Source: Acidimicrobiia bacterium (GTDB taxonomy: Bacteria; Actinomycetota; Acidimicrobiia; Spongiisociales; UBA11373). From it: 60,438 nt of DNA. The position numbers were made by a program, and so were the translations under genes. The stretch is taken from contig DATECY010000087.1 of assembly GCA_035286665.1 (NCBI GenBank), forward strand, positions 1-60,438. The letters run 5' to 3'. Below are positions 1-60,438 of this stretch, piece by piece (the stretch's first letter is position 1; every line of letters starts with the position of its first letter). Under the pieces are notes generated by a model. The model saw only the letters and a program-made list of their open reading frames with translations, had not been told where the DNA came from and did not search any database.

Positions 1-994
1 TCGGGGGTCCGGCGGGGTCGAGGCCGCACGAGCCCGGATCCCACATCTCGGCGACCAGGCATTGGGCCACAGCCGGATCGTCGAGCACCCCGTCGTGGGC
101 GGCCGCCACCCGGCCGGGGAGCCCGAGCGGATCGCGCCACGCCTGCTCCCAGAACCCGGGCCCGCCGTCGGGGGCGTTCAGCACCCTGAGCCCGTCAGGA
201 TGGTCGCCGAAGCTGGTGATCCCCGCCTTGGGGTTCCTCACCACCACCACGTCGATGCCGGACGCCTCACCGAGGTGCGCCCGTTCGTCGTGGCAGCCCC
301 ACCACAGGAACCCGCACTGCACCGGGTCGTAGCCGCCGTCGTCGGGAATCGGCCCGTACGCCCGACCCAGGCTCTGCAGCCAACCCTGGGCGCCCGCAGC
401 GATCGGCGGGTCGAGAAGAAACGCCCCCTCCACGACCCCTGCGGGGCCAAAGGCCCCGTCATCCCACGCACCGATCAGGTCCGCCACCGTCGCACCACCC
501 TTGCTGAAGCCGACCAGCCACACCGGCCGTCCTTCCCCCGAGACGGCCCCCAGGTAGGCGTTGAGCCCGCGGACGCTGTCGTCGATGCCGGCATGCTCCG
601 ATGCCTCCACCGGGTCGGCCTGGCCGGTGACCCACCGATAGTCGAAGTACCTGGCGTCGTCGGGATCAAGGCCCATCATGTCGATGAGGTTCCCAAACGC
701 AGCCGACGCTTCGCCCTGGCCGTGGCCGGGCACGAACACGACGACCGCGTCGTGGGGAGGCTCGAGCCCGAGGGCGGCACCCGGATCTCTGCGAGCAAGG
801 GCCACCGCGGCGGCGACGGCAGCTGCGACGGCCAGGGCCGCCGGGGCCGCCGGGGCAGGTCCGGGCTCCGCCGGGGCAACCGGGGTCGCCTCCGGCCGGC
901 CATCGAGGACCGGTTCGTCACCGGCGGCGAGCCCGAGACCCCCGAACCACAACGAGGAGATGAGAAGCAGTGGCATGGGCGCACCGTGGGGCAT
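1..994 (-). CDS. alpha/beta hydrolase (lipase-like), probably secreted or membrane-anchored; 3' end runs off the left window edge
   Basis: Absent from the ORF track (no stop inside the window). My minus-strand translation from ATG 994 (alternative ATG 976) gives MPHGAPMPLLLISSLWFGGLGLAAG...VVVFVPGHGQG...VWLVGFSKGG..., with a GxSxG nucleophile elbow and GC-rich third codon positions. Confidence 0.55.
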   Translation of the reverse strand, partial: MPHGAPMPLLLISSLWFGGLGLAAGDEPVLDGRPEATPVAPAEPGPAPAAPAALAVAAAVAAAVALARRDPGAALGLEPPHDAVVVFVPGHGQGEASAAFGNLIDMMGLDPDDARYFDYRWVTGQADPVEASEHAGIDDSVRGLNAYLGAVSGEGRPVWLVGFSKGGATVADLIGAWDDGAFGPAGVVEGAFLLDPPIAAGAQGWLQSLGRAYGPIPDDGGYDPVQCGFLWWGCHDERAHLGEASGIDVVVVRNPKAGITSFGDHPDGLRVLNAPDGGPGFWEQAWRDPLGLPGRVAAAHDGVLDDPAVAQCLVAEMWDPGSCGLDPAGPP

Positions 995-1028
995 GGCGAC
1001 CGCGATGAGAAGGGCTTGACAGGGGCGC

Positions 1029-1056
1029 GATTCGCAATGCGCGATTCGCAATGCGC
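1029..1056. repeat. heptamer tandem array: GATTCGC/AATGCGC alternating, 4 units (a 14-nt unit x2)
   Basis: Direct reading: gcGATTCGCAATGCGCGATTCGCAATGCGCga, between the ribF stop (1076) and the hydrolase start. Confidence 0.9.
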
Positions 1057-1075
1057 GACGAACAGCGGGCGACTC

Positions 1076-2002
1076 CTAGCCGAGCATGCTCCTGGCCACC
1101 TCGATGTCGCGCCCGATCTGCTCCACCAATTCCTCCACCCCGGCGAACTTCTGCTCGTCACGGATTCGGCCGATGAAGCGCACCCGCAGCTCGGATCCGT
1201 ACAGGTCCTCGTCGAAGCCGAACAGATGGGCCTCGACCATCTCGACGAGCCCGCCGAAGGTGGGGCGTACCCCGACGTTCGCCACCCCTGGGATCGACTC
1301 TTCGCCCGACCGACCACATCGGACCGCGTACACGCCCCGCCTCGGGACGGCGATCCCCTCGGCCGTGGCGACATTGGCCGTGGGGATCCCGATGGTCCTT
1401 CCCCGCCCGTCACCGGGCACCACGATCCCCCGCACCTCGTGCGGCCGAGCCAGCGCCACCGCGGCCCCGGCCACGTCGCCGGCAGCGATCATCTCCCTGA
1501 TCCGCGTGGACGACATCGGCTGGTCGCCACCGACGAGCGGCACGACCTCGGTCTCGAACTCGAGCCCGCTGCCCAGTTCCCGCAGCAACCCGACGTGGCC
1601 GGTGCGGTCCTTGCCGAAGCGGAAGTCTTCCCCCACGACCACGACGCCGGCGTGGAGGGTTCCGGCGAGGACACGGGTGACGAAGGTCGCCGGGCTCCAC
1701 GCTCGCAGCTCGCCGTCGAAGTCCACGACGGCGACCAGATCGATCCCGAGCCCATCGATCAACTCGAGGCGTTGCTCGATGGTGGTGAGCATGAGCGGGA
1801 CCCGGTCGGGGGCGACCACCGAGAGCGGGTGTGGATCGAAGGTGACGACACCCGACGCGATGCCCAGGTCTGCGGCCCGGCCGCGCAGTGCGGCGAGCAC
1901 GTGGCGGTGACCGACGTGGATCCCGTCGAACACACCGACGGCAAGGGCGTTGCGGGCCGCACCCGGATCCCACTCGGAGGGGTGACCGCGCAGGATCCTC
2001 AT
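1076..2002 (-). CDS. ribF: bifunctional riboflavin kinase / FAD synthetase
   Basis: 308 aa with GVFDGIHVGHRHVL nucleotidyltransferase motif and a C-terminal riboflavin kinase region. ATGA overlap with the truB stop. Confidence 0.93.
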   Translation of the reverse strand: MRILRGHPSEWDPGAARNALAVGVFDGIHVGHRHVLAALRGRAADLGIASGVVTFDPHPLSVVAPDRVPLMLTTIEQRLELIDGLGIDLVAVVDFDGELRAWSPATFVTRVLAGTLHAGVVVVGEDFRFGKDRTGHVGLLRELGSGLEFETEVVPLVGGDQPMSSTRIREMIAAGDVAGAAVALARPHEVRGIVVPGDGRGRTIGIPTANVATAEGIAVPRRGVYAVRCGRSGEESIPGVANVGVRPTFGGLVEMVEAHLFGFDEDLYGSELRVRFIGRIRDEQKFAGVEELVEQIGRDIEVARSMLG

Positions 2003-2871
2003 GACAACACCACCTCGGGGGCGGCGCGTCTGCCGTCCGATCGATACACGGCGAGCAGGTCGCCCGAGCTCCCGACCACTCGCACCGCACCGGCGGCGGT
2101 GATGCCCAGCGACGCCGCCGGGAACACCGCCCCGTGGCCGATGCCCTTGGCGGTCTCGTCGCTCACGACCGTCGCCGGAAGGTCGCCGAGGCCCTCGGAT
2201 GCCGAGATGAGCAGCGCCTCCCTCATCGAGGCGATCTCGTCGAACGAGTGTGCCCGGTCGACGGTGTGGACGCCGATCGCGGTGCGCCGCAGCGCAACGA
2301 GATGAGCCCTGCCGCCGAGCGCAGAAGCGATGTCGTCGGCGAGGGTGCGGATGTAGGTACCCGAGCCGCAGCGCACCCGGAACTCCACCTCCGGGTACGG
2401 TCCGGGGCTCACCTCGAGCACCTCGATGGCCTCGATCACGACCGCAACTGCCTGGCGCTCGATCTCGATCCCCTGGCGGGCCAGGTCGTACAGACGACGA
2501 CCTTCGACCCGCTTGGCAGAAACCATGGGTGGCACCTGCATGATCGTGCCGACGAATCTCCGGACCGCGGCGGCGACCTCCTCACGGCCGACCTCCATCG
2601 GTTCCCGGGAGAGAATCGCCCCATCGGCATCCAGCGTGTCGGTCGACACCCCGAAGAGCGCGGTCGCCTCGTAGACCTTGGTCCCCTCCTGAACGAAACG
2701 GAGCAGGCGGGTGGCCCGGCCCACCCCGAGCACGAGCAGGCCGGTGGCCATCGGGTCGAGTGTGCCGGCGTGGCCGATCCGGGACTGCGCCAGGAGGGTG
2801 CGGCTCTTCGCCACGACGTCGTGGGAGGTCCACCCCTTCGGCTTGTCGACGAGAAGAAAACCGTCAGCCAC
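1999..2871 (-). CDS. truB: tRNA pseudouridine-55 synthase
   Basis: N-terminus GFLLVDKPKGWTSHDVV and HAGTLDPMATGLLVLGVG catalytic Asp motif. Confidence 0.95.
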   Translation of the reverse strand: MADGFLLVDKPKGWTSHDVVAKSRTLLAQSRIGHAGTLDPMATGLLVLGVGRATRLLRFVQEGTKVYEATALFGVSTDTLDADGAILSREPMEVGREEVAAAVRRFVGTIMQVPPMVSAKRVEGRRLYDLARQGIEIERQAVAVVIEAIEVLEVSPGPYPEVEFRVRCGSGTYIRTLADDIASALGGRAHLVALRRTAIGVHTVDRAHSFDEIASMREALLISASEGLGDLPATVVSDETAKGIGHGAVFPAASLGITAAGAVRVVGSSGDLLAVYRSDGRRAAPEVVLS

Positions 2872-3832
2872 GAAGCCCTGCCCTGATCGACTCGATCACC
2901 TCATCGACCGTTCCCTTGGCCGTGAACCCTGCGGCGTTGTGATGCCCGCCCCCACCGTGAGCCGCGGCGACGGCACCCACGTCGGCGGTGCCGCGCGAAC
3001 GCATGCTCACCCGCCACCCCCCGTCCACCTCCTTGAGCAGCGCGGCCGTGCCGGCCTCCCTGGCAATCCTCAGGTCGTCGATGAGCCCGTCGAGGTCCTC
3101 ATAGGTGACCGCTGCCGACTTGAGATCGGCGTGGGTCACGTACGACCACACCAGGGACAGATCCTCCTCGAGGGTCGCCCGCCCGAGGACGGCAGCCGAT
3201 GCCATCAGGTACCCGAACGGCACGGACTCGTAGACCGCCTGTCCGATCACCTCGGGGCGAACGCCGGCGTCGAGGAGTCGGGCCGCCACCCGCATCACCT
3301 CCCCGTCGGTGGCCGAGTACTGGAAGCGTCCGGTGTCGGTGACGATCCCGGTGAGCAGGCAGGTGGCGATGGTCTCATCGATCTGCCACCCGAGCGCTTC
3401 GATCAGGTAGGTGCACAGCTGTGCCGACGCCGCCGCCTGGGGGTCGATGACGGCTATGTCACCAAAGCCGTCATTGGTCGCGTGGTGGTCGACGACCACG
3501 AGAGTTCCCGCCTTCTCGGCGGCGGCCCTGAGCTCACCGAGCCGGTCGGCCGAGCCGACGTCGAACACCACCATCAGCTCCGGTTCCGCGGGGAATCGAG
3601 CAACGGGGACGAGCAGGCTGGTGTCGAGAAACGCCAGCGACTGCGGCACGACGAAGGGGCCACCGAAGGACACGACGACGTCCTTGCCGGCGGCGCGTGC
3701 CGCGTAGCCGAGCGCCAGGGCGGAGCCGAGAGCGTCGCCGTCGGGTGAGACGTGACAGGAGATCGCCAGCGACGACGCCGACGCGATCGCATCAGTCGCT
3801 CGGCGGAGTGGTGCCTCGATCATCGGTCTCAT
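2864..3832 (-). CDS. nrnA: DHH/DHHA1 phosphoesterase (NrnA/CnpB-type oligoribonuclease / pAp phosphatase)
   Basis: HVSPDGDALGS, VVVDHHATN and GGGHHNAAGF motifs. Synteny between rbfA and truB. The start may be 3823. Confidence 0.85.
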   Translation of the reverse strand: MRPMIEAPLRRATDAIASASSLAISCHVSPDGDALGSALALGYAARAAGKDVVVSFGGPFVVPQSLAFLDTSLLVPVARFPAEPELMVVFDVGSADRLGELRAAAEKAGTLVVVDHHATNDGFGDIAVIDPQAAASAQLCTYLIEALGWQIDETIATCLLTGIVTDTGRFQYSATDGEVMRVAARLLDAGVRPEVIGQAVYESVPFGYLMASAAVLGRATLEEDLSLVWSYVTHADLKSAAVTYEDLDGLIDDLRIAREAGTAALLKEVDGGWRVSMRSRGTADVGAVAAAHGGGGHHNAAGFTAKGTVDEVIESIRAGLRG

Positions 3833-4175
3833 GTTCGCCGCCCAGGTCTCGAAGGAGTTGGTCCATCCTGATCCCGCGGTCGACGGACCCGTCGAACTCG
3901 AAATCGATTTTCGGCAGGTACTTCAGCCGTACCCGGCCACCCGTCGCCGCCCGGATCCGTGTCGACGCCCTGGCCAGGGCCGCGGCAGTCGACTCCCGCT
4001 CTTCTGCGTCGCCGAGCACGGAATAGTAGACCCGGGCGTTGCGAAGGTCCGGGGAGGTGTCGACATCGGTGATCGTGACGAATCCGAGACCGGGGTCTTT
4101 GAGGCGGGCGACCTCTTCGGCGATCACCTTGTGGAGTTGCTCGTTCACTCGGCGTAGGAAGGCGCTCTTGCTCAT
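3792..4175 (-). CDS. rbfA: ribosome-binding factor A
   Basis: RVNEQLHKVIAEEV...ITDVDTSPDLRNARVYYSVLG pattern. ATGA overlap with the DUF503 stop. Confidence 0.9.
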   Translation of the reverse strand: MSKSAFLRRVNEQLHKVIAEEVARLKDPGLGFVTITDVDTSPDLRNARVYYSVLGDAEERESTAAALARASTRIRAATGGRVRLKYLPKIDFEFDGSVDRGIRMDQLLRDLGGEHETDDRGTTPPSD

Positions 4176-4459
4176 GGCTCCTCCAGATAGGACACACCCA
4201 TCTCGATCAGTTCCACGGTCGAGTCCTCCAGCATCATCCTCTGCAACCCGTCGACGATTTCATCGAGACGGCCGCGCTGTGGCGCAACCACGGCGACGCC
4301 GACGGTGGCACGCTGCCAGTCGTCCTGATGGTCGACCTCGGCCACCGAGAGGTCACGCTCTCGGAGCCGCCGCAGGACCGGCCGAAGCACAGAACGCTTC
4401 GCCTTGAGCGATCGCGCATCCGGAATGCGCAGTTCGAGCCGAAGAGCGGCGGCGTGCAT
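4172..4459 (-). CDS. DUF503 (YlxP-like) protein
   Basis: 95 aa; L.LRIPDARSLKAKRSVLRPVL is typical of DUF503. Canonical position between infB and rbfA. No SD upstream of the ATG. Confidence 0.8.
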   Translation of the reverse strand: MHAAALRLELRIPDARSLKAKRSVLRPVLRRLRERDLSVAEVDHQDDWQRATVGVAVVAPQRGRLDEIVDGLQRMMLEDSTVELIEMGVSYLEEP

Positions 4460-4465
4460 GAGGAA

Positions 4466-4471
4466 AGGGTA
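4466..4471 (-). promoter_or_regulatory. candidate -10 hexamer TACCCT (TANNNT), 6 nt upstream of the SD-less DUF503 ATG (possible leaderless internal promoter)
   Basis: Minus strand reads gaTACCCTttcctcATG. The same hexamer sits 7 nt upstream of the ffh ATG. Purely positional inference. Confidence 0.2.
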
Positions 4472-4479
4472 TCGGGAGG

Positions 4480-4521
4480 GTTAGGAGTTAGGAGTCAGGA
4501 GTTAGGAGTTAGGAGTTAGGA
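4480..4521. repeat. heptamer tandem array GTTAGGA x6 (third copy GTCAGGA)
   Basis: Direct reading of 4480-4521, inside the infB/DUF503 spacer. Confidence 0.95.
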
Positions 4522-4530
4522 GTGCTGACC

Positions 4531-4567
4531 TAATCCCTAATCCCTAATCCCTAATCCCTAACCCCTA
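4531..4567 (-). repeat. heptamer tandem array TAATCCC x4 + TAACCCC. On the transcribed (minus) strand this reads uaGGGGuuaGGGauuaGGGauuaGGGauuaGGG, a G-quadruplex-type motif starting in the infB stop codon
   Basis: Direct reading. There are five G3+ tracts with 3-4 nt loops on the minus strand, and the last copy overlaps the infB TAG (4565-4567). Confidence 0.9.
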
Positions 4568-6703
4568 CGTCCTCGCGACCTCGCGCACCTCATACGCCTC
4601 GATCACGTCACCGTCCTTGATGTCCCGGAACCCGTCGAGGCCGATACCGCACTCGAACCCGGAAGCGACCGAGCGCACGTCGTCCTTGAACCGGCGCAGG
4701 GACCCGATCGTGCCCTCGTGCACGACGATGCCGTCGCGGATGAGCCGCACACGAGAGCCGCGGGCGATCTCACCCTCGGTGACCATGCAACCCGCGATCA
4801 GGCCGAAGCGCGGCGCCCGGAAGGTGGCCCTGACTTCGGCACTCCCCAGCACCCGCTCCACCTCGGTCGGGGCGAGACGACCCACCAGCATCGCCTCGAT
4901 GTCGTCGAGCAACTCGTAGATGATCCGGTAGGTACGGATCTCGATCCCGGCTTCTTCGGCGGCCTTGCGCGTCTTGGCATCGGGCCGGACGTTGAATCCG
5001 AAGATCACCGCGTTGGTGGCGGTGGCGAGCAGCACGTCGTTCTCGGTGATGCCACCGACCGCAGTGTGGGCGATGGTGATGCTGCCGCCCTCGCGCCCGA
5101 TCTTGCCGACGGCCTCGCGGATCGCCTCGAGGGAACCGTGGGCGTCCGCCTTGACGATGAGCACCAACTCGGCATCGTCTGCGGTGCGCAGATCGTCGAG
5201 CAGTTGGGTGAGGCGTTCCGCTGCGCTGGGAACGGTGAGCTCCTCGTTTCGGATCGCCGTCACCCGGTCGGACGCCATCGAGCGGGCCGCGCGGTCGTCC
5301 TCGACGACCTCGAAGTAGTCGCCGGCGAGCGGGACGTCGTCCCAGCCCATGACCAGGACCGGCGAGCTCGGAGGCGCCTCGTCGATCTGGCTGCCGTTTT
5401 CGTCGAACATCGCCCGGACCCGACCCGCCACGGTCCCGGCCACGAGAGCATCGCCCTTGCGGAGGGTTCCCCGCTGGACGATCACCGTGCCGAGGGGGCC
5501 GCGGCCCTTCTCCAGCTGGCCCTCGATCACGGTCCCCGAAGCGGGCACGTCGGGGTTGGCGGAGAACTCCTCGAGCTCGGCGATGAGGTCGATGTACTCG
5601 AGCAGGTGGTCGATGCCGGCGCCGGTGCTCGCGGACACTTCGGCGCTCACGACGTCGCCGCCCAGTTGCTCGACGAGGAGACCGTATTCGGTGAGCTGGG
5701 CACGGACGTTGGCGGGGTTCGCCCCGGGGAGGTCCATCTTGTTGATCGCCACCACGATCGGAACCTTGGCGGCCTTGGCATGGTTGATCGCCTCGACGGT
5801 CTGGGGCATCACACCGTCGTCACCGGCCACGACCAGCACCACGATGTCGGTGACCTCGGCACCACGCGCCCGCAGAGTGGTGAAGGCCTCGTGGCCCGGC
5901 GTGTCGATGAAGGTGATCTTTCGGTCACCGACGCTCGTCTGGTAGGCGCCGATGTGCTGCGTGATCCCGCCCGCCTCCCCCGCAACGACGTTCGCATGGC
6001 GAATCTTGTCGAGGAGCAGCGTCTTTCCGTGGTCGACGTGACCCATCACCGTCACCACCGGTGGGCGCGGCTTCATGTCCCCGACCACGTCGTGATGGTC
6101 CTTCTTGGGGCGAACCATCGGGGCAGCCTCTTCGACCACCTCGGCTGCCGCGGATTCGACGGTCACGTCGTAGCCGAGTGACTCGCCGATCACCGTGAGC
6201 AACTCGACCGGGATCGGCTGGGTGGCGCCGGCCATCTTGCCGCGGGTGATCAACTCGCGCACCACGATTCCCACGGGACGGCGGGTCAGTTCGGAGAACT
6301 CGGCGACGGTGATGCCGGCGCGAACGGTGATCGGGCGCTTCGGTTGGGGCCCTTCGGTGCCGGGCATCCGACCCTTGCGTTTGCCCGCCTTGGCCGCATG
6401 CTGCTTCGAGTCACCATCGGCCCCAGACTCGTCATCCTCATCCTCCAACTCCTCCTCGGCCTCGGACTCGACCTCGACCTCGACGACCGCCCCCACGGCG
6501 GCGGCCGGCGTCTTGGTCGCGGCGGCGGGTGCGGCGGCGGCGGCCGCTGCCTTCTCCTCGTCGTAGGAGAGCCGCACGAGCGCGGCGTCGTCATCGGAGA
6601 GGCCCGAGGAGGCCGTCTTGACGTCGATCCCCAGCTCCTGGACACGCGCCAGCACGTCCTTGGATTCCTTGCCGAGGTCTCGGGCGAGTTCGTAGACGCG
6701 CAT
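4565..6703 (-). CDS. infB: translation initiation factor IF-2
   Basis: MRVYELARDLG IF2-N start preceded by GGAGGctgaccATG. GTPase motifs VMGHVDHGKTLLLD, DTPGHEAF, NKMD. The track ORF extends 15 codons further to GTG 6748. Confidence 0.96.
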   Translation of the reverse strand: MRVYELARDLGKESKDVLARVQELGIDVKTASSGLSDDDAALVRLSYDEEKAAAAAAAPAAATKTPAAAVGAVVEVEVESEAEEELEDEDDESGADGDSKQHAAKAGKRKGRMPGTEGPQPKRPITVRAGITVAEFSELTRRPVGIVVRELITRGKMAGATQPIPVELLTVIGESLGYDVTVESAAAEVVEEAAPMVRPKKDHHDVVGDMKPRPPVVTVMGHVDHGKTLLLDKIRHANVVAGEAGGITQHIGAYQTSVGDRKITFIDTPGHEAFTTLRARGAEVTDIVVLVVAGDDGVMPQTVEAINHAKAAKVPIVVAINKMDLPGANPANVRAQLTEYGLLVEQLGGDVVSAEVSASTGAGIDHLLEYIDLIAELEEFSANPDVPASGTVIEGQLEKGRGPLGTVIVQRGTLRKGDALVAGTVAGRVRAMFDENGSQIDEAPPSSPVLVMGWDDVPLAGDYFEVVEDDRAARSMASDRVTAIRNEELTVPSAAERLTQLLDDLRTADDAELVLIVKADAHGSLEAIREAVGKIGREGGSITIAHTAVGGITENDVLLATATNAVIFGFNVRPDAKTRKAAEEAGIEIRTYRIIYELLDDIEAMLVGRLAPTEVERVLGSAEVRATFRAPRFGLIAGCMVTEGEIARGSRVRLIRDGIVVHEGTIGSLRRFKDDVRSVASGFECGIGLDGFRDIKDGDVIEAYEVREVART

Positions 6704-6744
6704 GGTCAGCCTCCGTGAACGGTCTTCATTGTGCCACGCAGGGG

Positions 6745-7905
6745 TCACGCCCCCGGCGGGGGCTCCTCAAGAGAAGCCTCAGGAGTCTCTTCGGACTCGG
6801 CGGCCTCGGGCGCCGCCGTGTCATCGGCCGCCTCTTCGGCGACACCCTCGACGCCGGCGGCGGCTTCCGCGGTCGCGGCAGAGGCCACGTCGGAGGTCGC
6901 TGCCGCAGGCGCATCGAGCGAAGCCTCGGCCATGCCTCCCGCCTGTTCTGTCTCCGAGCGGATGTCGATGCGGTAGCCGCTCAATCGCGCGGCGAGCCGA
7001 GCGTTCTGACCCTCCTTGCCGATGGCGAGGGACAGCTGATGATCGGGGACCACGACGATCGCCTCCATCGTGGCGTCGTCGAGGATCACCTGGCGCACCT
7101 TGGCCGGGCTCAGCGCCTCGGCGATGAACTGGCGGATGTCGTCACGCCATTCGACGATGTCGACCTTCTCGCCGCGCAACTCATTGACCACCTGGCGCAC
7201 ACGCGAGCCCCGGCTGCCGACGCACGCCCCCACCGGGTCGACGTTGGGGTCGTTGGAGCGGACGGCGATCTTGGTTCTATGGCCGGCATCGCGGGCGATC
7301 GCCCTGATCTCGATGATCCCTTCGACCAGTTCGGGAACCTCGAGCTCGAACAGACGACGGATGAAATCGGGATGGCTGCGGCTCACGACGATCTGGGGGC
7401 CCTTGGCCTCGCCGCGCACCTCGAGGATGAGCGCCTTCACCCGTGCGCCGCGCTCGAGTCGCTCATAGGCGATGCGCTCGCCGGCGGGCATCACCGCCTC
7501 GGCATTGCCGAGGTCGAGGATGACGACGCGGTGGTCGGACTGCTGCACGATGCCGGTGACGAGATCGCCCTCGCGCCCCTCGTAGGTGTCGAACACCTGG
7601 GCGCGCTTGGCGTCGCGAAGCCGCTGGAGGATGACCTGCTTGGCGGTCTGTGCCCCGATCCGCCCGAAGTCGTCGGGGGTGTCCTCCCACTCGCGAACGA
7701 CGTTGCCGTCCTCGTCGAGTTCCTGGCCGTACACCTTGATCTCACCGGTGTCCTGATCGATGGTGACCCGGGCTTCCTCGGCCGCGCCGGGGCTGCGCTT
7801 GTAGGCGGACACCAACGCGTTGGCGAGGGCGTCGAGGATCATCGCCTTGGGGACGCCCTTCTCGCGCTCGAGGAGCTCCAGTTCCTCCATGAAGGATTCG
7901 TTCAT
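6745..7905 (-). CDS. nusA: transcription termination/antitermination factor NusA with acidic C-terminal tail
   Basis: MNESFMEELELLEREKGVPKAMILDALANAL start, then S1 and KH regions. The 589-aa track ORF is a 5' extension running through rimP. Confidence 0.94.
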   Translation of the reverse strand: MNESFMEELELLEREKGVPKAMILDALANALVSAYKRSPGAAEEARVTIDQDTGEIKVYGQELDEDGNVVREWEDTPDDFGRIGAQTAKQVILQRLRDAKRAQVFDTYEGREGDLVTGIVQQSDHRVVILDLGNAEAVMPAGERIAYERLERGARVKALILEVRGEAKGPQIVVSRSHPDFIRRLFELEVPELVEGIIEIRAIARDAGHRTKIAVRSNDPNVDPVGACVGSRGSRVRQVVNELRGEKVDIVEWRDDIRQFIAEALSPAKVRQVILDDATMEAIVVVPDHQLSLAIGKEGQNARLAARLSGYRIDIRSETEQAGGMAEASLDAPAAATSDVASAATAEAAAGVEGVAEEAADDTAAPEAAESEETPEASLEEPPPGA

Positions 7906-8399
7906 CGGACAGCTCGCTTTCCGGGCTTGGCTGCCTTCTCCCAGCGGAAGATCGTGCGCGCCTGGGCGACGTCGGACAAGGGGATGTGGCGGTCGGTTCC
8001 GTCGACGAGGACGGCGACCTGCCCTTCGGTGACCTCGGTGAGAACCCCGCGGTGGCTCTGGGTGCCTTCGATGGCGATGCGGGTCTTCACGAGGACCTCG
8101 CGGCCCACCGACTTGCGGTACTGCTCCGGTCGGTGGAGGGCCCGCTCGAGGCCGGGTGAGGAGACCTCGAGAGTGTACGGGCCATCGACGCCTTCGACCT
8201 CGTCGAGGAGCCGCGACATGCCGCGGGCGAGATCGGCGATCCGATCCACCGAAACGCCCCCCGCCGCATCGACGGTGACGCGCAGGACCCGCCCGGCACC
8301 GCTGCCGCGCACGGCGAGGTCGTCGAGCTCTACGCCCTCCGCCTCGAGATACCGCCCCAGGAGCTCCCAGAGCAGCCCATCGCCGTCTCCCATCTGCAC
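7902..8399 (-). CDS. rimP: ribosome maturation factor RimP
   Basis: 165 aa; LEVSSPGLERAL motif. 4-nt overlap with the nusA start. Confidence 0.9.
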   Translation of the reverse strand: MQMGDGDGLLWELLGRYLEAEGVELDDLAVRGSGAGRVLRVTVDAAGGVSVDRIADLARGMSRLLDEVEGVDGPYTLEVSSPGLERALHRPEQYRKSVGREVLVKTRIAIEGTQSHRGVLTEVTEGQVAVLVDGTDRHIPLSDVAQARTIFRWEKAAKPGKRAVR

Positions 8400-8413
8400 T
8401 CCTCATAGAGAGA

Positions 8414-8432
8414 AGTGGGCGGGGCGCCCACT
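8414..8432 (-). terminator. GC-rich hairpin (AGUGGGCG/CGCCCACU) followed by UUCUCUCU on the minus strand; candidate proS terminator just upstream of the rimP SD
   Basis: Inverted repeat read at 8414-8432. Downstream minus-strand sequence is ttctctctatGAGGAGtgcagATG. Confidence 0.4.
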
Positions 8433-8549
8433 TCAAAAGCGTCCACTCGATTGACGACAAAGTATATCGCCCTGCGAAATCCTTCCGGCGGAGCGTCCTC
8501 AGGGGCTCGCGCACACCCGAAATGGACTCGAAGCAGGTGCCGGGCCTCC

Positions 8550-10262
8550 TCAGAACCGCTCTGCGACGACCATTGCGGCCACCCGGGCGACGACGTCGGC
8601 GAGCGGAACCACCTCGGTGGAGCCGCCGGCCCGTCGAGTGATCTCGGCGGTACCTGCGCCGACGCCCTTGGGGCCCACGGTCACCCGGTAGGGAATGCCG
8701 ACCAGCTCGGCGTCGGCGAACTTCACGCCGGGCCTCTCGTCGCGGTCGTCGATGATCGTGTCGACGCCGGCATCGAGCAGCCCCTCATAGATCTCGTCGG
8801 CAGCGGCGACGGAGGCCGCGTCGCCCATCTTCACGACCGTCACGACCGCTTCATAGGGGGCGACGTTCACCGGCCAGATGATCCCCTTGTCGTCGAAATG
8901 GGACTCCACGACGGCGGCGACATTGCGGCCGACGCCGATCCCATAGGATCCCATCCACACGGTGTGCTCCGCACCGACCTCGTCGGTGACCTTGGCGCCG
9001 AGCGCGTCGGCGTACTTCGTGCCCAGTTTGAAGATGTGCCCCACTTCGATCGATCGCCGCACTTCCACCGGATTGCCGCACTCGACGCAGGGGTCGCCGG
9101 GCCGGATCAGACGCAGGTCGACCCACTCCACCAACGGGATGTCCCTGGCCACCTCGACGCCGCGAAGGTGGCGGTCATCGGCGTTGGCCCCGGTCACCAT
9201 GTTCGACCTGCCCGCCAGAGCCGGGTCGCCGACGATCCGAATGCCGCTCACCCCGACCGCCCCCAGGCTCCCCGGGTGCGCTCCCAGGGCGGCCACGATC
9301 TCTTCGTCGTCGGCGGGGCGGATGTCGAACGTGCCGAGAGCATCGACGAGCTTCTGCTCCATCAGCTCATGGTCGCCGCGCAGCAGTATGAGCGCGAGGT
9401 CGTCGGCGACCATGTAGGCCAGCGTCTTGATCTGACGCTCGGCCGACGCGAAATCGAACGCGTCGGCCAATGCGGCGATCGTGCGGATTCCGGGGGTGTC
9501 AAACCCTTCGGGCTCACCGAGCCACGGATCGTCGGCAACAGGCGCCACGGCCGAGGTCGCCCGCTCGGTGTTGGCGGCATACCCGCAGTGGGGGCACACC
9601 ACGATGTCGTCTTCGCCGGCCGGGCTCTCCACCATGAACTCCACCGACTCCCGGCCCCCCATCGTCCCCGACGAGGCCTGGACGGCGATGGCCTCCATCC
9701 CGAGGCGGCGGAAGATGGTCGCGTACGCCCGGCGATGGGCCTCGAACTGGACGTCGAGCCCGGCGGGATCGACGTCGAAGGAGTAGGAGTCCTTCATCGT
9801 GAACTCGCGGACACGCAGCAGGCCGCCCTTGGGGCGAGGCTCGTCCCGGAACTTGGTCTGGAGGTGATACCAGAGCTGCGGGAGTTGGCGGTAGGAGGAC
9901 AGCTCGGTGGCGATGAGCGTGAAGATCTCCTCGTGGGTCATCGCCAGGAGCAGGTCGGTCTCCTTGCGATCCTTGAACTTGACGAGGATGCCCTCGACGT
10001 CGTCCCACCGGCCGGTCTGCTTCCACACCTCACCGGGGTGCACCACCGGCAGCAGCATCTCCTGGCCCCCGATGCGGTTCATCTCCTCGCGGATGATCGC
10101 TTCGACCTTGTCGACCACCCGCTTGCCGAGGGGGAGCAGCGACCACGAGCCCGCCATGAGCCTGCGCATGAACCCGCCGCGAACCAGCAGGCGATGGTTG
10201 GCCGCCTCGGCGTCGGCAGGGTCGTCGCGGAGAGTGGGGATGTAGGCACGAGACCAACGCAT
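8550..10262 (-). CDS. proS: proline--tRNA ligase
   Basis: MRWSRAYIPTLRDDPADAE start typical of ProS, plus class II motifs and an editing-domain-length insert. Alternative upstream ATG at 10316. The 817-aa track ORF is over-extended. Confidence 0.93.
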   Translation of the reverse strand: MRWSRAYIPTLRDDPADAEAANHRLLVRGGFMRRLMAGSWSLLPLGKRVVDKVEAIIREEMNRIGGQEMLLPVVHPGEVWKQTGRWDDVEGILVKFKDRKETDLLLAMTHEEIFTLIATELSSYRQLPQLWYHLQTKFRDEPRPKGGLLRVREFTMKDSYSFDVDPAGLDVQFEAHRRAYATIFRRLGMEAIAVQASSGTMGGRESVEFMVESPAGEDDIVVCPHCGYAANTERATSAVAPVADDPWLGEPEGFDTPGIRTIAALADAFDFASAERQIKTLAYMVADDLALILLRGDHELMEQKLVDALGTFDIRPADDEEIVAALGAHPGSLGAVGVSGIRIVGDPALAGRSNMVTGANADDRHLRGVEVARDIPLVEWVDLRLIRPGDPCVECGNPVEVRRSIEVGHIFKLGTKYADALGAKVTDEVGAEHTVWMGSYGIGVGRNVAAVVESHFDDKGIIWPVNVAPYEAVVTVVKMGDAASVAAADEIYEGLLDAGVDTIIDDRDERPGVKFADAELVGIPYRVTVGPKGVGAGTAEITRRAGGSTEVVPLADVVARVAAMVVAERF

Positions 10263-10301
10263 GAGGGTGCGGAGGTTAGTTGAGGGCCGGTCGCCGCTAG
10301 C

Positions 10302-10793
10302 GTGACCTGCCGTCATGACGTGTCCCATCAGCGCAGAGCGACGGGCTTGGTGAGCCCGAAACGGACCACCCGACCCCGGGACAATCAGCGCATCCGCGTC
10401 TACCGCGCCCATTGGGCACTCGACGACCGGCTCAAGGCGAAGTCGATGGGTTCGGTCGACGAGGTCCAGGCATTCGTCGACGAGGTGGTCAGATCTGCCT
10501 GGTGGAGAAGCCGCACCGGGTCCCGCAAGCGCATCCGGGTGGGTGACGGGAGGGGGCGCCGCAGCGCCGGGAGCGTCGGTGGGGAGATTCGCATCCCTCG
10601 TGCTGCGAGAACGGTGCCGACCATCCTCCATGAACTGGCCCACGAGTGGGTGCGCGACCCCACCACCGCGATCCACGGACCCGAGTACGCCGGGGCATTC
10701 CTGCAGCTGGTCGAGGAATTCATCGGCGGCGGTGCCGCCGCCATTCTGCGCATGGCATACCTCGAACACGGGGTCCGTTGGAAAGAGGGGTAG
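10302..10793 (+). CDS. small HExxH metallohydrolase (resembles the actinobacterial TIGR04338 family)
   Basis: 163 aa with RVYRAHW near the N-terminus and a TILHELAHEW zinc motif. Start uncertain (GTG 10302, or in-frame GTG/TTG up to about 10350). Confidence 0.7.
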   Translation: MTCRHDVSHQRRATGLVSPKRTTRPRDNQRIRVYRAHWALDDRLKAKSMGSVDEVQAFVDEVVRSAWWRSRTGSRKRIRVGDGRGRRSAGSVGGEIRIPRAARTVPTILHELAHEWVRDPTTAIHGPEYAGAFLQLVEEFIGGGAAAILRMAYLEHGVRWKEG

Positions 10794-10818
10794 GCGCACC
10801 CTCTCAAGCCGACTCCTC

Positions 10819-12027
10819 CTACTCCCCTCGCGCCACCTCCGCCACCCGGGCCCGGCGTTCCTTCGCCTGGTTGACATCACCCTGGACGGCGAGCAGCTCC
10901 GATGCGGTCGCGGCGGCGAGCCGTTCGGCGACGCCGTCGGCGGCGGCCAGCCTCGCCTCGACGCCTTCGGCGACGAGCCGACGGGCCTCGTCGACGAGCG
11001 CATCGACCATCTCGGCCTCGGGCACGACCCGCACCACGTTTCCCTTGATGAACAGATGCCCGCGTCCCCGGCCGGCGGCGATCCCGATGTCCGCCTCGCG
11101 TGCCTCGCCCGGACCGTTCACCACACAACCCATCACGGCCACCTGAATCGGAAGCTTCTCCGCCTCGAGCCGGCGCTGGGCTTCGGCGGCGATCGCGACC
11201 ACGTCGATTTCGGCGCGTCCACACGACGGGCACGCGATCAGATCGAGCCCGACCCGCTCTCTAAAGCCGAGTTGCTCGAGGAGCCGGCGGCCGGCATCGG
11301 CCTCCTCCACCGGATCGGCCGTGAGCGAGAACCGGATCGTGTCGCCGATCCCCTCCATGAGCAAGGTCGCGATCCCCGCGACGGATTTGATGAGGCCCGC
11401 CGGGGGTGGTCCCGCCTCGGTGACTCCGAGGTGGAGCGGGTACGGGATCCGCGTCGCCAGGAGCCGATATGACTCGATCATCGACGGCACGTGGCTGTGC
11501 TTGACCGACACCTTGATGTCGTGGAAGTCGACGTCGTCGAGGTGCCGGATCTCCTTGAGTGCCGACTCGACCAACGCCTCGGGCACCGGCCCGCCGAACC
11601 GATCGAGCAGGTCCTTGTCGAGCGACCCGGCGTTGACCCCGACGCGGATCGACACCCCTCGGTCGGCGGCGGCGCGGGCGACCGCCTTGATGTGCTCCGG
11701 GTCGCGGATGTTGCCCGGGTTGAGACGCAGCCCGTGGACCCCCGCCTCGAGCGCGGCGAGAGCGAGCCGGTACTGAAAGTGGACGTCGGCGATGATCGGC
11801 ACGGGAGACCTGGGCACGATCTCGGCAAGGCCCTGTGCGGCCGCGACGTCGTTGCAGGTGATGCGAACGATGTCGGCTCCGGCCCCTTTGAGGGCATACA
11901 CCTGGGCGAGCGTCCCGTCGACGTCGGAGGTCTTGGTGGTGGTCATCGACTGGACGCTGATCGGAGCCCCGCCGCCGACCGGGACCGACCCCACCATGAG
12001 CCCGCGCGAAACCCGCCGTTCGATCAT
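10819..12027 (-). CDS. ispG: 4-hydroxy-3-methylbut-2-en-1-yl diphosphate synthase (flavodoxin)
   Basis: VGGGAPISVQSMTTT, CPSCGR and MGCVVNGPGEA motifs. ATGA overlap with the rseP stop. Confidence 0.95.
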   Translation of the reverse strand: MIERRVSRGLMVGSVPVGGGAPISVQSMTTTKTSDVDGTLAQVYALKGAGADIVRITCNDVAAAQGLAEIVPRSPVPIIADVHFQYRLALAALEAGVHGLRLNPGNIRDPEHIKAVARAAADRGVSIRVGVNAGSLDKDLLDRFGGPVPEALVESALKEIRHLDDVDFHDIKVSVKHSHVPSMIESYRLLATRIPYPLHLGVTEAGPPPAGLIKSVAGIATLLMEGIGDTIRFSLTADPVEEADAGRRLLEQLGFRERVGLDLIACPSCGRAEIDVVAIAAEAQRRLEAEKLPIQVAVMGCVVNGPGEAREADIGIAAGRGRGHLFIKGNVVRVVPEAEMVDALVDEARRLVAEGVEARLAAADGVAERLAAATASELLAVQGDVNQAKERRARVAEVARGE

Positions 12028-13133
12028 CTCAGGCTCAACGGGTCAGCGATGTCGAGGTAGATGGCGAGCACTCCGAGGAGCACCATGAAGAGCACGACGG
12101 CCGCTGCGATCGGGGCGAGCTTGCGAACGTCGGCCTCACGGCCGCGAACCTTCTCGTAGAGCGCGACGGCAAAGTGGCCTCCGTCGAGGGGATACACCGG
12201 GATCACATTGAAGATGCCGACGAAGACGTTGACCAATGCCACCAGTTCCAGGGTGAACGAGATCCCGAGATCCTGGGTCTCCGCACCGATGCGGATGAGG
12301 CCGATCGGACTCGCCGGACGGCTCTGCCCGATGCGTTCCGTGTCACCGGTGACGGTTGCCGCAACGAGGTTGCCGAAGTTCGACACCATCTGCCACAACC
12401 CGGAGACCGACCCGACCGTGGCACTGCCCAGTTGGGAACCGGCTCGCCCGACACCGGTGATGGGGCCCACCCGTTCGGTGTGGCGTTGAGACGTGACACC
12501 GAGATACCCGCGGGTGCCCCCGTCGCCCTCCGGCACGGTCGCCAGGTCCACGTTCAGCGTGATCGTCGTTCCGGCGCGATCCACCACGAGATCCACGGAC
12601 TCGCCGGGTCGAGCGGAGATCTCATCCACGAGGTTCCCCCAGCCGTCGACCGCCACTCCATCGAGCGACAGAATGGTGTCACCGGCGACGACACCTGCCT
12701 GTGCGGCCGGCGTCGGTGAGCCATCGTCGAGCGTCGCCTGGACGTCTGCGACCGTCGTGGATGCGACGCTGGTGCCCACCACCGTCGACACCGCGAAGAA
12801 GAGCAGAAACGCGACCACGAAGTGGCTGGCCACTCCGGCGAGGACCACGATCGTCTTCTGCCAGAACGGCCGCTCGCGATAGGTGCGACCCAGATCTGCA
12901 GGATCGACCTCCTCGTACGGATTCATCCCGACGATCCGGACGTACCCACCCAGCGGGATCGCCTTGATCCCGTATTCGGTCTCGCCGCGCTTGGTCGACC
13001 ACAACTTGGGGCCGAAGCCGAAGAAGAACTCGGTCGCCTTCATGCCGACGGCCTTGGCCGCGACGAAGTGCCCGCCCTCGTGGACCATGACCATGGCGAT
13101 GATTCCGAAGAGAACGATGAGTCCGCCGGTCAC
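12024..13133 (-). CDS. rseP: RIP metalloprotease RseP (M50 site-2 protease) with PDZ domain
   Basis: MVHEGGHFVAAKAVG HExxH in the first TM helix and a C-terminal NVIPVYPLDGGH motif. Confidence 0.92.
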   Translation of the reverse strand: MTGGLIVLFGIIAMVMVHEGGHFVAAKAVGMKATEFFFGFGPKLWSTKRGETEYGIKAIPLGGYVRIVGMNPYEEVDPADLGRTYRERPFWQKTIVVLAGVASHFVVAFLLFFAVSTVVGTSVASTTVADVQATLDDGSPTPAAQAGVVAGDTILSLDGVAVDGWGNLVDEISARPGESVDLVVDRAGTTITLNVDLATVPEGDGGTRGYLGVTSQRHTERVGPITGVGRAGSQLGSATVGSVSGLWQMVSNFGNLVAATVTGDTERIGQSRPASPIGLIRIGAETQDLGISFTLELVALVNVFVGIFNVIPVYPLDGGHFAVALYEKVRGREADVRKLAPIAAAVVLFMVLLGVLAIYLDIADPLSLR

Positions 13134-13180
13134 GCCGTCCGACTTTCTGGGGGAGGCATCACGCTACCGGCCAATCCGAC

Positions 13181-14323
13181 TCAACATGCACCCCCGAGGT
13201 GGCCGGAGGCGACCGCCCTCGCCTCCCGATCCACGGCGACGACGTCGTCGGTGGTGGTCACGGGATACACCCCGAGGTCGGAGACGGTTCGCTCGATCAC
13301 TGCCGCGATCGAGCGGAAACCGATGCGCCCGTCGAGAAATGCCCGAACCGCGATCTCGTCGGCGGCATTGAGGGCAGCAGGGGCAGACCCTCCGGCCCTC
13401 CCCGCCTGGTACGCCAGACCCAGGCACGGAAACGCCACCAGATCCGGCGCCTCGAAGGTGAGCGCCTTGTCGGCGAACGAGAACGGCGCGGCGACGCCGG
13501 CCGCCCGCTCGGGATGGGTGAGCGCATACTGGATGGGGATCCGCATGTCCGGCTCACCCATGTGGACCTTGAGGCTCCCGTCGATGAATTCGACGATGCC
13601 GTGGACGAGGCTTTGGGGGTGGACGACGACGTCGATGGCGTCGTAGCCCAAGCCGAACAGGTGGTGGGCCTCGATCACCTCGAAGCCCTTGTTCATGAGT
13701 GTGGCCGAGTCGATGGTGATCCGCGGCTCCATCCTCCAGGTGGGATGGGCGAGCGCCTGATCGACGGTGACCGACTCGAGGTCCGCCGCCGTCATCCCGC
13801 GAAACGGCCCACCCGACGCAGGAAGCACCATGCGGCGCACCGAGGAAGGATCCTCGCCGAGCATGCATTGGAACAGGGCACTGTGCTCGGAGTCGATCGG
13901 AATCAGCTCACCGGTTCCGCGACGGAGCGCGGTGGAGACGACATCGCCTCCTGCGACCAGGCTCTCCTTGTTGGCCAATCCGAGCCGATTGCCGGCGTCG
14001 AGCGCAGCGATCGAAGCAGCGAGACCGGCAAACCCGACGATTCCGTTGACGACGGTGACGCCCGGAAACGCCGCGAACTCAGTCATGGCATCAGGCCCGA
14101 AGGAGGCGCGGGCGCCGCACAGGTCGGTGAAGCGTTCTTGCTCGACTCGGGTCGGTGCGGCAACCCCGACCCGGGCATCGGGGAACTCGCCGGCGATCGC
14201 CAACAGTCCGTCCGACCCCCGACGGGCTCCGACGGCAAGCACTTCGACGCCGAGATGATCTGCGACGCTCAATGCCTGGCGACCGATCGACCCGGTCGCC
14301 CCAAGGATGACGACCGGTCTCAC
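13181..14323 (-). CDS. dxr: 1-deoxy-D-xylulose 5-phosphate reductoisomerase
   Basis: GTG start gives VRPVVILGATGSIGRQAL (NADPH motif). GTGA overlap with the cdsA stop. The 682-aa track ORF is over-extended. Confidence 0.93.
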   Translation of the reverse strand: MRPVVILGATGSIGRQALSVADHLGVEVLAVGARRGSDGLLAIAGEFPDARVGVAAPTRVEQERFTDLCGARASFGPDAMTEFAAFPGVTVVNGIVGFAGLAASIAALDAGNRLGLANKESLVAGGDVVSTALRRGTGELIPIDSEHSALFQCMLGEDPSSVRRMVLPASGGPFRGMTAADLESVTVDQALAHPTWRMEPRITIDSATLMNKGFEVIEAHHLFGLGYDAIDVVVHPQSLVHGIVEFIDGSLKVHMGEPDMRIPIQYALTHPERAAGVAAPFSFADKALTFEAPDLVAFPCLGLAYQAGRAGGSAPAALNAADEIAVRAFLDGRIGFRSIAAVIERTVSDLGVYPVTTTDDVVAVDREARAVASGHLGGAC

Positions 14324-16947
14324 CCGAGCAGCCCGATGGTCTGCAACAGCACCCAGGCCGCAGGCAGCACGAACAGGAATGCGTCGACGCGATCGAGGAT
14401 CCCGCCGTGCCCCGGCAAGACGGCGCCCATGTCTTTGACGCCGAGACTCCGCTTGAGCATCGACTCGGCCAGGTCTCCAACGGGTGCGGCGAAACAGATC
14501 ACGACCCCGAGTGCGATCCCCGACGTGAGGTCGAAGGGCTCGACGAATCGTCCGAACGCCGCCGCTGCCGCCATGCAGGCGACGACACCACCGATGAGGC
14601 CCTCGACGGACTTGTTCGGCGAGAGGATCGGTGCCAGCGCCCGCCGGCCCCAGGTCCGCCCGGCGGAGTACGCCCCGATGTCCATCGCCGCGGTGGTCAC
14701 CACGATGGCAAGAACCAACACCTTGTAGTGCTCGGCACGCAGAATCGGCACGGCGAACGCCGCGGTTCCGACGACCCACACCACGCCGAGCAGTGTCAGG
14801 CCGCCGTTGGCGAGGGCTTCGCGGCGCATCGGGGCGAATGAGTACACGAAGAACACCATGATCGCGGTGAGGCCGGCAGCCGCCGGGATGGCGATCGGCC
14901 CGTGGAACCACGTGGCGGCGAACAAGCCGACGCTTCCCAGGTAACCGAACAGGGACAGAGGACGGAAGCCACGGCGCCGCAGGGTGCCGTAGAACTCCCC
15001 GAGTCCGAGCACGACCAGCAAACCGATGAAGACCGCCGCCGCCGCTCCGCCCACCCAGACGGACCCGATGAGGAACCCGATGAGCACGATCCCGGTGATC
15101 GCCCTGGTGCCCAACTCGGAGCGGGCGGGCGCCTCGTACACGTCCTCGTCGTCGCCGAGATCGGCGACGTCGTCGAACCCGACCACACCGGTGCCGACAC
15201 CGGGCATCGCCGCGCTGATCGCCTGCCACTCGGTGTCCTCTTCGCCCGCCCGGACGAGCTCCTCGGCAAACCCGCGATGCTCCATCGTCGCCGAGGTCGT
15301 GTAGACCTGCTCGGTGATGTCGTCGACCGATGCATACGCCGATGGCAGTTCGACGGTGCCATCGGCGTCGTACCCCTCACCCAGATCGATCGGGCCGGTC
15401 ACCCACTGCTCTTCGTAACCGATCGCACCTTCGTCCTCAGCGTCGTCGAGGTCCCCGACCGGCGGCTCGGGGCGTCTCGGCGGCCGGCGCTCACCTGGAG
15501 GGCGGAACATGGCATCGTCGGGCTCCGACCCGCCGGCGGTGTCGTAAGCGGAGAGCGGCTCGCCGATCTCGGGCAAGGCATCAAACCCGTACCCGTGGTC
15601 GAATTCCACCGAGAGCTCCCGAGAGTCATCGGTGATCGGGGCGGAATGCTTCGAGGGGGTGGTCGGCTCATCGGGCACTCCGACGTCATCGGCCTCCAGC
15701 GCGTCGCCTGAATCGAAGCCATCCGTGGGCGGCGGCACGCGTCCTGCGCCTGTGGGAACCTCCCAGCCTCCGGGCTCGGTCGCGAGTGGCAGAGCCGATT
15801 CGGGATGTGAGGGCGGCTCGAGCTCGAGCCACTCGGTTTCCGGCAGATCCGCCGGTGGCGGGACGACGGCGTCCTCGTCGACCTCGGCGAACCACCCCCG
15901 GGGAACCTGGGCTGCGTCGCCGACCCACTCGGCGGGCTCGTCGAGGATCTCGTCGCCCTCTCCCCGTCCCTGCCTGCGGCGGAACGGCCACACCCCGCGT
16001 CTCCGAGGTGACTCCTCGGCCACCCATTCGTCGAAGGCGTCGGGCTGCAGAGACTCCAGACCTGGGAGGTCCCCGAGACCAACGTCCGGCTCTGCCGCCC
16101 TCCTCGGAGCGACGGGATCGGCCTCTGCGAATGCCCCCCACTCTCCGAGGTCCTCGTCGTGGATGTCGCGCAGAGCCTCGAAGGCCTCCTTGCCGGCGAC
16201 GCCATACTCACTCGCCGCTGCCGCGATCTCAGGACTCGGGTCGAGCGGGGTGAGTGTCCGGGGGACATCCTGTGCCCCATCGAAGAGAGAGCGCTGATCG
16301 TCGAGGTCACCGACCGACACGACGTCGACGTCGTCGTCCAGCGCGCCGATCGCCTTGAGGGCCACCTCGAGATCTTCGGCCACCGGTAGATCGGCGGTCG
16401 ATGGGTCCTGTTCGCCGCGCATCGACCCTTCGGCCATCTCGTCATCGTCGACCCTGCCGGCGGGCTCGAAACCACCGATCTCGGCACCGGCACCCACCGT
16501 CGTATCCCCTTCCCAGGAGGGCAGGCCCACCGCCGGGGTGGAGTCCTCACGGAACCCGGCGGGCACGTCGGACAGCCACGCCGGAGTCGGGGCGGCCTCG
16601 GGTACGGAGGCGATGACGACGGTGTCGTCGTCGGCGGCACCCTCGACCCCGGGCGAATCCACCGCGATGGACGATTGATCATCCCCCAGGACGGTCTCGG
16701 AGACCTTGGCCCATGCGTCGTCGGCGGGTTCGGGGGCTACTGCCGCGGATTCGCCTTCGAGAACGTCCTCGAACTCCGGCGTATCCTTGGGCTTGCGACG
16801 GAACAGGCCGCGCCGCGTCTTGCGCGGCCGATCGTCGAAGGAGGCCTCGGCGGTGGTCTCCTCGGGGACGGACTCCTCGGTCCACTCGGGATGCCAAGGA
16901 TCACCCGGATGCGGGTGGAAACCTTCCTCGTCCGGCCTATCGCTCAC
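14320..16947 (-). CDS. cdsA: phosphatidate cytidylyltransferase (CdsA) fused to a ~610-aa acidic, Trp-punctuated, low-complexity N-terminal extension
   Basis: C-terminal 261 aa are multi-TM with the signature SMLKRSLGVKDMGAVLPGHGGILDRVD. The ORF is continuous, with GC-rich third positions throughout. GTG 16947 is preceded by GAGGAGGcggc and lies 21 nt after the frr stop. Confidence 0.85.
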   Translation of the reverse strand: MSDRPDEEGFHPHPGDPWHPEWTEESVPEETTAEASFDDRPRKTRRGLFRRKPKDTPEFEDVLEGESAAVAPEPADDAWAKVSETVLGDDQSSIAVDSPGVEGAADDDTVVIASVPEAAPTPAWLSDVPAGFREDSTPAVGLPSWEGDTTVGAGAEIGGFEPAGRVDDDEMAEGSMRGEQDPSTADLPVAEDLEVALKAIGALDDDVDVVSVGDLDDQRSLFDGAQDVPRTLTPLDPSPEIAAAASEYGVAGKEAFEALRDIHDEDLGEWGAFAEADPVAPRRAAEPDVGLGDLPGLESLQPDAFDEWVAEESPRRRGVWPFRRRQGRGEGDEILDEPAEWVGDAAQVPRGWFAEVDEDAVVPPPADLPETEWLELEPPSHPESALPLATEPGGWEVPTGAGRVPPPTDGFDSGDALEADDVGVPDEPTTPSKHSAPITDDSRELSVEFDHGYGFDALPEIGEPLSAYDTAGGSEPDDAMFRPPGERRPPRRPEPPVGDLDDAEDEGAIGYEEQWVTGPIDLGEGYDADGTVELPSAYASVDDITEQVYTTSATMEHRGFAEELVRAGEEDTEWQAISAAMPGVGTGVVGFDDVADLGDDEDVYEAPARSELGTRAITGIVLIGFLIGSVWVGGAAAAVFIGLLVVLGLGEFYGTLRRRGFRPLSLFGYLGSVGLFAATWFHGPIAIPAAAGLTAIMVFFVYSFAPMRREALANGGLTLLGVVWVVGTAAFAVPILRAEHYKVLVLAIVVTTAAMDIGAYSAGRTWGRRALAPILSPNKSVEGLIGGVVACMAAAAAFGRFVEPFDLTSGIALGVVICFAAPVGDLAESMLKRSLGVKDMGAVLPGHGGILDRVDAFLFVLPAAWVLLQTIGLLG

Positions 16948-16968
16948 GCCGCCTCCTCGACCCGGAGG

Positions 16969-17520
16969 TCAGACCTCAAGCAGCTCGGTCTCTTTGTGCT
17001 GGAGCAGCTCATCGACCTTCTTGATGAACCCATCCGTCATCTCCTGGAGGGTCGCTTCACCTCTGCGCACATCGTCCTCGGACACCTCGCCCACGAGCGA
17101 CTCGATGTCACTCTTGCTGTGCCTGCGGACATTACGGACCGAGATGCGAGATTCCTCAGCCATGTGGCGCACGAGCTTGATGAATTCGCGGCGCCGTTCC
17201 TCGGTGAGCGGGGGAAAGGTCAGGCGGATCACCGTTCCATCGTTGGAGGGATTCATGCCCAGCGACGACAGCTGGATCGCCCGCTCGATCGTGCCGAGTG
17301 ACGATCGGTCGTATGGCTGGATCACGAGGAGCTGCGGTTCCGGTACCGATACCGACGCCAGCTGCTGGAGCGGCGTCGGCGCGCCGTAGTAATCGACCAT
17401 CACCCGATGAAGGATCCCGGCGTTGGCGCGCCCGGTGCGGACGGTCGAGAACTCGCCATGGAGATGCTCCACGGCTTGCTGCATCCTGGCCTCGGCCTCA
17501 CCGAGGAGCTCGTCGATCAC
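16969..17520 (-). CDS. frr: ribosome recycling factor
   Basis: GTG start preceded by GGGAGGtacatc. Contains FSTVRTGRANAGIL and VMVDYYGAPTPLQQLA. Confidence 0.93.
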   Translation of the reverse strand: MIDELLGEAEARMQQAVEHLHGEFSTVRTGRANAGILHRVMVDYYGAPTPLQQLASVSVPEPQLLVIQPYDRSSLGTIERAIQLSSLGMNPSNDGTVIRLTFPPLTEERRREFIKLVRHMAEESRISVRNVRRHSKSDIESLVGEVSEDDVRRGEATLQEMTDGFIKKVDELLQHKETELLEV

Positions 17521-17533
17521 GATGTACCTCCCC

Positions 17534-18847
<1,314 letters not shown>

Positions 18848-18855
<8 letters not shown>

Positions 18856-19579
18856 TCTTCTCACCATCGCTCCTGCGGTCTTTCGCTTTCGATGCGACGA
18901 TCTCTGCACCCTCGATGCACGCCTCGGCGATCAGGTTGGCCATCAACTGGGCGGCGCGAATCGCATCGTCGTTGCCCGGAATCACGTAATCGATCCTGTC
19001 GGGATCGCAGTTCGTGTCGACCACGGCGATGATCGGGATCTCGAGGCGACTCGCCTCGAGAATCGCGATGTGCTCGGTCTTCACGTCGACGATGAACACC
19101 GCTTCGGGCGCCCGCTGCAGATCTCGCACGCCGCCGAGCACGGCGATGAGCTTGCCGAGTTCGCGCCGCAGGCGGAGGCGCTCCTTCTTGGGTAGTCCGT
19201 TCATCTCGCCCGACTCGTCCATCCGCTCCAGCTCACGCATGTACAGGATGCGCTTGTGGATCGTGGCGAAGTTGGTGAGCATGCCACCCAGCCAGCGCTG
19301 GTTGACGAACGGCATGGACGCCTTCGTCGCCGCCTCTTCGATCACGGATTGCGCCTGCTTCTTCGTGCCCACGAAGAGCACGACGCCGCCCCGGGCGACG
19401 AGATCCTTCACGAAGTTGGCCGCCGCCTGGGACGCCTCGAGCGTCTGGCGGAGGTCGATGATGTGGATCCCGTTGCGCTCCGAGAAGATGTACGGGCGCA
19501 TCTTCGGGTCCCATCGTCTCGTCTGATGCCCGAAGTGGACCCCCGCTTCGAGCAGCTGCTTCATGGTCACGGATGCCAC
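18848..19579 (-). CDS. rpsB: 30S ribosomal protein S2
   Basis: [27 protein letters not shown] 19579 is preceded by GGAGGcacacg (ATG 19564 is the alternative). The 340-aa track ORF is over-extended. Confidence 0.94.
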
Positions 19580-19704
19580 CGTGTGCCTCCTCGACTGTCT
19601 TTGGTTGTGCCTCCGCCGACCCTTTGAGCCTCCCCGAGGCGCACCAGCGCCCCGACCGCGGGAGGGTGCGGCCGACGTGTGTGATTGAGGCAGGACTCTA
19701 GTGG

Positions 19705-19732
19705 GACCCGGCAGCGTTTCCGCTGCCGGGTC
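19705..19732 (-). terminator. perfect 12-bp hairpin GACCCGGCAGCG/CGCUGCCGGGUC with a GAAA (GNRA) tetraloop on the transcribed strand; whiG terminator or rpsB 5'-leader element
   Basis: Inverted repeat read directly. No U-tract follows on the minus strand. Confidence 0.45.
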
Positions 19733-19737
19733 GCTTC

Positions 19738-19765
19738 GATTCGCAATTGGCAATTGGCAATTCGA
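19738..19765. repeat. heptamer tandem array GATTCGC AATTGGC AATTGGC AATTCGA (GCAATTG x3 in the other register)
   Basis: Direct reading, between the whiG stop and the rpsB start. Confidence 0.85.
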
Positions 19766-19874
19766 CAGACGGCAAAGAGTGAGGTGGCGAGCGAAACGCG
19801 AGATCCCGCCAGGGGTTCTCTGCCGGTAGCCAGTAGCGGGAAGCTGAGAGCTCCTCGCAGGTAGCGGCACGCCT

Positions 19875-20666
19875 CTACCCGGGCTTCTGGCCGGGTTCCA
19901 GCATGCGGTTGCGCAGCGACATCACCGACTTGGTGTGGATCTGACAAATCCGCGACTCGGTGACACCGAGCACATCGCCGATCTCGGCCAGAGTGAGCCC
20001 TTCGTAGTAGTAGAGCGTCACCACCAGTCGTTCCCGCTCCGGAAGCCGGTTGATGGCGTCGGTGAGAACGAACCGATTCTCCTGCTGCTCGAAGCTCGAC
20101 CCGGGGTCGATCCCGCGGGGGTCCGACAACAGCTCGCCCATCGTCGCCGAACCCCGCTCGCTCGGATCGATCAGTTCGTCGAGTGCGACGAATCCGAGTC
20201 CGGCGATCTCCCCCAGTTGATTCTGCAGCGTTTCGAGAGGAACCCCCATGTGCTCAGCGAGCTCATCTTCGGTGGCGCTGCGCTTGAGGCGATGCTCGAG
20301 CTCGTCGAGCGACCTCTGGATTTCGCGCGCCCTCGACCGCACCGACCGGGGCACCCAGTCGAGCGCCCGCAATTCGTCGAGGATGGCCCCTTTGATACGG
20401 TTGACGGCGTAGGTCTCGAACTTGAAGCCGCGCTCTGGTTCGAACTTGTCGATGGCGTCGATCAGCCCGAACATGCCGTAGGAGATGAGATCGGCCTGCT
20501 CGACGTTGCGGGGCAGACCGACACCGACGCGGCCGGCGACGAACTTCACCAACGGCGAGAAGTGCAGGATGAGCCCCTCGCGGGCTTCCTGATCACCGGA
20601 TTCCTTGAATCGGCGCCAATACCCGTCCAGGTCCGAGGGCTCAGGCGCGCGGGTGCGATCGCTCAT
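19875..20666 (-). CDS. whiG: RNA polymerase sigma factor, FliA/WhiG (sigma-28) family
   Basis: Regions 2-4 recognisable: [41 protein letters not shown] and [24 protein letters not shown]. Same position next to rpsB as whiG in Streptomyces. 26-nt overlap with the xerC end. Confidence 0.85.
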
Positions 20667-21534
20667 AACTCGCCTTGAGGTGTTGACGGGACACGGCAGT
20701 GTAAGTCTGGGTAGTGGCAAGTTCAATGTGCCCGAGGAGTTCCTGCACTGTTCGCAGGTCCGCGCCGCCCTCCAGGAGGTGGGTGGCGAACGAGTGCCGG
20801 AGGGCATGGGGGAAGGTGCCGAGGCGCCACCGGACCACACGCCGGACCCCGCGAGCGCCCAAGGGACCACCCCGAACACCCAGCCACAGGTGTTCGGCGG
20901 ACCCTTCCGCGACCAGCGCAGAACGCCCGGCGGCGAGATATCGATCCACGGTGCGACGCGCCTGGCCGGCGAGCGGGACCACCCTCTCCTTGGAACCCTT
21001 CCCGAGCACCCTCACCAACTCGACGCCGTCCACATCGTGCACCTCGAGCCCGGCGAGCTCGGACACTCGGAGACCGGTGCCGTACAGGGTCTCGAGGATC
21101 GCTCGATCGCGGAGGTCGATTGGCGTGTCGCCGTCGATCGAATCGAGCATCTCTCCCAGCGCTCTCGCCGGAACCGACTTGGGGAGTCGCGAGGGATGCC
21201 GCCGTGTTGGAAGGTCGACTGTCGGGTCGGCCGGCACGAGCACCCGACGCACCGCATCGGCAAAGAACGAACGGATTGCCGACGCCTTGCGCGCGATGGA
21301 GGCAGCGGCATAGCCGCGAGAAACGAGCTGTGCCTGAAAGCGCCGGACGGTGTGACGATCGACGCTCATGAAGGAGCGGATACCCATGCGATCACAGAAC
21401 TCGAAGAACTGAGCCAGGTCACGTCCATAGGCCCCCGTGGTATTGACCGACAGACCGCGCTCGGCTCCGAGGCGTTCCAGGAACGAGGCCGTCTCCGATT
21501 CTGCCCATGTGGGGATTTCCGGTACGTGGCTCAC
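20641..21534 (-). CDS. xerC: site-specific tyrosine recombinase XerC/XerD
   Basis: GLRVSELAGL, HALRHSFATHLL and LGHIELATTQTYT (R..HxxR..Y) catalytic pattern. GTG start with GGAG upstream. Confidence 0.9.
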   Translation of the reverse strand: MSHVPEIPTWAESETASFLERLGAERGLSVNTTGAYGRDLAQFFEFCDRMGIRSFMSVDRHTVRRFQAQLVSRGYAAASIARKASAIRSFFADAVRRVLVPADPTVDLPTRRHPSRLPKSVPARALGEMLDSIDGDTPIDLRDRAILETLYGTGLRVSELAGLEVHDVDGVELVRVLGKGSKERVVPLAGQARRTVDRYLAAGRSALVAEGSAEHLWLGVRGGPLGARGVRRVVRWRLGTFPHALRHSFATHLLEGGADLRTVQELLGHIELATTQTYTAVSRQHLKASYERSHPRA

Positions 21535-21565
21535 CGCTCCATCGTTGCCGCCGGGCGTGCCCCGG

Positions 21566-22615
21566 TCAACGACCGGGGAAGATCAGCTCTCCTTCCCGGC
21601 GAATCGTCCCATCCAGTTCGAGACGCCCGAGGAACGCCAGGAGCGCCGTCCCGGTGATGCCGAGACGACGTCCCACGTCATCGACGGTGGCTCCCCCGGG
21701 CCCGACGAGCGCGGGCCCGTCATCTTCGATCGCCGGCGACGGCACCGGCGCCGAGCGCTCCTCCGGTGGGCCGAGGACCAACCCCAACGCCTCGATCAGG
21801 TCGGTCGAATCGAACACCGGTATCGCGCCGTCGCGGATGAGCCGGTTGCACCCGGCGGACGCCTCCCGGTCGATGTCACCGGGCACGGCGAACACGGCCC
21901 GGCCCTGCTCGGCGGCCCGCGCTGCGGTGACGAGCGCACCACCGGTGGTCGCCGCCTCGACCACCACGACCGCGTCGGCCAGACCCGAGATGATCCGATT
22001 GCGCGGGGGGAACCGCCACCCGTTCGGCGGGGTTCCCGGCGGGTACTCGGTTATGACCGCTCCTCCCAGATCCAGCAGCCGATCCCGCAAGGGGCCGTGC
22101 TCTCGGGGGTAGACGACGTCGGACCCGGATCCGAGCACGGCGACGCCGACACCTCCAGCCTCGACGGTGCCCTCATGCGCGGCGCCATCGATGCCACGCG
22201 CCAGGCCCGACACCAGCGACCACCCCGCCTCCGCGATCGCTCGGCCGTACGCCGCGGCGATACGGGTGCCGTAGTTGGTGCATCGGCGGGTGCCCACGAC
22301 CGCCACCCCTGCAGAGCGCGGGAGCGAGCCAGTGACGAACAGGACATCGGGAGGATCGATGATGGAGGCCAGCGCGGGCGGATAGTCGAGGTCTCCCAGC
22401 ATCACAATGGTGCAGCCTGCCGCCCGGACCGCGGCCCGAGCGGCATCGGCAGGGACCGCCGACAGGGGATCGACGCCGTCGACCCTTCCGCGACGGATCG
22501 ACGCCAGCGCATCTGCGGTCCCACCGCATCGCTCCACGACGACCCGAACACGATCTGGATGAAGGCCGAGGAAGGCCACGGTCAATCGATCGTCGCGGGT
22601 GACGGCGGTGCTCAT
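21566..22615 (-). CDS. dprA: DNA-processing protein DprA
   Basis: VVGTRRCTNYG, SGLARGIDGAAHEG and a Rossmann-like core. ATGA overlap with the comM stop. A hairpin CCCCGGTC-aac-GACCGGGG (21560-21578) spans its stop codon. Confidence 0.9.
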   Translation of the reverse strand: MSTAVTRDDRLTVAFLGLHPDRVRVVVERCGGTADALASIRRGRVDGVDPLSAVPADAARAAVRAAGCTIVMLGDLDYPPALASIIDPPDVLFVTGSLPRSAGVAVVGTRRCTNYGTRIAAAYGRAIAEAGWSLVSGLARGIDGAAHEGTVEAGGVGVAVLGSGSDVVYPREHGPLRDRLLDLGGAVITEYPPGTPPNGWRFPPRNRIISGLADAVVVVEAATTGGALVTAARAAEQGRAVFAVPGDIDREASAGCNRLIRDGAIPVFDSTDLIEALGLVLGPPEERSAPVPSPAIEDDGPALVGPGGATVDDVGRRLGITGTALLAFLGRLELDGTIRREGELIFPGR

Positions 22616-24081
22616 GGCGCACCCCGCAGGGCCATGGCTTCCGCGACGTGATCTCCGCTGACCACCTCGGCCCTCTCCAGGTCGGCGATGGTGCGTGCCA
22701 CCCTGCGCACCCGGTCCCATCCCCTGCCGGTGAGGCCGAGGCGGTTCATCGCCGAACGCAACAGGCGCTCAGAGTCGGCGTCCCACGGGAGACGATCGAG
22801 ATCGTCACGCGAGAGTGTGCGATTGAGCGCACCCCGTTGTGCCTGGGCGCGGCGCGCCGACTCCACCCGGGTACGCACCACCACCGACGCCTCGCCCTGC
22901 GGTCCGAGGAGCTCGTCCACCTCCACTCGGGGCACGGCGACTCGCATGTCGAAGCGGTCGAGCAACGGGCCGGACAGGCGGGCTCGGTACCGGTCCACCA
23001 TCCCCGAAGAGCATCGGCACGGCGTTCGGTCGTCACCCCGGTAGCCGCACGGGCAGGGGTTGGTCGCCGCCACCAATTGGACCCGGCACGGGAAGCTGAC
23101 GGAGACACCCTTACGAGCAATGTGGACCCGGCCCTCTTCGATCGGTTGCCGAAGGGTGTCGAGGAGGTGCACCGGGAATTCGGCGAGTTCATCGAGGAAG
23201 AGGACGCCTCGATCGGCGAGCGTGAGTTCCCCGGGGACGGGCACACCCGAGCCGCCACCAAGGATTGCCGCCGCGGTGGCACTGTGGTGGGGGCTGCGGA
23301 ACGGCGGCCGTGGCCCGACGGCAGGCGGCCGTCCGGCAGCGGCGTGAGCCTGGGCGACCTCCAGCGCTTCGCTCGGGGAAAGATCGGGAAGCACGCCGGG
23401 AAGCGCTCTGGCGAGCATGGTCTTGCCTGCCCCCGGCGGGCCCACGAACATGAGGTGGTGACCGCCGGCGGCGGCCACTTCGAGGGCGCGCCGTGCAACC
23501 GCCTGACCCCGCACCGAGGCGAGGTCTGCTGCCGGGGGACCCGGAACGGCAGCCTCGAGGCCACCCGACTCTCCGTGGTCCTCTCCGAGAGCCACCGCTA
23601 CCGCGTGCGCCAGGCTGCGCACACCGCGCACGTCTGCCCGCGAGAGAGCGGCCTCGGTGACTCCGTCCCGGGCGACGAGGCACATCGATTCGCTCCGACG
23701 CGCCACGATGCCGGCGGCGAGGCCACCCCTCGCAGACCGCACGGTGCCGTCGAGTGCGAGCTCGCCGATCGCCACGACGTCGGTCACGGCGTGGAGCACC
23801 TCACCCGAGGCGGCAAGCACGCCGAGAGCAATCGGGAGGTCGTAGGCGGAGCCGACCTTCGGCACGTCGGCAGGCGCCAGGTTCACCGTCACCCAACGGG
23901 CGGGAAACTCGTGGCCGGACGAGGCGATGGCCGACCGAACCCGTTCCCGAGCCTCGCGCACCGCGGCATCGGGCAACCCGACGATGGTGAAGCCTCTCGT
24001 CCTGCCCGAAACGTGGACTTCGACGCGGATCGGACTCGGCTCGACGCCGACGAGAGCTGCGGAGGTGACAGACGCGAACAT
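22612..24081 (-). CDS. comM: YifB/ComM family Mg-chelatase-like AAA+ ATPase
   Basis: N-terminal Lon-like domain, Walker A FVGPPGAGKTMLA, Walker B GVLFLDELAEF. Confidence 0.92.
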   Translation of the reverse strand: MFASVTSAALVGVEPSPIRVEVHVSGRTRGFTIVGLPDAAVREARERVRSAIASSGHEFPARWVTVNLAPADVPKVGSAYDLPIALGVLAASGEVLHAVTDVVAIGELALDGTVRSARGGLAAGIVARRSESMCLVARDGVTEAALSRADVRGVRSLAHAVAVALGEDHGESGGLEAAVPGPPAADLASVRGQAVARRALEVAAAGGHHLMFVGPPGAGKTMLARALPGVLPDLSPSEALEVAQAHAAAGRPPAVGPRPPFRSPHHSATAAAILGGGSGVPVPGELTLADRGVLFLDELAEFPVHLLDTLRQPIEEGRVHIARKGVSVSFPCRVQLVAATNPCPCGYRGDDRTPCRCSSGMVDRYRARLSGPLLDRFDMRVAVPRVEVDELLGPQGEASVVVRTRVESARRAQAQRGALNRTLSRDDLDRLPWDADSERLLRSAMNRLGLTGRGWDRVRRVARTIADLERAEVVSGDHVAEAMALRGAP

Positions 24082-24124
24082 GGTGCCAAGGTATGGCCGG
24101 GGTGTGACGCGAGCTGCTCAGGGC

Positions 24125-24150
24125 GTCCGCCAATAGGCGGGCCCTCTCAG
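24125..24150. repeat. copy 1 of a duplicated motif: GTCCGC-hairpin(CCGCC aata GGCGG)-GCCCTCTCAG
   Basis: Direct reading. See copy 2 at 24215-24242. Confidence 0.7.
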
Positions 24151-24214
24151 CTGAAGGCTCTTCGGCCGGAGGCCTCATCGCGGTGCGATTGGGGCCCCCA
24201 GCCCCAACCGCCGA

Positions 24215-24242
24215 GTCCGCGCCTATCGGCGCGCCCTCTCAG
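24215..24242. repeat. copy 2 of the duplicated motif: GTCCGC-hairpin(GCGCC tatc GGCGC)-GCCCTCTCAG
   Basis: Direct reading. The stem sequence differs from copy 1 but stays complementary. Confidence 0.7.
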
Positions 24243-24291
24243 AGCGGGCGCACAGAGGCGGTGTCGGGGCGAGGCGGCCGGAGCAGACGCA

Positions 24292-25059
24292 TCACCGTCC
24301 CTTGAATTCCGGAACCCGTTTCTGCACGAACGCGGCCACACCCTCGATCACGTCCTCGGACGCCAGCAGCAGCGCCTGGGAGCGCTGCTCGTAGGCGAGC
24401 GCCTCGCCGAACGCCATCTCGAACGCCCGATCGAGTCCTGCCTTGATGAACCGCTGTGCCAGCGGAGCCCCCGCGGCGAGTTCCGCGGCGAGCAGCGACA
24501 CCTCGTCACGGAGCCGATCGACCGGCACGACCCTGCCGACGATCCCGATCCGCTCTGCCTCGGCGGCGTCGAGCACCCGACCGGTGAGGGCGAGCTCCTT
24601 TGCCCTGGCCATCCCCACCCTGCGCGGGAGGAGCCAGGTGCCACCGAAGTCGATCGTCAAACCGCGCTTCACGAAGATCTCCGAAAACCGTGCCCGCTCG
24701 GTGGCCACGACCAGGTCACAGCCGAGTGCCAGGTTCATCCCCGCGCCGACTGCGACACCGTCGACGGCGGCGATCGTCGGTTTCGTCAGAGAGTGAAGCA
24801 CCTCGGCGGCGCGACCGACATGGGCCATCACCTGATAGCCGGAGGCGACGGACCCGGGCGAAAACGAACTCCCCAGGTCGGCGCCCGAGCAGAAGTCCTC
24901 TCCGGCTCCACGGATCACGAGCACACGAGCGTCAGAGGTCCCGAAATCGGCAAGCAACTCCGCAAGCCGCTCCCACTGGTCGAACGGCACGGCGTTGCGG
25001 TGAGCGGGGTTGTCGATGATCAGCCACCGGACGGGCCCCTCGTCGCGGACCTGGAACAT
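24292..25059 (-). CDS. enoyl-CoA hydratase/isomerase (crotonase) family protein
   Basis: MFQVRDEGPVRWLIIDNPAHRNA start, then VLVIRGAGEDFCSGADL and AAVDGVAVGAGMNLALGCDL oxyanion-hole motifs. Confidence 0.88.
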   Translation of the reverse strand: MFQVRDEGPVRWLIIDNPAHRNAVPFDQWERLAELLADFGTSDARVLVIRGAGEDFCSGADLGSSFSPGSVASGYQVMAHVGRAAEVLHSLTKPTIAAVDGVAVGAGMNLALGCDLVVATERARFSEIFVKRGLTIDFGGTWLLPRRVGMARAKELALTGRVLDAAEAERIGIVGRVVPVDRLRDEVSLLAAELAAGAPLAQRFIKAGLDRAFEMAFGEALAYEQRSQALLLASEDVIEGVAAFVQKRVPEFKGR

Positions 25060-25098
25060 GAAGGGCACACTACCGCCCGCCAAGTGGTGGCTCCTACC

Positions 25099-25224
25099 AT
25101 GCCGGCCGTGGGCTTCGACCCGTTCCGGCACCAGCGCACGCGCCCCGGCGACGTGTACATCGTGGCGGCGACCATCGTGGTCGCTCTCGGCCTCGTGCTG
25201 TGGGCGATGCTCTCCGGCCGGTGA
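25099..25224 (+). CDS. possible 41-aa single-TM small protein
   Basis: MPAVGFDPFRHQRTRPGDVYIVAATIVVALGLVLWAMLSGR has one clear hydrophobic helix. Its TGA overlaps an in-frame GTG (25221) of the next ORF as GTGA. No homology recognised. Confidence 0.3.
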   Translation: MPAVGFDPFRHQRTRPGDVYIVAATIVVALGLVLWAMLSGR

Positions 25225-25454
25225 CCCGTTCCGAGGCCCCACGAGGGCGTGATACCGAAACGGTGACGGTCGTACAACCGTACGCGGCGCGCAAACGATA
25301 CGTGTGCCCGGGATGCGACGGCTTCATAGAGTCGGGAGAAGGCCACCTCGTCGTCGTGCCCGACGACCACCCGGACCTGCGGCGACACTGGCATCGGGCA
25401 TGCTGGTTCCTCGAGCAACGCCGGCGCCACGGCCACCGGAAGGACTACTGCTAG
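25200..25454 (+). CDS. small Cys/His-rich (zinc-ribbon-like) conserved actinobacterial protein (relatives are often annotated ATP/GTP-binding protein)
   Basis: The RKRYVCPGCDGFIESGEGHLVVVPDDHPDLRRHWHRACW pattern matches a family I recall from Streptomyces. Start uncertain (ATG 25200, GTG 25221 or GTG 25263). The stop overlaps the yraN stop convergently. Confidence 0.55.
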   Translation: MGDALRPVTRSEAPRGRDTETVTVVQPYAARKRYVCPGCDGFIESGEGHLVVVPDDHPDLRRHWHRACWFLEQRRRHGHRKDYC

Positions 25455-25876
25455 AGGACGCCCCTGATCCACCGCACCGTCGCCCCGCCGGAATCGAACC
25501 GGACCGTGACGAGGTCGACCCTGTCGGGGCGGGGGCGGACACCATCGGCAGCCGCTCGCATGCGGCGGCGCTTCTCCTGGGTGATCTGGTCGGCAGGATC
25601 CTCGCCGACCCTCGTCTTGACCTCGACGGCCGCAACGATGCCGTCGACGCGAACGAGCAGGTCGATCTCGCCGCGGCCGGAGGGGAGGTTCCGTGCGATC
25701 GGCCGAGCCCCGCGTCGGATCAGGAACCGGAGGGCAACCGCCTCACCGACCGCCCCTAGATGTCGCCTGGCTCGGGCGGCTTGAACTCCGGATGCTCCAG
25801 TTCCTCGACGTTGACGTCGCGGAAGGTGAGCACCCGAACCTTCTTGAGGAACCGGGCGGGCCGGTACATGTCCCAC
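25451..25876 (-). CDS. yraN: YraN family (UPF0102) endonuclease-like protein
   Basis: Core LGAVGEAVALRFLIRRGARPIARNLPSGRGEIDLLVRVDGIVAAVEVKTR. The only canonical in-frame start upstream of the core is GTG 25876, which gives a 121-nt out-of-frame overlap with the DUF2469 gene. The start is therefore uncertain. Confidence 0.75.
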   Translation of the reverse strand: MGHVPARPVPQEGSGAHLPRRQRRGTGASGVQAARARRHLGAVGEAVALRFLIRRGARPIARNLPSGRGEIDLLVRVDGIVAAVEVKTRVGEDPADQITQEKRRRMRAAADGVRPRPDRVDLVTVRFDSGGATVRWIRGVL

Positions 25877-26073
25877 ACCCAAGCGTCCTCGAGCAGGATC
25901 TCGAAGAAGACCGAACCGTTGCCTTCGCGGGTGTTGAGATCCACGCGGTTGGCGAGGTAGAACCGTCGTTCGGTCTCGATGACGAAGCGGAACATCGGGA
26001 GTACGTCCCGATACTCCCGATAGATCTGGAGTTCGACGTCGGACTCGTACCGCTCGAGATCCTCTTCGCTCAT
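25756..26073 (-). CDS. DUF2469 protein (Rv2901c-like)
   Basis: MSEEDLERYESDVELQIYREYRDVLPMFRFVIETERRFYLAN closely matches the conserved DUF2469 N-terminus. Confidence 0.9.
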   Translation of the reverse strand: MSEEDLERYESDVELQIYREYRDVLPMFRFVIETERRFYLANRVDLNTREGNGSVFFEILLEDAWVWDMYRPARFLKKVRVLTFRDVNVEELEHPEFKPPEPGDI

Positions 26074-26248
26074 CGTGGTCTCCTGACGCCCCGGTGATCC
26101 GACCGGGCGTGAGCGCGAATGTTACCCACGGGCGGATGCGACGCGTCAGGGGCATGGCGATGAGATATCACGGGCATGCGACACCGGTCCCCAGATGCAC
26201 GGCGCACGACCGGACACCGTCCTCGTGCTCCTGGCCACTTGACGCCTA

Positions 26249-26974
26249 TTAGAGCCCACCCCATCGACCCGGCGGCCACACCCGGACGAACGCTCTGCCG
26301 ATGATGTCCGAGTCGGGTATCGGCCCGAACACGCGCCCGTCCTCGGACTGATTGCGGTTGTCCCCCATGACGAACACGTAGCCCTGCGGGATCGTCAGCG
26401 GCCCGAAGGCATCCATGTTCACGGGGCGGGTCAGGTAGGGCTCGTCGATGGCAACACCGTCGATGTATATCCGATTGCCCTTGATCTCGATGGTTTCGCC
26501 TCCAAGGGCGATCACCCGCTTGATGAGAGCGGACTCGGGAGTGGACAGCCCGAGGGCCTCCCCGACGTTGCGGACGACCCTTCCCAGGAACGACTCGGTC
26601 TGGTCGTGGGCGACGAGCGGTGAGTCGAAGACGATGACGTCGCCGCGGTGGGGCTCGCCGAAGCGATAGGCGAGCTTGTTCACCATGACGCGGTCTCCCT
26701 CGAGGAGCGTGTCGTGCATCGATGCCGACGGGATGAAGAAGGCCTGGATGAGGAACGTCTTGATGATGACCGCCACCACGAGGGCGACGACGATGAGGAA
26801 CGGGAGCTCCTTCCAGAACGAGCGTACGGCATCCGCCTTCTCGCCCTGCTCCTGGGCGGTTGCCCGGAGACGATCGAGGTCGGGGTCACCCGTGTCGAAC
26901 GGATCAGACACCCCATCGTCGGCGGTGTCGAAGGCGGGCGCGGCGGGATCGTCGTCGAAGGGGCCGGAAGTCAC
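26249..26974 (-). CDS. lepB: signal peptidase I
   Basis: TM helix followed by the IPSASMHDTL Ser box, RGDVIVF, and a GDNRNQSEDGR box. Confidence 0.92.
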   Translation of the reverse strand: MTSGPFDDDPAAPAFDTADDGVSDPFDTGDPDLDRLRATAQEQGEKADAVRSFWKELPFLIVVALVVAVIIKTFLIQAFFIPSASMHDTLLEGDRVMVNKLAYRFGEPHRGDVIVFDSPLVAHDQTESFLGRVVRNVGEALGLSTPESALIKRVIALGGETIEIKGNRIYIDGVAIDEPYLTRPVNMDAFGPLTIPQGYVFVMGDNRNQSEDGRVFGPIPDSDIIGRAFVRVWPPGRWGGL

Positions 26975-27084
26975 GAGGGGAGACGATACCGGGAAGTGCG
27001 AGCCAAGCGGCGCAAGGGAGCCACCGGCTGCACACTGGTCACAGTCACCGATGATCTTGCCGAGGCCAGAAGTCGGAAGCTTCT

Positions 27085-27435
27085 TCAGCGATTCCGCTTC
27101 TCCTTTATGCGGGTCGCCTTCGACCCGACCCGGTCGCGCAGGTAGTACAGCTTGGCGCGACGGACCAGGCCCTTCCTGGTCACTTCGATCGACGAGATGA
27201 TCGGGGCGTGGACGGGGAAGATGCGCTCGACCCCCACCCCGAAGGAGATCTTCCGAACGGTGAAGCTGGCGTTGAGGCCGCCGCCGTTGCGGGCGATGAC
27301 GTTGCCTTCGAAGGCCTGCACGCGCTCACGGCCGCCCTCGACGACACGGACATTGACCTTGACGGTGTCGCCGGGCCCGAAGTCGGGAATGTCGTCGCGC
27401 AGATAGGCGCCCTCGACGTGATCGAGTTTGTTCAT
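27085..27435 (-). CDS. rplS: 50S ribosomal protein L19
   Basis: MNKLDHVE...[34 protein letters not shown] lies 7 nt upstream. The 179-aa track ORF is over-extended. Confidence 0.95.
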
Positions 27436-27485
27436 CGAAATGACCTCCGGACGGGTCGCGGACGGACGTCCGGCGGCGGCGAATT

Positions 27486-28175
27486 CTAGCCGGGTCCAAG
27501 ATCGTCGGAGAAATCCCCGAGAAGGTCGGGGCGCCGCTCCCTGGTCCGACGCAGCCGCTCGGCGTGTCGCCACTCCGCGACCTTGCCGTGATCCCCCGAC
27601 AGCAAGACGTCTGGCACCTTCCAACCCCGGAACTCTGCGGGCCGGGTGTACTGAGACTCGGCAAGGAGCCCTTCGCGAAAGCTCTCGGCCTCGGTCGAAC
27701 CGGGATTGCCGACGACGCCGGGAATCAGCCGGGCAACACCCTCGATCACGGCGGCGGCCGCAGCTTCGCCTCCTGCGAGGACGAAATCACCGAGGGACAC
27801 CTGCTCGTCGACGAGATGCTCCCCCACCCGCTCGTCGACCCCCTCAAACCGTCCGCAGACGAGCGTCAGCCACTCGAGACCCGCCCACCGATCCAACATT
27901 CGCTGATGCAGCGGCACTCCCACCGGCGTGAGCAGGACCCGGTGGCTGGCGGCAAGTGGCTCCAGCGCCGATGCGATCGGCTCCACCATCATCACCATCC
28001 CCGGACCCCCACCGAACGGAGAATCATCCACCTGTCGATGCCGGCCGAGGCCGTGGCTTCTCAGGTCCACGAGATCCACCTCGATGAGCCCCTCCCCGAT
28101 CGCACGGCCGACGATGCTGACGCCGAGCGCGCCAGCGAAGAACTCGGGGAACAACGTGACCACGGAGAACCGCAT
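27486..28175 (-). CDS. trmD: tRNA (guanine37-N1)-methyltransferase
   Basis: [13 protein letters not shown] start, [26 protein letters not shown]. Confidence 0.95.
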
Positions 28176-28225
28176 GAGGGCAGCGTATCGCCCTCCCCCG
28201 GTCTGCCCCTTGGTATCGTCGCCGC

Positions 28226-29260
28226 ATGCGCTCGACAGCCGCCCGGCTCGCGCTCGTTGCCGGGATCGCCTTCGTCCTGACCTCGTCGGGTGCGGCAGCT
28301 GCCGTCGCTGCGGTCGAAGGTGATTGCACCGTGACCCTCAACGGCGTCGACATCGATCGGATCGACTCGCTTTCCAGCCCTCTCGAGTTGTCCGCCACCG
28401 ACACGCTGGTGTTCGCCGGCACCGCGGCCGAGCCCACCGACAGCGCAACGGTCCACCTGATCATCGGACCGGTTCAGGTGGACAGCGGGTCGACGACCTA
28501 TCGGCCCGGATCGTTGGAGTTCTCGGCCACGATCGATCTCGACGAGGTCAGCCCGTACGGTGTGGGCCTGTTCGCGGTGCGTGGAACGACCGACGGATGC
28601 GTCGCCCAAGGGTGGCTGCGCATATCTGGGCGCTCCCCGTTCGCCACCCTCACCGGCCTCACCGCAGCGGGACTCACCCTGGGCGGCTTGACCGGCCTCC
28701 TGGGCGCCGTGGCGTCCCGGCGCCGCTGGTCGCGCTTCGCCGCTGCGGGCGGGGGCGTGTTCACCGGGGTGGGAGCCGCCGTCCTCGGACAGGAGTTCGG
28801 GCGGCTGCAACTGTCGTACCCGACCCTGACACTCTCGGCGATCGGCGCGGCCGGGGTCGGCTTCGTGCTCGGCGGACTCCTCAGCCCCGACCGTTCGCGC
28901 CGCGACGGCGCCACAGGTCGACCGCACGATGCCGAGGAGGACCGTCATGCGGTCGACGAGCAACGGCCTGCCCGCGCCGCCGCCGCCCGCGCCACGGCCG
29001 CGACGACATCGCCGTGGGTGAGGTCGGAGCCGGTGCCGTCGCCTCCCCCGCCCGAAGCGCCGGTGACCGGCCCCTACTGGTGTTACGTGCTCGCCGAGGT
29101 GGAGGTCTTCGATCTCATCGACCACACGAGGACCGTCGCCCGACTCCGCCCCGGCTCCTGGTACCTGTGCAAGCGAGAGGTCGGCGCGTGGGCACACGTG
29201 TCGACCGGAGACGGGCACGAGGGATGGGTCGGCGCGGGCTCGCTGCACCGCCAGGGGTGA
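28226..29260 (+). CDS. hypothetical membrane protein: signal peptide, extracytoplasmic domain, 2-3 TM helices, disordered linker, C-terminal SH3-like domain
   Basis: MRSTAARLALVAGIAFVLTSSGAAAAVAA leader; Gly/Leu-rich TM helices; C-terminus YWCYVLAEVEVFDL...GSWYLCKREVGAWAHVSTGDGHEGWVGAGSL resembles bacterial SH3. Confidence 0.7.
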   Translation: MRSTAARLALVAGIAFVLTSSGAAAAVAAVEGDCTVTLNGVDIDRIDSLSSPLELSATDTLVFAGTAAEPTDSATVHLIIGPVQVDSGSTTYRPGSLEFSATIDLDEVSPYGVGLFAVRGTTDGCVAQGWLRISGRSPFATLTGLTAAGLTLGGLTGLLGAVASRRRWSRFAAAGGGVFTGVGAAVLGQEFGRLQLSYPTLTLSAIGAAGVGFVLGGLLSPDRSRRDGATGRPHDAEEDRHAVDEQRPARAAAARATAATTSPWVRSEPVPSPPPPEAPVTGPYWCYVLAEVEVFDLIDHTRTVARLRPGSWYLCKREVGAWAHVSTGDGHEGWVGAGSLHRQG

Positions 29261-29329
29261 TTGCATGCTCGTCCGAGCGGCCGCTGCGCTCACCTCAAGG
29301 GACTCCAGGGACCTTCCGACACATTCCTC

Positions 29330-30688
29330 ATGGAGTCGAGGTGGGAATCGAGGTTCCGCGCTCGCGCGGTGACACTCGCCATGGCGGGGGCTCTCCTGGG
29401 CGCGTGCGCCGCCGAGCCGGGCATGGCACCGGAGGAGGCCGGGACGACCGGGATCGTCACCACCACGACGACCACCGCCGCCCCTGCGCCGGTGACGGCG
29501 TTCCTCCCCGACGTCACCGCCCGCCCGATCACCCTTGCCGACGTCGAGGCGATGCTCCCCACCGGCAGCGGCGGAATGGCAGAGTCGGCGAGCGCGGTCA
29601 CCGAACCGATGTCGAACGCCGATCTCCTCACCCGCTCAACCCTCGACCCCGATGACGAGGCATCCGACCTCGTCCGATTCGGACGTCTGCTCGGAGCGGC
29701 CGGGACGTATCCCCAGACCGACGCCACCGCATATGTGTGGATCGACGTCCTTTCGGACGCCGACGCCGCCCACGGATACCTGCTCGACTTCGCCGGTGAT
29801 GCGTTCAAGGGAAGGGGCGGAACCCATGCACCCGAGATCGGAGCCGTTCGCGTCGCCGAATTTCCCATCGCCGTCGGCGAGGAGGCCATCGGACTCGACC
29901 TGAGTGGTGAGGGCACCGCCCACGAGACCGCCGTGGTGTTCCGCCTCGGCCGGATCGTCGTATGGGCCTCGTACGCCCGCGCCGATGAGGCGGACACACG
30001 GGTTGCACTCCAGTACCTCGCGGACGAGCTCGGCGATCGAGTGATCTCGACCCTCATCACCGGCGTGCCCGATCCGCCGCGGCCCGACGCGCCCGACCAC
30101 CGGTTCGAGACCACCATCTCGGTCGACGCCGGCGGGAGGCGATACCGCGTCGAGGCGACCGGATCGGTTTCGGGGAATGACTTGTCCTGCTCCCTCCACC
30201 TGCTGACGCCGGCCGGGGAGAAGAGACTCGAACTCATCTCGGTGGACCTCGTGCTCTGGGCACGGCCCAACGCCGCCGACGAATCCCATCTCGTCGGCGG
30301 CAATCTCGCCGAGCGGTCGCTCCTCACGCTCTGCCCGCCGTGGCCGCTCGACGCTCGCGACGCCGGACTCACAACGGCGGTCGTCGAGGCACCGGCCTCG
30401 CACCCGGTGGACGGAATCGACGCGTTCGGCTACCGGTCGGATCTCCCCGGCTTGGAGGCCGCACTGGGGGCGGTGCTCGACGGCGCCACCGTCGACGCCT
30501 TCAGCTACTGGCTCGCCGACGGCGTCCCGTGGCTACTCGAGCTGACCGTCATCGCTCGCGGCGACGCCGCGTCGCTCGAGCCACTGACCGGACCCGGATT
30601 CGAGACGCTCGGTGACGTGACGGTCACCATTCGCCACCGGGTCACCGACCTCGGCGAGCGGATCGACCCGATCGTTCCGCCCGGCTAG
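29330..30688 (+). CDS. hypothetical lipoprotein
   Basis: MESRWESRFRARAVTLAMAGALLGAC lipobox followed by a Thr-rich linker. No recognisable catalytic motif. Confidence 0.7.
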   Translation: MESRWESRFRARAVTLAMAGALLGACAAEPGMAPEEAGTTGIVTTTTTTAAPAPVTAFLPDVTARPITLADVEAMLPTGSGGMAESASAVTEPMSNADLLTRSTLDPDDEASDLVRFGRLLGAAGTYPQTDATAYVWIDVLSDADAAHGYLLDFAGDAFKGRGGTHAPEIGAVRVAEFPIAVGEEAIGLDLSGEGTAHETAVVFRLGRIVVWASYARADEADTRVALQYLADELGDRVISTLITGVPDPPRPDAPDHRFETTISVDAGGRRYRVEATGSVSGNDLSCSLHLLTPAGEKRLELISVDLVLWARPNAADESHLVGGNLAERSLLTLCPPWPLDARDAGLTTAVVEAPASHPVDGIDAFGYRSDLPGLEAALGAVLDGATVDAFSYWLADGVPWLLELTVIARGDAASLEPLTGPGFETLGDVTVTIRHRVTDLGERIDPIVPPG

Positions 30689-32544
30689 TCGGCACGCTCC
30701 AGTGCCTGATACAGCGTCGTGCGACGCATCGGCACTCGACCGGCGGCTCTGATCGCAGCCTCCAACTCCTCGGGCGTGGAGCCCTGTCCGTGGGACGCCC
30801 CTGCAGCACGCGAGATGTTCTCGTTCATGAGCGTCCCGCCCAGGTCGTTGCACCCGGCGCGCAGCAGGGCCGCCACGCCCCCCAGCCCCAGCTTCACCCA
30901 TGAGGCCTGGATGTTGGGGATGAGGCCGTCGAATGCGATGCGGGCCACGGCATGGACGAGCACGACCTCGTCCCAGGTGGGACCGGGCCGCGCCTTGCCC
31001 CTCAGGTAGATGGGTGCGCCCATGTGCACGAACGGCAGTGGCACGAACTCGGTGAAACCTCCGGTTCGGCGTTGGATGGCGCGCAGCACCTCGTAGTGAT
31101 TGGCCCACGCGGCCGGCGAATCGATGTGCCCGAACATCATCGTGGAGGTCGATCGCAGACCCATTTCGTGGGCGATCACCATCACCCGGGACCACTGGGA
31201 CGTGGTGATCTTGTCGGGGCAGAGATGCCGGCGCACCGCGTCGTCGAGGACCTCCGCAGCCGTCCCCGGGAGCGTCCCCAGGCCTGCCGCCTTGAGCCTG
31301 GCGAGGAAGTCCGACACGCTCGATCCGAGCGTCTCGGCACCCTGCCAGACCTCCAGCGGTGTGAACCCGTGAACGTGGATGTTCGGTACCGCCTCCTTGA
31401 TCGCCTCCAGCACGGACACGTAGAAATCGCCGGTGAAATCGGGATGGATTCCTCCCTGGAGGCACACCTCTGTCGCCCCCAACTCCCAAGCCTCCTTGGT
31501 GCGGAAGACCACCTCGTGGACCTCCAGCAGGTAGGGGTCGCCACGGAGGCTGAGACTGCGCGGGCCCTTGGAGAAGGCACAGAAGCCGCAACGGAAGTAG
31601 CACTGGTTGGTGTAGTTGATGTTGCGGTTGACGACATAGGTGACCGTGTCGCCGTTGGCTCGGCGACGCAGATCGTCGGCAACGGACGCGATGGCGTCGA
31701 CCTCATCCCCCCGAGAAAGGAACAGCCGTTCGATCTCGTCGTGAGTCGGCGGGGCACCGGCGAGGGAACGTTCGAGGATGCCGCGCAGAGCGGGATCGAG
31801 GTGGCCGAGACCCTCGGGGGCAGGCCGTGACGACCACCAGGCATCGGCCCAATCGGCCGAGAGGCGCCTCTGCGGCACCGGCGCCCGTTCGTCCTTCCCC
31901 GGTGCCCACGAGTACCGCGGCCGGGCGACGCCCGAACCGTCGACCAGCCCGAGCCACGCGGTGAAGACGTCCGCCGGCAACTCGTCTCTCGCCGCGTCGA
32001 CCGAGAGCCCCACCGGCAGGGCCGTCCGCTCGACGAGCTCGGCTTGGATCGTGTCGCGGAGTTGGCCGATGCTCTCGGTATCCCAGTCCCTCAGGATCAG
32101 ATCGCCGGCACCGGCGCCCACCGCCGTCACGGCATCGTCGACCGAATCGACGAACACGGACACGACGGTGTCGAGTCCCGGCATGGAGGCCAGGTCGGCC
32201 ATCGCCGCCACCCGGCTCCGCCCGGTACGCACGTAGGCCGCCCCGGTACGGGCGATCGCATCGAGCACCGACTCCTCGTGCCCGGTGTCGACCACCGTGA
32301 GCCTCCATCCGGGGATGCCGCGGCGTCCGAGGGCGAGCGCAGTCTCGGGGTCGACCACCCAGGCTGCCGGGTCGGCCTCGCCGACGCCGGCCCCGACCGG
32401 CAGCACGCCTCCGGCGAGCGAACCGGCGACGTCGTCGGCGGTCACGCCCTCGAGCTCGAGGGCCGTCGTGCCCTCGCGACGCCGGGTCGCCGCCCACACC
32501 CCGGTGACCGCGGCCGTGGGTCGAAGCCTGAGGAACGTGATCAT
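30685..32544 (-). CDS. cofH: FO synthase subunit CofH (radical SAM, F420 chromophore biosynthesis) with a ~250-aa unassigned N-terminal region
   Basis: VTYVVNRNINYTNQCYFRCGFCAFS radical-SAM cluster motif, then GATEVCLQGGIHPD. ATG 32544 forms an ATGA overlap with the cofG stop. The 725-aa track ORF is over-extended. Confidence 0.88.
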   Translation of the reverse strand: MITFLRLRPTAAVTGVWAATRRREGTTALELEGVTADDVAGSLAGGVLPVGAGVGEADPAAWVVDPETALALGRRGIPGWRLTVVDTGHEESVLDAIARTGAAYVRTGRSRVAAMADLASMPGLDTVVSVFVDSVDDAVTAVGAGAGDLILRDWDTESIGQLRDTIQAELVERTALPVGLSVDAARDELPADVFTAWLGLVDGSGVARPRYSWAPGKDERAPVPQRRLSADWADAWWSSRPAPEGLGHLDPALRGILERSLAGAPPTHDEIERLFLSRGDEVDAIASVADDLRRRANGDTVTYVVNRNINYTNQCYFRCGFCAFSKGPRSLSLRGDPYLLEVHEVVFRTKEAWELGATEVCLQGGIHPDFTGDFYVSVLEAIKEAVPNIHVHGFTPLEVWQGAETLGSSVSDFLARLKAAGLGTLPGTAAEVLDDAVRRHLCPDKITTSQWSRVMVIAHEMGLRSTSTMMFGHIDSPAAWANHYEVLRAIQRRTGGFTEFVPLPFVHMGAPIYLRGKARPGPTWDEVVLVHAVARIAFDGLIPNIQASWVKLGLGGVAALLRAGCNDLGGTLMNENISRAAGASHGQGSTPEELEAAIRAAGRVPMRRTTLYQALERAD

Positions 32545-33686
32545 GCGGCCTCCCTCTGGGGTGCGAGCGCGTACCCCTCGTCGTCGACGGCCTCGCTCAC
32601 CTTCGTGAGCAGCCTCGGGTCGATCCATCTCTCGTCGATGAACTCCGGGTATACCGGGAGCCTGGGCATCAAGCGAAAACCGGCGGCCTCGGTGCGAGCG
32701 CGAAGTTCGTCGAGGTGCGGCCACGGGGCCTCGGGGTTCACCCAGTCGATGGTCAACGGCGACACCCCTCCCCAGTCGTTGATGCCGGCGTCGAGGTACA
32801 CCTCGAAGCGGTCCGTGAGGTTGGGCGGCACCTGGAGGTTGGCCGTTGGGCCGAGGACCCAACGCGCCGCGGCGACGACGCGGGCGAAGTACTGCACGGT
32901 CGGCTCGGCGTCGCGTCGCTTCGGGGTGTCGGCCTTCGCCCGGAAGTTCTGGACGATCACCTCCTGGACCGCCCCCGTCTCGTCCGAGAGACCACGGAGT
33001 GCGAACAGGCTTTCGACCACCTCGTCGACGGTCTCACCGATCCCCACGAGGATTCCGGTGGTGAAGGGGACCTTGACACGGCCGGCCGCCCTGATCACCT
33101 CGAGACGCCGCGCAGGATCCTTGTCCGGGCACCCGTGATGGGGCATCCCCGGCTCCATGAGACGGGGAGACACGTTCTCGAGCATGAGCCCCATCGACGG
33201 GTTGGAGGGGCGAAGAGCGATCAGGTCGGCATCGCTCATCAGACCCGGATTGGCATGCGGGAAGAGGCCGGTCGCAGCCACCACGGCCTCCGTGTTCATC
33301 CGCACGTAGTCGATCGTCGTGGCACACCCGTGAGTGGTGAGGAACTCACTTGCCTGGGGCCATCGCGCTTCAGGGCGATCACCGAGCGTGAAGAGCGCCT
33401 CGGTGCACCGATGAGCGTCACCGGCAGCGGCGATCTCCATCACCTCGGCCGGCGTCAGGTACTCGCCTCCGGCGCCGGGCGGCTTGGCGAACGTGCAGTA
33501 GGTACAGGTGTCACGGCACAGCGTCGTGAGCGGGACGAACACCTTGCGCGAGTAGGTGACCGTCCGTCCCTTGCCGGCGTCGCGCAACCGCGCCGCCTCG
33601 GTGAAGAGGCCGTCGACGTCTCCCCTGCCCCGAAGCAGGTCTGACGCCAGGGCGCGGTCGGGTGCCGGGAACGGCATAGCGGGCAA
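32541..33686 (-). CDS. cofG: FO synthase subunit CofG (7,8-didemethyl-8-hydroxy-5-deazariboflavin synthase, radical SAM)
   Basis: VTYSRKVFVPLTTLCRDTCTYCTF CxxxCxxC motif, 381 aa. Confidence 0.88.
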   Translation of the reverse strand: MPAMPFPAPDRALASDLLRGRGDVDGLFTEAARLRDAGKGRTVTYSRKVFVPLTTLCRDTCTYCTFAKPPGAGGEYLTPAEVMEIAAAGDAHRCTEALFTLGDRPEARWPQASEFLTTHGCATTIDYVRMNTEAVVAATGLFPHANPGLMSDADLIALRPSNPSMGLMLENVSPRLMEPGMPHHGCPDKDPARRLEVIRAAGRVKVPFTTGILVGIGETVDEVVESLFALRGLSDETGAVQEVIVQNFRAKADTPKRRDAEPTVQYFARVVAAARWVLGPTANLQVPPNLTDRFEVYLDAGINDWGGVSPLTIDWVNPEAPWPHLDELRARTEAAGFRLMPRLPVYPEFIDERWIDPRLLTKVSEAVDDEGYALAPQREAA

Positions 33687-33721
33687 CGCTAGTCACGGTC
33701 CCGACACTGACTCGTTGCCGC

Positions 33722-35170
33722 TCAGCCGTTCTCGGTGTCGATGGTCTCCAGTTCCGTCGTGCGGCCGGCACGCACCTGGGGAATCTCGCCTCCGACCATG
33801 TACGAGCTCCATGTCGTCTCGTCGACATTCCAGGCCAGGTCGTAGTCACCGATCGGGACGTCGGAGAACGCGAATCTGCCCTCGGCATCGGTGGTCACGA
33901 CGCTCTCGAACGGATACCCGCTGCATGGCGTCGCACCGCTGTAGATGATGCTTGGCTGATCGCTGCACAGCACCACGTCGATGCCGGCGAGCGGAGCACC
34001 ACCGGTCGTGATGGTCCCGGTGAGCGACCCGGTCACGGGCGCCGTCGCCTCCGGGATCTCCGCAGGGCCGCCGCCGTGGATCGCCAGCGCCTCGACGCAG
34101 TTCCCCGCCACACCGCTCGTCGCCATCGTGTAGTTCGCCCACACGCCACCATCGACCACACTGAACCCCCAGGACGTCCCCACCCACATCCGGCCGCGCA
34201 GGTCGACCTCGACCGCCCTCACCCGGTCGGTGGGCAGCCCATCACCGGACTGCCTCGTCACCCGCCAGGCTCCCCCGTCGTAGGTGGCGAAACCGTCGGC
34301 CCACGAAGCCAGGAACACCCGACCGTCCTCGGCCACACTGATCCGCTTTGGTTGATCCACCCCTGGGTCCATCGGCGACCAGCCATCACCGTCGAACACC
34401 AACACCCCATCGGTGGTGGACACCCAGATCCGTCCGTCGGGGCCGGCGACGATCGACTCCAGGTAGTAGGGGTACTGCGACTCGGGAAAACCGTGACCGG
34501 CCCCCCACCACGTCCACGCATCCCCGTCCATCGTCGCCACGGTCGACGTGGTCGCCACCCACGGATGCCCGGCCCCGTCGACGGTCACGTCCTGGACGAG
34601 ATCGACGTAGTCGCCCTCGCCGAATCCAGTCGAGGGATACGTCGTCCATGTGGCGCCGTCGTACCGGACCGCCTTCTGATAGGCGACACCCCACAGGTCG
34701 CCGGACGCCGGGTCGATGGCGAGGGCATCGAGCCCCTCGTCGAGCACTTCGGTCACGACGCCTTCGGCCACCTGTTCGACCCCGATCGATGTGGCGAGCC
34801 ATGCCGTCTCGTCTGCGCCCACCACGACGTCCATCACCTGATCCGTGTCGAGGGTCCCGTATTCCTCCCTGAACCGATACCAGGTGCGGTCGGGGGCGAA
34901 CGCGCTCGCCCCGCACCCGAAGCCGCCGAACCAGGCCACGTGTTCCCCGCTAGGGCCGATCGCCGCCGTCATCGTCGTGGTCGTCTTCACCGACCCCGCC
35001 GTCGTCGAGGTCGAACCGGAGGCCGTTGTGGTGATGATCGCCCCGTCCGTCGTGACCGCCGAGGTCGTGCCTCCCCCTCCTCCCGAGGTCCCGGCGTCGC
35101 AGCTCGCCACCACAATGGCCACCACGACGAGAACCAGGCGGGTGCCACCACGTCGCGCCGATGCGCGCAT
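33722..35170 (-). CDS. lipoprotein with beta-propeller repeats (two-component-regulator-propeller-like) and a C-terminal carboxypeptidase-regulatory-like domain
   Basis: MRASARRGGTRLVLVVVAIVVASC lipobox. About six repeats of the type WVATTSTVATMDGDAWTWW / IWVSTTDGVLVFDGDGWSPM. C-terminus GRFAFSDVPIGDYDL. The 665-aa track ORF is over-extended. Confidence 0.75.
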   Translation of the reverse strand: MRASARRGGTRLVLVVVAIVVASCDAGTSGGGGGTTSAVTTDGAIITTTASGSTSTTAGSVKTTTTMTAAIGPSGEHVAWFGGFGCGASAFAPDRTWYRFREEYGTLDTDQVMDVVVGADETAWLATSIGVEQVAEGVVTEVLDEGLDALAIDPASGDLWGVAYQKAVRYDGATWTTYPSTGFGEGDYVDLVQDVTVDGAGHPWVATTSTVATMDGDAWTWWGAGHGFPESQYPYYLESIVAGPDGRIWVSTTDGVLVFDGDGWSPMDPGVDQPKRISVAEDGRVFLASWADGFATYDGGAWRVTRQSGDGLPTDRVRAVEVDLRGRMWVGTSWGFSVVDGGVWANYTMATSGVAGNCVEALAIHGGGPAEIPEATAPVTGSLTGTITTGGAPLAGIDVVLCSDQPSIIYSGATPCSGYPFESVVTTDAEGRFAFSDVPIGDYDLAWNVDETTWSSYMVGGEIPQVRAGRTTELETIDTENG

Positions 35171-35296
35171 GGAAATCCTTTCGGTCTGCTGAGAGCGCGG
35201 TAGCCCGAAGGTCGGTGCGCTGACAGGGGCGAAGTGCCCAACCGAGCTGCTCGCCGACACCAGGTACCCTGGGCTCATCACGCAGGAAAGGACCGC

Positions 35297-36316
35297 ATGA
35301 CTGCGCCGACCCGAATCGGCCTCATGGGCTTCGGCCGCATCGGTCGCAACGTGTTCCGACAGGTACGGGACCGCAGCGACCTGGAAGTGGCGGCCATCGT
35401 CGACGTCGCCGACCCCAGCGCCCTCGCCTACCTCCTCGAATACGACACTATCTTCGGCCGCTACCCGGGCCATGTCTCCTACGAGGACGGCTCCCTGGTG
35501 GTCGGTGACCGTCGCATCCCCATGAGCTCCGAACCGAACCCCGGTGACGTCGACTGGGCCGCGCTCGGCGTCGACGTCGTCGTGCAGGCGACCCGCAAGC
35601 ACCGCACTGCCGCCGACTGCCGCCGGCATCTCGACGCCGGTGCGAAGCGAGTCGTGCTGGCTTCCACACCGGAGGATCCTGCGGACATGGACACGGTGAT
35701 CATGGGGGCCAACGACCACCTGCTCGGCTCGGAGGATCGGATGGTGGCGCTGGGATCGAACACATCAAACGCGCTCGGCCCGATCCTCACCGCCCTCGAC
35801 GGCGGCTTCGGTCTCGTCAGGGCGATGTTCACGGTCGTCCATGCCTTCACCAATGAGCAACGCCTGGCGGACGTCCCCGGCGACGACCTCCGCACCAGCC
35901 GCGCCGCCGCCGAGAACATCATCCCGTCGGTGACCACGTCTGCAGCGATCATCGAGTCTGCATTGCCCCAATTCGCGGGAAAGTTGAGCGGCATCGCCCT
36001 CAACGTGCCGGTCTCCGACGGCTCGAACGTCGACATGGTCGCCACACTCGCCACGCCGGTGGACAAGGCGGCGGTGAACGCCCACATCGCCGCGGTCGCC
36101 AGGGGTTCCCGGGTGATCGAGTACACCGACGACCCGATCGTCTCCAGCGACGTCATAGGCAACACCCACTCCGCCGTGTGGGACGGGTTGGCGACCATGG
36201 TCGTCGGCGGGACGCTCCTGAAATGCGTGACCTGGTTCGACAACGGATGGGGTTACGCCGCCCGGGTGGTCGACGCAATAGAGAAACTCGCATCGTTCGA
36301 GGAGGTGACCGCATGA
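35297..36316 (+). CDS. GAPDH-like paralog lacking the catalytic cysteine (SNTSN in place of SCTTN)
   Basis: IGLMGFGRIGRNVF NAD motif, VHAFT, AENIIPS and WFDNGWGY align without gaps to GAPDH. The codon aligned to the active-site Cys is AAC (Asn) at 35759-35761. AGGAAAGGA SD. ATGA overlap with gap. Confidence 0.85.
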   Translation: MTAPTRIGLMGFGRIGRNVFRQVRDRSDLEVAAIVDVADPSALAYLLEYDTIFGRYPGHVSYEDGSLVVGDRRIPMSSEPNPGDVDWAALGVDVVVQATRKHRTAADCRRHLDAGAKRVVLASTPEDPADMDTVIMGANDHLLGSEDRMVALGSNTSNALGPILTALDGGFGLVRAMFTVVHAFTNEQRLADVPGDDLRTSRAAAENIIPSVTTSAAIIESALPQFAGKLSGIALNVPVSDGSNVDMVATLATPVDKAAVNAHIAAVARGSRVIEYTDDPIVSSDVIGNTHSAVWDGLATMVVGGTLLKCVTWFDNGWGYAARVVDAIEKLASFEEVTA

Positions 36317-37317
36317 AGGTCGCCATCAATGGATTCGGCCGGATCGGCCGGTCGGTCTTCAGGGTGATCAACCAACGGCCCGACTCGGACATCGAGATCG
36401 TCGCCATCAACGACCTCGCATCCGACGAGATGGCCGCCTACCTGCTCAAGTACGACACCGTCATGGGCGAGTTCCCGGGGCCGGTCACCGTCGAGGACGG
36501 CCACCTCGTGGCCGGTCGTCACCGGCCGTACCTGCTCACCATCAAGGACCCCTTGGAGCTGCCGTGGAAGGAGCTGCAGGTCGACGTGGTCATCGAGTCG
36601 ACCGGCGTGTTCCGCGACCGGGCGAAGGTCGGCAAGCATCTGGAGGCCGGAGCGAAGCGGGTGATCCTCACCGTCCCGTCGAAGGATCCGCTCGACGCCA
36701 CCATCGTCCTCGGGGTCAACGACGACGATCTGGGGCCCGAGGTGCATCTGTTGTCCAACGCCTCGTGCACGACCAACTGCCTCGCACCCATCGCCAAGAT
36801 CCTCGACGACTCCTTCGGAATCGCCCGCGGACTGATGACGACCGTGCATGCCTACACCAACGACCAGCGGCTCGCCGACGTCCCTCACAAGGACTTTCGG
36901 CGAAGCAGGGCGGCAACCGAGAACATCATCCCCACCTCCACCGGAGCCGCCAAGGCCGTCGGTGAAGTCCTTCCCCAGCTCAAGGGGAAGCTCGACGGGA
37001 TGGCAATGCGGGTTCCGGTACCAGACGGCTCGACGGTCGACCTCGTCGTGGAACTGCTGCGCGACGTGACCGTCGAAGAGGTCAACGCTGCGGTCAAGGC
37101 GGCTGCCGACGGTCCCATGGCAGGGATCGTCGAGTACTCCGAGGCGCCACTGGTGTCGAGCGACATCATCGGCAACTCGCACTCGAGCGTGTTCGACGCC
37201 CCCTCGACCCGGGTGCTGGACGGACGCACCGTCAAAGTGCTCGCCTGGTACGACAACGAATGGGGATACTCGAACCGGGTCGTGGACCTGATCGAGCGTC
37301 TCGAGGGCATGGAGTGA
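36313..37317 (+). CDS. gap: type I glyceraldehyde-3-phosphate dehydrogenase
   Basis: MKVAINGFGRIGRSVF, SNASCTTNCLAP, VHAYTNDQ and WYDNEWGYS are all canonical. Confidence 0.95.
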   Translation: MKVAINGFGRIGRSVFRVINQRPDSDIEIVAINDLASDEMAAYLLKYDTVMGEFPGPVTVEDGHLVAGRHRPYLLTIKDPLELPWKELQVDVVIESTGVFRDRAKVGKHLEAGAKRVILTVPSKDPLDATIVLGVNDDDLGPEVHLLSNASCTTNCLAPIAKILDDSFGIARGLMTTVHAYTNDQRLADVPHKDFRRSRAATENIIPTSTGAAKAVGEVLPQLKGKLDGMAMRVPVPDGSTVDLVVELLRDVTVEEVNAAVKAAADGPMAGIVEYSEAPLVSSDIIGNSHSSVFDAPSTRVLDGRTVKVLAWYDNEWGYSNRVVDLIERLEGME

Positions 37318-37359
37318 CTGCCCCGATCGGCACTCTCCGACGGGAATCGACCGGGGCAG
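37318..37359. terminator. hairpin (CTGCCCCGATCG / CGACCGGGGCAG, 11 of 12 bp, 18-nt loop) between convergent gap and the chaperone-like gene
   Basis: Inverted repeat read directly, starting right after the gap TGA. Confidence 0.35.
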
Positions 37360-37421
37360 GTGTCACAGGAACGATCCTCGTCGGGCCGTGAACCGGTCCG
37401 AATGGTGCAGAGACCGACCCT

Positions 37422-37862
37422 CTATTCGACCGTGACCCCGGCGGACAACTCTGCGAGCGCCATCGTCTCCAAGGCACCTCGGGAGGCAGTGACCATCGCG
37501 CCGATGATCCCGGCGAGGCCCTCTGCGTCGAGTCCCTCGAGGCCATGACGGCTCACCATGCAGACGGTGCCGTCTCCGTCGAGTGAGAAGTGGCCGATCC
37601 CCGAGGTGCAGTGGTTCCACTGGAGCAGCTGGGAGAGGAAGGCATCACGGTCGCGACCGGGCACTGCACCGAGGGCGATCCCCACGAGGAGATCGACGCT
37701 CCCCTGATCGCAGCGTCCCACGCCGATCTCCACGGAGAATCCACGATGGATGATCGAGGTGGAGGCGCTGTTGCTGGCCGGATCAAACGCCAGCGGGAGC
37801 GCCCCCGCGTCGAACTGTCTCACGATTCGATCGACGAACCTGGCGGCGGTGTCTCGGTCCAT
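37422..37862 (-). CDS. T3SS-chaperone-like (CesT/YbjN-fold) small acidic protein
   Basis: 146 aa. ATG preceded by AGGAGGcacg. The pattern LPLAFDP...SVEIGV...DLLVGIALG...RDAFLSQLLQWN...GHFSLDGDGTVCMVS resembles class I secretion chaperones. Confidence 0.6.
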   Translation of the reverse strand: MDRDTAARFVDRIVRQFDAGALPLAFDPASNSASTSIIHRGFSVEIGVGRCDQGSVDLLVGIALGAVPGRDRDAFLSQLLQWNHCTSGIGHFSLDGDGTVCMVSRHGLEGLDAEGLAGIIGAMVTASRGALETMALAELSAGVTVE

Positions 37863-37966
37863 CGTGCCTCCTGGGGCCAACCGCCGGAGGGATCGCTCTC
37901 CGACGTCCTCATGTGCTGCTGGCACGGTACGAAGGACCCCCGCCAGCCGATAGGGGAAGTCGGCCC

Positions 37967-38458
37967 CTAGGCCCCCGGAAACAGCCCGCCCGGGTCTCGA
38001 ATCTCGATCCTGCCGTCCTTCGGGTCGCCGACGAGCTCCCGAACGAAGGGGACGAGCACGGTTCGTTCATCGGGTGTGGTCACGAGGATCCGATCCTGCC
38101 CCACCCCGAACTCCACGGCCGTCACCACGCCCAGTGTGCCGCCGTCCCCAGCGACCGCGGTGAGCCCGACCAGGTCGCCGGGCCAGAACTCACCGTCGGT
38201 GAGGGGGCGCCGGTTGGCGGCGGAGACGCTCACGATCGAACCGCGCAAGGCCTCTGCCTGAGTGCGGTCGTCGACGCCCTCGAATCGGACGGAGAGGCCG
38301 CGATCGCGGTAAGGAGACGCCGATCGTACGACAAGGGTGCGGCCCCGATCGGTCGCCATCTCAGCGCCCGGGGCGAAACGCCCGGGATCGTCGCTGTCGG
38401 GGACGAGGGTGACTTCGCCGCGAACGCCCCTGGGCCGGCCGATCCGGCCCACGATCAC
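37967..38458 (-). CDS. rimM: 16S rRNA processing protein RimM
   Basis: VIVGRIGRPRGVRGEVTL N-terminus and a PRC-barrel C-terminus. Start ambiguous: GTG 38458, TTG 38485 or ATG 38509. Confidence 0.88.
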   Translation of the reverse strand: MIVGRIGRPRGVRGEVTLVPDSDDPGRFAPGAEMATDRGRTLVVRSASPYRDRGLSVRFEGVDDRTQAEALRGSIVSVSAANRRPLTDGEFWPGDLVGLTAVAGDGGTLGVVTAVEFGVGQDRILVTTPDERTVLVPFVRELVGDPKDGRIEIRDPGGLFPGA

Positions 38459-38468
38459 CCGGGGGGAG

Positions 38469-38717
38469 TCAGTCGATGAATTCAACCCTGGCCTGCAGGC
38501 CCTCTTCATCGGCGGCAGCCTGGGCGATCGTCCGAATCGATTTGGCGACCCGGCCCCTGCGGCCGATGACACGGCCCATGTCCGGCTTGGCGGCCCTGAC
38601 CTCGGCGGTGACTTCGTCGGGACCATCCTCGACGATCGTCACGGAAACGGCGTCGCCGTCCTCGACGATCTCTTTGGTGACGTACTCGACCACCCGCTGG
38701 ACGATTGAGCCTTTCAT
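38469..38717 (-). CDS. KH-domain RNA-binding protein (YlqC/UPF0109)
   Basis: [18 protein letters not shown] GxxG KH motif. ATGA overlap with the rpsP stop. Confidence 0.9.
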
Positions 38718-39157
38718 GCTTCTTCCTCGACGACTGCTTCCGTCCCGGCGGCGTCGCCCGCGGCGTCCTCGGTGTCGGCCACCACGTCTTGGGCGCGGTC
38801 GAAGACCTCGCCGACTGCAGCCGTGGCGGCGATCACTCCGGCGTCGCCCGTGGCGGCCTCTGTCTCGGCGAGCTCACCGACGACGTGGACCTCCGAATCC
38901 TTCACCGGCCGGGCCTTCATGGCACCGGAGATCTCGAGCAACTTCTTGACCTGACTCGACGGCTGAGCTCCCTGAGAGATCCAATACGAGGCACGCTCGT
39001 TGTCGATCTCGACGACCGACGGCTCCTGCCGAGGGTCATAGCGCCCGATCTGCTCGATGTATCTCCCGTCACGCGGCCCGCGCGCGTCGGCGACGACCAC
39101 CCGATAGGAGGGCTGGGCCTTCTTGCCAATCCGCGTCAGGCGGATCTTCACCGCCAT
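38714..39157 (-). CDS. rpsP: 30S ribosomal protein S16 with the actinobacterial-type C-terminal extension
   Basis: [42 protein letters not shown]. Confidence 0.95.
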
Positions 39158-39161
39158 CCGG

Positions 39162-40502
39162 TCACCTCTTCCTGTTCCGTCCCCGACCCGGCAACTCCAG
39201 CCCCGGTATCGGGCTTCGGCCTTCGGTGAAGGCCTTCATCAGCTTCTGAGTCTCTGCGAACTTCCGCAGCAGGCCGTTGACGTCCTGCGGCGTCGTTCCC
39301 GACCCGCCGGCGATCCGACGCTTGCGGCTCCCGTCGATGATCTTGGGATCGTGCCGCTCGGCGGGCGTCATCGATCTGATGATCGCCTCTACCCGGCCGA
39401 GGTCCTTGTCGGACACATCGACCTGTCGCAAGGCCGATGCAGCGCCCGGGAGCATACCAAGCAGTTGGCGCATCGACCCCATCCGCCGCACTTGCTGGAA
39501 CTGCTCGAGGAAGTCATCGAGGGTGAAAGACGCCGTTCTCATCTTCTCGGCGGCCGTCGCAGCCGCCTGTTCGTCCCAGGCGCTCTCGGCCTTCTCGATC
39601 AGGGTGAGGACGTCGCCCATTCCCAGAATCCTCGACGCCATGCGATCCGGATGGAACACCTCGAGGTCGTCGACGCTCTCGCCGATGCCGGCGAACTTGA
39701 TCGGCCGCCCGGTCACCTCCCTGGCGGAGATCGCCGCTCCTCCCCTGGCGTCGCCATCGAGCTTCGAGAAGACGAGGCCGGTCAGGTCCGCTCGTTCGAG
39801 GAATCCTGACGCCACGTTCACTGCGTCCTGACCCGTCATCGCGTCGACCACCAGCAAGACCTCGTCGGGATCGGCGGCCCTGCGAATCTCCGCCAGCTCG
39901 TCCATGAGCGCCTCGTCGACCTGGAGACGGCCGGCGGTGTCCACGATGACCACGTCATGTCCCGCCGCGGCCGCTTGCTTCAAAGCGGCCTTCACGAGCT
40001 TCGGCGCCTTCCCGCCGCGGTCGGTGAAGACGGGTACCCCGATCCTGCGCCCCAAGACCTCCAATTGGTCGATGGCGGCCGGGCGCTGCAGGTCGGCGGC
40101 GACCAGGAGGGGGTGCTTCCCCTGGCCGGAGAGGCGCCGGGCCAGTTTGGCGGCCGTGGTGGTCTTGCCCGACCCCTGGAGGCCGACGAGCAGGATGACG
40201 AGCGGTGGCTTCGACGCGTGGGCCAGCGGCGCCGTCTCACCTCCGAGCGTGACGATGAGCTCCTCGTGGACGATCTTGACGACCTGCTGCGCAGGCGTGA
40301 GGCTCTTGGTCACCTCCGCCCCGACCGCCCTGGTCCGCACCCGCTCGAGCAACGCCTTGGCGACCTTGACGTTGACGTCGGCCTCGAGCAGAGCGAGGCG
40401 CACCTCGCGCAGGGCGACGTCGACGTCCGCTTCGGACAAACGGCCCTTCCCGCGCAACGCGGTGAACACGGAACCGAGCCGGTCGGTGAGGCCTTCGAAC
40501 AT
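39162..40502 (-). CDS. ffh: signal recognition particle protein Ffh
   Basis: [27 protein letters not shown] canonical start, [21 protein letters not shown], Met-rich M domain. No SD upstream. Confidence 0.96.
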
Positions 40503-40505
40503 ATC

Positions 40506-40526
40506 GGGGAGGGTAGGGGTGCGGGG
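40506..40526 (+). other. G-quadruplex-type motif GGGGaGGGtaGGGGtgcGGGG on the plus (ffh template) strand, 4 nt upstream of the ffh ATG
   Basis: Four G3-4 tracts with 1-3 nt loops, read directly. Confidence 0.6.
40510..40515 (-). promoter_or_regulatory. candidate -10 hexamer TACCCT, 7 nt upstream of the SD-less ffh ATG (possible leaderless transcript)
   Basis: Minus strand reads ccccTACCCTccccgatATG. Positional inference only. Confidence 0.2.
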
Positions 40527-40555
40527 CAGGCAGTGGTCGGGAGAGGGCTTTACAC

Positions 40556-40583
40556 GATGCGCGATGCGCGATGCGCGATGCGC
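40556..40583. repeat. heptamer tandem array GATGCGC x4
   Basis: Direct reading. Confidence 0.95.
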
Positions 40584-40600
40584 GCTAGAACGGTGCCAGG

Positions 40601-40621
40601 AACGAGCAACCGGCAACGGCA
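40601..40621. repeat. degenerate heptamer array AACGAGC AACCGGC AACGGCA (GCAACSG register)
   Basis: Direct reading. GCAACGG recurs as a reverse complement at 46021-46041. Confidence 0.6.
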
Positions 40622-40629
40622 CCCTCCTG

Positions 40630-40661
40630 CGAATTACGAATTACGAATTACGAATTACGAA
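40630..40661. repeat. AT-rich heptamer tandem array CGAATTA x4 plus a partial copy
   Basis: Direct reading. 2 of 7 bases per unit are G/C, in a high-GC genome. Confidence 0.95.
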
Positions 40662-40703
40662 GATGGGCGATGGGCGATGGGCGATGGGCGATGGGCGATG
40701 GGA
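40662..40703. repeat. heptamer tandem array GATGGGC x5 plus a degenerate GATGGGA
   Basis: Direct reading. It ends 35 nt before the upp ATG. Confidence 0.95.
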
Positions 40704-40738
40704 AAGTACCCTTGTGCTCACCCTCACCCCGGAGCGGC

Positions 40739-41356
40739 ATGAACCTCACGGTGCTCGAACACCCCCTCGCCAAGCACTACCTGTCGGTGTTGCGTGACAA
40801 GTCGACGGAGCCGGAGGAGTTCCGCAGCGCGGCGCGACGCCTCACCTATTCGCTGGTGATGGAGGCGACCCGCGACCTGCCGCTCGAGACGATGACCATC
40901 GCCACCCCACTCGAGGAGACGACCGGGTATCAGACCTCGAAAGTGGTCGCCATCGCCGTTCTCAGGGCCGGCCTCGGGCTGCTCGATGCCGTCATCGACC
41001 TGATCCCGTCGGTCAAGGTGGGGTTTGCCGGCGTGCAGCGCAACGAGGAGACCGCCGAGCCCATCGAGTACTACTTCAAGCCGCCGGACCTCGCCGAGGC
41101 GACGGTGCTCATCCTCGAACCGATGCTCGCCACCGGCGGATCCCTCTCGTGGGCGGTGACCAAGGCGAAGGAGTCGGGCGCCCGGGCGATCACCTGCCTC
41201 TGCGTGGTCGTGGCACCAGCGGGCGTCGCTCGCATGGAGAGGGAACATCCCGACGTCCGCATCGTCGCCGCCTCGCTCGACCGCGACCTGAGCGACCACT
41301 TCTACATCCGGCCCGGTCTCGGCGACATGGGTGATCGCCTCTTCGGGACGACATGA
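40739..41356 (+). CDS. upp: uracil phosphoribosyltransferase
   Basis: MNLTVLEHPLAKHYLSVLRDKST start and LEPMLATGGS PRPP motif; GGAG upstream. The track ORF start (40670) lies inside the repeat array. Confidence 0.94.
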   Translation: MNLTVLEHPLAKHYLSVLRDKSTEPEEFRSAARRLTYSLVMEATRDLPLETMTIATPLEETTGYQTSKVVAIAVLRAGLGLLDAVIDLIPSVKVGFAGVQRNEETAEPIEYYFKPPDLAEATVLILEPMLATGGSLSWAVTKAKESGARAITCLCVVVAPAGVARMEREHPDVRIVAASLDRDLSDHFYIRPGLGDMGDRLFGTT

Positions 41357-41628
41357 CCGACCTCGACGATCGCATCGCCGAGGTCCTCGACCGACTGGAG
41401 CCGGGCGAAGTCGTGACCTATGGCGAGGTCGCAGCCATGGCCGGACGGCCGGAGGCGCCCCGGGCGGTCGGCAGGTTCCTCGCCGAGACGACCGGCCACC
41501 CCTGGTGGCGGGTGGTCAACTCCGCCGGCCGGCTCGCCCCGGGGTCAGAGGTCGAACAGGCTCGACGGCTACGCGCCGAGGGGATCGCGGTGGAGGGCAA
41601 CCGAGTCGTCGGGATGAAGCGCCGATGA
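41353..41628 (+). CDS. alkyltransferase-like (ATL) protein / MGMT DNA-binding domain protein without the acceptor cysteine
   Basis: VVTYGEVAAMAG...PRAVG...HPWWRVVNSAG. The PCHRV acceptor motif reads PWWRV. ATGA overlaps on both sides. Confidence 0.8.
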   Translation: MTDLDDRIAEVLDRLEPGEVVTYGEVAAMAGRPEAPRAVGRFLAETTGHPWWRVVNSAGRLAPGSEVEQARRLRAEGIAVEGNRVVGMKRR

Positions 41629-42929
41629 ACTTCGTCGAGTTGATCGAGCGCAAGCGTGACGGCGGGGCGCTGAGCGCGGACGAGATCGGCTGGCTGATCG
41701 CCGAGTACACCGCCGATCGCATCCCCAACTATCAGATGTCGGCGATGCTCATGGCGGTGCTCCTCGTCGGGCTCGACCCTGACGAACTGGCCGCGTGGAC
41801 CGAGGCGATGCTGCACTCGGGCGAGATCCTGGACTTCTCGGACATCGGCGCTCCCGTCATCGACAAGCACTCCACCGGCGGGGTCGGCGACAAGGTCAGC
41901 ATTCCGCTCGCCCCGATGGTCGCCGCCTGCGGGATCGCCGTCCCGATGATCTCCGGCCGAGGGCTGGGCCACACCGGCGGCACCCTCGACAAGCTGGAGA
42001 CCATCCCCGGCTTCCGCACCGATCTCACCTCGACCGAATTCCACACCCTGCTCGGACGACACGGCCTGGTGCTCGCAGGGGCATCCGCCACGATCGCACC
42101 GGCCGATCGCAAGATCTACGCCCTGCGCGACGCCACCGGCACGGTCCCCTCGATCCCGCTGATCGCATCCTCGATCATGTCGAAGAAGCTTGCCGAAGGG
42201 ATCGACGCCCTCGTCCTCGACGTGAAGGTGGGGCGGGGCGCCTTCATGAAGGATCTCGACAGCGCCCGCACGCTGGCGAAGACGATGGTGGGCATCGGCA
42301 AGGCCCACGGCACCACCACGGTTGCCTACCTGACCGACATGAACCAACCGCTCGGCCGGGAGATCGGCAACGCATCGGAGATCGCCGAGTCCGTCGCCGT
42401 GCTCCGCGGCGAGGGCCCCGACGACCTGATCGAGGTGATCTATGCCCTCGGGGCCGAGATGCTCGTACTCGGTGGTCAGGCCGACGACACCGCGATCGCC
42501 CGGACGCTCCTCGCGGAATCGATCTCCTCGGGGGCGGCGCTCGCCAAGTTCGTGGAGGTCGCCATCGCCCAGGGAGGCGACCCTGCGGTGATAGAGGACC
42601 CGGGTCGCCTCGTCGCAGCCCGGAAGGAACAGGTGCTCACCGCCGCGGCGGCGGGTTTCGTCACCAGGTGCGATGCCCTCGACCTGGGCGTCGCCGCCAC
42701 CCGCCTCGGCGCCGGGCGGGAGACCATGGAGGACACCATCGACCCGGGGGCCGGTATCACCGTGGGGGTCAAGATCGGGGACAGGGTCGACGCCGGCGAC
42801 GCCCTGGCAGTCCTTCGCTTCAACGACGACGCCCATCTCGGCGAGGCGATCGCACTCGCCGGCCGGGCATTCGAGATCGGCGACACCAGCGCCGACGCGC
42901 CACCCCTGGTCCACGAGGAGGTTCGATGA
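41625..42929 (+). CDS. deoA: thymidine (pyrimidine-nucleoside) phosphorylase
   Basis: MNFVELIERKRDGGALSADEIGWLI start, DKHSTGGVGDK, SGRGLGHTGGTLDKLE. Confidence 0.95.
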   Translation: MNFVELIERKRDGGALSADEIGWLIAEYTADRIPNYQMSAMLMAVLLVGLDPDELAAWTEAMLHSGEILDFSDIGAPVIDKHSTGGVGDKVSIPLAPMVAACGIAVPMISGRGLGHTGGTLDKLETIPGFRTDLTSTEFHTLLGRHGLVLAGASATIAPADRKIYALRDATGTVPSIPLIASSIMSKKLAEGIDALVLDVKVGRGAFMKDLDSARTLAKTMVGIGKAHGTTTVAYLTDMNQPLGREIGNASEIAESVAVLRGEGPDDLIEVIYALGAEMLVLGGQADDTAIARTLLAESISSGAALAKFVEVAIAQGGDPAVIEDPGRLVAARKEQVLTAAAAGFVTRCDALDLGVAATRLGAGRETMEDTIDPGAGITVGVKIGDRVDAGDALAVLRFNDDAHLGEAIALAGRAFEIGDTSADAPPLVHEEVR

Positions 42930-43753
42930 GTTACGAAGCGATCGAGCAGGCCCGGGCCGCCATCGCCGAGGCGACGGGACGGCCCCGTCATCGACTGGCG
43001 GTCGTGCTCGGCTCGGGGCTCAGCGACTACGCCGGCGCCCTCCCCGGAGTCCGCGGCATCCCCTACGACGACATCCCCGGCTTTCCGGTGCCCCGGGTCG
43101 AGGGCCATGCCGGGTCGCTCTACTCCGTGGACCTCGACGGTCCCGTCATGATCCTCGCCGGTCGGGTCCACACCTTCGAGGGATGGGATCTCGGCGATGT
43201 CGTGTTCACGGTTCGTACCGCGGTGCTGTCCGGATGCACGACGGTCGTGCTCACCAACGCCGCCGGCGGATGCGGCGATGGGTTGGCGCCAGGAGACCTC
43301 GTGCTGATCAAGGATCACCTCAACCTGACGGCGCGCAATCCCCTCGTCGGCGCCAACGACGATCGCCTCGGGCCCCGTTTCCCCGACATGTCGACGGTGT
43401 ACCCGTCCGACCTGCGCGCCCGAGCACGGGCGATCGGCGATCGGGTCGGCGTTTCACTCGGCGAAGGGGTGTATGCCTGGTTCCTCGGGCCTTCGTACGA
43501 GACCCCCGCCGAGGTACAGATGGCCCGGCGCCTCGGTGCCGACCTGGTCGGCATGTCGACGGTGCCCGAAGCGATCGCGGCCCGGCACATGGGCGCCAAG
43601 GTCCTCGGGATCTCCCTGGTCACCAACCTGGCGGCGGGAATCTCCCCTACGCCGCTGAGCCACGCCGAGGTGACGGCGACGGCGAATGCCGCACAGGAGC
43701 GGTTCGCGACCCTGCTCGACGCGTTGCTCCCGGAGCTGGCGAGCAGCGAGTAG
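42926..43753 (+). CDS. punA: purine nucleoside phosphorylase (trimeric PNP/PunA type)
   Basis: VVLGSGL, VEGHAGSLY, GRVHTFEG, GPSYETPAE, VGMSTVPE motifs. Confidence 0.93.
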   Translation: MSYEAIEQARAAIAEATGRPRHRLAVVLGSGLSDYAGALPGVRGIPYDDIPGFPVPRVEGHAGSLYSVDLDGPVMILAGRVHTFEGWDLGDVVFTVRTAVLSGCTTVVLTNAAGGCGDGLAPGDLVLIKDHLNLTARNPLVGANDDRLGPRFPDMSTVYPSDLRARARAIGDRVGVSLGEGVYAWFLGPSYETPAEVQMARRLGADLVGMSTVPEAIAARHMGAKVLGISLVTNLAAGISPTPLSHAEVTATANAAQERFATLLDALLPELASSE

Positions 43754-43772
43754 CAGGCGCAGGTCGCAGGTC
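43753..43772. repeat. heptamer array GCAGGC GCAGGTC GCAGGTC, beginning at the last base of the punA TAG
   Basis: Direct reading. Confidence 0.75.
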
Positions 43773-43786
43773 TTCTTGCAGGAGGC

Positions 43787-43808
43787 CGGAGACGGGAGAC
43801 GGGAGCCG
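43787..43808. repeat. heptamer array CGGAGAC GGGAGAC GGGAGCC
   Basis: Direct reading. Confidence 0.75.
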
Positions 43809-43879
43809 CTGCTGGTCCCCACCGACCGGCGACCCACTCGCACCTTCTAACATCGCCCCGCACGCGCCAAAGGAGTGAC

Positions 43880-44656
43880 ATGAAGATCGCGGTCTGCGTC
43901 AAGCAGATTCCGGATCCCGCCACGCCGTACCAGTTGGACCCGAACACCCACCTGGTGGTCCGGCCGGACGAGCAGATACTCGACGACACCGACCGTTACG
44001 GCATCGAAGTCGGACTGCAACTCGCCGCAGCCACCAATGGCACGGTGGTCCTCGTGTCGATGAGTCCTGCCGGAAACCTTCAGGGCATCCGCCAGGCTCT
44101 AGCGATGGGGGCCGACAAGGCGGTCGTGGTCAACGACTCCGCCCTTCGCGGGTCGGGTGCGCTCGTCACCGCCCGGGTCCTTGCCGCGGCCATCGCCCGT
44201 GAGGAGGTCGACCTGGTGATCACCGGCACGGAGTCCACCGACGGCTACGCCGGCGTCGTCCCCCAGCAGATCGCCGAGTTCCTCGGATTGCCCGCCCTCA
44301 CCTTTGCCCGCAAGGTAGAACTCGCCGACGGCGCACTCCGCATAGAGAGGCAGACGGCGACCGGGTACGACGTGGTCACGGCTCCTCTCCCCGCGCTGGT
44401 GAGCGTGACGTCGGGTGCCGTCGAACCGCGCTACCCGACCTTCAAGGGGATCATGCAGGCGAAGCAGAAGCCCGTCGACCAACCCACCTGCGCCGAACTC
44501 GGCCTCGACCCGGCAATGGTCGGATTGCCGGGGTCCGGCCAGACCATCACCGCCGTGCGCCCTAGCGCAGCTCGGGCGGCCGGCACCAAGATCCAAGACG
44601 AAGGCGAGGCCCATCTCGAAATCGTCAAGCTGCTCGAACAGGCGAAGGTGATCTGA
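43880..44656 (+). CDS. etfB: electron transfer flavoprotein beta subunit
   Basis: [12 protein letters not shown] start, 258 aa; AAGGAG SD. Confidence 0.93.
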
Positions 44657-44657
44657 C

Positions 44658-45611
44658 ATGACGACCTGGGTCTTCTCAGAAGAAGTCGACGGCGGCCCTG
44701 CGCCAATATCGCTCGAGCTGTTGACCAAAGGCCGATCACTGGGCGGCGACGTCGCGGCGTTCTACGTCGGCAGGGGCAGTGATGCCGCCTGGGCTGCCCT
44801 CGGCGCGCACGGTGCGACGGTGGTGCATCACCTCGACGCCGGCGACGCCCTCCCCGCTGCGGCGGCGACGGCGGCTCTGGCCGGACTCGTCGCAGAGGGC
44901 GACCTCGTGCTGTTCGGCCTCACCCCCACCGACCGTGACGTCGCCGGGCGGCTGAGCGCACGGATCGGACGCCCAGTGCTCTCCAACGCCGTCGACGTCG
45001 TCGTCGGTCCGGACGGCACGGTGACGGTCCACAACGAGATCTTCGGAGGCACCACGGTGATCGAGACGGCCTTCACCGGCCCGGGGCCCAAACTCGTGGT
45101 GGCCCGCCCCAAGTCGTTCGCGGCGCAAGCCGACGCCGCCGGAGCGCCCGATGTCGTCACGGTCACGGTGCCCGACACCGGTCACGCCGGGTCGGCAACG
45201 GTCGTCTCCCGTCACGACGAAGAGTCACAGGGTCCCAAACTGACCGAGGCCGACGTGATCGTGAGCGGGGGTCGCGGCATGGGCTCTGCGGAGAACTTCC
45301 ACATGGTCGAGGAGATCGCAGGACACCTCGGCGCCGCCGTGGGGGCGACGAGAGCGGTGGTCGACGCCGGTTGGGTGCCGTACTCGATGCAGGTCGGCCA
45401 GACGGGAAAGACCGTCAAGCCCAAGGTCTACATAGCGTGCGGGATCAGCGGAGCGATGCAGCACCTCGTCGGGATGAAGGACTCGGGCGTGATCATCGCC
45501 GTCAACAAGGACGAGGAGGCGCCGATCTTCGGCGTCGCCGATCTCGGAGTCGTCGGCGACGTGCACAAGGTGCTGCCGAAGCTCCTCGAGGCGCTCGCCG
45601 CCAGGGGCTAG
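44658..45611 (+). CDS. etfA: electron transfer flavoprotein alpha subunit
   Basis: C-terminal FAD motif [17 protein letters not shown]...[13 protein letters not shown]. Confidence 0.93.
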
Positions 45612-45868
45612 TGCCGGCCCATCGAATCGATGTGGTTGCGGTGCCCGGTGATCATCTCGCGCGGCACCGGTTCCGGCAGGAGCAGGCCGACGAGGATCGC
45701 CGTCACCGCGAGTCCGGCGACGATCCACCACACGCGCACCGCCCCGAGGATCGAGGCAGCCGCGGCAAGGTACACGGCGAGCGCGGTGACGCCCCAGCCG
45801 ATCTTCACGAGCACCCGGTATCCGGTGGTGACCTTCCAGTCGGGCGCGGGGGGCGTATGCACGGTCAT
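45608..45868 (-). CDS. hypothetical small membrane protein (2 TM helices)
   Basis: [64 protein letters not shown]. The stop overlaps the etfA stop convergently. Confidence 0.5.
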
Positions 45869-45898
45869 ACCAGCGCTATCGGAGCAGGCCGTCGGGAA

Positions 45899-45927
45899 GT
45901 GAAGGGGAATGCCGCACACCCCTTCAC
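45899..45927. other. perfect 9-bp hairpin GTGAAGGGG-(11 nt)-CCCCTTCAC
   Basis: Inverted repeat read directly, in the spacer upstream of the small membrane protein gene. Confidence 0.5.
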
Positions 45928-45964
45928 CAGCCTGCAGCCACCCCCAAGGAGCGGTTCAACCAGC

Positions 45965-45985
45965 CATCGCTCTTCGCTCATCGCC
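45965..45985. repeat. heptamer array CATCGCT CTTCGCT CATCGCC (reverse complement register GATGAGC GAAGAGC GATG)
   Basis: Direct reading. Confidence 0.75.
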
Positions 45986-45993
45986 TCTCCGTA

Positions 45994-46041
45994 GAAGGCC
46001 GAAAGCGAAGGTCGACCATCCCGTTACCCGTTGCCCGTCAG
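45994..46041. repeat. two adjoining degenerate heptamer arrays: GAAGGCC GAAAGC GAAGGTC GACCATC, then CCGTTAC CCGTTGC CCGTCAG
   Basis: Direct reading. Confidence 0.7.
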
Positions 46042-46107
46042 ACTCCCGGAAAAGGCCGAAGGACGGGAGGCGCCGGCACGCTCCCTGCTGCCGCCGGCAC
46101 GCCGCCT

Positions 46108-46494
46108 CTACTCCGGGTTCAGCCGGAACCCATGGGGGATCAGCTCTTCGAGCGTGTGGGTGATCGGACCGGCGGGGCGGTCGACGATCACACGGTCCAC
46201 CCGAAACTCGACCATCAGCTGTCTGCAGTTGCCGCAGGGATAGCCGGGTTCGGTGGCGTCGATGCACGCCACGACCACGGTGTCCAGCTTGCGAGCCCCC
46301 GAGGAGACGGCACGGGCGATCGCGCTTGCCTCGGCACACATTCCCGAGCCGTAGGCACTGTTCTCCACGTTGGCGCCGGTGTAGTGGTTTCCCTCGGAAT
46401 CGACGACAACGGCACCGACCCGATAGTGGGAGAAGGGTGCGTAGGCGTGCTCGGCGGCCAAGTGCGCCTCGGCGACGAGCTCCTCGGTGGTCAT
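46108..46494 (-). CDS. cdd: cytidine deaminase
   Basis: 128 aa with the CAEASAI and PCGNCRQ zinc motifs. ATGA overlap with the ftsY stop. The 281-aa track ORF is over-extended. Confidence 0.92.
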   Translation of the reverse strand: MTTEELVAEAHLAAEHAYAPFSHYRVGAVVVDSEGNHYTGANVENSAYGSGMCAEASAIARAVSSGARKLDTVVVACIDATEPGYPCGNCRQLMVEFRVDRVIVDRPAGPITHTLEELIPHGFRLNPE

Positions 46495-47474
46495 GAGCCC
46501 TCCAGAAGCGAGTCCACGAAGACCTCCGGAGAGAAGTGAAGCAGGTCGTCGGCGGATTCGCCGACTCCGATCAGCTTGACCGGAAGCCCCAACTCCTGCT
46601 CGACCGCCACCGCCATCCCTCCCCGAGCCGTGCCGTCGAGCTTGGAGAGCACGACACCGGTGACGCCCACCGCCGCGGTGAACGCACGGGCCTGAACGAT
46701 GCCGTTCTGACCACTGGTGCCGTCGAGCACCAGCAGCACCTCGTCGACTCGACCCGGCCCGCGCGACAACACCCGCACCACCTTGCCCAGCTCCTCCATC
46801 AGGTTGCGCTTGGAATGGAGCCGGCCGGCGGTGTCGACGATGACGACGTCGCGACCTCTGGCTCGCGCCGCCGACACCGCGTCGAAGGCGACCGATGCCG
46901 GGTCGGCGCCCTCCTGCCCGGCGATCACGTCGATGCCGAGACGGGTCCCCCACTCCTGGATCTGCTCGGCCGCCGCGGCCCTGAAGGTATCCGCCGCTCC
47001 GATCAACACCCCGCGGCCCTCGCGCTGCAGCATGGCGGCGATCTTGGCGATGCTCGTCGTCTTGCCCGACCCATTGACTCCGACGACCACGACGATGGCC
47101 GGCGGACTGCCCAGGTGCAACGAACGGTCCCGATCCCCAAACGCGGCGATCAGCTCACGGCGCAGGATCTCCCTGGCCTCAATCGGTCCGGCCGGCCGGG
47201 AGGCACGCACCCGTTCGACGACGGCGGTGACGGTGGCCACCCCCATGTCCACCGAGATGAGGGCGTCCTCGAGATCCGACCAGAAGGCATCGTCGATGCC
47301 GCGTCCAAGAACGGATGAGATCCGACCGGTGAGGGTCGATCTGGTGACCCGGGGCGGAGTGGGAGCGAGTACGCCGACCGGGCGGGTGGCGGCCCGACGA
47401 CGACGCAGGACGTATGCGACGCCGACCACGAGGCCGAGGGAGGCGACGAGCAAGCCGATCAGGACGGCGGTCAC
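46491..47474 (-). CDS. ftsY: signal recognition particle receptor FtsY with N-terminal TM anchor
   Basis: GTG start gives VTAVLIGLLVASLGLVVGVAYVL. Contains GVNGSGKTTSIAKIA and DTAGRL. GTGA overlap with the smc stop. Confidence 0.93.
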   Translation of the reverse strand: MTAVLIGLLVASLGLVVGVAYVLRRRRAATRPVGVLAPTPPRVTRSTLTGRISSVLGRGIDDAFWSDLEDALISVDMGVATVTAVVERVRASRPAGPIEAREILRRELIAAFGDRDRSLHLGSPPAIVVVVGVNGSGKTTSIAKIAAMLQREGRGVLIGAADTFRAAAAEQIQEWGTRLGIDVIAGQEGADPASVAFDAVSAARARGRDVVIVDTAGRLHSKRNLMEELGKVVRVLSRGPGRVDEVLLVLDGTSGQNGIVQARAFTAAVGVTGVVLSKLDGTARGGMAVAVEQELGLPVKLIGVGESADDLLHFSPEVFVDSLLEGS

Positions 47475-50400
47475 ACCCGGCTCAGGCGTTTGGCGAGCAC
47501 CCGCGAGGATTCGCCCGGTTCCATGGTCACACCGTAGAGAACGTCCGCCGCCTCCATGGTCTGCTGCTGGTGGGTCACGACCACCAGCTGCGAGGTTCCG
47601 CGCAACGTCCCGATCAGCCTGATGAAACGGCGCAGATTGGCGTCGTCGAGCGCCGCTTCGACCTCGTCGAGCACGTAGAACGGGCTGGGGCGACACCGGA
47701 ACACCGCGAAGAGGAACGCCAACGCGGCGAGCGATCGCTCTCCGCCCGACAACAAGGCGAGCCGCCCAACCTTCTTGCCCATCGGCTGGGCATGGATGTC
47801 GACCCCGGTGGAGAGCACGTCGTCGTGATCGGTCAACGTGAGCCGACCGATGCCGCCCGGGAACAAGACCGCGAAATTCTCGGAGAACTTGCCGGCGATG
47901 TCCTCGAATGCATCCCTGAACAGGCGTCCAATCTCATCGTCGAGCGCTCTGATGACCTTGCGTATCTCCGCGCGAGATGCCTCGAGGTCGGCGAGTTGGC
48001 CCTCCATGAAGGTGACCTGCTCGGCCAATTCGGTGTACTCGGCGGCCGCCAGCGGGTTGACCGGCCCCAATCGCTTGAGCGCTGCCGCCAGCGAGTCGAG
48101 ATGGGCTGCGGGCTCGATGCCCTCGGGCACCTCTGGGCGAGGGGCGCCGAGAGCTTCTTCCTCGGGCGCGTCGACGTCACGTCGCAGCCCTTCGAGGACT
48201 GCCTCCTCGCGCACCGTCAACTCGGCGATCTCGACCGCCATCGCCGAGAGCGACTCGCGTGCAGCTTCAATCTGGTTTCCGAGCGCCTCACGACGAGAGC
48301 GTGCCTCGTCGAGGCGAGCACCGGCATCGCCTGCCTGCGCTCGCAAGGCGCGCTGGCGTTCACGAAGGGTACCGATGTGGGTCCGCACGATCTCCACGGC
48401 GCGTCGTGCCCGGGCCTCGGTGATCTCCAGACGGGCGACGCCGTCGCGATCGACGCGGGGCCCGTCCTCCGACAGCAACACCTCGATCTCGGCGAGCCGG
48501 CGCTCGATGAGGACACGACGCTCGCTCGCCGCGGCGAGCGTGGCGGTGGCCTCTTCACGACGCCGCCGCGCTTCGTCGCGCCCGGACGCGACCTCTTGAC
48601 GGCGACGGCTCAGGTCGTCCCACGCCGTCTGACGGGCCGCTTCCTCGCCATCGAGTTGGTCGAGCCGCTCGCGCAGCCCGGAGAGCCGTTCTCCCCGGCT
48701 TGCACCCGCCGCGGCGAGCGCTCGAGCGCGGGCGTCGAGCCGGTCGAGTTCGCCCTGGTGCTCCTGACGGGATCGGGCGAGCAGGCCGAGCGTCTCTTCA
48801 ATGGCAGCCTTGCGGCGGTCCACAACGGCGAACGAGGCCGCTGCCTGCTCCAGTGCCGCCACAGATGCGTCACGGGAACGGTTCGCAGTGGTGCGCCGAC
48901 TGATGGCACGGGCGGTCTCGGTCGAAGCACGCTCGGCGAGGACGCGAGCAGCCTCGATTGCCACCGGCCCGGTGCCCTCCGGATACCCGGCAACGACGCC
49001 CACGGCGGTGATGAGGTCACCCTCCGGCGTCACGACCCGAACGTCGGGATGGCCGGCGACGATCGCCCGACCCTGGGACCACCCTTCGACGAGGACCACG
49101 TCTCCGAGAAGCGACGCCGCCAACGATCCGTCGGCGCCCCTCCCCAGGCGATCTACGAGCGCTTCGGCGCCGCTGGCAAAGGCAACCGCCCGAGCCGGCA
49201 CCGAGCCATCGCCCACGGCGGAGACAAAGGCCACTCCGCCACGTCCCTGTGATTTGATGGCAGAAGCCGCGGCCGCCACGCCACCCCGGTCGCGGGTGAC
49301 GAAAGCCTCGGCCCATGGCCCGAGTGCGGCGGCCACCGCTGGCGCGAGATGTGCCGGCGCGTCGAGGGCAGCGGCGATCGTTCCGACGACTCCCTCGATC
49401 GCCGCCGCCATGTCCCGGGTCTCGGCGTCGGCAAGCCCTGCACGCGCCGCCTCGAGTGCCTCGACGCGGGCGCCGGCGGCGGCGGACGCGGTCTCGGCGC
49501 GTCGGTGTGCTTCATCCGCGGCCAGTGCCTCGGCACGATCCCGATCGGCAGCGGCGGCTGCCCTGTCGCGAGCAGCCATCGCCTTGGCGGCCCCTGCAAC
49601 CGCTTCGGCGAGCTCGACCTGAAGCCGTTGCGCGTCCCTGCTCTCTTCTGCGATGAGGGTGGCGACCGCCCCGCGCCGCCGGATCAGATCCGAGCGCTCG
49701 CGTTCATCGCGGCTTGCGGCGGCGTCGAGGGCGGCGAGATCCCCACGCAGAGAGGCGACCATGCCTTCAGTGGGGAGCCGGTCGGCGTCGGCCAGGGATC
49801 GCTCCTCGTCGTCGAGCGATCTCAGAGCGATTTCGGCGCGCTCCGCCGCTTCGGTGGCCGCCGACTCCTCGGTGACGGTCCTTCCGAGTCGCACCGCGAG
49901 ATCATCGTGTTCCTTCGTGAGATCGTGCCTCCGCTCGTCCACGTCGAGAACGCTCCGTTCCAAGCTGGAGCGGCGCTCGCGCGCAACGAGGGCGATGCTG
50001 TGGAGGCGCTCTGCCGCCGTCTCGAGTCGCGCCGCGGCGGCCGTGTCGCGGTCGAGTGCTTCTCCGGTCTCACCCGCCGCTGCCTGGAGGCCGGCCAGAG
50101 CCGCCGAGATCGACTCTCGTTCGGCCAGCCATGTCTCGAGAGAACCTTTCGATCCTGCCTGATCTCGGTGCAGTTGATCGAGGCGAGCGCGCACCGTCCG
50201 CAGTCGTTCGCCACCCACCCAGAGCCGCACCGCCCGCCATTCGGCACGCACCGCATCGTGACGAGCCGCGGCGCTTGCCTGCCGACGCAGCGGTCGCAGA
50301 CGGCGCTCCTGGTCGGCATGCATTTCCTTGAGGCGTTCGAGGTCCACCGCGGTCGCCTCGAGGCGGCGGATGGCGCGATCCCGCCTAGCGCGATGCTTGA

Positions 50401-50902
50401 CGACGCCTGCCGCCTCTTCGATGACGGCTCTGTGCTCCTCGGGCCCGGCGTTGAGGACCCCGTCCACACGCCCCTGGCCGACGATGACGTGCTGGTGACG
50501 CCCGACGCCGCTGTCGCTCAGTAGCTCCTGGATGTCGAGCAGTCGGCACGGGGTTCCATTGATCTCATACTCGCTGGTCCCATCCCGCAACAGCCTCCTG
50601 GTGATGGTGATGTCCGCCATGTCCAAGGCCAGTTCGCCCGCGGTGTTTTCGAACGTGAGCGACACCTCGGCGCGCCCTAGGGCGGGGCGCACTGCGGTGC
50701 CGGCGAAGATCACGTCCTCCATGCGCTCGGTGCGCAGCGAGCTGGTGGCCTGGGTACCCATGACCCACGCGATCGCGTCGACGAGATTCGATTTGCCCGA
50801 GCCGTTGGGGCCGACGACGACCGTCACCCCCGGCTCGCACTCGATCCTCGTCCTGTCGGCGAAGGACTTGAAGCCGACCAGCGAAAGCGTCTTGAGATGC
50901 AC
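47471..50902 (-). CDS. smc: chromosome segregation protein SMC
   Basis: 1143 aa. N-terminal Walker A VVGPNGSGKSNLVDAI, long coiled coils, hinge, C-terminal LSGGERSLAALAFLFA and YVLDEVEAALD. Confidence 0.96.
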   Translation of the reverse strand: MHLKTLSLVGFKSFADRTRIECEPGVTVVVGPNGSGKSNLVDAIAWVMGTQATSSLRTERMEDVIFAGTAVRPALGRAEVSLTFENTAGELALDMADITITRRLLRDGTSEYEINGTPCRLLDIQELLSDSGVGRHQHVIVGQGRVDGVLNAGPEEHRAVIEEAAGVVKHRARRDRAIRRLEATAVDLERLKEMHADQERRLRPLRRQASAAARHDAVRAEWRAVRLWVGGERLRTVRARLDQLHRDQAGSKGSLETWLAERESISAALAGLQAAAGETGEALDRDTAAAARLETAAERLHSIALVARERRSSLERSVLDVDERRHDLTKEHDDLAVRLGRTVTEESAATEAAERAEIALRSLDDEERSLADADRLPTEGMVASLRGDLAALDAAASRDERERSDLIRRRGAVATLIAEESRDAQRLQVELAEAVAGAAKAMAARDRAAAAADRDRAEALAADEAHRRAETASAAAGARVEALEAARAGLADAETRDMAAAIEGVVGTIAAALDAPAHLAPAVAAALGPWAEAFVTRDRGGVAAAASAIKSQGRGGVAFVSAVGDGSVPARAVAFASGAEALVDRLGRGADGSLAASLLGDVVLVEGWSQGRAIVAGHPDVRVVTPEGDLITAVGVVAGYPEGTGPVAIEAARVLAERASTETARAISRRTTANRSRDASVAALEQAAASFAVVDRRKAAIEETLGLLARSRQEHQGELDRLDARARALAAAGASRGERLSGLRERLDQLDGEEAARQTAWDDLSRRRQEVASGRDEARRRREEATATLAAASERRVLIERRLAEIEVLLSEDGPRVDRDGVARLEITEARARRAVEIVRTHIGTLRERQRALRAQAGDAGARLDEARSRREALGNQIEAARESLSAMAVEIAELTVREEAVLEGLRRDVDAPEEEALGAPRPEVPEGIEPAAHLDSLAAALKRLGPVNPLAAAEYTELAEQVTFMEGQLADLEASRAEIRKVIRALDDEIGRLFRDAFEDIAGKFSENFAVLFPGGIGRLTLTDHDDVLSTGVDIHAQPMGKKVGRLALLSGGERSLAALAFLFAVFRCRPSPFYVLDEVEAALDDANLRRFIRLIGTLRGTSQLVVVTHQQQTMEAADVLYGVTMEPGESSRVLAKRLSRV

Positions 50903-50942
50903 GGGTACTCTCAGGCTATCAGACCGGAATCACAGGGGTGTA

Positions 50943-50984
50943 GTTAGGAGAGCTGTGAGCTGTGAGCTGTGAGCTGTGAGCTCA
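50943..50984. repeat. GTTAGGA x1 followed by the heptamer array GAGCTGT x4 + GAGCTCA. The last copy contains the stop codon of the lipoprotein gene
   Basis: Direct reading, between the smc start (50902) and the lipoprotein stop (50982-50984). Confidence 0.95.
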
Positions 50985-51644
50985 GGAGCCGAGGCTCTGC
51001 AGGTACGCGGCCACCTCTGCCTGGTGGCTGCTGCACAGGTAGGCGACGGCGGCTCCGAGCGCTGCTCCGGCAATCACACCCTGGGAACCGGTGAGTTCGG
51101 CATCGATGCCCTCGATCGCGTCGGCCTCGACGCCGAACAGGGTCGCCATCACGCCGAGCAGGGCCGACTCGGCCCCCTGATTGCGGTCCAGGAGGTTGCA
51201 GGCGACCGGGCCCGCGGTCAGGACGGCGTCGTCGTCGATCGTCGCCATCGCATCGGTGGAGGTGATGGCGTCGTGGACCGCCGCCAGGTACGCAGCAATG
51301 AGCGCCGATGCCCCGGCGCGATCGGGGCACACCTCGCGGACCCCCTCGGTGAGGACCTCGATGAGGATGGCGTCGTCGACGGCAGGACCGGCAGGTGCAT
51401 CGACCGCACCGATCGCCGCTGCGATCGCCGCATCCGTCGGGTCGGATGAGGTGCAAACGCCGACGACGACGTCGGCAACAATGCCGACCGGGACGTCCGC
51501 GAACCTGGTGCCGTCGAGGGCACGATCGGCCGAAGCGGCGTAGTCGATCGCAGCCGACCTCGGAGCCGCCGAGGTCGTGGTCGGAGCGGTGCCTCCCGAG
51601 CAGCCTGCGGTCACCACCAGGCACATGGCGGCAAGACGCCTCAC
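50982..51644 (-). CDS. hypothetical lipoprotein (Ala/Asp-rich, 4 Cys)
   Basis: GTG start gives VRRLAAMCLVVTAGCSGG (lipobox). GTGA overlap with the mutM stop. Confidence 0.65.
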   Translation of the reverse strand: MRRLAAMCLVVTAGCSGGTAPTTTSAAPRSAAIDYAASADRALDGTRFADVPVGIVADVVVGVCTSSDPTDAAIAAAIGAVDAPAGPAVDDAILIEVLTEGVREVCPDRAGASALIAAYLAAVHDAITSTDAMATIDDDAVLTAGPVACNLLDRNQGAESALLGVMATLFGVEADAIEGIDAELTGSQGVIAGAALGAAVAYLCSSHQAEVAAYLQSLGS

Positions 51645-52471
51645 GACTGGCACCCCGGGCACCAGAAACTGCTCCTTGCTCGAATCACCGTTCGCACCAT
51701 TACCTCTCCGCAGCGACGGCACGGCTCGCCCTCCCTGCCGTAGGCGGTCAAGCGTTGGGAGTACTCCCCGGCGCGTCCGTCGGGCAAGAGGTAGGCGAGA
51801 TCGCCGAGGCTGGTGCCACCGTGGCGAAGGCCGGCGGTGAGGACGGGGCGGATGGCGGCCCGCATCGCCTTCACCTCCTGTGCGAGGAGCGTGCCGCCGG
51901 GGCGGTCGGGCCTGATCCGTGCCCGATGGAGGATCTCGTCGACATAGATGTTTCCGAGTCCCGAAACGATCCGCTGATCGAGGAGCAGTGCCTTGATCGG
52001 TGCGGTGCGACCCGCAAGGGCGCTGGTGAGCCGGCGGGTGTTCGGGAGGGAGTCGAGGGCATCGGGTCCGATTCGACCGTTGAACATGCCGTCGAGTTCG
52101 TCGGGGGTGAAGGCGGCGACGAAGCCGAAGGTGCGGGGGTCGACCATGCGCACCTCTACCCCGCGGTCGAGGCCAACCACGACGTTGGTGTGAGCCACCT
52201 CGGGCTCACCATGTCGGTGAACCGACAGCCTCCCCGACATCCCCAGATGGGTGACCCAGGTGATATCGCCCTCGAGGCCGGCGAGGAGGAACTTGCCTCG
52301 CCTCCGCAGATGCTCCACCCGGCGACCGGTGATCCGATCGGCGAAGTCACCCGGCCGTTCCTGCCGGCGCACCATGCGAGGCCTGCGCACCAGCGCAGCG
52401 ATGATCGTGGCCCCCTCGAGCACCGGGACGAGGTGAGACCGGGTTGCCTCGACCTCGGGGAGCTCAGGCAT
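51641..52471 (-). CDS. mutM: formamidopyrimidine-DNA glycosylase
   Basis: MPELPEVE catalytic N-terminus and a C-terminal zinc finger CRRCGEVMVRTVIRARSSFWCPGCQ. Confidence 0.95.
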   Translation of the reverse strand: MPELPEVEATRSHLVPVLEGATIIAALVRRPRMVRRQERPGDFADRITGRRVEHLRRRGKFLLAGLEGDITWVTHLGMSGRLSVHRHGEPEVAHTNVVVGLDRGVEVRMVDPRTFGFVAAFTPDELDGMFNGRIGPDALDSLPNTRRLTSALAGRTAPIKALLLDQRIVSGLGNIYVDEILHRARIRPDRPGGTLLAQEVKAMRAAIRPVLTAGLRHGGTSLGDLAYLLPDGRAGEYSQRLTAYGREGEPCRRCGEVMVRTVIRARSSFWCPGCQS

Positions 52472-53222
52472 CCTCGTCGCCGAGTGCCTCGAGAGCCGCC
52501 CTGGCGGCGTCCTGTTCTGCTCGCTTCTTTGAAGATCCCGAGCCTGTCCCCAATACGCGCCCATCGAGCGTCACCTTCGACCGGTAGGTGCGCTGATGAT
52601 CCGGGCCAAATCCGTCGGCGTCATAGGCGGGTATCGAGCCCTGCTTGGCGAGGATCTCCTGAAGGCGGGTCTTGTAGTCGCGTTCACCGGGCGTCACCGC
52701 ACGGTCTCGGATCATCGGCGCCCAGTACCGAAGCACCATATTGCGAACGGCACTGAGTCCGCCATCGAGAAACGCCGCGCCAATGACCGCTTCGAGGGCG
52801 TCAGCCAGAATCGGGGCCTTGGCGCGGCCGCCGGAAGCGTCCTCGCCCTTGCCGAGGCGGAGTGCCACGTCAAGGCCAACTTCCCTGGCAACCGTGGCAA
52901 GGGGCGACTCGCTGACGACCGCCGCTCGGACCTTGCTCATCTCGCCCTCGGTCAGATCCCACTCCTCGTGGAGCACGGCCGAGACCACGAGATCGAGCAC
53001 CGCATCACCGAGGAACTCGAGCCGCTCATTGGACTCGGCAGCGGCTCCCTCGACGGTCGCCGAACTGTGGGTGAGGGCTCGGTTCAGCAGCGATCGATCA
53101 CGGAACGTGTAGCCGAGAGCGGCCTCGAGTGACCGCTCTTCGGCAGAGGCACCGGCGGGAGGCGACGGACCCGCACCCGAGTGTCGAAACCAACCCCTGA
53201 CGCGACGCCACAAGTCACCCAC
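52464..53222 (-). CDS. rnc: ribonuclease III
   Basis: LTHSSA...NERLEFLGDAVLDLVV signature and a C-terminal dsRBD. Start uncertain; GTG 53222 overlaps the plsX stop by 8 nt. Confidence 0.9.
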   Translation of the reverse strand: MGDLWRRVRGWFRHSGAGPSPPAGASAEERSLEAALGYTFRDRSLLNRALTHSSATVEGAAAESNERLEFLGDAVLDLVVSAVLHEEWDLTEGEMSKVRAAVVSESPLATVAREVGLDVALRLGKGEDASGGRAKAPILADALEAVIGAAFLDGGLSAVRNMVLRYWAPMIRDRAVTPGERDYKTRLQEILAKQGSIPAYDADGFGPDHQRTYRSKVTLDGRVLGTGSGSSKKRAEQDAARAALEALGDEDA

Positions 53223-54198
53223 GGATGCCGGCCTCGATGCGCGCCACCAGGCCGCGCTCGGCCCCCTCCGAGGCGAGCACGAGAGCATTGGCGACGGCGA
53301 CCCGGCTCGACGAGCCGTGGGCGATCACGACGGTCCCCTTGACCCCGACCAGATGGGCGCCCCCGTACGCCTCCGGATCAAAACGCTCCCGGAGCCCCAT
53401 GAGCCACGGCAGCAGCACCGCGGCCGCCTGCTGGACCGCGAGATCGTCGTCGCCGGCGAGCGTTTCGAGGATGAACCTGCCGACGGCGCGGGCGGTCCCC
53501 TCCGCCGTCTTGAGGAGCACATTGCCGGTGAAGCCGTCTGTGACGATGACGTCGGCCGTCCCCTTGCCCAGGTCCCGGCCTTCGACATTGCCGACGAAGT
53601 GCACGCCGTCGCGGGCCGCGATCAGGTCGTAGGCCTCCCGCTCCAGATCGCGTCCCTTGCCCCTCTCCTCGCCGATGTTGAGAAGGCCGACCGTGGGAGC
53701 GGTTCGACCCAGGTAGACCTCGGCGACCAGCGACCCCATCACCGCGAACTGGACGAGGTGCTCCGGCTTCACATCGATGTTGGCCCCGGCGTCGAGCACG
53801 ACCGTGGGTATCCCGAGGGGAAAGATGGTGGCGATGGCGGGCCGCGACACCCCGGCGACCCTCCCGATCACGATCGCGGCGGCCGCCATGGCCGCGCCGG
53901 TCGATCCTGCGGACACCATCCCGTCGGCTTCGCCATCGGCGACGAGCCGGGCTGCCACGGCCACGGACGACTGCTTCTTTGCCCTCACCGCAGCGGCGGG
54001 ATCTTCCCCCATGCCGATCGACTCGGGGGCATGGACCACGGGAAGGACGGCTCCGACATCGGCGAGCTGAGCCTCGAGTTGGTCGCTATCGCCGACGAGG
54101 ACGACGTCGATCCCCCTGGCAACGGCGTCGATCGCACCGAGCACCGTCTGTTGTGGAGCATGGTCCCCGCCCATGGCGTCGAGCGCTATGCGAGCCAT
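53215..54198 (-). CDS. plsX: phosphate acyltransferase PlsX
   Basis: MARIALDAMGGDHAPQ start, 327 aa. Confidence 0.94.
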   Translation of the reverse strand: MARIALDAMGGDHAPQQTVLGAIDAVARGIDVVLVGDSDQLEAQLADVGAVLPVVHAPESIGMGEDPAAAVRAKKQSSVAVAARLVADGEADGMVSAGSTGAAMAAAAIVIGRVAGVSRPAIATIFPLGIPTVVLDAGANIDVKPEHLVQFAVMGSLVAEVYLGRTAPTVGLLNIGEERGKGRDLEREAYDLIAARDGVHFVGNVEGRDLGKGTADVIVTDGFTGNVLLKTAEGTARAVGRFILETLAGDDDLAVQQAAAVLLPWLMGLRERFDPEAYGGAHLVGVKGTVVIAHGSSSRVAVANALVLASEGAERGLVARIEAGIRG

Positions 54199-54205
54199 GA
54201 CGGCC

Positions 54206-54379
54206 TCAGGACGGAATGACTTCCCGACCCTTGTACGTCCCGCACGACGGGCACGCGCGATGCGCGAGCTTGGGGGCGTTGCACTGCGGGCAGGGCTGGG
54301 TGTGGGGAGTGTCCACCTTCCAATGCGCAGCCCGCTGGTGGGTCCGGGAACGGGACATCTTCTTCTTCGGGACGGCCAT
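54206..54379 (-). CDS. rpmF: 50S ribosomal protein L32 (Cys-containing, zinc-ribbon form)
   Basis: MAVPKKKMSRSRTHQRAAHWK...CPQC...CPSCG. Confidence 0.94.
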   Translation of the reverse strand: MAVPKKKMSRSRTHQRAAHWKVDTPHTQPCPQCNAPKLAHRACPSCGTYKGREVIPS

Positions 54380-54410
54380 GAGCGAGCCTTTTCGACACTC
54401 GGGATTACGG

Positions 54411-54911
54411 TCAGGGTTCCAACAAGTCACGCAACGAGGCAAACGGGGAATCGATCTCCTCGTCATGCCCCGGGCAAGAACCCGTATTCAAGTCGCCTCC
54501 GCAGCGAGCGCAAAGTCCCCGGCAGTCGGGACGGCAGGTGGGCACCACCGGCAGGCTGAGCAGGATCAGGTCCCTGATGACCGGTTCGAGGTCGACGATC
54601 TCTCCGTCGAGGGGGTATCCGTCGGGATCTCCTTCGAGTCCGAGCACTTCGGTGAGGCCGAGCGAGACCAGTTCGGTCCATTCGGTGAGACACCGGTGGC
54701 AGGTGTGGGCCACCGTCGACTCCACCCTGCCCCGCACGAGGATGCCGCCCGATGCGCCCTCCAGCGTGAACTCGCCCCGGACGCCGGGACCCACCCGCGA
54801 CAGCTCGAGGCGCCAATCCACCAAGGCATCCACGAACGCATCCCGGCGGTGACCGGCCTCTCCGAGGAGGTCCGGCACCGGAAGACGGAACGGCGAGGCT
54901 CCCTTGGTCAC
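54411..54911 (-). CDS. yceD: YceD/DUF177 family protein
   Basis: CHRCLTEW...CRPDCRGLCARCGGDLN Cys pattern. Canonical position upstream of rpmF. Start GTG 54911 or ATG 54947. Confidence 0.85.
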   Translation of the reverse strand: MTKGASPFRLPVPDLLGEAGHRRDAFVDALVDWRLELSRVGPGVRGEFTLEGASGGILVRGRVESTVAHTCHRCLTEWTELVSLGLTEVLGLEGDPDGYPLDGEIVDLEPVIRDLILLSLPVVPTCRPDCRGLCARCGGDLNTGSCPGHDEEIDSPFASLRDLLEP

Positions 54912-54918
54912 GGCGTGC

Positions 54919-55449
54919 TCAGAAGTCCCCGGCCCCACGGGGGTCATGACGAGCCTGATGAAGCTCGCCGCGGAATCGGCGGACCTGAGACAGGAGGTCG
55001 GCCAGCACCCCTTCGGTCTGCTCGAAGGCCTGCTCGCTGTAATCCTCGGCCTCGAGCCGGATACGGGTGGCTTCGCCCTCGGCCTGTCGCACGAGGGCGT
55101 TTGCCTCGTCGACCGCCTCCTTGACGATGTATGACTCGGTCACCAACTCGTCCGACCTCTGCTTGGCGCGTTCGAGCAGCTCCCGCGCCTTTTCGTTCGT
55201 TCGAGCCACGAACGACTCCCGCTCGCGGACCATCCACCTGGCGGCGCGCATCTCCTCAGGCAGGTCGTCGCGGAGCCGGTAGAGCATGTCGAGCAGCCGA
55301 TCGCGGTCGAGCATCACGTTGCCCGACAGTGGAACCATCCGGGCACCCTCGACCGCGATGATCAGGTCGTCGACGAGCTCGAGCAGCTCACCCATGCGGG
55401 GCGGGACCGGTACCTCGTCCTGGCGGGGGAGGTCGAGCTCATCGGCCAT
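54919..55449 (-). CDS. coiled-coil DivIVA-like protein resembling mycobacterial SepIVA (Rv2927c type)
   Basis: LLELVDDLIIAVEGARMVPLSGNVMLDRDRLLDMLYRLRDDLPEE resembles the SepIVA N-terminus as I recall it. Same synteny (between coaD/rsmD and DUF177). Start options are 55464, 55449 and 55395. Confidence 0.7.
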   Translation of the reverse strand: MADELDLPRQDEVPVPPRMGELLELVDDLIIAVEGARMVPLSGNVMLDRDRLLDMLYRLRDDLPEEMRAARWMVRERESFVARTNEKARELLERAKQRSDELVTESYIVKEAVDEANALVRQAEGEATRIRLEAEDYSEQAFEQTEGVLADLLSQVRRFRGELHQARHDPRGAGDF

Positions 55450-55918
55450 GGGGAAACTTCCCATTGAGCGCCTTGGCCACGATCGGCGGCACCAGTTCCT
55501 CGACGGTGCCTCCCAGTGCGGCGACCTCCTTGACGAGTGAGGACGAGAGATATCCGTACTCGGGCTTGGTGGCCACGAACATCGTCATCAGCCCGGAGAG
55601 ATGCCTGTTCATTTGCGCGAGCTGCAGCTCGTAGTCGAAGTCGGTGATCGCGCGCAGGCCCTTGACCACGACGTCGGCACCGACCCGGGTGGCGAAGTCG
55701 ACGAGCAGGCCGTCGAAGCCCGTGATCTCGACGCGATCCCAAGGACAGGCTTCGACCAGCATCTCCTTGCGCTCTTCGATGCTGAACAGGGGTGACTTGG
55801 ATGGGTTGACGACCACGCCGACGACCACCCGATCAAAGATGGCGACGCACCGTGCGACCACATCGATGTGGCCGTTCGTGGGAGGATCGAAGCTGCCGGG
55901 CACGAGTGCCGTGGTCAC
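55439..55918 (-). CDS. coaD: phosphopantetheine adenylyltransferase
   Basis: ALVPGSFDPPTNGHIDVV nucleotidyltransferase motif, 159 aa. Confidence 0.95.
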   Translation of the reverse strand: MTTALVPGSFDPPTNGHIDVVARCVAIFDRVVVGVVVNPSKSPLFSIEERKEMLVEACPWDRVEITGFDGLLVDFATRVGADVVVKGLRAITDFDYELQLAQMNRHLSGLMTMFVATKPEYGYLSSSLVKEVAALGGTVEELVPPIVAKALNGKFPHGR

Positions 55919-55920
55919 CG

Positions 55921-56457
55921 TTACTCCTTCACCAGCCTCGTCACCTCTGCGTCGCCGTAGCGCCGCCTGTCCACAACCTCCAGCCCCGGCGGCGGAGCGA
56001 CCTCACCGCTGCCGGCCCTGCGGTGCAGGACGACGACCGCCCCGTCGGCGAGACGCCGCGCCAGCAGGCCGAGAACGTGTTCCACGGACGGTAGCGCCAG
56101 TGCGTACGGAGGGTCAACGAACGCCACGCCCACCTTCGGTCCGGGGCGCTCCAGGTACTCCTCCACCCGCATCGCCACCACGTCGCCGTCGAGACCGAGA
56201 GCCGTCAGGTTGTCTTTGAGAACGACGCGCGCCTCCCGACTCCACTCGACGAAGGTGGCCGACGCCGCGCCACGGCTCAGCGCCTCCAACCCGAGGCTCC
56301 CCGATCCGGCATACAGGTCCAGAACCACCGCGTCGTCGATGGCAGCACCCAGACTCGAGAACACCGCCTCCTTCACCCTGTCCATCATCGGCCGGGTCTC
56401 CAGCCCCTTGGGGCTCTTCAGACGCCGCCCCCGCGCCGACCCGGCGACGATCCTCAT
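55921..56457 (-). CDS. rsmD: 16S rRNA (guanine966-N2)-methyltransferase
   Basis: MRIVAGSARGRRL start, VLDLYAGSGSLGLEALSRGA, FVDPPY. ATGA overlap with the recG stop. Confidence 0.9.
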   Translation of the reverse strand: MRIVAGSARGRRLKSPKGLETRPMMDRVKEAVFSSLGAAIDDAVVLDLYAGSGSLGLEALSRGAASATFVEWSREARVVLKDNLTALGLDGDVVAMRVEEYLERPGPKVGVAFVDPPYALALPSVEHVLGLLARRLADGAVVVLHRRAGSGEVAPPPGLEVVDRRRYGDAEVTRLVKE

Positions 56458-58535
56458 GAGATGAACAGCCATTCCGCGGCTTCGCCGAGGAGTGCCCTGA
56501 TCTCCTCGGCGAGCGCAGGATGACCGGCCAGGTCGGGATCGCCGGCGACGAGTTCGAAGGCCTCGCGCCGCGCCGTGATGAGAACGGCGACATCACGGAG
56601 CACGTCGGCCATACGGAGATCCGCCAGGCCCGCCTGCTTGGCACCGAACACCGTACCTTGACCCCGTATGCGCAGGTCCTCCTCGGCGAGCCGGAATCCG
56701 TCGTTGGTCGAGGCCATCGCCTCCAGTCGTGCCTCGCCTTCGGGCGTCGTGGGATCGGCGATGAGAATGCACCACGACTCGTGGCTCCCCCTTCCCACCC
56801 GGCCACGGAGTTGATGGAGTTGGCTGAGCCCGAATCGGTCGGCATCCTCGATGATCATCACGGTGGCGTTGGGGAGGTCGATTCCCACCTCGATGACCGT
56901 CGTCGCCACCAGCAGGTCGATCTCCCCGGCGCGCATGGCGGTCATCACCGACTCCTTGTCGGACGAGCGCATCTGGCCGTGGAGGAGCCCGACGCGAAGG
57001 TCGGGGAAGACCGATTGGAGCCGCTGGTACTCGGCCGTGGCCGACGCCGCCTCCAGCTTGTCCGAGTCCTCGACGAGCGGGCACACCACGAACGCCTGCC
57101 GGCCGGCGGCGACCTCTGATCGAACCAAGCGGTACGCCGCCTCGAGCGATGGCACGTCGGGCTTGACGACCCTGGTGGCCACCGGAATACGGCCCTTGGG
57201 CATCTCGTCGAGCATGGTGACGTCGAGGTCCCCGTAGAGCGTCATGGCGAGAGTTCGCGGGATCGGGGTGGCGGTCATGATGAGCAGGTCTGGCTCGGGG
57301 CCCGATGCCTTCTCCTTCAGGCTGATGCGCTGATGTACTCCGAACCGGTGCTGTTCGTCGACCACGGCGACACCGAGCCGGGCGAAATGCACCCCCTCCT
57401 GAATGAGGGCATGAGTGCCGACGACCACGTCGACGGTCCCGTCGGCGACCGCCGCCAGCACCCCGGCGCGGTCCGCCGACGAACCGGTGAGGAGCGCCAT
57501 CCTCACACCGACCAGTGCGGCGAGTGGTTCGAGCCCCAGGTAATGCTGTTCGGCGAGCACTTCCGTCGGTGCCATCACCGCACCCTGGTGGCCGCCCTGC
57601 ACCGCGGTGAGCAGCGCCGCCATCGCCACTGCCGTCTTGCCCGAGCCCACCTCACCCTGGAGCAGGCGGTGCATCGGGTGTGGGGAGGCCATGTCGGTCT
57701 GTACCTCACCGATGGCGCGCATCTGCGCGCCGGTGGGTGTGTAGGGAAGCGCCTCGATGAAGGCATCGACCAGGCCGCCATCGCGGCTGTGGGAGATTCC
57801 CACCGCCGCCGCGATCTGTCGGTGCTTGCGCGCGGCGAGTGCCAGCTCGAGCCGGAAGAACTCATCGAACACGAGCCGGTCGCGAGCAGGTTCGATGCGA
57901 TCGAACTCCTCGGGGAAATGGAGATCGGCCACCGCCTGATCCCGCCCGATGAGGCCGAGCCGATCCACCAGTTCCTGAGGCACCGGATCGCTGATCGGAC
58001 GAGCGCGGCCCAGCGCGTTGTGCACCGCCCGCCGCACATAGCCGGGCGCCACCCCCCCGATCGTGGGATGCACCGGCATCACCCGTCCCGTGGTGAGAGA
58101 CTCGGACGGGCGATCGAGGACATCGATGTCGGGGGCGCTCATCTGCAGCTTCCCCCGAAACCGTTCCACCTTGCCCGACAGGGCCACCTCCGAGCCTTCG
58201 ATCAGTTGACGTTCGCGGAAGGGCTGGTTGAACCACACGACCGCGATCACCCCCGACGGGTCGGACACCTTCGCCTCGACGATCGTCAGGTTGCGCCGCG
58301 GCCGGCGCAGGGACACCTTTTCGACGGTCCCGATCACGGTGACCTCTTCTCCGAGCGGCAACTCGGCGAGGGGCATCGTCCTCGAGCGATCCACATATCG
58401 ACGCGGGGCATGGAGGAGGAGATCGGCGACGCTGGTGATCCCCGCCTTGCGCAGATCGGCGCCGCGTTTCCCCGACAGCCCCTGCACCTCCTCGATGGGG
58501 ACTGCGCTGAGGTATGCCAGGGACCGCCCGGTCAC
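56454..58535 (-). CDS. recG: ATP-dependent DNA helicase RecG
   Basis: Wedge domain, GEVGSGKTAVA Walker A, DEQHRFG, and TATPIPRT motifs. GTG 58535 forms a GTGA overlap with the yloV stop. The 772-aa track ORF is over-extended. Confidence 0.94.
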   Translation of the reverse strand: MTGRSLAYLSAVPIEEVQGLSGKRGADLRKAGITSVADLLLHAPRRYVDRSRTMPLAELPLGEEVTVIGTVEKVSLRRPRRNLTIVEAKVSDPSGVIAVVWFNQPFRERQLIEGSEVALSGKVERFRGKLQMSAPDIDVLDRPSESLTTGRVMPVHPTIGGVAPGYVRRAVHNALGRARPISDPVPQELVDRLGLIGRDQAVADLHFPEEFDRIEPARDRLVFDEFFRLELALAARKHRQIAAAVGISHSRDGGLVDAFIEALPYTPTGAQMRAIGEVQTDMASPHPMHRLLQGEVGSGKTAVAMAALLTAVQGGHQGAVMAPTEVLAEQHYLGLEPLAALVGVRMALLTGSSADRAGVLAAVADGTVDVVVGTHALIQEGVHFARLGVAVVDEQHRFGVHQRISLKEKASGPEPDLLIMTATPIPRTLAMTLYGDLDVTMLDEMPKGRIPVATRVVKPDVPSLEAAYRLVRSEVAAGRQAFVVCPLVEDSDKLEAASATAEYQRLQSVFPDLRVGLLHGQMRSSDKESVMTAMRAGEIDLLVATTVIEVGIDLPNATVMIIEDADRFGLSQLHQLRGRVGRGSHESWCILIADPTTPEGEARLEAMASTNDGFRLAEEDLRIRGQGTVFGAKQAGLADLRMADVLRDVAVLITARREAFELVAGDPDLAGHPALAEEIRALLGEAAEWLFIS

Positions 58536-60166
58536 TCGACCCCGAACAGGTAGGGGTAGAGCGGCTGGCCGCCCGACACGACGCTGGCGACGAGACCTGC
58601 GCCCTCGATGTGCTCGACGATCAAGCGGGTCACCTCGGTCTCGGCGCCGTTCCCGACGAACACGGTCACCAGTTCCGCGTCGGTGTCGGCCAGTGCATCG
58701 AGCACCCCCACCGCTGCCTCGGCTGCTCCGGAAGCGACCACCGACACGTCCCCGTCGACGATCCCGAGCCAATCGCCCTCGATGATCGGCCCCGCCGGGG
58801 TCGCCGCGTCTCTGACGGCCTGAGTCACCTCACCCCATGCGCAGGCGTCTCCTGCCCGACGCATCGCGGCAACGGTGGTGGTGACGTCGGCGTCGGGGAG
58901 ATAGGCGAGCATGGCGGCGAGGCCCTCGGGCATCGATCTCGTCGGAACCACCACGACCGACTTGGCGGTGAGCGCGTCGAGCTGTTCGGCGACGGCGACG
59001 ATGTTCTTGTTGTTGGGGAGCACGATGACCGAGTCGGCTACGACGTCCTCGACGACACCGAGCAGATCGCGGACCGAGGGATTCAGCGTCTGCCCGCCGA
59101 CGACCACGCCTTGAACGCCGGCCTCGCGAAAGAGGGCCACGATTCCGGGTCCCGAGGCCACGGCCACCACTCCCACCCGGGCGGCGGCGAACGGCGCCAG
59201 AGGTTCGAACGCCGCTTCGCGGTGATGCGCCTCATCGGCGGCCTGCTCAGCAAGATCGGTGATCTTGATGCGCTCCGGAGTGCCGAATGCGATCCCGGTC
59301 TCGATCGCCGGACCGATGGCGTCCGTGTGGATGTGGCAGTTCCACACTCCGCCGCCGCCGACCACGACGATCGACTCGCCGATCGACGCCCAGGCGTCGC
59401 GGAGGCTGTCGCCGGCCGCCTCGTCGGCGGAGTGGAGCAGGAACATGACCTCGTACCGCAGGTCGGCGATCGTGTGTGCCTCGTCGACGGCCGGGACCAA
59501 CCGCGCCGTTGCCGCCGCGAAGATCGCCTCGGGAAGGGTCACGTCCTCGCCGGTGACCTCCTCGAGGAATGCCACGAGGAGCAGCAGGAAGCCGGCTCCT
59601 CCGGCGTCGACGACACCCGCTTCTTTGAGCACGGGGAGCAATTCCGGCGTGTTCACCAACGACGCCTGCGCCCGGCGGTACACCCGCTCGAGAAAGTCGG
59701 CGAGGCTCTCGCCCTCGGGGGTCTGGGTCTCGGCAGCGGCGACGGCCGCCTCACGCAACACCGTGAGGATGGTTCCCTCCACCGGCCGTCCGACCGCCTT
59801 GTCGGCGGCGATCGAGGCGCGGTCGAGGGCATCGACCAATTGGGCGGTGCCGACCGAGGATTCGTCCCTGAACGCGTCGGCGAGTCCTCGCAGGATCTGG
59901 CTGAGGATGATCCCGCTGTTGCCTTGCGCCCCCATGAGGGAACCGTGGGCGATCGCGGAGGCGAGCTGATCCATGCTTTCGGCAGCTCCGGCGGCAGCCA
60001 TCACCGACTCGACGGTGAGAGTCATGTTGGTGCCGGTGTCTCCGTCGGGCACCGGGTAGACGTTCAGCCGGTTGAGCGCCTCTTTGTACTGGCGCAGGCG
60101 GTCCAGGTACCGCTGCATCACTCGCTTGAGGTCCTGGGCTTTGAGGAGAAGGTGCGGGGTGGGCAC
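58532..60166 (-). CDS. yloV: DAK2 domain fusion protein YloV
   Basis: LNVYPVPDGDTGTNM motif about 35 aa after GTG 60166 (ATG 60118 is the alternative), plus a C-terminal DegV-like region. Confidence 0.88.
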   Translation of the reverse strand: MPTPHLLLKAQDLKRVMQRYLDRLRQYKEALNRLNVYPVPDGDTGTNMTLTVESVMAAAGAAESMDQLASAIAHGSLMGAQGNSGIILSQILRGLADAFRDESSVGTAQLVDALDRASIAADKAVGRPVEGTILTVLREAAVAAAETQTPEGESLADFLERVYRRAQASLVNTPELLPVLKEAGVVDAGGAGFLLLLVAFLEEVTGEDVTLPEAIFAAATARLVPAVDEAHTIADLRYEVMFLLHSADEAAGDSLRDAWASIGESIVVVGGGGVWNCHIHTDAIGPAIETGIAFGTPERIKITDLAEQAADEAHHREAAFEPLAPFAAARVGVVAVASGPGIVALFREAGVQGVVVGGQTLNPSVRDLLGVVEDVVADSVIVLPNNKNIVAVAEQLDALTAKSVVVVPTRSMPEGLAAMLAYLPDADVTTTVAAMRRAGDACAWGEVTQAVRDAATPAGPIIEGDWLGIVDGDVSVVASGAAEAAVGVLDALADTDAELVTVFVGNGAETEVTRLIVEHIEGAGLVASVVSGGQPLYPYLFGVE

Positions 60167-60248
60167 GGTGCCACCACTATACGGAGGACGAATCGGCGTC
60201 CTCGCGGAGGACTGGTATCCTCCAGCGCCGTTCTTCTGGAGGTTCCTC

Positions 60249-60437
60249 GTGTCGTTCAGGTGTGAGGTCTGCGGCAAGGAGCCGTGGGTCGGCAAGCAGG
60301 TTTCGTTCTCACACAAGCGCTCGTCGCGGCGCTGGCTTCCCAACATCCAACGCGTCCGGGTGGCCCACGGGAGCAATACGCGTCGCATCCACGTCTGCAC
60401 CTCCTGCATCAAGGCCGGAAAGATCATCAAGGCGTAG
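60249..60437 (+). CDS. rpmB: 50S ribosomal protein L28 (Cys-containing form)
   Basis: GTG preceded by GGAGGttcctc. VSFRCEVCGKEPWVGKQVSFSHKRSSRRWLPNIQ...CTSCIKAGKI. Confidence 0.9.
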   Translation: MSFRCEVCGKEPWVGKQVSFSHKRSSRRWLPNIQRVRVAHGSNTRRIHVCTSCIKAGKIIKA

Positions 60438-60438
60438 G

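Follow-up and report, generated by a model that had tools for sequence, protein, structure and literature searches.

Heptanucleotide tandem-repeat arrays in the intergenic spacers of an uncultured Acidimicrobiia species

Tandem heptanucleotides termed STRR sequences are said to have been described by Mazel et al. in 1990 from the heterocystous cyanobacteria Calothrix, Nostoc and Anabaena, with several units per genome and many intergenic loci. The arrays described here share with STRRs the tandem 7-nt units, the use of several units per genome and the many intergenic loci, and the comparison with STRRs drawn in an earlier note on this DNA was apt. They differ in lying in Actinomycetota (Acidimicrobiia), in DNA of 68% GC, and in using other units; in addition, they are shown to vary by ±7 nt at the population level and to have whole spacers replaced. 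Calothrix PCC 7601 carries three heptanucleotides (PMC4692102). Intergenic over-representation of heptameric SSRs has been reported for ‘many bacterial genomes’, including high-GC Xanthomonas, and a polymerase-slippage origin of the heptamer excess was proposed earlier, as summarised in the same work (PMC4692102). The repeats GGGAATC of Xanthomonas and GGGGA(C/T)T of Nostoc studied by Rehm et al. 2015 (PMC4692102) resemble the present arrays in being intergenic, with heptamers as the sole over-represented long SSR, in typically holding about 4–6 units with occasional inverted pairs, and in having ordinary metabolic or housekeeping neighbours, in Xanthomonas also within a high-GC genome. Unlike them, the arrays here have no single dominant unit and about half lack G-tracts. 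Divergent spacers often carry arrays here, whereas the Xanthomonas/Nostoc class is under-represented in them, and the G-rich strand of upstream arrays is the sense strand here but the non-coding strand in the data of Rehm et al. (PMC4692102).

Intergenic direct repeats of TAACTGA are known from Beggiatoaceae, Cyanobacteria and Bacteroidetes (MacGregor 2015, PMC4679880). These too are heptamers in 2–6 or more copies beside housekeeping genes, with one unit present in distant lineages; Beggiatoa, however, uses a single unit mostly a few nucleotides upstream of start codons (PMC4679880), whereas the present arrays use many units, keep at least 9 nt from start codons and in many cases abut stop codons. 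Geobacter metallireducens possesses the multi-copy heptanucleotide families GGGACCG x4 and MTYCTGA x5, annotated as putatively regulatory without proof (PMC2700814), which are likewise built from 4–5 tandem heptamers in a fairly GC-rich genome but are conserved, of fixed copy number and also intragenic, unlike the variable arrays described here, which are excluded from genes. Promoter repeats of 7 bp that undergo phase variation are known at hmw1A/hmw2A of Haemophilus influenzae and as TTTTGAT repeats of the Vibrio ctxAB promoter (e.g. PMC8262952); they share with the present arrays 7-bp units upstream of promoters and a slippage-variable copy number, with stepwise expression change possible, but each is an isolated contingency locus of a host-adapted pathogen, at a surface or virulence gene, whereas the present arrays are genome-wide, beside ffh, infB, smc, etf and rpsB. 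Given these precedents in Xanthomonas, Geobacter, Beggiatoaceae, Cyanobacteria and Bacteroidetes, the novelty claimed in the earlier note was overstated, although a literature search found no report of heptamer arrays for Acidimicrobiia.

The window, meaning the whole stretch of 60,438 nt that was analysed, derives from an uncultured Acidimicrobiia species. Its arrays and two associated features are listed below, with units read on the forward strand and arrays delimited by Tandem Repeats Finder (TRF) except where sequence inspection is indicated.

1025–1058: 14-nt unit GCGCGATTCGCAAT x2.4, consisting of the alternating related heptamers GATTCGC and AATGCGC
4465–4580, minus strand: long imperfect hairpin formed by the two following arrays (fold prediction)
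4480–4523: GTTAGGA x6.3, one arm of an inverted array pair
4529–4567: CCTAATC x5.6 (minus strand GGGATTA), second arm of the pair
19739–19762: ATTGGCA (= GCAATTG) x3.4, with degenerate flanking copies (19738–19765)
40510–40515, minus strand: -10-like hexamer TACCCT, 7 nt upstream of the ATG of ffh (leaderless type)
40555–40584: CGATGCG (GATGCGC) x4.3, divergent ffh-upp spacer
40601–40621: degenerate AACGAGC AACCGGC AACGGCA, GCAACGG type (sequence inspection)
40630–40661: CGAATTA x4.6, ffh-upp spacer
40662–40702: GATGGGC x5.9, a G3N4 unit, ffh-upp spacer
43753–43772: GCAGGTC x3.0, its first base being the last stop-codon base of the PNP_UDP_1 gene
43788–43805: GGAGACG x2.6
45965–45984: CATCGCT x2.9, 84% matches
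45994–46014: degenerate GAAGGCC GAAAGC GAAGGTC (sequence inspection)
46020–46038: CCCGTTA / CCCGTTG x2.7 (minus strand GYAACGG)
50950–50982: GAGCTGT x4.7

The earlier note had described a family of such arrays in seven spacers, and all 14 that it listed were found where it had placed them; those at 40601–40621 and 45994–46014 are degenerate and fall below the TRF threshold. The lag-7 autocorrelation maxima coincided exactly with the same seven spacers, and coding DNA of the window gave a signal at lag 3 only. A perfect-run scan of the window, in which an array was counted at 2.5 or more copies, returned eight arrays of period 7, 0–1 at periods 6 and 8–12, and 22 and 6 short runs at periods 4 and 5, nearly all of the latter within coding DNA. 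Among short periods, the enrichment is limited to period 7. All eight perfect arrays are intergenic (P ~1e-9, given that the codon-usage gene map assigns 92.5% of the window to coding and 7.5% to non-coding DNA). Relatives yielded 26 arrays of period 7 in 603 kb, against 0–2 at periods 5, 6 and 8–11, and control DNA from other phyla yielded one in 1.05 Mb; 48 of 50 arrays were intergenic in DNA with an intergenic share of 7.4%. The units are less GC-rich than their surroundings, as had been noted, with a mean of 0.58 compared to 0.68 for the window. Because the arrays were recovered with matching flanks in more than ten independent assemblies of the same species from ENA (MEGAHIT, SPAdes), JGI and Logan, they are not assembly artefacts.

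Comparison of strains revealed that indels within arrays are nearly all multiples of 7. Within the ffh-upp spacer, GATGCGC reaches 7 copies in other strains (+21 nt), with a variant AATGCGC unit at differing positions, CGAATTA ranges from 3.6 to ~6.5 copies (±7) and GATGGGC from 3.6 to 6.5 (-14 to +7). The CCTAATC/GGGATTA array is one unit shorter (-7) in L176, L178 and L180, and GTTAGGA attains at least 11–18 copies in contigs L179 and L183. GGAGACG has one unit more (+7) in L005, a strain of 97.8% identity, GAGCTGT two units more (+14) in L087, and a GCCTGCA array one unit fewer (-7). Contig L088 terminates within the GAGCTGT array, which lies between the stop of gene 50982–51722 (overlapping it by 1 nt) and the smc start (50902). 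Arrays of 4 or more perfect copies vary between strains whose flanks match at more than 99% identity, whereas degenerate arrays of 3 copies or fewer showed no variation in 4–10 contigs: the three arrays between 45965 and 46038 were the same in 7 contigs, the GCAGGTC array was constant across 10 apart from SNPs, and 40601–40621 did not vary among strains. The last is probably a decaying array; the orthologous spacer of L096 (synteny checked) carries CGGGCAA (= GCAACGG) x4.3. Units also drift within arrays, with CGAATTA and CGAATTG intermixed in L004 and a gradient GATGGGC > GATGAGC > CATGAGC along one array in L005. The slippage that the earlier note suspected fits these data, because strains differ by whole 7-nt units and polymorphism is confined to longer perfect arrays.

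Units turn over at fixed spacer sites. Relatives with 55–82% protein identity have arrays in the same spacers but built of other units. In the window as in L096, L104, L159 and L163, arrays occupy the spacers ffh-upp, PNP-etfB, post-etfA and smc-upstream, and their units are unrelated. The 1025–1058 array occupies an 81-nt spacer between the stop of ribF (1076; Pfam) and the next gene, which starts at 994, and L174, a strain ~6% diverged on this side, has other heptamers (GTTCTTC, GCCCTTC, ATCGCTC) at this site. In some strains the whole spacer core is swapped although the flanking genes are 99.5–99.8% identical. One cassette, a (GCCTGCA)n ... (TGCARGC)n hairpin, is present at two loci: L001 and L191 have it between ffh and upp, and L174, L177 and L182 between infB and DUF503. 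Over a stretch of 35 nt that takes in two irregular units, the L001 and L174 cassettes are 97% identical. The ffh-upp spacer measures exactly 236 nt in three distinct alleles, and the spacer between the sigma-factor gene stop (19875) and the rpsB start (19579; sequence and Pfam), where a GC-rich stem-loop (19703–19733) adjoins the array, a constant 295 nt in three strain contigs.

Arrays take up much of the DNA separating the housekeeping genes, both here and in relatives, and extend from a stop codon, which they often overlap, as far as the -10-like element of the following gene. Fourteen arrays lie within 10 nt of a stop codon or overlap it, the infB stop (4565–4567; IF-2 by Pfam) lying inside the terminal degenerate CCTAATC copy, and the closest array to any start codon is 9 nt or more away. 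Several arrays are followed within a few nucleotides by a TANNNT hexamer: GATGGGC stops 4 nt short of the -10-like TACCCT (40707–40712) upstream of upp, and GTTAGGA 8 nt from the -10-like AGGGTA (4466–4471; minus strand TACCCT). Conservation between spacer alleles ends at such hexamers, for the ffh-upp alleles just past TACCCT at 40510–40515.

At a probability of roughly 55%, we favour reading the arrays as hypermutable microsatellites of heptanucleotides that slippage generates, that are now and then copied from one spacer to another, and that only unconstrained intergenic DNA tolerates. Slippage during replication, or unequal exchange, each in 7-nt steps, would add or delete whole units, and point-mutated units would spread inside an array, giving unit drift and neighbouring sub-arrays of related units. 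Occasionally a whole cassette would be copied into another spacer, and spacer alleles would be reshuffled between strains by homologous recombination. Because 7 is not divisible by three, and because constraint acts on core promoters and ribosome-binding sites, arrays would persist only from a stop codon to the -10 element of the next gene, filling that free DNA. Most arrays would then be neutral, and hairpins, as RNA 3'-end or intercistronic structures, and G-tracts would be secondary consequences and not the cause of the arrays, although they may have secondary effects.

It is possible, though unlikely, that the arrays are instead selected nucleic-acid structure modules for which slippage is only the raw material, with hairpins of inverted pairs serving as REP/BIME-like intercistronic or 3'-end RNA stabilisers or terminators and sense-strand G3N4 G-quadruplexes tuning transcription or translation. 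The predicted minus-strand hairpin at 4465–4580 (-55.9 kcal/mol, z = -5.4; none of 200 shuffles as stable) exactly fills the infB-DUF503 intercistronic spacer in the gene row nusA-infB-DUF503-rbfA-truB-ribF, and at 2937–3097 of L096 perfectly complementary arrays lie against both stop codons of convergent genes. Inverted array pairs within one spacer are enriched (5/27 vs 37/1351, p = 0.001). Of 28 arrays, 13 contain G3 or C3 tracts (expected 5.2 ± 1.8) and consist, like the Xanthomonas and Nostoc heptamers, of G3N4 units, namely GGGCAAC, GGGTAAC, GGGCGAT, GGGATTA, GGGAGAC and GGGCGAA; the G-rich strand coincides with the nearest gene's sense strand in 13 of 15 cases, which are not fully independent (p = 0.007), and the unit class GGGNATC, GGGGAYT of Xanthomonas/Nostoc forms G4 in vitro (PMC4692102). 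However, the majority of arrays are neither paired nor G3-containing, and near-identical strains have exchanged the hairpin spacer for an unrelated cassette or altered an arm length. Inverted pairs are also present between divergent promoters, a place in which a terminator would have no purpose, U-tract terminators were not found at arrays, and Rehm et al. found no regulatory effect for the homologous class (PMC4692102). As with REP/BIME, intergenic hairpins follow stop codons or separate cistrons and vary between strains, with one cassette at two loci, but the arms are tandem heptamers instead of a conserved 20–40-nt palindrome, and no conserved family sequence or RAYT gene was seen.

A role as binding platforms, in which a protein reads contiguous 7-bp heptads and copy number sets occupancy, is doubtful. 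Candidates would be a nucleoid-associated protein, a ribbon-helix-helix protein resembling pSM19035 omega, or a protein that binds RNA or single strands over 7 nt, such as one with a cold-shock domain. Contiguous direct and inverted heptads just upstream of core promoters do reproduce the geometry of omega/parS (PMC9499535), and the repertoire is restricted. EM alignment of units over rotations and strands recovered a weak common consensus AYKSGCA, the same as the RATKNGC of the earlier note, with 4.95 bits over all arrays against 3.85 ± 0.16 in shuffles; with unique units only, the excess shrinks (4.32 vs 3.98 ± 0.15, reached by 3 of 200 shuffles), so that the stronger signal is repeated use of a small set of identical units (GCAACGG, GTAACGG, GCAATTG, TTCGCAA). 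The same units reappear at loci that are not orthologous and in more than one species; L096 has a GCAATTG array and GYAACGG arrays at three or more loci. Against a dedicated binder, at least 39 distinct units are in use where omega has one consensus, WATCACW, and a cognate protein (PMC9499535), the GCRA motif has no strand bias relative to genes (8 vs 6), no candidate binding protein was identified, and the neighbours, e.g. ffh, infB, smc, etf and rpsB, are ordinary housekeeping genes. With no conservation by locus, and unrelated units in orthologous spacers of relatives and even of strains, the sequence-specific protein-binding role that had been named as one possibility is not supported for individual loci.

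Dispersal by transposition, with the arrays as parts or footprints of small non-autonomous mobile elements (MITE/REP-like hairpin cassettes whose arms are heptamer arrays) inserting into spacers, instead of growth in place, is improbable. It would account for the cassette shared by the ffh-upp and infB-DUF503 spacers, for identical units at several loci per genome, such as GCAACGG at four L096 loci, and for arrays of the same units in 39 IMG/VR contigs of 36–68% GC, e.g. (AACTCCT)3 and (GGGCAAC)3. Apart from the L001/L174 cassette, however, no homology between non-orthologous spacers extends past the arrays, no target-site duplications, conserved element ends, transposase or RAYT gene were seen, and the ±7-nt changes and within-array unit gradients show growth in place. 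The L177 allele looks imported by homologous recombination rather than transposition, because L174-type SNPs are also found in the adjoining gene. An assembly or sequencing artefact or chance low-complexity sequence deserves practically no credence: contigs frequently end within or beside arrays (L087, L088, L010, L163, L183) and at least one contig, L179, looks chimeric across an array, but the independent assemblies refute the artefact, the unusual L001 ffh-upp allele being exactly reproduced in JGI contig L191, and chance is excluded by the period and placement statistics of window, controls and relatives.

The preferred explanation, slippage-made microsatellites, leaves the preference for 7 nt over 4, 5 or 8 unaccounted for when slippage acts alone. 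The non-random unit repertoire, the enrichment of inverted pairs and the 236-nt length of three ffh-upp alleles hint at selection or a sequence-biased generator on top of it. The arrays belong to the same general class as the cyanobacterial STRRs and the Xanthomonas and Nostoc heptamers, and rather than a new kind of element, they place this known class (STRR, GGGNATC, TAACTGA) in a new host lineage.

The heptanucleotide arrays that an earlier note had picked out by reading the sequence of the window are real. Tandem Repeats Finder (TRF) returned eleven of those listed as period-7 arrays in place and a twelfth, at 1025-1058, as a 14-mer composed of a pair of related heptamers; the remaining two, at 40601-40621 and 45994-46014, are degenerate and visible by inspection of the sequence. 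A scan of the window for perfect runs gave eight period-7 arrays of at least 2.5 copies, six of them with at least 3.5 copies, against 0-1 perfect arrays at each of periods 6 and 8-12, and only short runs, nearly all coding, at periods 4 and 5. According to a gene map self-trained on codon usage, 92.5% of the window is genes and 7.5% non-coding, and all eight perfect period-7 arrays fall within the non-coding part (P about 1e-9). Autocorrelation peaks at lag 7 (0.36-0.57) in exactly the seven spacers that the earlier note had named, and the coding DNA of the window gives a lag-3 signal only. The arrays thus consist of head-to-tail tandem 7-nt units, as do prokaryotic intergenic heptanucleotide SSRs, and the mean GC content of their units is 58%, compared with 68% for the window. 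Two in-frame coding repeats are unrelated to the heptamers: a period-9 repeat (GCCGGGGCC x6.3, 831-890) inside the gene at 2-994, and period-6/18/3 repeats in the N-terminal part of infB (6442-6544).

The best matches of the window Ffh protein in genome collections are uncultured Acidimicrobiia MAGs of 66-76% identity, and the organism is therefore an undescribed Acidimicrobiia species. Exact-protein look-ups located identical window proteins, among them rbfA, rpsB and a 91-aa protein, on many metagenome contigs from ENA (MEGAHIT and SPAdes assemblies), JGI and Logan; those for 10819-11997 and 4172-4462, both on the minus strand, gave no match, probably owing to wrongly placed start codons. 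Outside the spacers these contigs are 97.8-99.9% identical to the window, and they carry the same arrays. The presence of the arrays on many independently assembled contigs excludes an assembly artefact.

In our reading, to which we give a probability of roughly 0.55, the arrays are hypermutable heptanucleotide microsatellites. The behaviour of the arrays between strains was followed in several spacers, among them the following.

40503-40738: ffh-upp spacer of the window, compared among strains with flanks more than 99% identical

Among strains, this spacer holds 4 or 7 copies of GATGCGC (the variant unit AATGCGC taking different places among them), 3.6 to about 6.5 of CGAATTA and 3.6 to 6.5 of GATGGGC. 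The spacer of the contig L005 (97.8% identity) is shorter, and within it GATGGGC units gradually give way to GATGAGC and CATGAGC. In the contig L001 a 190-nt core has been swapped for unrelated sequence with heptamers of its own (GCCTGCA-like and AAGCTGC x4), between flanks 99.5-99.8% identical to the window, and exactly this allele is found on the independent JGI contig L191. Comparison of L001, L003 and L191 showed a spacer of exactly 236 nt in three alleles, namely the window type, an allele differing by +21, +7 and -28 nt, and the unrelated cassette; this may reflect a length constraint or coincidence, and further alleles measure 215, 229 and 263 nt. L193, at first sight a rearranged allele, is an ordinary one in which the ffh gene was called longer.

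The infB-DUF503 spacer measures 98, 105, 146, 153 or 156 nt among strains. Some alleles have one GGGATTA unit fewer, the TCCTAAC arm has grown to 11-18 copies in L179 and L183, and L174, L177 and L182 have another hairpin cassette here, (GCCTGCA)n ... (TGCARGC)n, that itself varies by 7 nt. The flanking genes of L177 are 99.5-99.8% identical to the window, yet the first ~25 nt of its DUF503 gene show L174-type SNPs. Set against window 4440-4585, L177:1922-2100 has the spacer allele and adjoining SNPs of a 94-98% identical lineage. Given these SNPs beside the spacer, the allele looks imported by homologous recombination, and the sequences indicate short-tract exchange between co-existing lineages. 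Elsewhere, the GAGCTGT array is 14 nt longer in L087 and the GGAGACG array 7 nt longer in L005, the spacer downstream of ribF in L174 contains heptamers different from those of the window, and no variation is seen across 4-10 contigs in the short degenerate arrays at 43753, 45965-46041 and 19739. Between flanks 99-99.9% identical, the inter-strain indels are of 7, 14, 21 or 28 nt in either direction; nearly all changes are unit-sized, and instability depends on array length. Such unit-step, length-dependent change is the classical behaviour of slippage-prone microsatellites, and the earlier suggestion of slippage is supported. Variant units also spread along arrays, strains exchange alleles, and one cassette was copied between two loci. 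The generator would be replication slippage or unequal exchange.

The neighbourhood of the arrays is a housekeeping region (ribF, truB, rbfA, DUF503, infB, nusA, rpsB, tsf, a sigma factor, ffh, upp, etfBA, cdd, ftsY and smc). Of 50 arrays counted across the clade, 48 lie between genes, and the spacers that hold them may be co-directional, divergent or convergent; the intergenic placement noted earlier is supported. Fourteen abut or overlap a stop codon (within 10 nt), and the distance from array to start codon is never below 9 nt. Of the 27 window genes that lie behind spacers of at least 40 nt, 8 have a TANNNT hexamer, often TACCCT, whose first base is 12-16 nt ahead of the start codon. TANNNT hexamers of the window are listed here.

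4466-4471, minus strand: TANNNT hexamer
40510-40515, minus strand: TANNNT hexamer
40707-40712, plus strand: TANNNT hexamer
Upstream of the genes ending or starting at 24081, 26974, 28175, 28226, 33677 and 50902: TANNNT hexamers

Their position suggests that leaderless-type promoters with a -35-independent core are common in this organism. An array ends 8 nt before the DUF503 hexamer and another 4 nt before the TACCCT of upp; on L096, a contig of a relative, an array ends directly before the TATCAT of etfB. Conservation between spacer alleles likewise halts at the TANNNT hexamers. The arrays therefore occupy the stretch from stop codon to core promoter, which is DNA without evident constraint. 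They would persist there, downstream of the stop codon as far as the -10 element that follows, for lack of any selection against them; within genes, a 7-nt step shifts the frame.

A scan of window 40000-52000 for consensus sigma-70 promoters and U-tract terminators found none at the arrays. Two functional roles were considered and dropped. Supplying stops in three frames after genes is true of the infB hairpin arms and fails as a general explanation, the sense strands of the GAGCTGT, GCAGGTC, GGAGACG and 1029 arrays having no three-frame stops when read by eye; as a source of -35-like TTGC hexamers the arrays have the wrong orientation for upp, etfB (L096) and DUF503. Three apparent spacers of the window (25069-25399, 35630-36312 and 51723-52463) have lag-3 periodicity without heptamers and probably hold genes missed by the simple gene finder; an ORF at 51641-52564 on the minus strand has a high GC3 (0.81). 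Beside rimM, the precomputed annotation gives an unexpected Pfam CesT (type III secretion chaperone) match at 37422-37862 on the minus strand.

The distribution of arrays was followed in 80 metagenome loci encoding ETF-alpha relatives of 58-82% identity. These 603 kb contain 26 period-7 arrays of at least three perfect copies, compared with 0-2 at periods 5, 6 and 8-11; about 1.05 Mb of loci from other phyla contain one period-7 array. Arrays are denser than in the window in the species to which L095 and L096 belong (77% ETF-alpha identity). In 21 kb, L096 has 10 perfect arrays of at least three copies and 14 period-7 arrays by TRF, the copy number reaching 11-14; 31% of its intergenic nucleotides belong to arrays, which are present in 7 of its 9 spacers of at least 75 nt, compared with 7 of 17 in the window. 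Gene order is conserved between the window and its relatives, and the ffh-upp, PNP-etfB, etfA-downstream and smc-upstream spacers bear arrays of unrelated units in the window, L096, L104, L159 and L163. The position of an array persists and its unit sequence turns over. The closest GTDB genomes (L007-L014, 66-76% Ffh identity) have almost no arrays in the stretches fetched, and the dense state is therefore confined to a sub-clade. One of them, the Acidimicrobiia MAG contig JBFFFX010000161.1 (L008), has three perfect period-9 arrays, one period-6 and no period-7 array in 6.3 kb.

Exact (GGGCAAC)3 and (AACTCCT)3 occur in 9 and 30 IMG/VR contigs, respectively (L199-L237, 39 putative viral contigs of 36-68% GC). 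Several are rich in other heptamer arrays, with 74 at period 7 against 0-6 for other periods in 380 kb. On some, as many as 10 different heptamer arrays lie within 14 kb (for example L228:1600-11800 and L231:2500-7500). Among their units are GGGGATT, known from Nostoc, CAACTGA, which differs by one base from the TAACTGA of Beggiatoa, and CTGGTGG, the core of E. coli Chi.

Cyanobacterial STRRs are intergenic heptamer SSRs with characteristic STRR1-3 unit sequences. The analogy with them drawn in the earlier note holds at the level of the broad class, given the period-7 excess, the non-coding bias and the unit-step instability, whereas STRRs in the strict sense have a cyanobacterial host and STRR1-3 units and the present arrays have an Acidimicrobiia host and different units. 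The arrays also differ from contingency loci, which accompany surface, virulence or restriction genes, in adjoining ffh, upp, infB, DUF503, rpsB, the sigma factor, etfB, cdd, smc and ribF. An excess of heptameric SSRs between genes is known for 'many bacterial genomes', with those of Xanthomonas (GGGAATC) and Nostoc (GGGGAYT) described in detail and Calothrix heptanucleotides mentioned (PMC4692102). The Xanthomonas and Nostoc heptamers are intergenic, comprise about four or more units with occasional inverted pairs, occur in the same spacers of related species with extensive length and sequence variation, and have ordinary neighbouring genes and no demonstrated function (PMC4692102). The Acidimicrobiia arrays resemble them in intergenic location, unit number, inverted pairs and ordinary neighbours, and likewise in recurring at matching spacers of relatives while length and sequence vary. 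TAACTGA repeats occur in Beggiatoaceae, Cyanobacteria and Bacteroidetes (PMC4679880), and Geobacter metallireducens has an excess of heptamer SSRs (PMC2700814). Among the papers listed by a full-text literature search on heptamer SSRs, none named Acidimicrobiia. The novelty claimed earlier was thus overstated, heptamer SSRs being already known, although the host is new: the finding is a new host lineage of a known repeat class, with notable density and many units.

A non-random unit repertoire, inverted pairs and a sense-strand bias of G-tracts leave room for other explanations, several of which could act together with slippage. The strongest, which we nevertheless hold to be unlikely, is that the arrays are selected structure modules. 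Among same-spacer array pairs, 5 of 27 have reverse-complement units (at most one mismatch) compared with 37 of 1351 in the background (Fisher p = 0.001). The GTTAGGA/CCTAATC pair of the window is complementary except at 2 of 7 positions per unit and, as minus-strand RNA, has a predicted folding energy of -55.9 kcal/mol (z = -5.4); on L096 one complementary pair lies against both stop codons of convergent genes and another in a divergent spacer. G3 or C3 tracts are present in 13 of 28 arrays of the window and L096 (expected 5.2 +/- 1.8), and in 13 of 15 cases the strand rich in G coincides with the sense strand of the gene closest by (p = 0.007, some arrays being paired and not fully independent). 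Hairpin-forming extragenic palindromes of the kind seen in REP/BIME/MITE elements involve a minority of arrays (window 4465-4580, four or five pairs in relatives and the L174 cassette). In the G-quadruplex-forming GGGNATC-type repeats (PMC4692102), every unit has three or more consecutive G and at least four units follow one another; of the G3/C3 arrays in the window only GATGGGC x5.9 and CCCTAAT x5.6 have at least four units, all others having no G-tracts or fewer than four units. The GCRA motif shows no strand bias relative to genes (8 vs 6), and an Rfam 15 scan of the whole window gave no match at the gathering threshold. If the arrays are microsatellites, hairpins and G-tracts would be by-products, at times perhaps put to use. 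In the spacer separating the sigma-factor gene from rpsB, the GCAATTG array has directly next to it, at 19703-19733, a GC-rich stem-loop with a perfect 12-bp stem, GACCCGGCAGCG-TTTC-CGCTGCCGGGTC; it resembles a terminator but lacks a U-tract.

Somewhat less probable is that most free intergenic DNA is built by a dedicated, sequence-biased generator of 7-nt repeats distinct from ordinary slippage, whose products are used as modules. Such a generator, by which free intergenic DNA would be continually rebuilt in this Acidimicrobiia clade, might be a system that mobilises hairpin cassettes, or else a polymerase, a primase or a repair activity that advances in fixed steps of 7 nt. Its products, namely hairpins of inverted arrays and G3N4 tracts on the sense strand, would lie between stop codons and promoters that have a -10 element only and are often of leaderless type, and would serve as interchangeable insulator/terminator modules and promoter-upstream modules, and the same units across phyla and viral contigs would point to a common mechanism or to horizontal spread.

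A protein that reads heptads is improbable. The units GCAACGG, GTAACGG, GCAATTG, TTCGCAA, AGCGGAC and AGGGATT recur at non-orthologous loci and across species, and EM alignment over rotations and strands recovered a consensus, A-Y-K-S-G-C-A, equal to the RATKNGC of the earlier note. Its information content is 4.95 bits over all arrays (3.85 +/- 0.16 in shuffles) and 4.32 bits over unique units (3.98 +/- 0.15, reached by 3 of 200 shuffles); the consensus is thus real but weak. Operators of omega/ParG-type RHH proteins have one heptad consensus that a cognate protein recognises, in contrast to the 39 distinct units here, and a sequence-specific binding role at individual loci, also raised earlier, finds no support, since orthologous spacers contain unrelated units. 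An origin in mobile cassettes is equally improbable. The L001 ffh-upp and L174 infB-DUF503 cassettes have 35 nt in common at 97% identity, two irregular units among them, and the right arm is complementary in both, a likeness that is homology and not convergence; all-against-all BLAST of 479 spacers, however, gave no other similarity reaching beyond arrays, whereas REP, BIME and MITE elements are dispersed conserved sequences with defined ends.

Contigs frequently end in or beside arrays (L087, L088 and L183). In L179 (1-460) and L183 (1-160), an expanded (AACTCCT)11-18 array is joined to left flanks unrelated to infB, that of L179 being the end of a lon-like gene of roughly 50% GC by estimate and a hairpin, abutting (AACTCCT)11; these joins are either chimeric assemblies across arrays common to different organisms or real rearrangements. 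The arrays thus damage assemblies: they break short-read assemblies and can create chimeric contigs, which matters for the binning and strain tracking of Acidimicrobiia.

That bacteria gather repeats of 7 nt specifically has called for an explanation ever since the description of STRRs, and a 2007 survey, cited in PMC4692102, returned to the matter. The only proposal found in the literature, also cited there, links the step to how long a piece of DNA lies at the active site of the polymerase. This Acidimicrobiia lineage is unusually dense in such repeats, which account for as much as about 30% of intergenic bases and occupy most spacers of 75 nt or longer. Public metagenomes already sample natural population series in which alleles differing by 7 nt, unit drift and whole-cassette replacement are directly readable, so that rates, length thresholds and strand biases are measurable without a cultured strain.

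Follow-up and report, generated by a model that had tools for sequence, protein, structure and literature searches.

A repeat-filled junction

What is a block of 7-nt repeats doing in the nusA-infB-rbfA operon, at a junction that is translationally coupled in its conserved form? The question arises in an Acidimicrobiia metagenome-assembled genome, where the window (the whole 60,438-nt stretch of contig DATECY010000087.1 that was analysed) carries a run of genes whose products are recognized by Pfam as IF-2, DUF503, RbfA, a DHH/DHHA1 protein (NrnA-like), TruB, and RibF. The gene for IF-2, infB, occupies 4565-6748 of the minus strand in the ORF table (domains IF2_N, GTP_EFTU, IF-2, and EF-G_D2). 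On sister contigs it is called as 713 aa, i.e. with a start near 6706; start positions are approximate, since the caller is based on codon usage. Next on the same strand comes the 95-aa DUF503 gene (4172-4459; PF04456, E 2.7e-25, from residue 5). Its ATG, at 4457-4459, is the position from which relatives' proteins align at residue 1, and 8 codons before it the frame is closed by a TAA. As an initial annotation of this DNA had noted, no SD-like purine run precedes that ATG, and two of the ATGA-type overlaps that it described are found in the ORF table as 4-nt overlaps, DUF503/rbfA at 4172-4175 and truB/ribF at 1999-2002.

The spacer between infB and DUF503 is 105 nt long (4460-4564). On the minus, transcribed strand the region reads ACG-TAG-GGG-TTA-(GGGATTA)x4-GG-TCAGCAC-(TCCTAAC)x3-TCCTGAC-(TCCTAAC)x2-CCTCCCGATACCCTTTCCTC-ATG. 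Opposed arrays of 7-nt units fill 4480-4567, the first of them beginning within the infB stop codon (TAG, 4565-4567), which is embedded in a degenerate first unit, G-TAGGG-G. The description of a spacer made of two opposed heptamer arrays is borne out both by reading the sequence and by TRF, which reports GTTAGGA x6.3 at 4480-4523 (score 81, 94% matches) and CCTAATC x5.6 at 4529-4567 (score 71, 96% matches). In the mRNA, the 5' arm (4529-4567) is GGGGUUA, four copies of GGGAUUA, and GG. The 3' arm (4480-4521), also delimited by an inverted-repeat search, is six copies of UCCUAAC, one of them altered to UCCUGAC. Between the arms the only non-repeat stretch is the loop UCAGCAC (4522-4528). The arms had been described as nearly complementary, which they are. 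They are not two different repeats: both are one heptamer with a TTAGG core, inverted, so that a TTAGGGA array lies on the minus strand and a TTAGGAG array on the plus strand.

Two folds for one RNA

Over 39 nt the two arms show 74% complementarity, each heptad offering five Watson-Crick pairs, one G-U, and one A-C. A 131-nt RNA spanning them folds at -55.9 kcal/mol (z = -5.25), a stability reached by 0 of 200 dinucleotide shuffles, and the predicted structure is an imperfect hairpin with a stem of ~35 bp. The 5' arm can fold by itself in another way: its motif GGGGTTAGGGATTAGGGATTAGGGATTAGGG matches the regular expression for a G-quadruplex (G4), with five tracts of at least three G and loops of 3-4 nt. 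The initial annotation had foreseen both folds, a canonical G4 motif starting in the infB stop codon and a ~35-nt imperfect hairpin incompatible with it, and the regular expression, RNA folding, and a fold under the gquad energy model agree with it.

It had gone on to suggest a dedicated intra-operon attenuator, in which the G4 and the hairpin are alternative folds that tune rbfA-truB-ribF relative to infB. There is something to be said for this. Under the gquad energy model, the nascent RNA has the G4 as its minimum free energy structure until transcription has yielded about three CU heptads; at least four G-tracts are retained in six of the seven array-bearing strain variants described below; and G4 formation in vitro has been shown for similar arrays of the GGGNATC type (PMC4692102). 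However, once the RNA is complete the hairpin is ahead by ~40 kcal/mol, the G4 arm contributing only about -15.0 kcal/mol. One strain variant is down to three G-tracts, and the sister species have C-rich first arms with fewer than four. Throughout the genome, G4-capable units make up 45 of 222 arrays, about the frequency expected by chance, with the strand orientation mixed. Add that the arrays recur genome-wide, that in related genomes the spacer repeats are unrelated or absent, which the initial annotation had itself listed as counting against its reading, and that what is conserved at this junction is a promoter box and not the arrays at all, and a G4 switch specific to this locus becomes very improbable.

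The antisense RNA of the spacer folds equally well (-45.4 vs -43.5), so the fold carries no strand-specific signal. A DNA cruciform was considered and rejected, the single-stranded DNA folds of the two strands being weak (-15.7 and -15.5 kcal/mol, z -1.35 and -1.10). Rfam at its gathering score finds no match in the window, and in E-value mode gives just miRNA-precursor-like hairpins far below threshold.

Rapid turnover among strains and relatives

Ten contigs from other samples encode an identical DUF503 (288/288 nt in the DNA), and the last 300 nt of their infB genes are 98.7-100% identical to the one considered here. In seven of the ten the spacer is 77, 91, 98, or 105 nt, made up of 4-5 G-arm units and 3-7 CU-arm units as counted in short-read assemblies. 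The two arms vary independently, in 7-nt steps, around an unchanged UCAGCAC loop. The other three contigs have an unrelated 146-nt spacer with CCTGCAG/GCTGCAG arrays. With units gained and lost and whole arrays overwritten within a species, neither the sequence, nor the copy number, nor the G4 potential of the spacer can be finely constrained.

Farther away the picture repeats itself. The two sister species of the same genus (G001 and G002) have different, unrelated heptamers at the site. Among 80 loci of relatives, nine have heptamer-filled spacers, each with its own units, and most have spacers of -1 to 30 nt. Expansion of the spacer mostly tracks a genome-wide trait: array density is 6-15 per 100 kb in three genomes with heptamer-filled spacers (G002, G015, and G014), as against 0 in four (G007, G021, G018, and G012) and 1.2 in another (G009) with no heptamers at the junction. 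One genome is an exception (G031), with 11 arrays per 100 kb and yet a junction of 19 nt.

Is the stem nonetheless selected, as a factor-independent terminator or attenuator that ends the nusA-infB transcript, or as a REP-like mRNA stabilizer that protects its 3' end? A strong stem lies directly after the stop codon, sister species G001 has an equivalent outer stem (z -6.3), and gene 3' ends are where arrays as a class are preferentially placed. Canonical terminators, moreover, a GC-rich stem followed by a U-tract, are not detectable here: none was found within 3700-5200, and a scan of the 60-kb window gave 11, all inside genes, against about 16.5 expected, a result below chance and uninformative for this genome as a whole. 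Stems without U-tracts may therefore do the job. Against this, the stem is followed by CCCUCCCGAUACCC, with no U-tract, and the spacers at G002 and L021 fold no better than their shuffles (z -0.68 and +0.87). A hairpin that is not conserved, in which the arm lengths drift independently and the antisense strand folds as well as the sense, makes a selected RNA function of the stem doubtful, and I regard a dedicated terminator or stabilizer as rather unlikely.

A predicted leaderless promoter for the downstream genes

One part of the spacer does not change. Among the strain variants the array has the same 3' boundary, the 20 nt from there to the ATG are invariant, and within those 20 nt, at 4466-4471 of the minus strand, lies the candidate -10 hexamer TACCCT, at -12 to -7 relative to the A of the DUF503 ATG. 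This is both the modal position and the consensus of the genome's leaderless-type promoters. Of the genes in this genome whose upstream gap reaches 40 nt or more, 8.4% have a TANNNT starting at -12, compared with a background of about 0.4%; the class has TA-C-C-C-T as its consensus and shows no -35 signal, and some 15-20% of genes that have a gap in front of them are preceded by an architecture of this kind. The box is kept in both sister species (TAACCT in G001, TACCCT in G002) and in 10/10 strain contigs. A scan for E. coli-type promoters found none in 60 kb, the spacer included, and is uninformative for this genome as a whole.

In the leaderless promoters of Actinobacteria the start codon doubles as the transcription start and is preceded, at a distance of about 7 nt, by TANNNT, a pattern known from mycobacterial maps of transcription start sites. 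The present case resembles them in the position of TACCCT, the missing SD, and a pyrimidine-rich discriminator, and differs in that the box abuts a repeat array. The suggestion of an internal leaderless promoter has thus gained support from the position, consensus, and conservation of the box, and 4460-4479 may be regarded as the constrained part of the spacer, a predicted leaderless promoter for DUF503-rbfA-nrnA-truB-ribF. Genome-wide, the association between arrays and leaderless promoters is weak (17/70 vs 67/405).

Could the arrays instead be switches, a contingency locus where copy number upstream of the DUF503 promoter changes promoter strength? The population is polymorphic for copy number, and just 9 nt separate the end of the CU arm from the -10 box downstream. 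But the invariance of the array's 3' boundary and the 20 nt beyond it leaves the geometry of the core promoter unchanged, the promoter class shows no -35 element, and the downstream genes are housekeeping genes. Rehm et al. came to the same negative conclusion for their own arrays (PMC4692102). Phase-variable control is hardly to be credited.

One copy of a genome-wide class

The arrays at infB are one copy of a lineage-specific class found throughout the genome. TRF finds 222 non-overlapping period-7 arrays in the 2.13 Mb of this assembly, built from 83 distinct units. Clusters of period 7 number 187, those of period 6 only 8, and those of period 8 only 1. Although just 10% of the genome is non-coding, 203 of 223 TRF rows (91%) are intergenic. 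Density per kb is 1.04 in spacers between co-oriented genes, 1.34 in convergent spacers, and 0.42 in divergent ones, and array ends lie within 5 nt of a stop codon or overlap it in 43/177 cases, compared with 13/159 for start codons.

Arrays also tend to come as hairpins. Among co-oriented spacers with at least two arrays, 10/18 fold at z < -3, compared with 12% of spacers with none or one. Adjacent arrays are inverse-complementary at five or more of the seven positions in 22/60 pairs, while random pairs are so in 18.5%; the enrichment lies at 5-6/7 and is absent for perfect 7/7 complementarity and for direct similarity. The only sequence shared between loci is the 5-nt TTAGG core, common to just six of them, and (TTAGGGA)3 occurs in 2 of 401 Acidimicrobiia. 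Three other accounts were set aside. A MITE with a conserved core does not fit, since the three TTAGG hairpins of the genome share repeat units alone, with loops and flanks unrelated; nor does an artefact of duplicate contigs, C174 and C87 being without other similarity; nor are stop codons a general design of the units, a sense-strand stop triplet occurring in 19% of them as against 30% of shuffled units. Arrays abutting a stop codon are the sole group enriched for stop triplets (40%).

How does the class compare with known ones? The REP/BIME elements of enterobacteria are imperfect hairpins after stop codons within operons, able to uncouple neighbouring cistrons, and are built on one common consensus and not on tandem arrays. 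The infB hairpin, likewise placed after a stop codon inside an operon, is unlike them in that each locus has its own unit (83 in all) and a drifting copy number.

Closer are the heptameric simple-sequence repeats. With at least three tandem copies, an intergenic excess of period 7, and polymorphic copy number, the arrays belong with the LSSRs with 7-nt units (Mrazek, Guo and Shah 2007) and the cyanobacterial STRR heptamers, as both are summarized in PMC4679880 and PMC4692102. To judge from those summaries, such repeats agree with the present arrays in that period 7 exceeds all other non-triplet periods in particular genomes, in lying between genes, in the use of several units by one genome, and in their patchy spread across the phylogeny; the frequent pairing of arrays as inverted arms and the 5-nt core with two variable bases set the present ones apart. 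The G-rich repeats of Rehm et al. 2015, GGGAATC in Xanthomonas and GGGGA(C/T)T in Nostoc, are similarly tandem 7-nt units with one tract of 3-4 G each, genome-wide and strongly intergenic, preferred between co-oriented ORFs, depleted between divergent ones, and variable in copy number and sequence between close relatives; inverted pairs occur among them, and the authors note the competition between stem-loop and G4 (PMC4692102). The five G-tracts with short loops at infB are in line with the four or more that mark repeats of that type, the strain variant with three falling short. The unit here, GGGATTA, departs from GGGNATC and fits neither the GGGAATC nor the GGGGA(C/T)T consensus, most of the 83 units are not G4-capable, the second arm is an imperfect complement, and the host is an Acidimicrobiia MAG (cf. 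PMC4692102). The TAACTGA repeats of marine Beggiatoaceae (MacGregor 2015; PMC4679880) are again abundant intergenic direct repeats of a heptamer, patchy in distribution and of unknown origin, but their unit is always the same, most of them sit immediately before a start codon, and hardly any are inverted. The literature searched yielded no description of heptamer arrays in Acidimicrobiia.

A link to PF05635 genes

Then there is the company that the arrays keep. All five PF05635 (S23p/IVP) genes of this genome lie between inverted heptamer arrays, among them C174:5890-6258, which has GGGATTA/CCCTAAT arms. In relatives the same is true of 15/19 further PF05635 genes, including that of the heptamer-poor G007, for an overall count of 20/24. 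At least 5 arrays per 100 kb are found in 9 of 12 sampled genomes with PF05635 and in 1 of 9 without it. The TTAGG core allows a sharper comparison. Among 41 relatives, (TTAGGNN)x3 arrays occur only in this genome and G006, and to these two genomes is confined one PF05635 paralogue (IVP1-type; 66% identity), which sits at a syntenic site with TTAGG-core arms in both. Sister genomes G001, G002, and G018 have neither TTAGG-core arrays nor an IVP1-type gene. The correspondence is not perfect in general: G007, G012, and G009 each have one PF05635 gene, yet the 40-100 kb sampled from them showed hardly any further arrays or none, and G033, in which no PF05635 gene was detected, has an array pair. 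Rehm et al. do not report such a link (PMC4692102).

The pairing of a PF05635 gene with inverted arms recalls the intervening sequences (IVSs) of 23S rRNA in Coxiella, Leptospira, and others, in which an S23p ORF of the PF05635 family lies within terminal inverted repeats whose long stem is cut by RNase III, and which are regarded as selfish (Warrier et al. 2016; PMC4990558). Terminal inverted repeats are common to both, of about 35 pairs at infB, and a PF05635 ORF between the arms is found at five other loci of the genome. The infB element, unlike an IVS, has a 7-nt loop in place of the ORF, resides in an mRNA spacer instead of helix 25/45 of 23S rRNA, and has arms of tandem heptamers (PMC4990558). 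The closest solved structure to the genome's PF05635 protein is that of Xanthomonas XCC0516 (2GSC). A context of diversity-generating retroelements (DGRs) for the PF05635 genes was not found, there being no RVT_1 in the genome. Searches by tblastn found no PF05635 remnants, either in the 7-nt loop or in the other hairpins that lack a gene; descent by deletion is therefore unsupported, and the link is associative.

Does one need PF05635 at all? Plain slippage might do: neutral arrays with no RNA function, the process favouring 7-nt units by way of polymerase contacts, as in the idea of Mrazek et al. 2007, and the hairpin arising where a short inverted repeat was already present and slippage or template switching lengthened its two arms. 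Copy number that moves in 7-nt steps, arms that vary independently, and complete turnover of arrays within a species speak for this account. It is at ease also with the diversity of units, with complementarity enriched at 5-6/7 positions only, with spacers such as those of G002 and L021 that lack the hairpin, and with gene-less hairpins that hold no PF05635 remnants. Less easily accommodated is the patchiness of the trait, 0 vs 6-42 arrays per 100 kb among close relatives of similar GC and genome size, mostly tracking PF05635. Nor would neutral slippage lead one to expect that 20 of 24 PF05635 genes should lie between inverted arrays, that a 5-nt core should go one-to-one with one paralogue across 41 genomes, or that the arms of that paralogue should retain the core at a syntenic site across two genera. 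Slippage as the whole story thus seems unlikely.

A hairpin between a stop codon and a probable promoter

I propose that the spacer is a gene-less TTAGG-core heptamer hairpin from a genome-wide, PF05635-associated class, combined with a constrained leaderless promoter for DUF503-rbfA-nrnA-truB-ribF, and not a dedicated G4 switch. This is probably correct, and it would run as follows. In this genus the short infB-DUF503 coupling, -1 to 30 nt in most relatives, may have been replaced by a promoter, with the A of the DUF503 ATG as the presumed start of transcription. The freed space, between the stop codon and the next core promoter, would then have been colonized by heptamer arrays, simple-sequence repeats of the kind represented by cyanobacterial STRR and Xanthomonas GGGAATC, which in this order of Acidimicrobiia appear as inverted arms around genes for PF05635 proteins (S23p or 23S-rRNA-IVS-protein, Avd-like four-helix bundles). 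At 4480-4567 they would form a gene-less hairpin of inverted TTAGGNN arrays set directly on the infB stop, gaining and losing 7-nt units, probably through slippage. In read-through RNA the arms could pair into an imperfect duplex of ~35 bp, which, by analogy with IVS stems, is a plausible substrate for RNase III (an rnc gene lies at 52725-53099 of the window) or a 3'-end barrier, parting the infB message from the one downstream. The hairpin may descend from a PF05635 element or depend on one.

A bolder idea may well prove wrong but deserves a hearing: that the heptamer-armed hairpins, the one at infB included, are non-autonomous copies of a self-propagating element, which in its autonomous form would comprise a PF05635 gene flanked by inverted heptamer arrays. 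Every lineage of PF05635 would have its cognate 5-nt core, TTAGG in the case of the IVP1 type, and the protein would recognize, seed, or maintain the arrays.

Taken as a single locus, the spacer is nothing unusual: a repeat hairpin that evolves fast and lies between a stop codon and a probable promoter. It shows, though, how a junction in the nusA-infB-rbfA operon that is conserved and translationally coupled can break within one genus, through a leaderless promoter and repeat filler. It also provides a natural allele series, 3-7 units per arm with identical flanks, that allows a test of the hairpin's effect on termination, RNase III processing, and mRNA stability. More broadly, there seems to be a tie between the heptamer family and a small four-helix-bundle gene about which little is understood, with clean comparative contrasts connecting one heptamer core to one PF05635 paralogue, and these make the long-open origin of bacterial heptamer repeats addressable by binding and genetics experiments. 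If the idea of a self-propagating element is true, it would account for an excess of 7-nt repeats that has been known for decades (STRR, LSSR, and Xanthomonas GGGAATC) and would connect heptamer repeats with the intervening sequences of 23S rRNA.

A heptamer hairpin between infB and DUF503

On re-reading, the spacer between infB and DUF503 (window 4460-4564) does consist of the two opposed heptamer arrays claimed in the initial annotation, which together with the stop codon occupy 4480-4567. On the minus (transcribed) strand, the 3' end of infB, ACG-TAG, runs without a gap into GGG-TTA-(GGGATTA)x4-GG (the G arm), followed by a loop, TCAGCAC, then six TCCTAAC units, one of them TCCTGAC (the CU arm), then CCTCCCGATACCCTTTCCTC and the ATG of DUF503. 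The arrays have TRF scores of 81 and 71, and both arms are the same TTAGG-core heptamer, inverted: one arm reads TTAGGGA on the minus strand, the other TTAGGAG on the plus strand. The surrounding minus-strand operon is as tightly packed as had been described, judging from the gene table and from Pfam matches to IF-2, DUF503, RbfA, a DHH/DHHA1 phosphoesterase, TruB, and RibF.

The arms are complementary at 74% over 39 nt, and the imperfect long hairpin foreseen earlier is indeed the predicted fold. A 131-nt RNA from this region forms a single hairpin at -55.9 kcal/mol (z = -5.25), a stability that 200 dinucleotide shuffles never reached. Sense and antisense RNA fold equally well, and as single-stranded DNA the spacer folds weakly (z about -1.2).

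There remains the G-quadruplex (G4). With the quadruplex option of ViennaRNA, the isolated G arm folds at -15.0 kcal/mol with a G4 vs -4.3 without, a gain of about 11 kcal/mol. During transcription G4 stays the lowest-energy structure as long as fewer than about three CU heptads have emerged. Beyond that point the hairpin wins, and the complete RNA is a hairpin throughout, at -55.9, so that the hairpin thermodynamically dominates G4. Genome-wide, 25 of 222 arrays are capable of forming G4, units with GGG or CCC (45 of 222) are about as common as composition predicts, and the G-rich strand is sense at some loci and antisense at others.

A genome-wide class of heptamer arrays

The assembly (2.13 Mb in 202 contigs, 68% GC) is that of an uncultured member of the Acidimicrobiia, whose nearest named genome is 'Actinobacteria bacterium RBG_16_68_21'. 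TRF finds in it 222 period-7 arrays that do not overlap, built from 83 different units, and arrays of period 6 and 8 are nearly missing. Genes were called, starts included, by a purpose-made codon-usage caller (2114 genes, 90% coding). By these calls, 203 of 223 period-7 TRF rows are intergenic, unlike triplet-period arrays, which are coding. Array density is 1.34/kb in convergent spacers, 1.04/kb in co-oriented spacers, and 0.42/kb in divergent spacers. Ends overlap or lie within 5 nt of a stop codon in 43 of 177 cases and of a start codon in 13 of 159. The spacer arrays belong to a genome-wide, hypervariable, stop-codon-hugging heptamer class.

Inverted pairing is also a feature of the class as a whole, beyond the infB spacer. 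Of 60 pairs of adjacent arrays, 22 are inverse-complementary at 5 or more of the 7 positions, vs 18.5% of random pairs, with no enrichment of direct similarity or of perfect 7/7 complementarity. Among the 18 co-oriented spacers with at least two arrays, 10 fold with z < -3, compared with 12% of spacers with one array or none. In the window, TRF finds further arrays of other units in other spacers (1025-1058, 19739-19762, 40555-40702, 43753-43805, 45965-46038, and 50950-50982), with no complementary pair among them; the ffh-upp spacer, for example, carries CGATGCG x4, CGAATTA x4.6, and GATGGGC x5.9.

TTAGGGA/CTCCTAA hairpins separate co-oriented genes at two further places. At C174:4448-4625 (C numbers denote contigs of this assembly) the G-rich repeats continue into the gene upstream, whose final residues they encode (…RVGMG*), and at C4:6535-6650 the last CTCCTAA unit provides the A of the ATG with which the following gene starts. 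Contig-terminal spacers, with no called gene before the contig end, hold 34 of the 222 arrays. Repeats may contribute to assembly breaks, and if they do, the counts of arrays and of the PF05635 genes considered below are underestimates.

The intergenic and orientation distribution resembles that of the Xanthomonas GGGAATC and Nostoc GGGGAYT heptamers, for which inverted pairs were also reported and competition between stem-loop and G4 was noted (Rehm et al., PMC4692102). A literature search found no description of such heptamer arrays in Acidimicrobiia.

Rapid turnover of the spacer

In most Acidimicrobiia the infB-DUF503 junction measures -1 to 30 nt, the genes overlapping or separated by a GGAGG box. 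Spacers of 115-223 nt dominated by 7-nt periodicity occur only in the nearest clade, where units differ genome by genome and several arrays likewise begin at the stop codon. Compared with shuffles, the hairpin is found also in the sister species G001 (z -6.3) and in locus L038 (z -3.6) and is absent from the sister species G002 (z -0.7) and from locus L021 (z +0.9). By the comparative part of the refuting condition set in the initial annotation, relatives with unrelated repeats here or none, a conserved, locus-specific element is excluded. Spacer expansion mostly tracks genome-wide array abundance: genomes with heptamer-filled junctions (G002, G015, G014) have 6-15 arrays per 100 kb and those without have none (G007, G021, G018, G012) or 1.2 (G009), the exception being G031, with 11 arrays per 100 kb yet a 19-nt junction.

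The most informative evidence comes from ten contigs of other metagenome samples whose DUF503 protein is identical to this one. At the DNA level DUF503 matches at 288 of 288 positions, and the final 300 nt of infB are 98.7-100% identical. Seven have spacers of 77, 91, 98, or 105 nt, in which the G arm (4-5 units) and the CU arm (3-7 units) vary independently, as counted in short-read assemblies. The other three (L165, L170, L171; positions 1352-1503) have an unrelated 146-nt spacer with heptamers of the CCTGCAG/GCTGCAG type, a wholesale replacement inside a population about 99% identical. Near-identical flanks beside differing arrays imply that arrays evolve far faster than point substitutions accumulate, presumably by slippage.

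Association with PF05635 genes

The genome has five genes of PF05635, the small four-helix-bundle family known from 23S rRNA intervening sequences, matching TIGR02436, whose products have Xanthomonas XCC0516 as closest solved structure (2GSC, E 2e-20). Inverted heptamer arrays flank all five, with a different unit for each gene: C174:276-632 (in locus L172; ATGAGTG/ACTCARG), IVP1 at C174:5890-6258 (in locus L117; GGGATTA/CCCTAAT), C35:2120-2470 (AGACACC/GTCTGGN), C116:21011-21403 (AAGTAGC/GYSACTT), and C23:8225-8584 (GAGCGAT/CATCGCT). Identity among the paralogues is only 38-51%, hence they are not a recent burst. The assembly lacks a reverse transcriptase, which rules out that they are DGR Avd genes.

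Of the 19 additional PF05635 genes in relatives, 15 likewise have inverted arrays on both sides, including the single copy of G007, a genome with no other array in 100 kb. Among 21 genomes sampled, a density of 5 or more arrays per 100 kb is found in 9 of 12 PF05635-positive vs 1 of 9 PF05635-negative genomes (one-sided Fisher p ~0.006, uncorrected for phylogeny, as are all the comparative counts).

Among 41 relatives, (TTAGGNN)x3 arrays are confined to two genomes: this one, with nine at six loci, including three opposed pairs that follow stop codons, and G006 (same family, other genus), with 54 matches, many in opposed pairs. The stricter (TTAGGGA)x3 is found in 2 of 401 Acidimicrobiia. The same two genomes alone have the IVP1-type paralogue, 66-68% identical, at a syntenic site and with TTAGG-core arms; all other PF05635 matches are at most 52% identical. 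Their congeners G001, G002, and G018 lack both this gene type and the arrays, and G018, a congener of G006, has no PF05635 gene. The roughly 30 TTAGG-core loci of G006 (e.g., L111 1490-1570 and L113 1490-1545) vary at the sixth and seventh bases (TTAGGTA, TTAGGTG, TTAGGCG, and others), and some begin on a TAG stop, exactly as does the infB array. The heptamer class, and the TTAGG core specifically, is associated with PF05635 genes, and the PF05635 protein may play a causal role. A literature search found no paper connecting heptamer repeats with PF05635. A simple origin of gene-less hairpins as deletion derivatives is countered by the absence of PF05635 remnants inside them.

A putative leaderless promoter

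The last 20 nt of the spacer are invariant in every strain contig with TTAGG arrays. They include TACCCT, a candidate -10 box (window 4466-4471, minus strand; -12 to -7 of the DUF503 ATG), which is preserved in all ten strain contigs, even the three with a different spacer, and in G002; G001 has TAACCT. Of the genes in this genome preceded by a gap of 40 nt or more, 8.4% have a TANNNT that begins at -12 and 6.3% one that begins at -13, against a background of about 0.4%. Aligned, these boxes give the consensus TA-C-C-C-T and a pyrimidine-rich discriminator, with no -35 signal seen. A TACCCT-type box near the start codon, without SD, is the leaderless-promoter architecture of Actinobacteria. 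The conserved, genome-typical box thus supports, at the level of motif, the internal leaderless promoter suggested earlier, which, if active as I suppose, would account for the missing SD of DUF503. From the positional peak at predicted starts, a large share of the genes in this genome looks leaderless. Scanning for standard consensus signals is uninformative here: window 1-60000 contains no match to E. coli-type sigma-70 promoters (about 3 expected), and hairpin-plus-U-tract terminators are fewer than chance and all within genes.

Possible function of the stem

RNase III excises the stems of 23S rRNA intervening sequences in other bacteria (PMC4990558). By analogy, the RNase III encoded in the window (52725-53099, minus strand; PF14622, E 1.4e-34) is a candidate for the enzyme that would cut long heptamer stems. 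The infB-DUF503 spacer, as its sequence reads, combines a gene-less TTAGG-core heptamer hairpin with a putative leaderless promoter downstream of it, and its stem may act in RNA processing or in 3'-end protection.

What the first reader, a model, noticed from the sequence alone, without database searches (positions are those of the whole stretch)
40503..40738. Divergent ffh/upp control region is built almost entirely from a G4 motif plus four different heptamer arrays
The 236-nt spacer between the ffh start (40502, minus) and the upp start (40739, plus) contains a series of repeats. In order they are GGGGaGGGtaGGGGtgcGGGG (40506-40526), GATGCGC x4, AACNNGC x3, the strikingly AT-rich CGAATTA x4 and GATGGGC x5.5. 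Little non-repetitive sequence is left for two promoters. Gain or loss of one unit changes spacing by 7 bp, which is about two-thirds of a helical turn. Slippage would therefore re-phase anything bound on either side, the principle used by repeat-based phase variation. ffh is essential and lacks an SD, so its promoter probably lies within or next to the G-rich block.
Basis: partly seen in the sequence, partly recalled or inferred. Interest (0 to 1): 0.6.

Follow-up and report, generated by a model that had tools for sequence, protein, structure and literature searches.

The report
Hypervariable 7-base repeats between two promoters
The gap between the ffh and upp genes of this uncultured Acidimicrobiia bacterium is padded with fast-changing 7-base tandem repeats that belong to a genome-wide repeat class, while the two real promoters sit in short conserved edges, so this is a variable filler rather than a purpose-built switch.

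Summary
Three perfect heptamer arrays (GATGCGC x4.3, CGAATTA x4.6, GATGGGC x5.9) and a G-run block lie at the stated coordinates. The "AACNNGC x3" array is too degenerate to count.

Copy number is polymorphic. Thirteen assemblies with 98-100% identical flanking genes carry at least 8 spacer alleles (136-263 nt). They differ by whole 7-nt units, and in two allele types the middle is replaced.

The "control region built from repeats" reading is only partly right:
- Both core promoters lie in the conserved, non-repetitive edges. ffh is leaderless, with TACCCT ending at -8. upp has TACCCT ending at -27 plus a GGAG ribosome-binding site.
- Orthologous spacers can be as short as 48 nt.
- The arrays are one of about 100 loci of a genome-wide period-7 class: 132 arrays, 120 fully intergenic, least dense in divergent spacers.
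- The G4 motif is a common pattern here and is not conserved.

Earlier follow-ups of this scan, on other phyla, tied heptamer arrays to PF05635 four-helix-bundle gene cassettes. I tested that here. All 5 PF05635 genes in this genome have heptamer arrays on both sides (clearly inverse in three). Across 37 relatives, arrays occur almost only in PF05635-positive genomes.

Verdict: a new member of a known repeat class. Any regulatory effect is unproven.

The parts
39162..40502 (-). ffh (SRP54-type GTPase), 446 aa, ATG start
   Evidence: Pfam SRP54_N, SRP54 and SRP_SPB, E down to 2e-72. The same gene is called in independent contigs.
40510..40515 (-). Inferred ffh -10 box TACCCT, last T at -8 from the ATG. 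This makes ffh a leaderless mRNA, which explains the absent SD.
   Evidence: A TANNNT hexamer 6-9 nt from the ffh start is present in about 24 of 25 other orthologous spacers. Genome-wide, TANNNT peaks at -7 to -10 from start codons (114, 100, 71 and 44 genes, against about 5 background). The box is identical in all population alleles. The TSS was not mapped.
40506..40526 (+). G-run block GGGGAGGGTAGGGGTGCGGGG (canonical G4 pattern). Its first half is the complement of the ffh -10 box and discriminator.
   Evidence: Read directly. The pattern is common in this genome. It is lost in the L092-type and L097-type alleles and in G001 and G002.
40555..40584 (.). Heptamer array GATGCGC x4.3
   Evidence: TRF 100% match. 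It has 4 or 6 units in other samples, with a CGCAATG marker unit at position 2 or 4. The same unit forms 9 arrays genome-wide.
40601..40621 (.). Claimed 'AACNNGC x3'. Degenerate and not a detectable array; possibly a decayed one.
   Evidence: Not reported by TRF at score 30. Invariant among G000-type alleles.
40630..40661 (.). Heptamer array CGAATTA x4.6 (AT-rich)
   Evidence: TRF 100% match. It has 3, 4 or 5 units in other samples, and one allele carries CGAATTG variant units.
40662..40702 (.). Heptamer array GATGGGC x5.9 (a G3N4 pattern). It abuts the upp -10 box and covers the nominal -35 position.
   Evidence: TRF 100% match. It has 3, 5 or more than 6 units in other samples, and one allele has a 1-nt deletion.
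40707..40712 (+). Inferred upp -10 box TACCCT, last T at -27. Predicted leader of about 20 nt.
   Evidence: A TACCCT or TAGCCT box is conserved in the orthologous spacers. Its position falls in the second genome-wide TANNNT peak at -24 to -32. The box is identical in all alleles, including those with a replaced middle.
40731..40734 (+). upp Shine-Dalgarno GGAG
   Evidence: Read directly. Conserved as GGAG or GGAGG in relatives that have a leader.
40739..41356 (+). upp (uracil phosphoribosyltransferase), 205 aa. First gene of a pyrimidine-salvage operon.
   Evidence: Pfam UPRTase, E 9e-64. Downstream genes are DNA_binding_1 and a pyrimidine-nucleoside phosphorylase.

Best explanation
The spacer consists of two short, conserved, outward-facing promoters of the actinobacterial -10-only type at its two edges. 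ffh is leaderless. upp has a leader of about 20 nt with an SD. Between them lies a core of about 190 nt that is under little or no sequence constraint.

In this lineage that core is filled by heptanucleotide microsatellites. These belong to a genome-wide class: 132 perfect arrays at 102 loci, about 5% of intergenic DNA. The arrays grow, shrink and get replaced by whole-unit slippage far faster than point substitutions accumulate. They are found almost only in genomes that also carry PF05635 (Avd-like four-helix-bundle) genes flanked by heptamer arrays.

The arrays are therefore passengers of a lineage-wide repeat-generating process, not a switch designed for ffh or upp. Copy-number change moves upstream DNA in 7-bp steps but leaves both -10 boxes untouched. 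Because the proximal array is periodic, it also leaves the sequence at the upp -35 position unchanged. Any effect on expression is therefore expected to be small.

Shown: the arrays, their genome-wide distribution, natural copy-number polymorphism, conservation of the edges, and the PF05635 association.
Inferred: the promoter positions and TSS, near-neutrality, and slippage as the mechanism.
For: - Period 7 is the only over-represented non-triplet period: 132 arrays, against 0-14 for periods 5, 6, 8 and 9, and 0 in a Markov simulation.
- 120 of 132 arrays are fully intergenic although only 10% of the genome is intergenic. Density is lowest in divergent spacers.
- Adjacent arrays often differ by one base. 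Units form one network of 1-nt steps.
- Orthologous ffh/upp spacers carry arrays in 7 of 26 genomes, each with different units. The others are 48-104 nt with both -10 boxes only.
- There are at least 8 alleles in 13 assemblies whose flanks are 99.5-100% identical (one is 98%). Differences come in 7-nt units, and the edges are identical.
- A second locus (infB/DUF503) is polymorphic in the same way.
- TANNNT positional peaks support the leaderless and short-leader readings.
- All 5 PF05635 genes in G000 have heptamer arrays on both sides.
- 11 of 15 PF05635-positive genomes have 19-119 arrays/Mb. In 22 negative genomes there are 2 arrays in about 1.2 Mb, and a same-genus contrast (G006 against G018) agrees.
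- Published heptamer SSR classes behave alike (PMC4692102, PMC4679880).
Against: - Promoter positions and the lack of effect are therefore inferred.
- The units are non-random: 56 where about 124 would be expected. A GATGCGC-type array next to an AATT-core array recurs at several loci. Pure local slippage does not predict either.
- The ffh/upp spacer acquired arrays independently in several genera, which could mean the site is favoured for a reason.
- An AT-rich array 50-80 nt upstream of upp could act like an UP element.
- The assemblies are per-sample consensus sequences, so within-population switching rates are unknown.
Confidence: 0.68

Rival explanations
1. Tunable or contingency promoter. 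The arrays are selected because unit slippage re-spaces upstream elements, such as an UP-like AT-rich array or the partner promoter. That would give heritable, reversible, graded expression of upp and/or ffh, as the 7-bp repeats upstream of Haemophilus influenzae hmw1A/hmw2A do.
For: - Copy number does vary in nature in 7-nt steps.
- The GATGGGC array ends 4 nt from the upp -10 box, and the AT-rich array lies just beyond it.
- Heptamer SSRs are known to tune expression in H. influenzae (PMC12721329, PMC8262952).
Against: - The arrays are genome-wide. They are densest where there are no promoters (convergent spacers) and sparsest in divergent spacers.
- ffh is essential and upp is a housekeeping salvage gene.
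- The periodic array keeps the sequence at the -35 position constant when it changes length.
- The region between the -10 boxes is completely replaced in alleles with identical proteins.
- Relatives function with 48-104 nt and no arrays.
- Allele lengths (136, 215, 229, 236, 263) share no helical phase.
Confidence: 0.12
2. Relic or gene-less derivative of a PF05635 cassette. The arrays were brought into the spacer as arms of a mobile cassette with a small four-helix-bundle gene. The gene was later lost, and only afterwards did the arrays evolve by slippage. This concerns origin and is compatible with the best explanation on present function.
For: - All 5 PF05635 genes of G000 sit between heptamer arrays, clearly inverse in three.
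- 8 of 11 PF05635 loci in relatives have flanking arrays, three with clearly inverted arms.
- Arrays are almost confined to PF05635-positive genomes.
- In G006, G014 and G024 the same ffh/upp spacer holds inverted array pairs 17-55 nt apart.
- Earlier follow-ups of this scan reached the same idea in other phyla.
Against: - At this locus the three arrays have no inverted partner within 300 nt.
- No PF05635 remnant or shared non-repeat sequence exists here.
- Only 25 of 132 arrays in G000 have an inverted partner, against 5-10 in controls.
- There is no dose-response with gene copy number.
- No transposase, reverse transcriptase or target-site duplication was seen.
Confidence: 0.3
3. Structural DNA element. 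The G-run block and the GATGGGC array would form G-quadruplexes (or i-motifs on the other strand) that insulate or modulate the two divergent promoters.
For: Both match the G3+N1-7 x4 pattern. G-rich heptamer repeats of Xanthomonas and Nostoc fold into G4 in vitro (PMC4692102). Intergenic G4 patterns are 1.6-fold above shuffles.
Against: - The G-run block is lost in two allele types and in G001 and G002.
- The 3.9-copy GATGGGC alleles hold only the minimum of four G-runs.
- Most arrays genome-wide are not G-rich; their units are typically 3-4 G+C out of 7.
- Predicted single-strand folding of the spacer is no better than shuffles, z = +1.0.
Confidence: 0.05
4. Assembly artefact. The arrays or their length differences would be produced by short-read assemblers.
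For: 17 of 132 arrays lie at contig edges, so arrays do disturb assembly.
Against: - The arrays are 30-46 nt, shorter than the k=141 words implied by the contig names.
- The same alleles recur in independent samples and pipelines (ENA megahit-style and SPAdes-style contig names, and JGI).
- The window allele is reproduced exactly in another assembly, L093.
Confidence: 0.02

Closest known systems
Heptanucleotide long simple-sequence repeats of prokaryotes (Mrazek, Guo and Shah 2007, as summarised in PMC4679880 and PMC4692102), including the cyanobacterial STRR heptamers
   Same: Perfect head-to-tail 7-nt units. Period 7 is over-represented against neighbouring periods. Many different units occur in one genome, and the repeats are almost exclusively intergenic. 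Polymerase slippage is the proposed cause.
   Different: The host is an uncultured Acidimicrobiia (Actinomycetota) lineage with a small 2.1-Mb genome. Here natural unit-number alleles are documented directly at a housekeeping promoter pair, and the class tracks the presence of PF05635 genes.
GGGAATC / GGGGA(C/T)T heptamer repeats of Xanthomonas and Nostoc (Rehm et al. 2015, PMC4692102)
   Same: About 90% intergenic, few in divergent spacers (7-9%), with length and sequence variation between close relatives. G-rich units give a G4 pattern, as GATGGGC does.
   Different: Those genomes are dominated by one G-rich unit type. Here there are 56 units, mostly not G-rich, and the unit GGGCGAT does not fit GGGNATC.
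7-bp SSR upstream of Haemophilus influenzae hmw1A/hmw2A (PMC12721329, PMC8262952)
   Same: A heptamer tandem array upstream of a gene whose copy number varies in natural populations.
   Different: There the repeats lie in the transcribed 5' region of an adhesin (contingency) gene and are shown to grade expression. Here the arrays lie upstream of the -10 boxes of housekeeping genes, and no effect on expression is known.
TAACTGA direct repeats of marine Beggiatoaceae (MacGregor 2015, PMC4679880)
   Same: Genome-wide intergenic heptamer direct repeats with a patchy distribution across lineages, suggesting horizontal spread. The function is unknown.
   Different: A single unit, mostly placed directly upstream of start codons. 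Here there are many units with no positional preference for start codons.
PF05635 (23S rRNA intervening-sequence protein, Avd-like) cassettes with heptamer-array arms, described by earlier follow-ups of this scan in other phyla
   Same: In this genome all 5 PF05635 genes have heptamer arrays on both sides, and arrays are nearly confined to PF05635-positive relatives.
   Different: The ffh/upp spacer has no such gene and no inverted arms, and most arrays in this genome are solo.

Membership tests
Heptanucleotide long SSR class (Mrazek 2007; STRR-like) | Perfect or near-perfect head-to-tail repeats of a 7-nt unit, 3 or more copies | tested here: met
   TRF finds three arrays at 100% match with 4.3-5.9 copies.
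Heptanucleotide long SSR class (Mrazek 2007; STRR-like) | Genome-wide excess of period 7 over neighbouring periods and over chance | tested here: met
   132 arrays, against 5, 14, 0 and 3 for periods 5, 6, 8 and 9. 0 in a Markov-3 simulation.
Heptanucleotide long SSR class (Mrazek 2007; STRR-like) | Confinement to non-coding DNA | tested here: met
   120 fully intergenic, 11 partly, 1 coding. Intergenic DNA is 10% of the genome.
Heptanucleotide long SSR class (Mrazek 2007; STRR-like) | Unit-number variation between close relatives | tested here: met
   At least 8 alleles at ffh/upp and a second polymorphic locus.
SSR-driven phase-variable / contingency locus | Repeat placed where unit number changes promoter geometry (between -35 and -10) or the transcript or reading frame | tested here: not met
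   The arrays lie upstream of both inferred -10 boxes. The proximal array is periodic across the -35 position, so its sequence there does not change. The TSS is inferred, not mapped.
SSR-driven phase-variable / contingency locus | Copy number polymorphic in populations | tested here: met
   These are between-sample consensus alleles.
SSR-driven phase-variable / contingency locus | Controlled gene is a contingency gene (surface, restriction-modification, host interaction) | tested here: not met
   The genes are ffh (SRP GTPase) and upp (uracil salvage).
SSR-driven phase-variable / contingency locus | Expression changes with repeat number | not testable with these tools
   Needs reporter fusions, or RNA data from samples carrying different alleles.
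G4-forming heptamer repeats (Rehm 2015) | Unit of type GGGNATC or GGGGA(C/T)T | tested here: not met
   The unit is GGGCGAT.
G4-forming heptamer repeats (Rehm 2015) | Four or more G3 runs that fold into a quadruplex | tested here: inconclusive
   The pattern is present in the GATGGGC array and in 40506-40526. Folding is not testable here. The block is not conserved.
PF05635 cassette with heptamer-array arms | PF05635 gene between the arrays | tested here: not met
   No such ORF lies in the spacer. The five genes of G000 lie on other contigs.
PF05635 cassette with heptamer-array arms | Arrays paired as inverted arms | tested here: not met
   None of the three arrays has an inverted partner within 300 nt. 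The feature is met at the PF05635 genes themselves, most clearly at three of the five.
PF05635 cassette with heptamer-array arms | Genome-level co-occurrence of arrays and PF05635 | tested here: met
   11 of 15 positive genomes have 19-119 arrays/Mb. 22 negative genomes have 2 arrays in about 1.2 Mb. The relatives are not independent.
Leaderless actinobacterial promoter (-10-only, TANNNT) | [quoted passage not shown] | tested here: met
   ffh has TACCCT ending at -8 and no GGAG. It is conserved in about 24 of 25 other orthologous spacers.
Leaderless actinobacterial promoter (-10-only, TANNNT) | Transcript 5' end at the start codon | not testable with these tools

The most novel reading that the evidence does not exclude
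Period-7 arrays in bacteria are not plain slippage products. They would be made, spread or maintained by a system built around the small PF05635 (Avd-like four-helix-bundle) gene, whose own cassettes are bracketed by inverted heptamer arrays. On this reading, the arrays in the ffh/upp spacer are solo offspring of that system. The system repeatedly seeds hypervariable DNA upstream of housekeeping promoters, giving this streamlined lineage a supply of heritable expression variants.
Probability: 0.3. Interest if true: 0.75.

Novelty: new member of a known kind. Interest (0 to 1): 0.42.

Why it matters
Heptamer repeats have been known in bacteria since 1990 and known to be over-represented since 2007, but their cause and function remain unexplained. 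This locus adds three things:

- **A natural allele series.** Several unit-number variants and two replaced cores sit between identical genes. That makes a simple reporter test of whether such arrays affect neighbouring promoters straightforward to set up.
- **An anatomy.** The two -10-only promoters sit at the edges, with a minimum spacing of 48 nt. This explains why an essential gene tolerates a hypervariable upstream region.
- **Support for the PF05635 link in a new phylum.** Arrays are almost confined to genomes carrying PF05635 cassettes, which turns "why seven?" into a question that can be tested genetically.

For annotation, it also warns against reading such arrays as dedicated switches.

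Tried and rejected
- **Loss of mismatch repair as the cause.** NucS was not found in the three genomes of this genus, and MutS was found in only one of the 41 genomes searched in the order. But the most array-rich relatives (G004, G015) have NucS, so this is rejected.
- **DGR or reverse-transcriptase involvement.** No RVT_1 in G000.
- **Known RNA element in the spacer.** Only a sub-threshold ALIL hit (18 bits against a cut-off of 50), and it lies inside the ffh coding sequence.
- **E. coli-type sigma-70 promoters or intrinsic terminators.** None found. This is expected for a -10-only actinobacterial promoter.
- **Stable single-strand structure of the spacer.** z = +1.0, no better than shuffles.
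- **Dispersed element with a conserved non-repeat body.** The non-repeat parts of the spacer have only chance-level matches elsewhere in the genome.
- **Orientation bias of units relative to transcription, and preference for gene starts or ends.** None convincing.
- **Inverted pairing as a general rule in this genome.** Only 25 of 132 arrays, against 5-10 in controls.
- **Exact-protein look-up for the gene beside the array at 50950.** Not on record.
- **Literature search for a PF05635-heptamer link.** Nothing in the library searched.

Full report
**Observation**

The window is contig C87 of a 2.13-Mb, 68% G+C draft genome in 202 contigs, 92% complete. Its nearest relatives are Acidimicrobiia MAGs. 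ffh (39162-40502, minus strand) and upp (40739-41356, plus strand) are confirmed by Pfam, which leaves a 236-nt divergent spacer.

Tandem Repeats Finder reports three perfect period-7 arrays:

| Coordinates | Unit | Copies |
|---|---|---|
| 40555-40584 | GATGCGC | 4.3 |
| 40630-40661 | CGAATTA | 4.6 |
| 40662-40702 | GATGGGC | 5.9 |

The G-run block GGGGAGGGTAGGGGTGCGGGG is at 40506-40526. The claimed "AACNNGC x3" (40601-40621) is too degenerate to be detected and I do not count it as an array.

**The arrays are part of a genome-wide class**

- Exact arrays of 3 or more copies number 132 for period 7, against 5, 14, 0 and 3 for periods 5, 6, 8 and 9. A 3rd-order Markov simulation of the genome gives none.
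- They occupy 102 loci, 22 of which hold 2-4 different adjacent arrays. They use 56 canonical units.
- With looser TRF criteria, period-7 rows cover about 11.5 kb, roughly 5% of intergenic DNA.
- I wrote a codon-bias gene caller that reproduces the ffh, upp and neighbouring gene calls. Against that map, 120 arrays are fully intergenic, 11 partly and 1 coding, although only 10% of the genome is intergenic.
- Density per kb of spacer is 0.78 in tandem, 0.81 in convergent and only 0.30 in divergent spacers. The arrays are therefore not a promoter-specific device.
- I found no convincing orientation bias or preference for gene starts.
- Adjacent arrays often differ by one base.
- The units are non-random. 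There are 56 where about 124 would be expected. Of these, 46 units (118 arrays) form a single network of one-base steps, against a random mean of 13 units.

**Where the promoters are**

The divergent ffh-upp arrangement is conserved across the family and beyond. I extracted 26 orthologous spacers.

- On the ffh side, nearly all have ANNNTA (TANNNT on the ffh strand) 6-9 nt from the start codon. In this genome it is TACCCT at 40510-40515, with its last T at -8.
- Genome-wide, TANNNT peaks sharply with its last T at -7 to -10 from start codons: 114, 100, 71 and 44 genes, against a background of about 5. Almost none of these genes has an SD.
- ffh is therefore most likely leaderless, which explains the missing SD.
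- On the upp side, a TACCCT or TAGCCT box is always present. Here it is at 40707-40712, with its last T at -27. That falls in a second genome-wide peak at -24 to -32. GGAG follows at 40731-40734.
- The shortest orthologous spacer (G036) is 48 nt: two back-to-back -10 boxes 22 nt apart. Typical spacers are 70-104 nt without arrays.
- About 190 nt of the spacer in this genome is therefore dispensable for the basic divergent promoter pair.
- The G-run block overlaps the ffh -10 box and discriminator. Its other half is absent from the same-genus genomes.
- G4 patterns are common in this genome, with 106 in 210 kb of intergenic DNA.

**Natural polymorphism**

I looked up contigs that encode exactly the same Upp or Ffh protein and found independent assemblies from at least 12 other samples. 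Their flanking genes are 99.5-100% identical to the window, except for one at about 98%.

- The spacer has at least 8 alleles, of 136, 215, 229, 236 and 263 nt, plus a different 236-nt type.
- Among the G000-type alleles, GATGCGC has 4 or 6 units, with a CGCAATG marker unit at position 2 or 4.
- CGAATTA has 3, 4 or 5 units.
- GGGCGAT has 3, 5 or more than 6 units, with one 1-nt deletion.
- Two further allele types replace the whole middle with other heptamer arrays: CTGCAAG x4.1 with a degenerate GCNTGCA array, or TGAGCCA x5.3.
- They keep the edges: ATC(G/C)GGGAGGGTAG on the ffh side, and the upp side from GTACCCTT to the start codon (one extra base in L097).
- The replaced-core allele shares CTTGCGGAAGGC with the same-genus genome G002, so it may be the older form.
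- The arrays are shorter than the assemblers' k-mers, and the same alleles recur across samples and pipelines. This is therefore not an assembly artefact.
- A second locus, the infB/DUF503 spacer at 4391-4564, varies in the same way: TTAGGGA 4.7 against 3.7 copies, and ACTCCTA 3.9+2.3 against 6.0. A short x2.9 array at rpsB does not vary.

**Consequences for the interpretation**

- The arrays lie between the two -10 boxes, upstream of both.
- The GATGGGC array ends 4 nt before the upp -10 box and spans the nominal -35 position. Because it is periodic, alleles with 3.9 or 5.9 copies have the same sequence there.
- The replaced-core allele has a quite different sequence at that position. The -35 region is therefore evidently not needed, as is usual for -10-only actinobacterial promoters (established knowledge, not tested here).
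- Allele lengths share no helical phase.
- Together with the genome-wide distribution and the housekeeping nature of both genes, this argues against a dedicated phase-variation switch. A modest tuning effect cannot be excluded without expression data.

**Distribution among relatives and the PF05635 link**

Orthologous spacers carry heptamer arrays in 7 of 26 genomes, always with different units. In G006, G014 and G024 they occur as inverted pairs.

Notes from earlier follow-ups of this scan, on other phyla, proposed that heptamer arrays are the arms of cassettes carrying a PF05635 gene, the "23S rRNA intervening-sequence protein", which is Avd-like. I tested this here.

- G000 has five PF05635 genes. 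All five have heptamer arrays on both sides, within about 36-120 nt, and the two arms are clearly inverse at three of them. For example, GAGCGAT x5.0 faces TCGCTCA x2.6, and AGGGATT-type units face CCCTAAT x4.9.
- In relatives, 8 of 11 PF05635 loci show flanking arrays at a strict threshold, three with 6-7 of 7 inverted matches.
- I sampled 60-200 kb from most of 37 genomes of the order; seven PF05635-negative genomes gave only 8-20 kb each.

| Group | Genomes | Period-7 arrays |
|---|---|---|
| PF05635-positive, with arrays | 11 of 15 | 19-119 per Mb |
| PF05635-positive, single gene copy | 4 of 15 | none in the sample |
| PF05635-negative | 22 | 2 arrays at one locus in about 1.2 Mb |

- A same-genus pair agrees: G006, with five genes, has 67 arrays/Mb, while G018, with none found, has 0 in 100 kb.
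- The relatives are not independent, so the Mann-Whitney p of 0.0004 (computed on 27 of the genomes) overstates the case. The pattern does recur in several families.
- There is no dose-response with gene copy number, and G000 has no reverse transcriptase.
- At the ffh/upp locus itself there is no PF05635 remnant and no inverted partner. There is also no non-repeat sequence shared with other loci.
- Only 25 of 132 arrays in G000 have an inverted partner, against 5-10 in controls.
- The link therefore holds at genome level. Its causal direction is open.

**Comparison with what is known**

The arrays fit the heptanucleotide long-SSR class of Mrazek and colleagues (2007), as summarised in PMC4679880 and PMC4692102.

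- They closely parallel the Xanthomonas and Nostoc heptamers: about 90% intergenic, few in divergent spacers, and variable between close relatives. They differ in using many units that are mostly not G-rich.
- The best-known functional heptamer SSR, upstream of H. influenzae hmw1A/hmw2A (PMC12721329, PMC8262952), differs in its position (transcribed 5' region) and in the type of gene it controls.
- I found nothing in the searchable literature that links PF05635 to heptamer repeats.

**Verdict**

Slippage is real, the ffh promoter does lie in the G-rich block, and the absent SD is explained by a leaderless transcript.
- The region is best read as two conserved minimal promoters separated by hypervariable filler from a lineage-wide heptamer-repeat process. 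It is a new member of a known kind.
- The more novel thread is the PF05635 association. The scan had already found it on other DNA, and here it is corroborated in Acidimicrobiia.

Noticed in passing
G000 contigs C174:291-602(+), C174:5905-6216(+), C35:2135-2452(-), C116:21044-21355(-), C23:8246-8551(+) (outside the window): Five PF05635 (23S rRNA IVS protein, Avd-like) genes. Each has heptamer arrays on both sides, about 36-120 nt from the gene, clearly inverse at three of them. The genome has no reverse transcriptase.
   Followed up: yes
whole genome G000 and same-genus genomes G001, G002: Neither NucS (PF01939) nor MutS (PF00488) was found in any of the three genomes of this genus (90-92% complete). 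Most other genera of the order have NucS. The genus may lack both known mismatch-repair systems.
   Followed up: partly
window 4391-4564 (infB/DUF503 spacer): Two opposed heptamer arrays (TTAGGGA and ACTCCTA on the gene strand) are also copy-number polymorphic in another sample: 4.7 against 3.7 copies, and 3.9+2.3 against 6.0.
   Followed up: yes
whole genome G000: About 330 of 2027 genes have a TANNNT box ending 7-10 nt before the start codon and almost never an SD. So roughly one gene in six looks leaderless. Only about a third of genes have a clear SD.
   Followed up: partly
L092, L094 and L102 (contigs from other samples, same proteins): A second deep allele of the ffh/upp spacer has a completely different core and a GTG rather than ATG start for ffh. 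It shares CTTGCGGAAGGC with the same-genus genome G002, so it may be the ancestral form, or it may have been brought in by recombination.
   Followed up: partly
G000, 17 array loci at contig ends (e.g. C5:31-134, ACTCATC x14.9): Heptamer arrays often sit at contig edges, including the longest array in the genome. They probably break short-read assemblies, so the census undercounts long arrays.
   Followed up: no
G033:C5 (relative, PF05635 not found): This is the only PF05635-negative genome with arrays. It has one locus with CACTGAC x4.6 and x10.6.
   Followed up: no
G000 C127:9090-9360, C75:860-1110, C40:14150-14294: A GATGCGC-type array followed by an AATT-core array recurs at several loci. 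At C127 four arrays form nested inverted pairs upstream of another apparently leaderless gene. This hints that composite array modules are copied between loci.
   Followed up: partly
window 41353-41628 and 41625-42929: upp is followed, with overlapping stop and start codons, by a 91-aa DNA_binding_1 (methyltransferase-like DNA-binding) gene and a pyrimidine-nucleoside phosphorylase. Together they form a compact pyrimidine-salvage operon.
   Followed up: no
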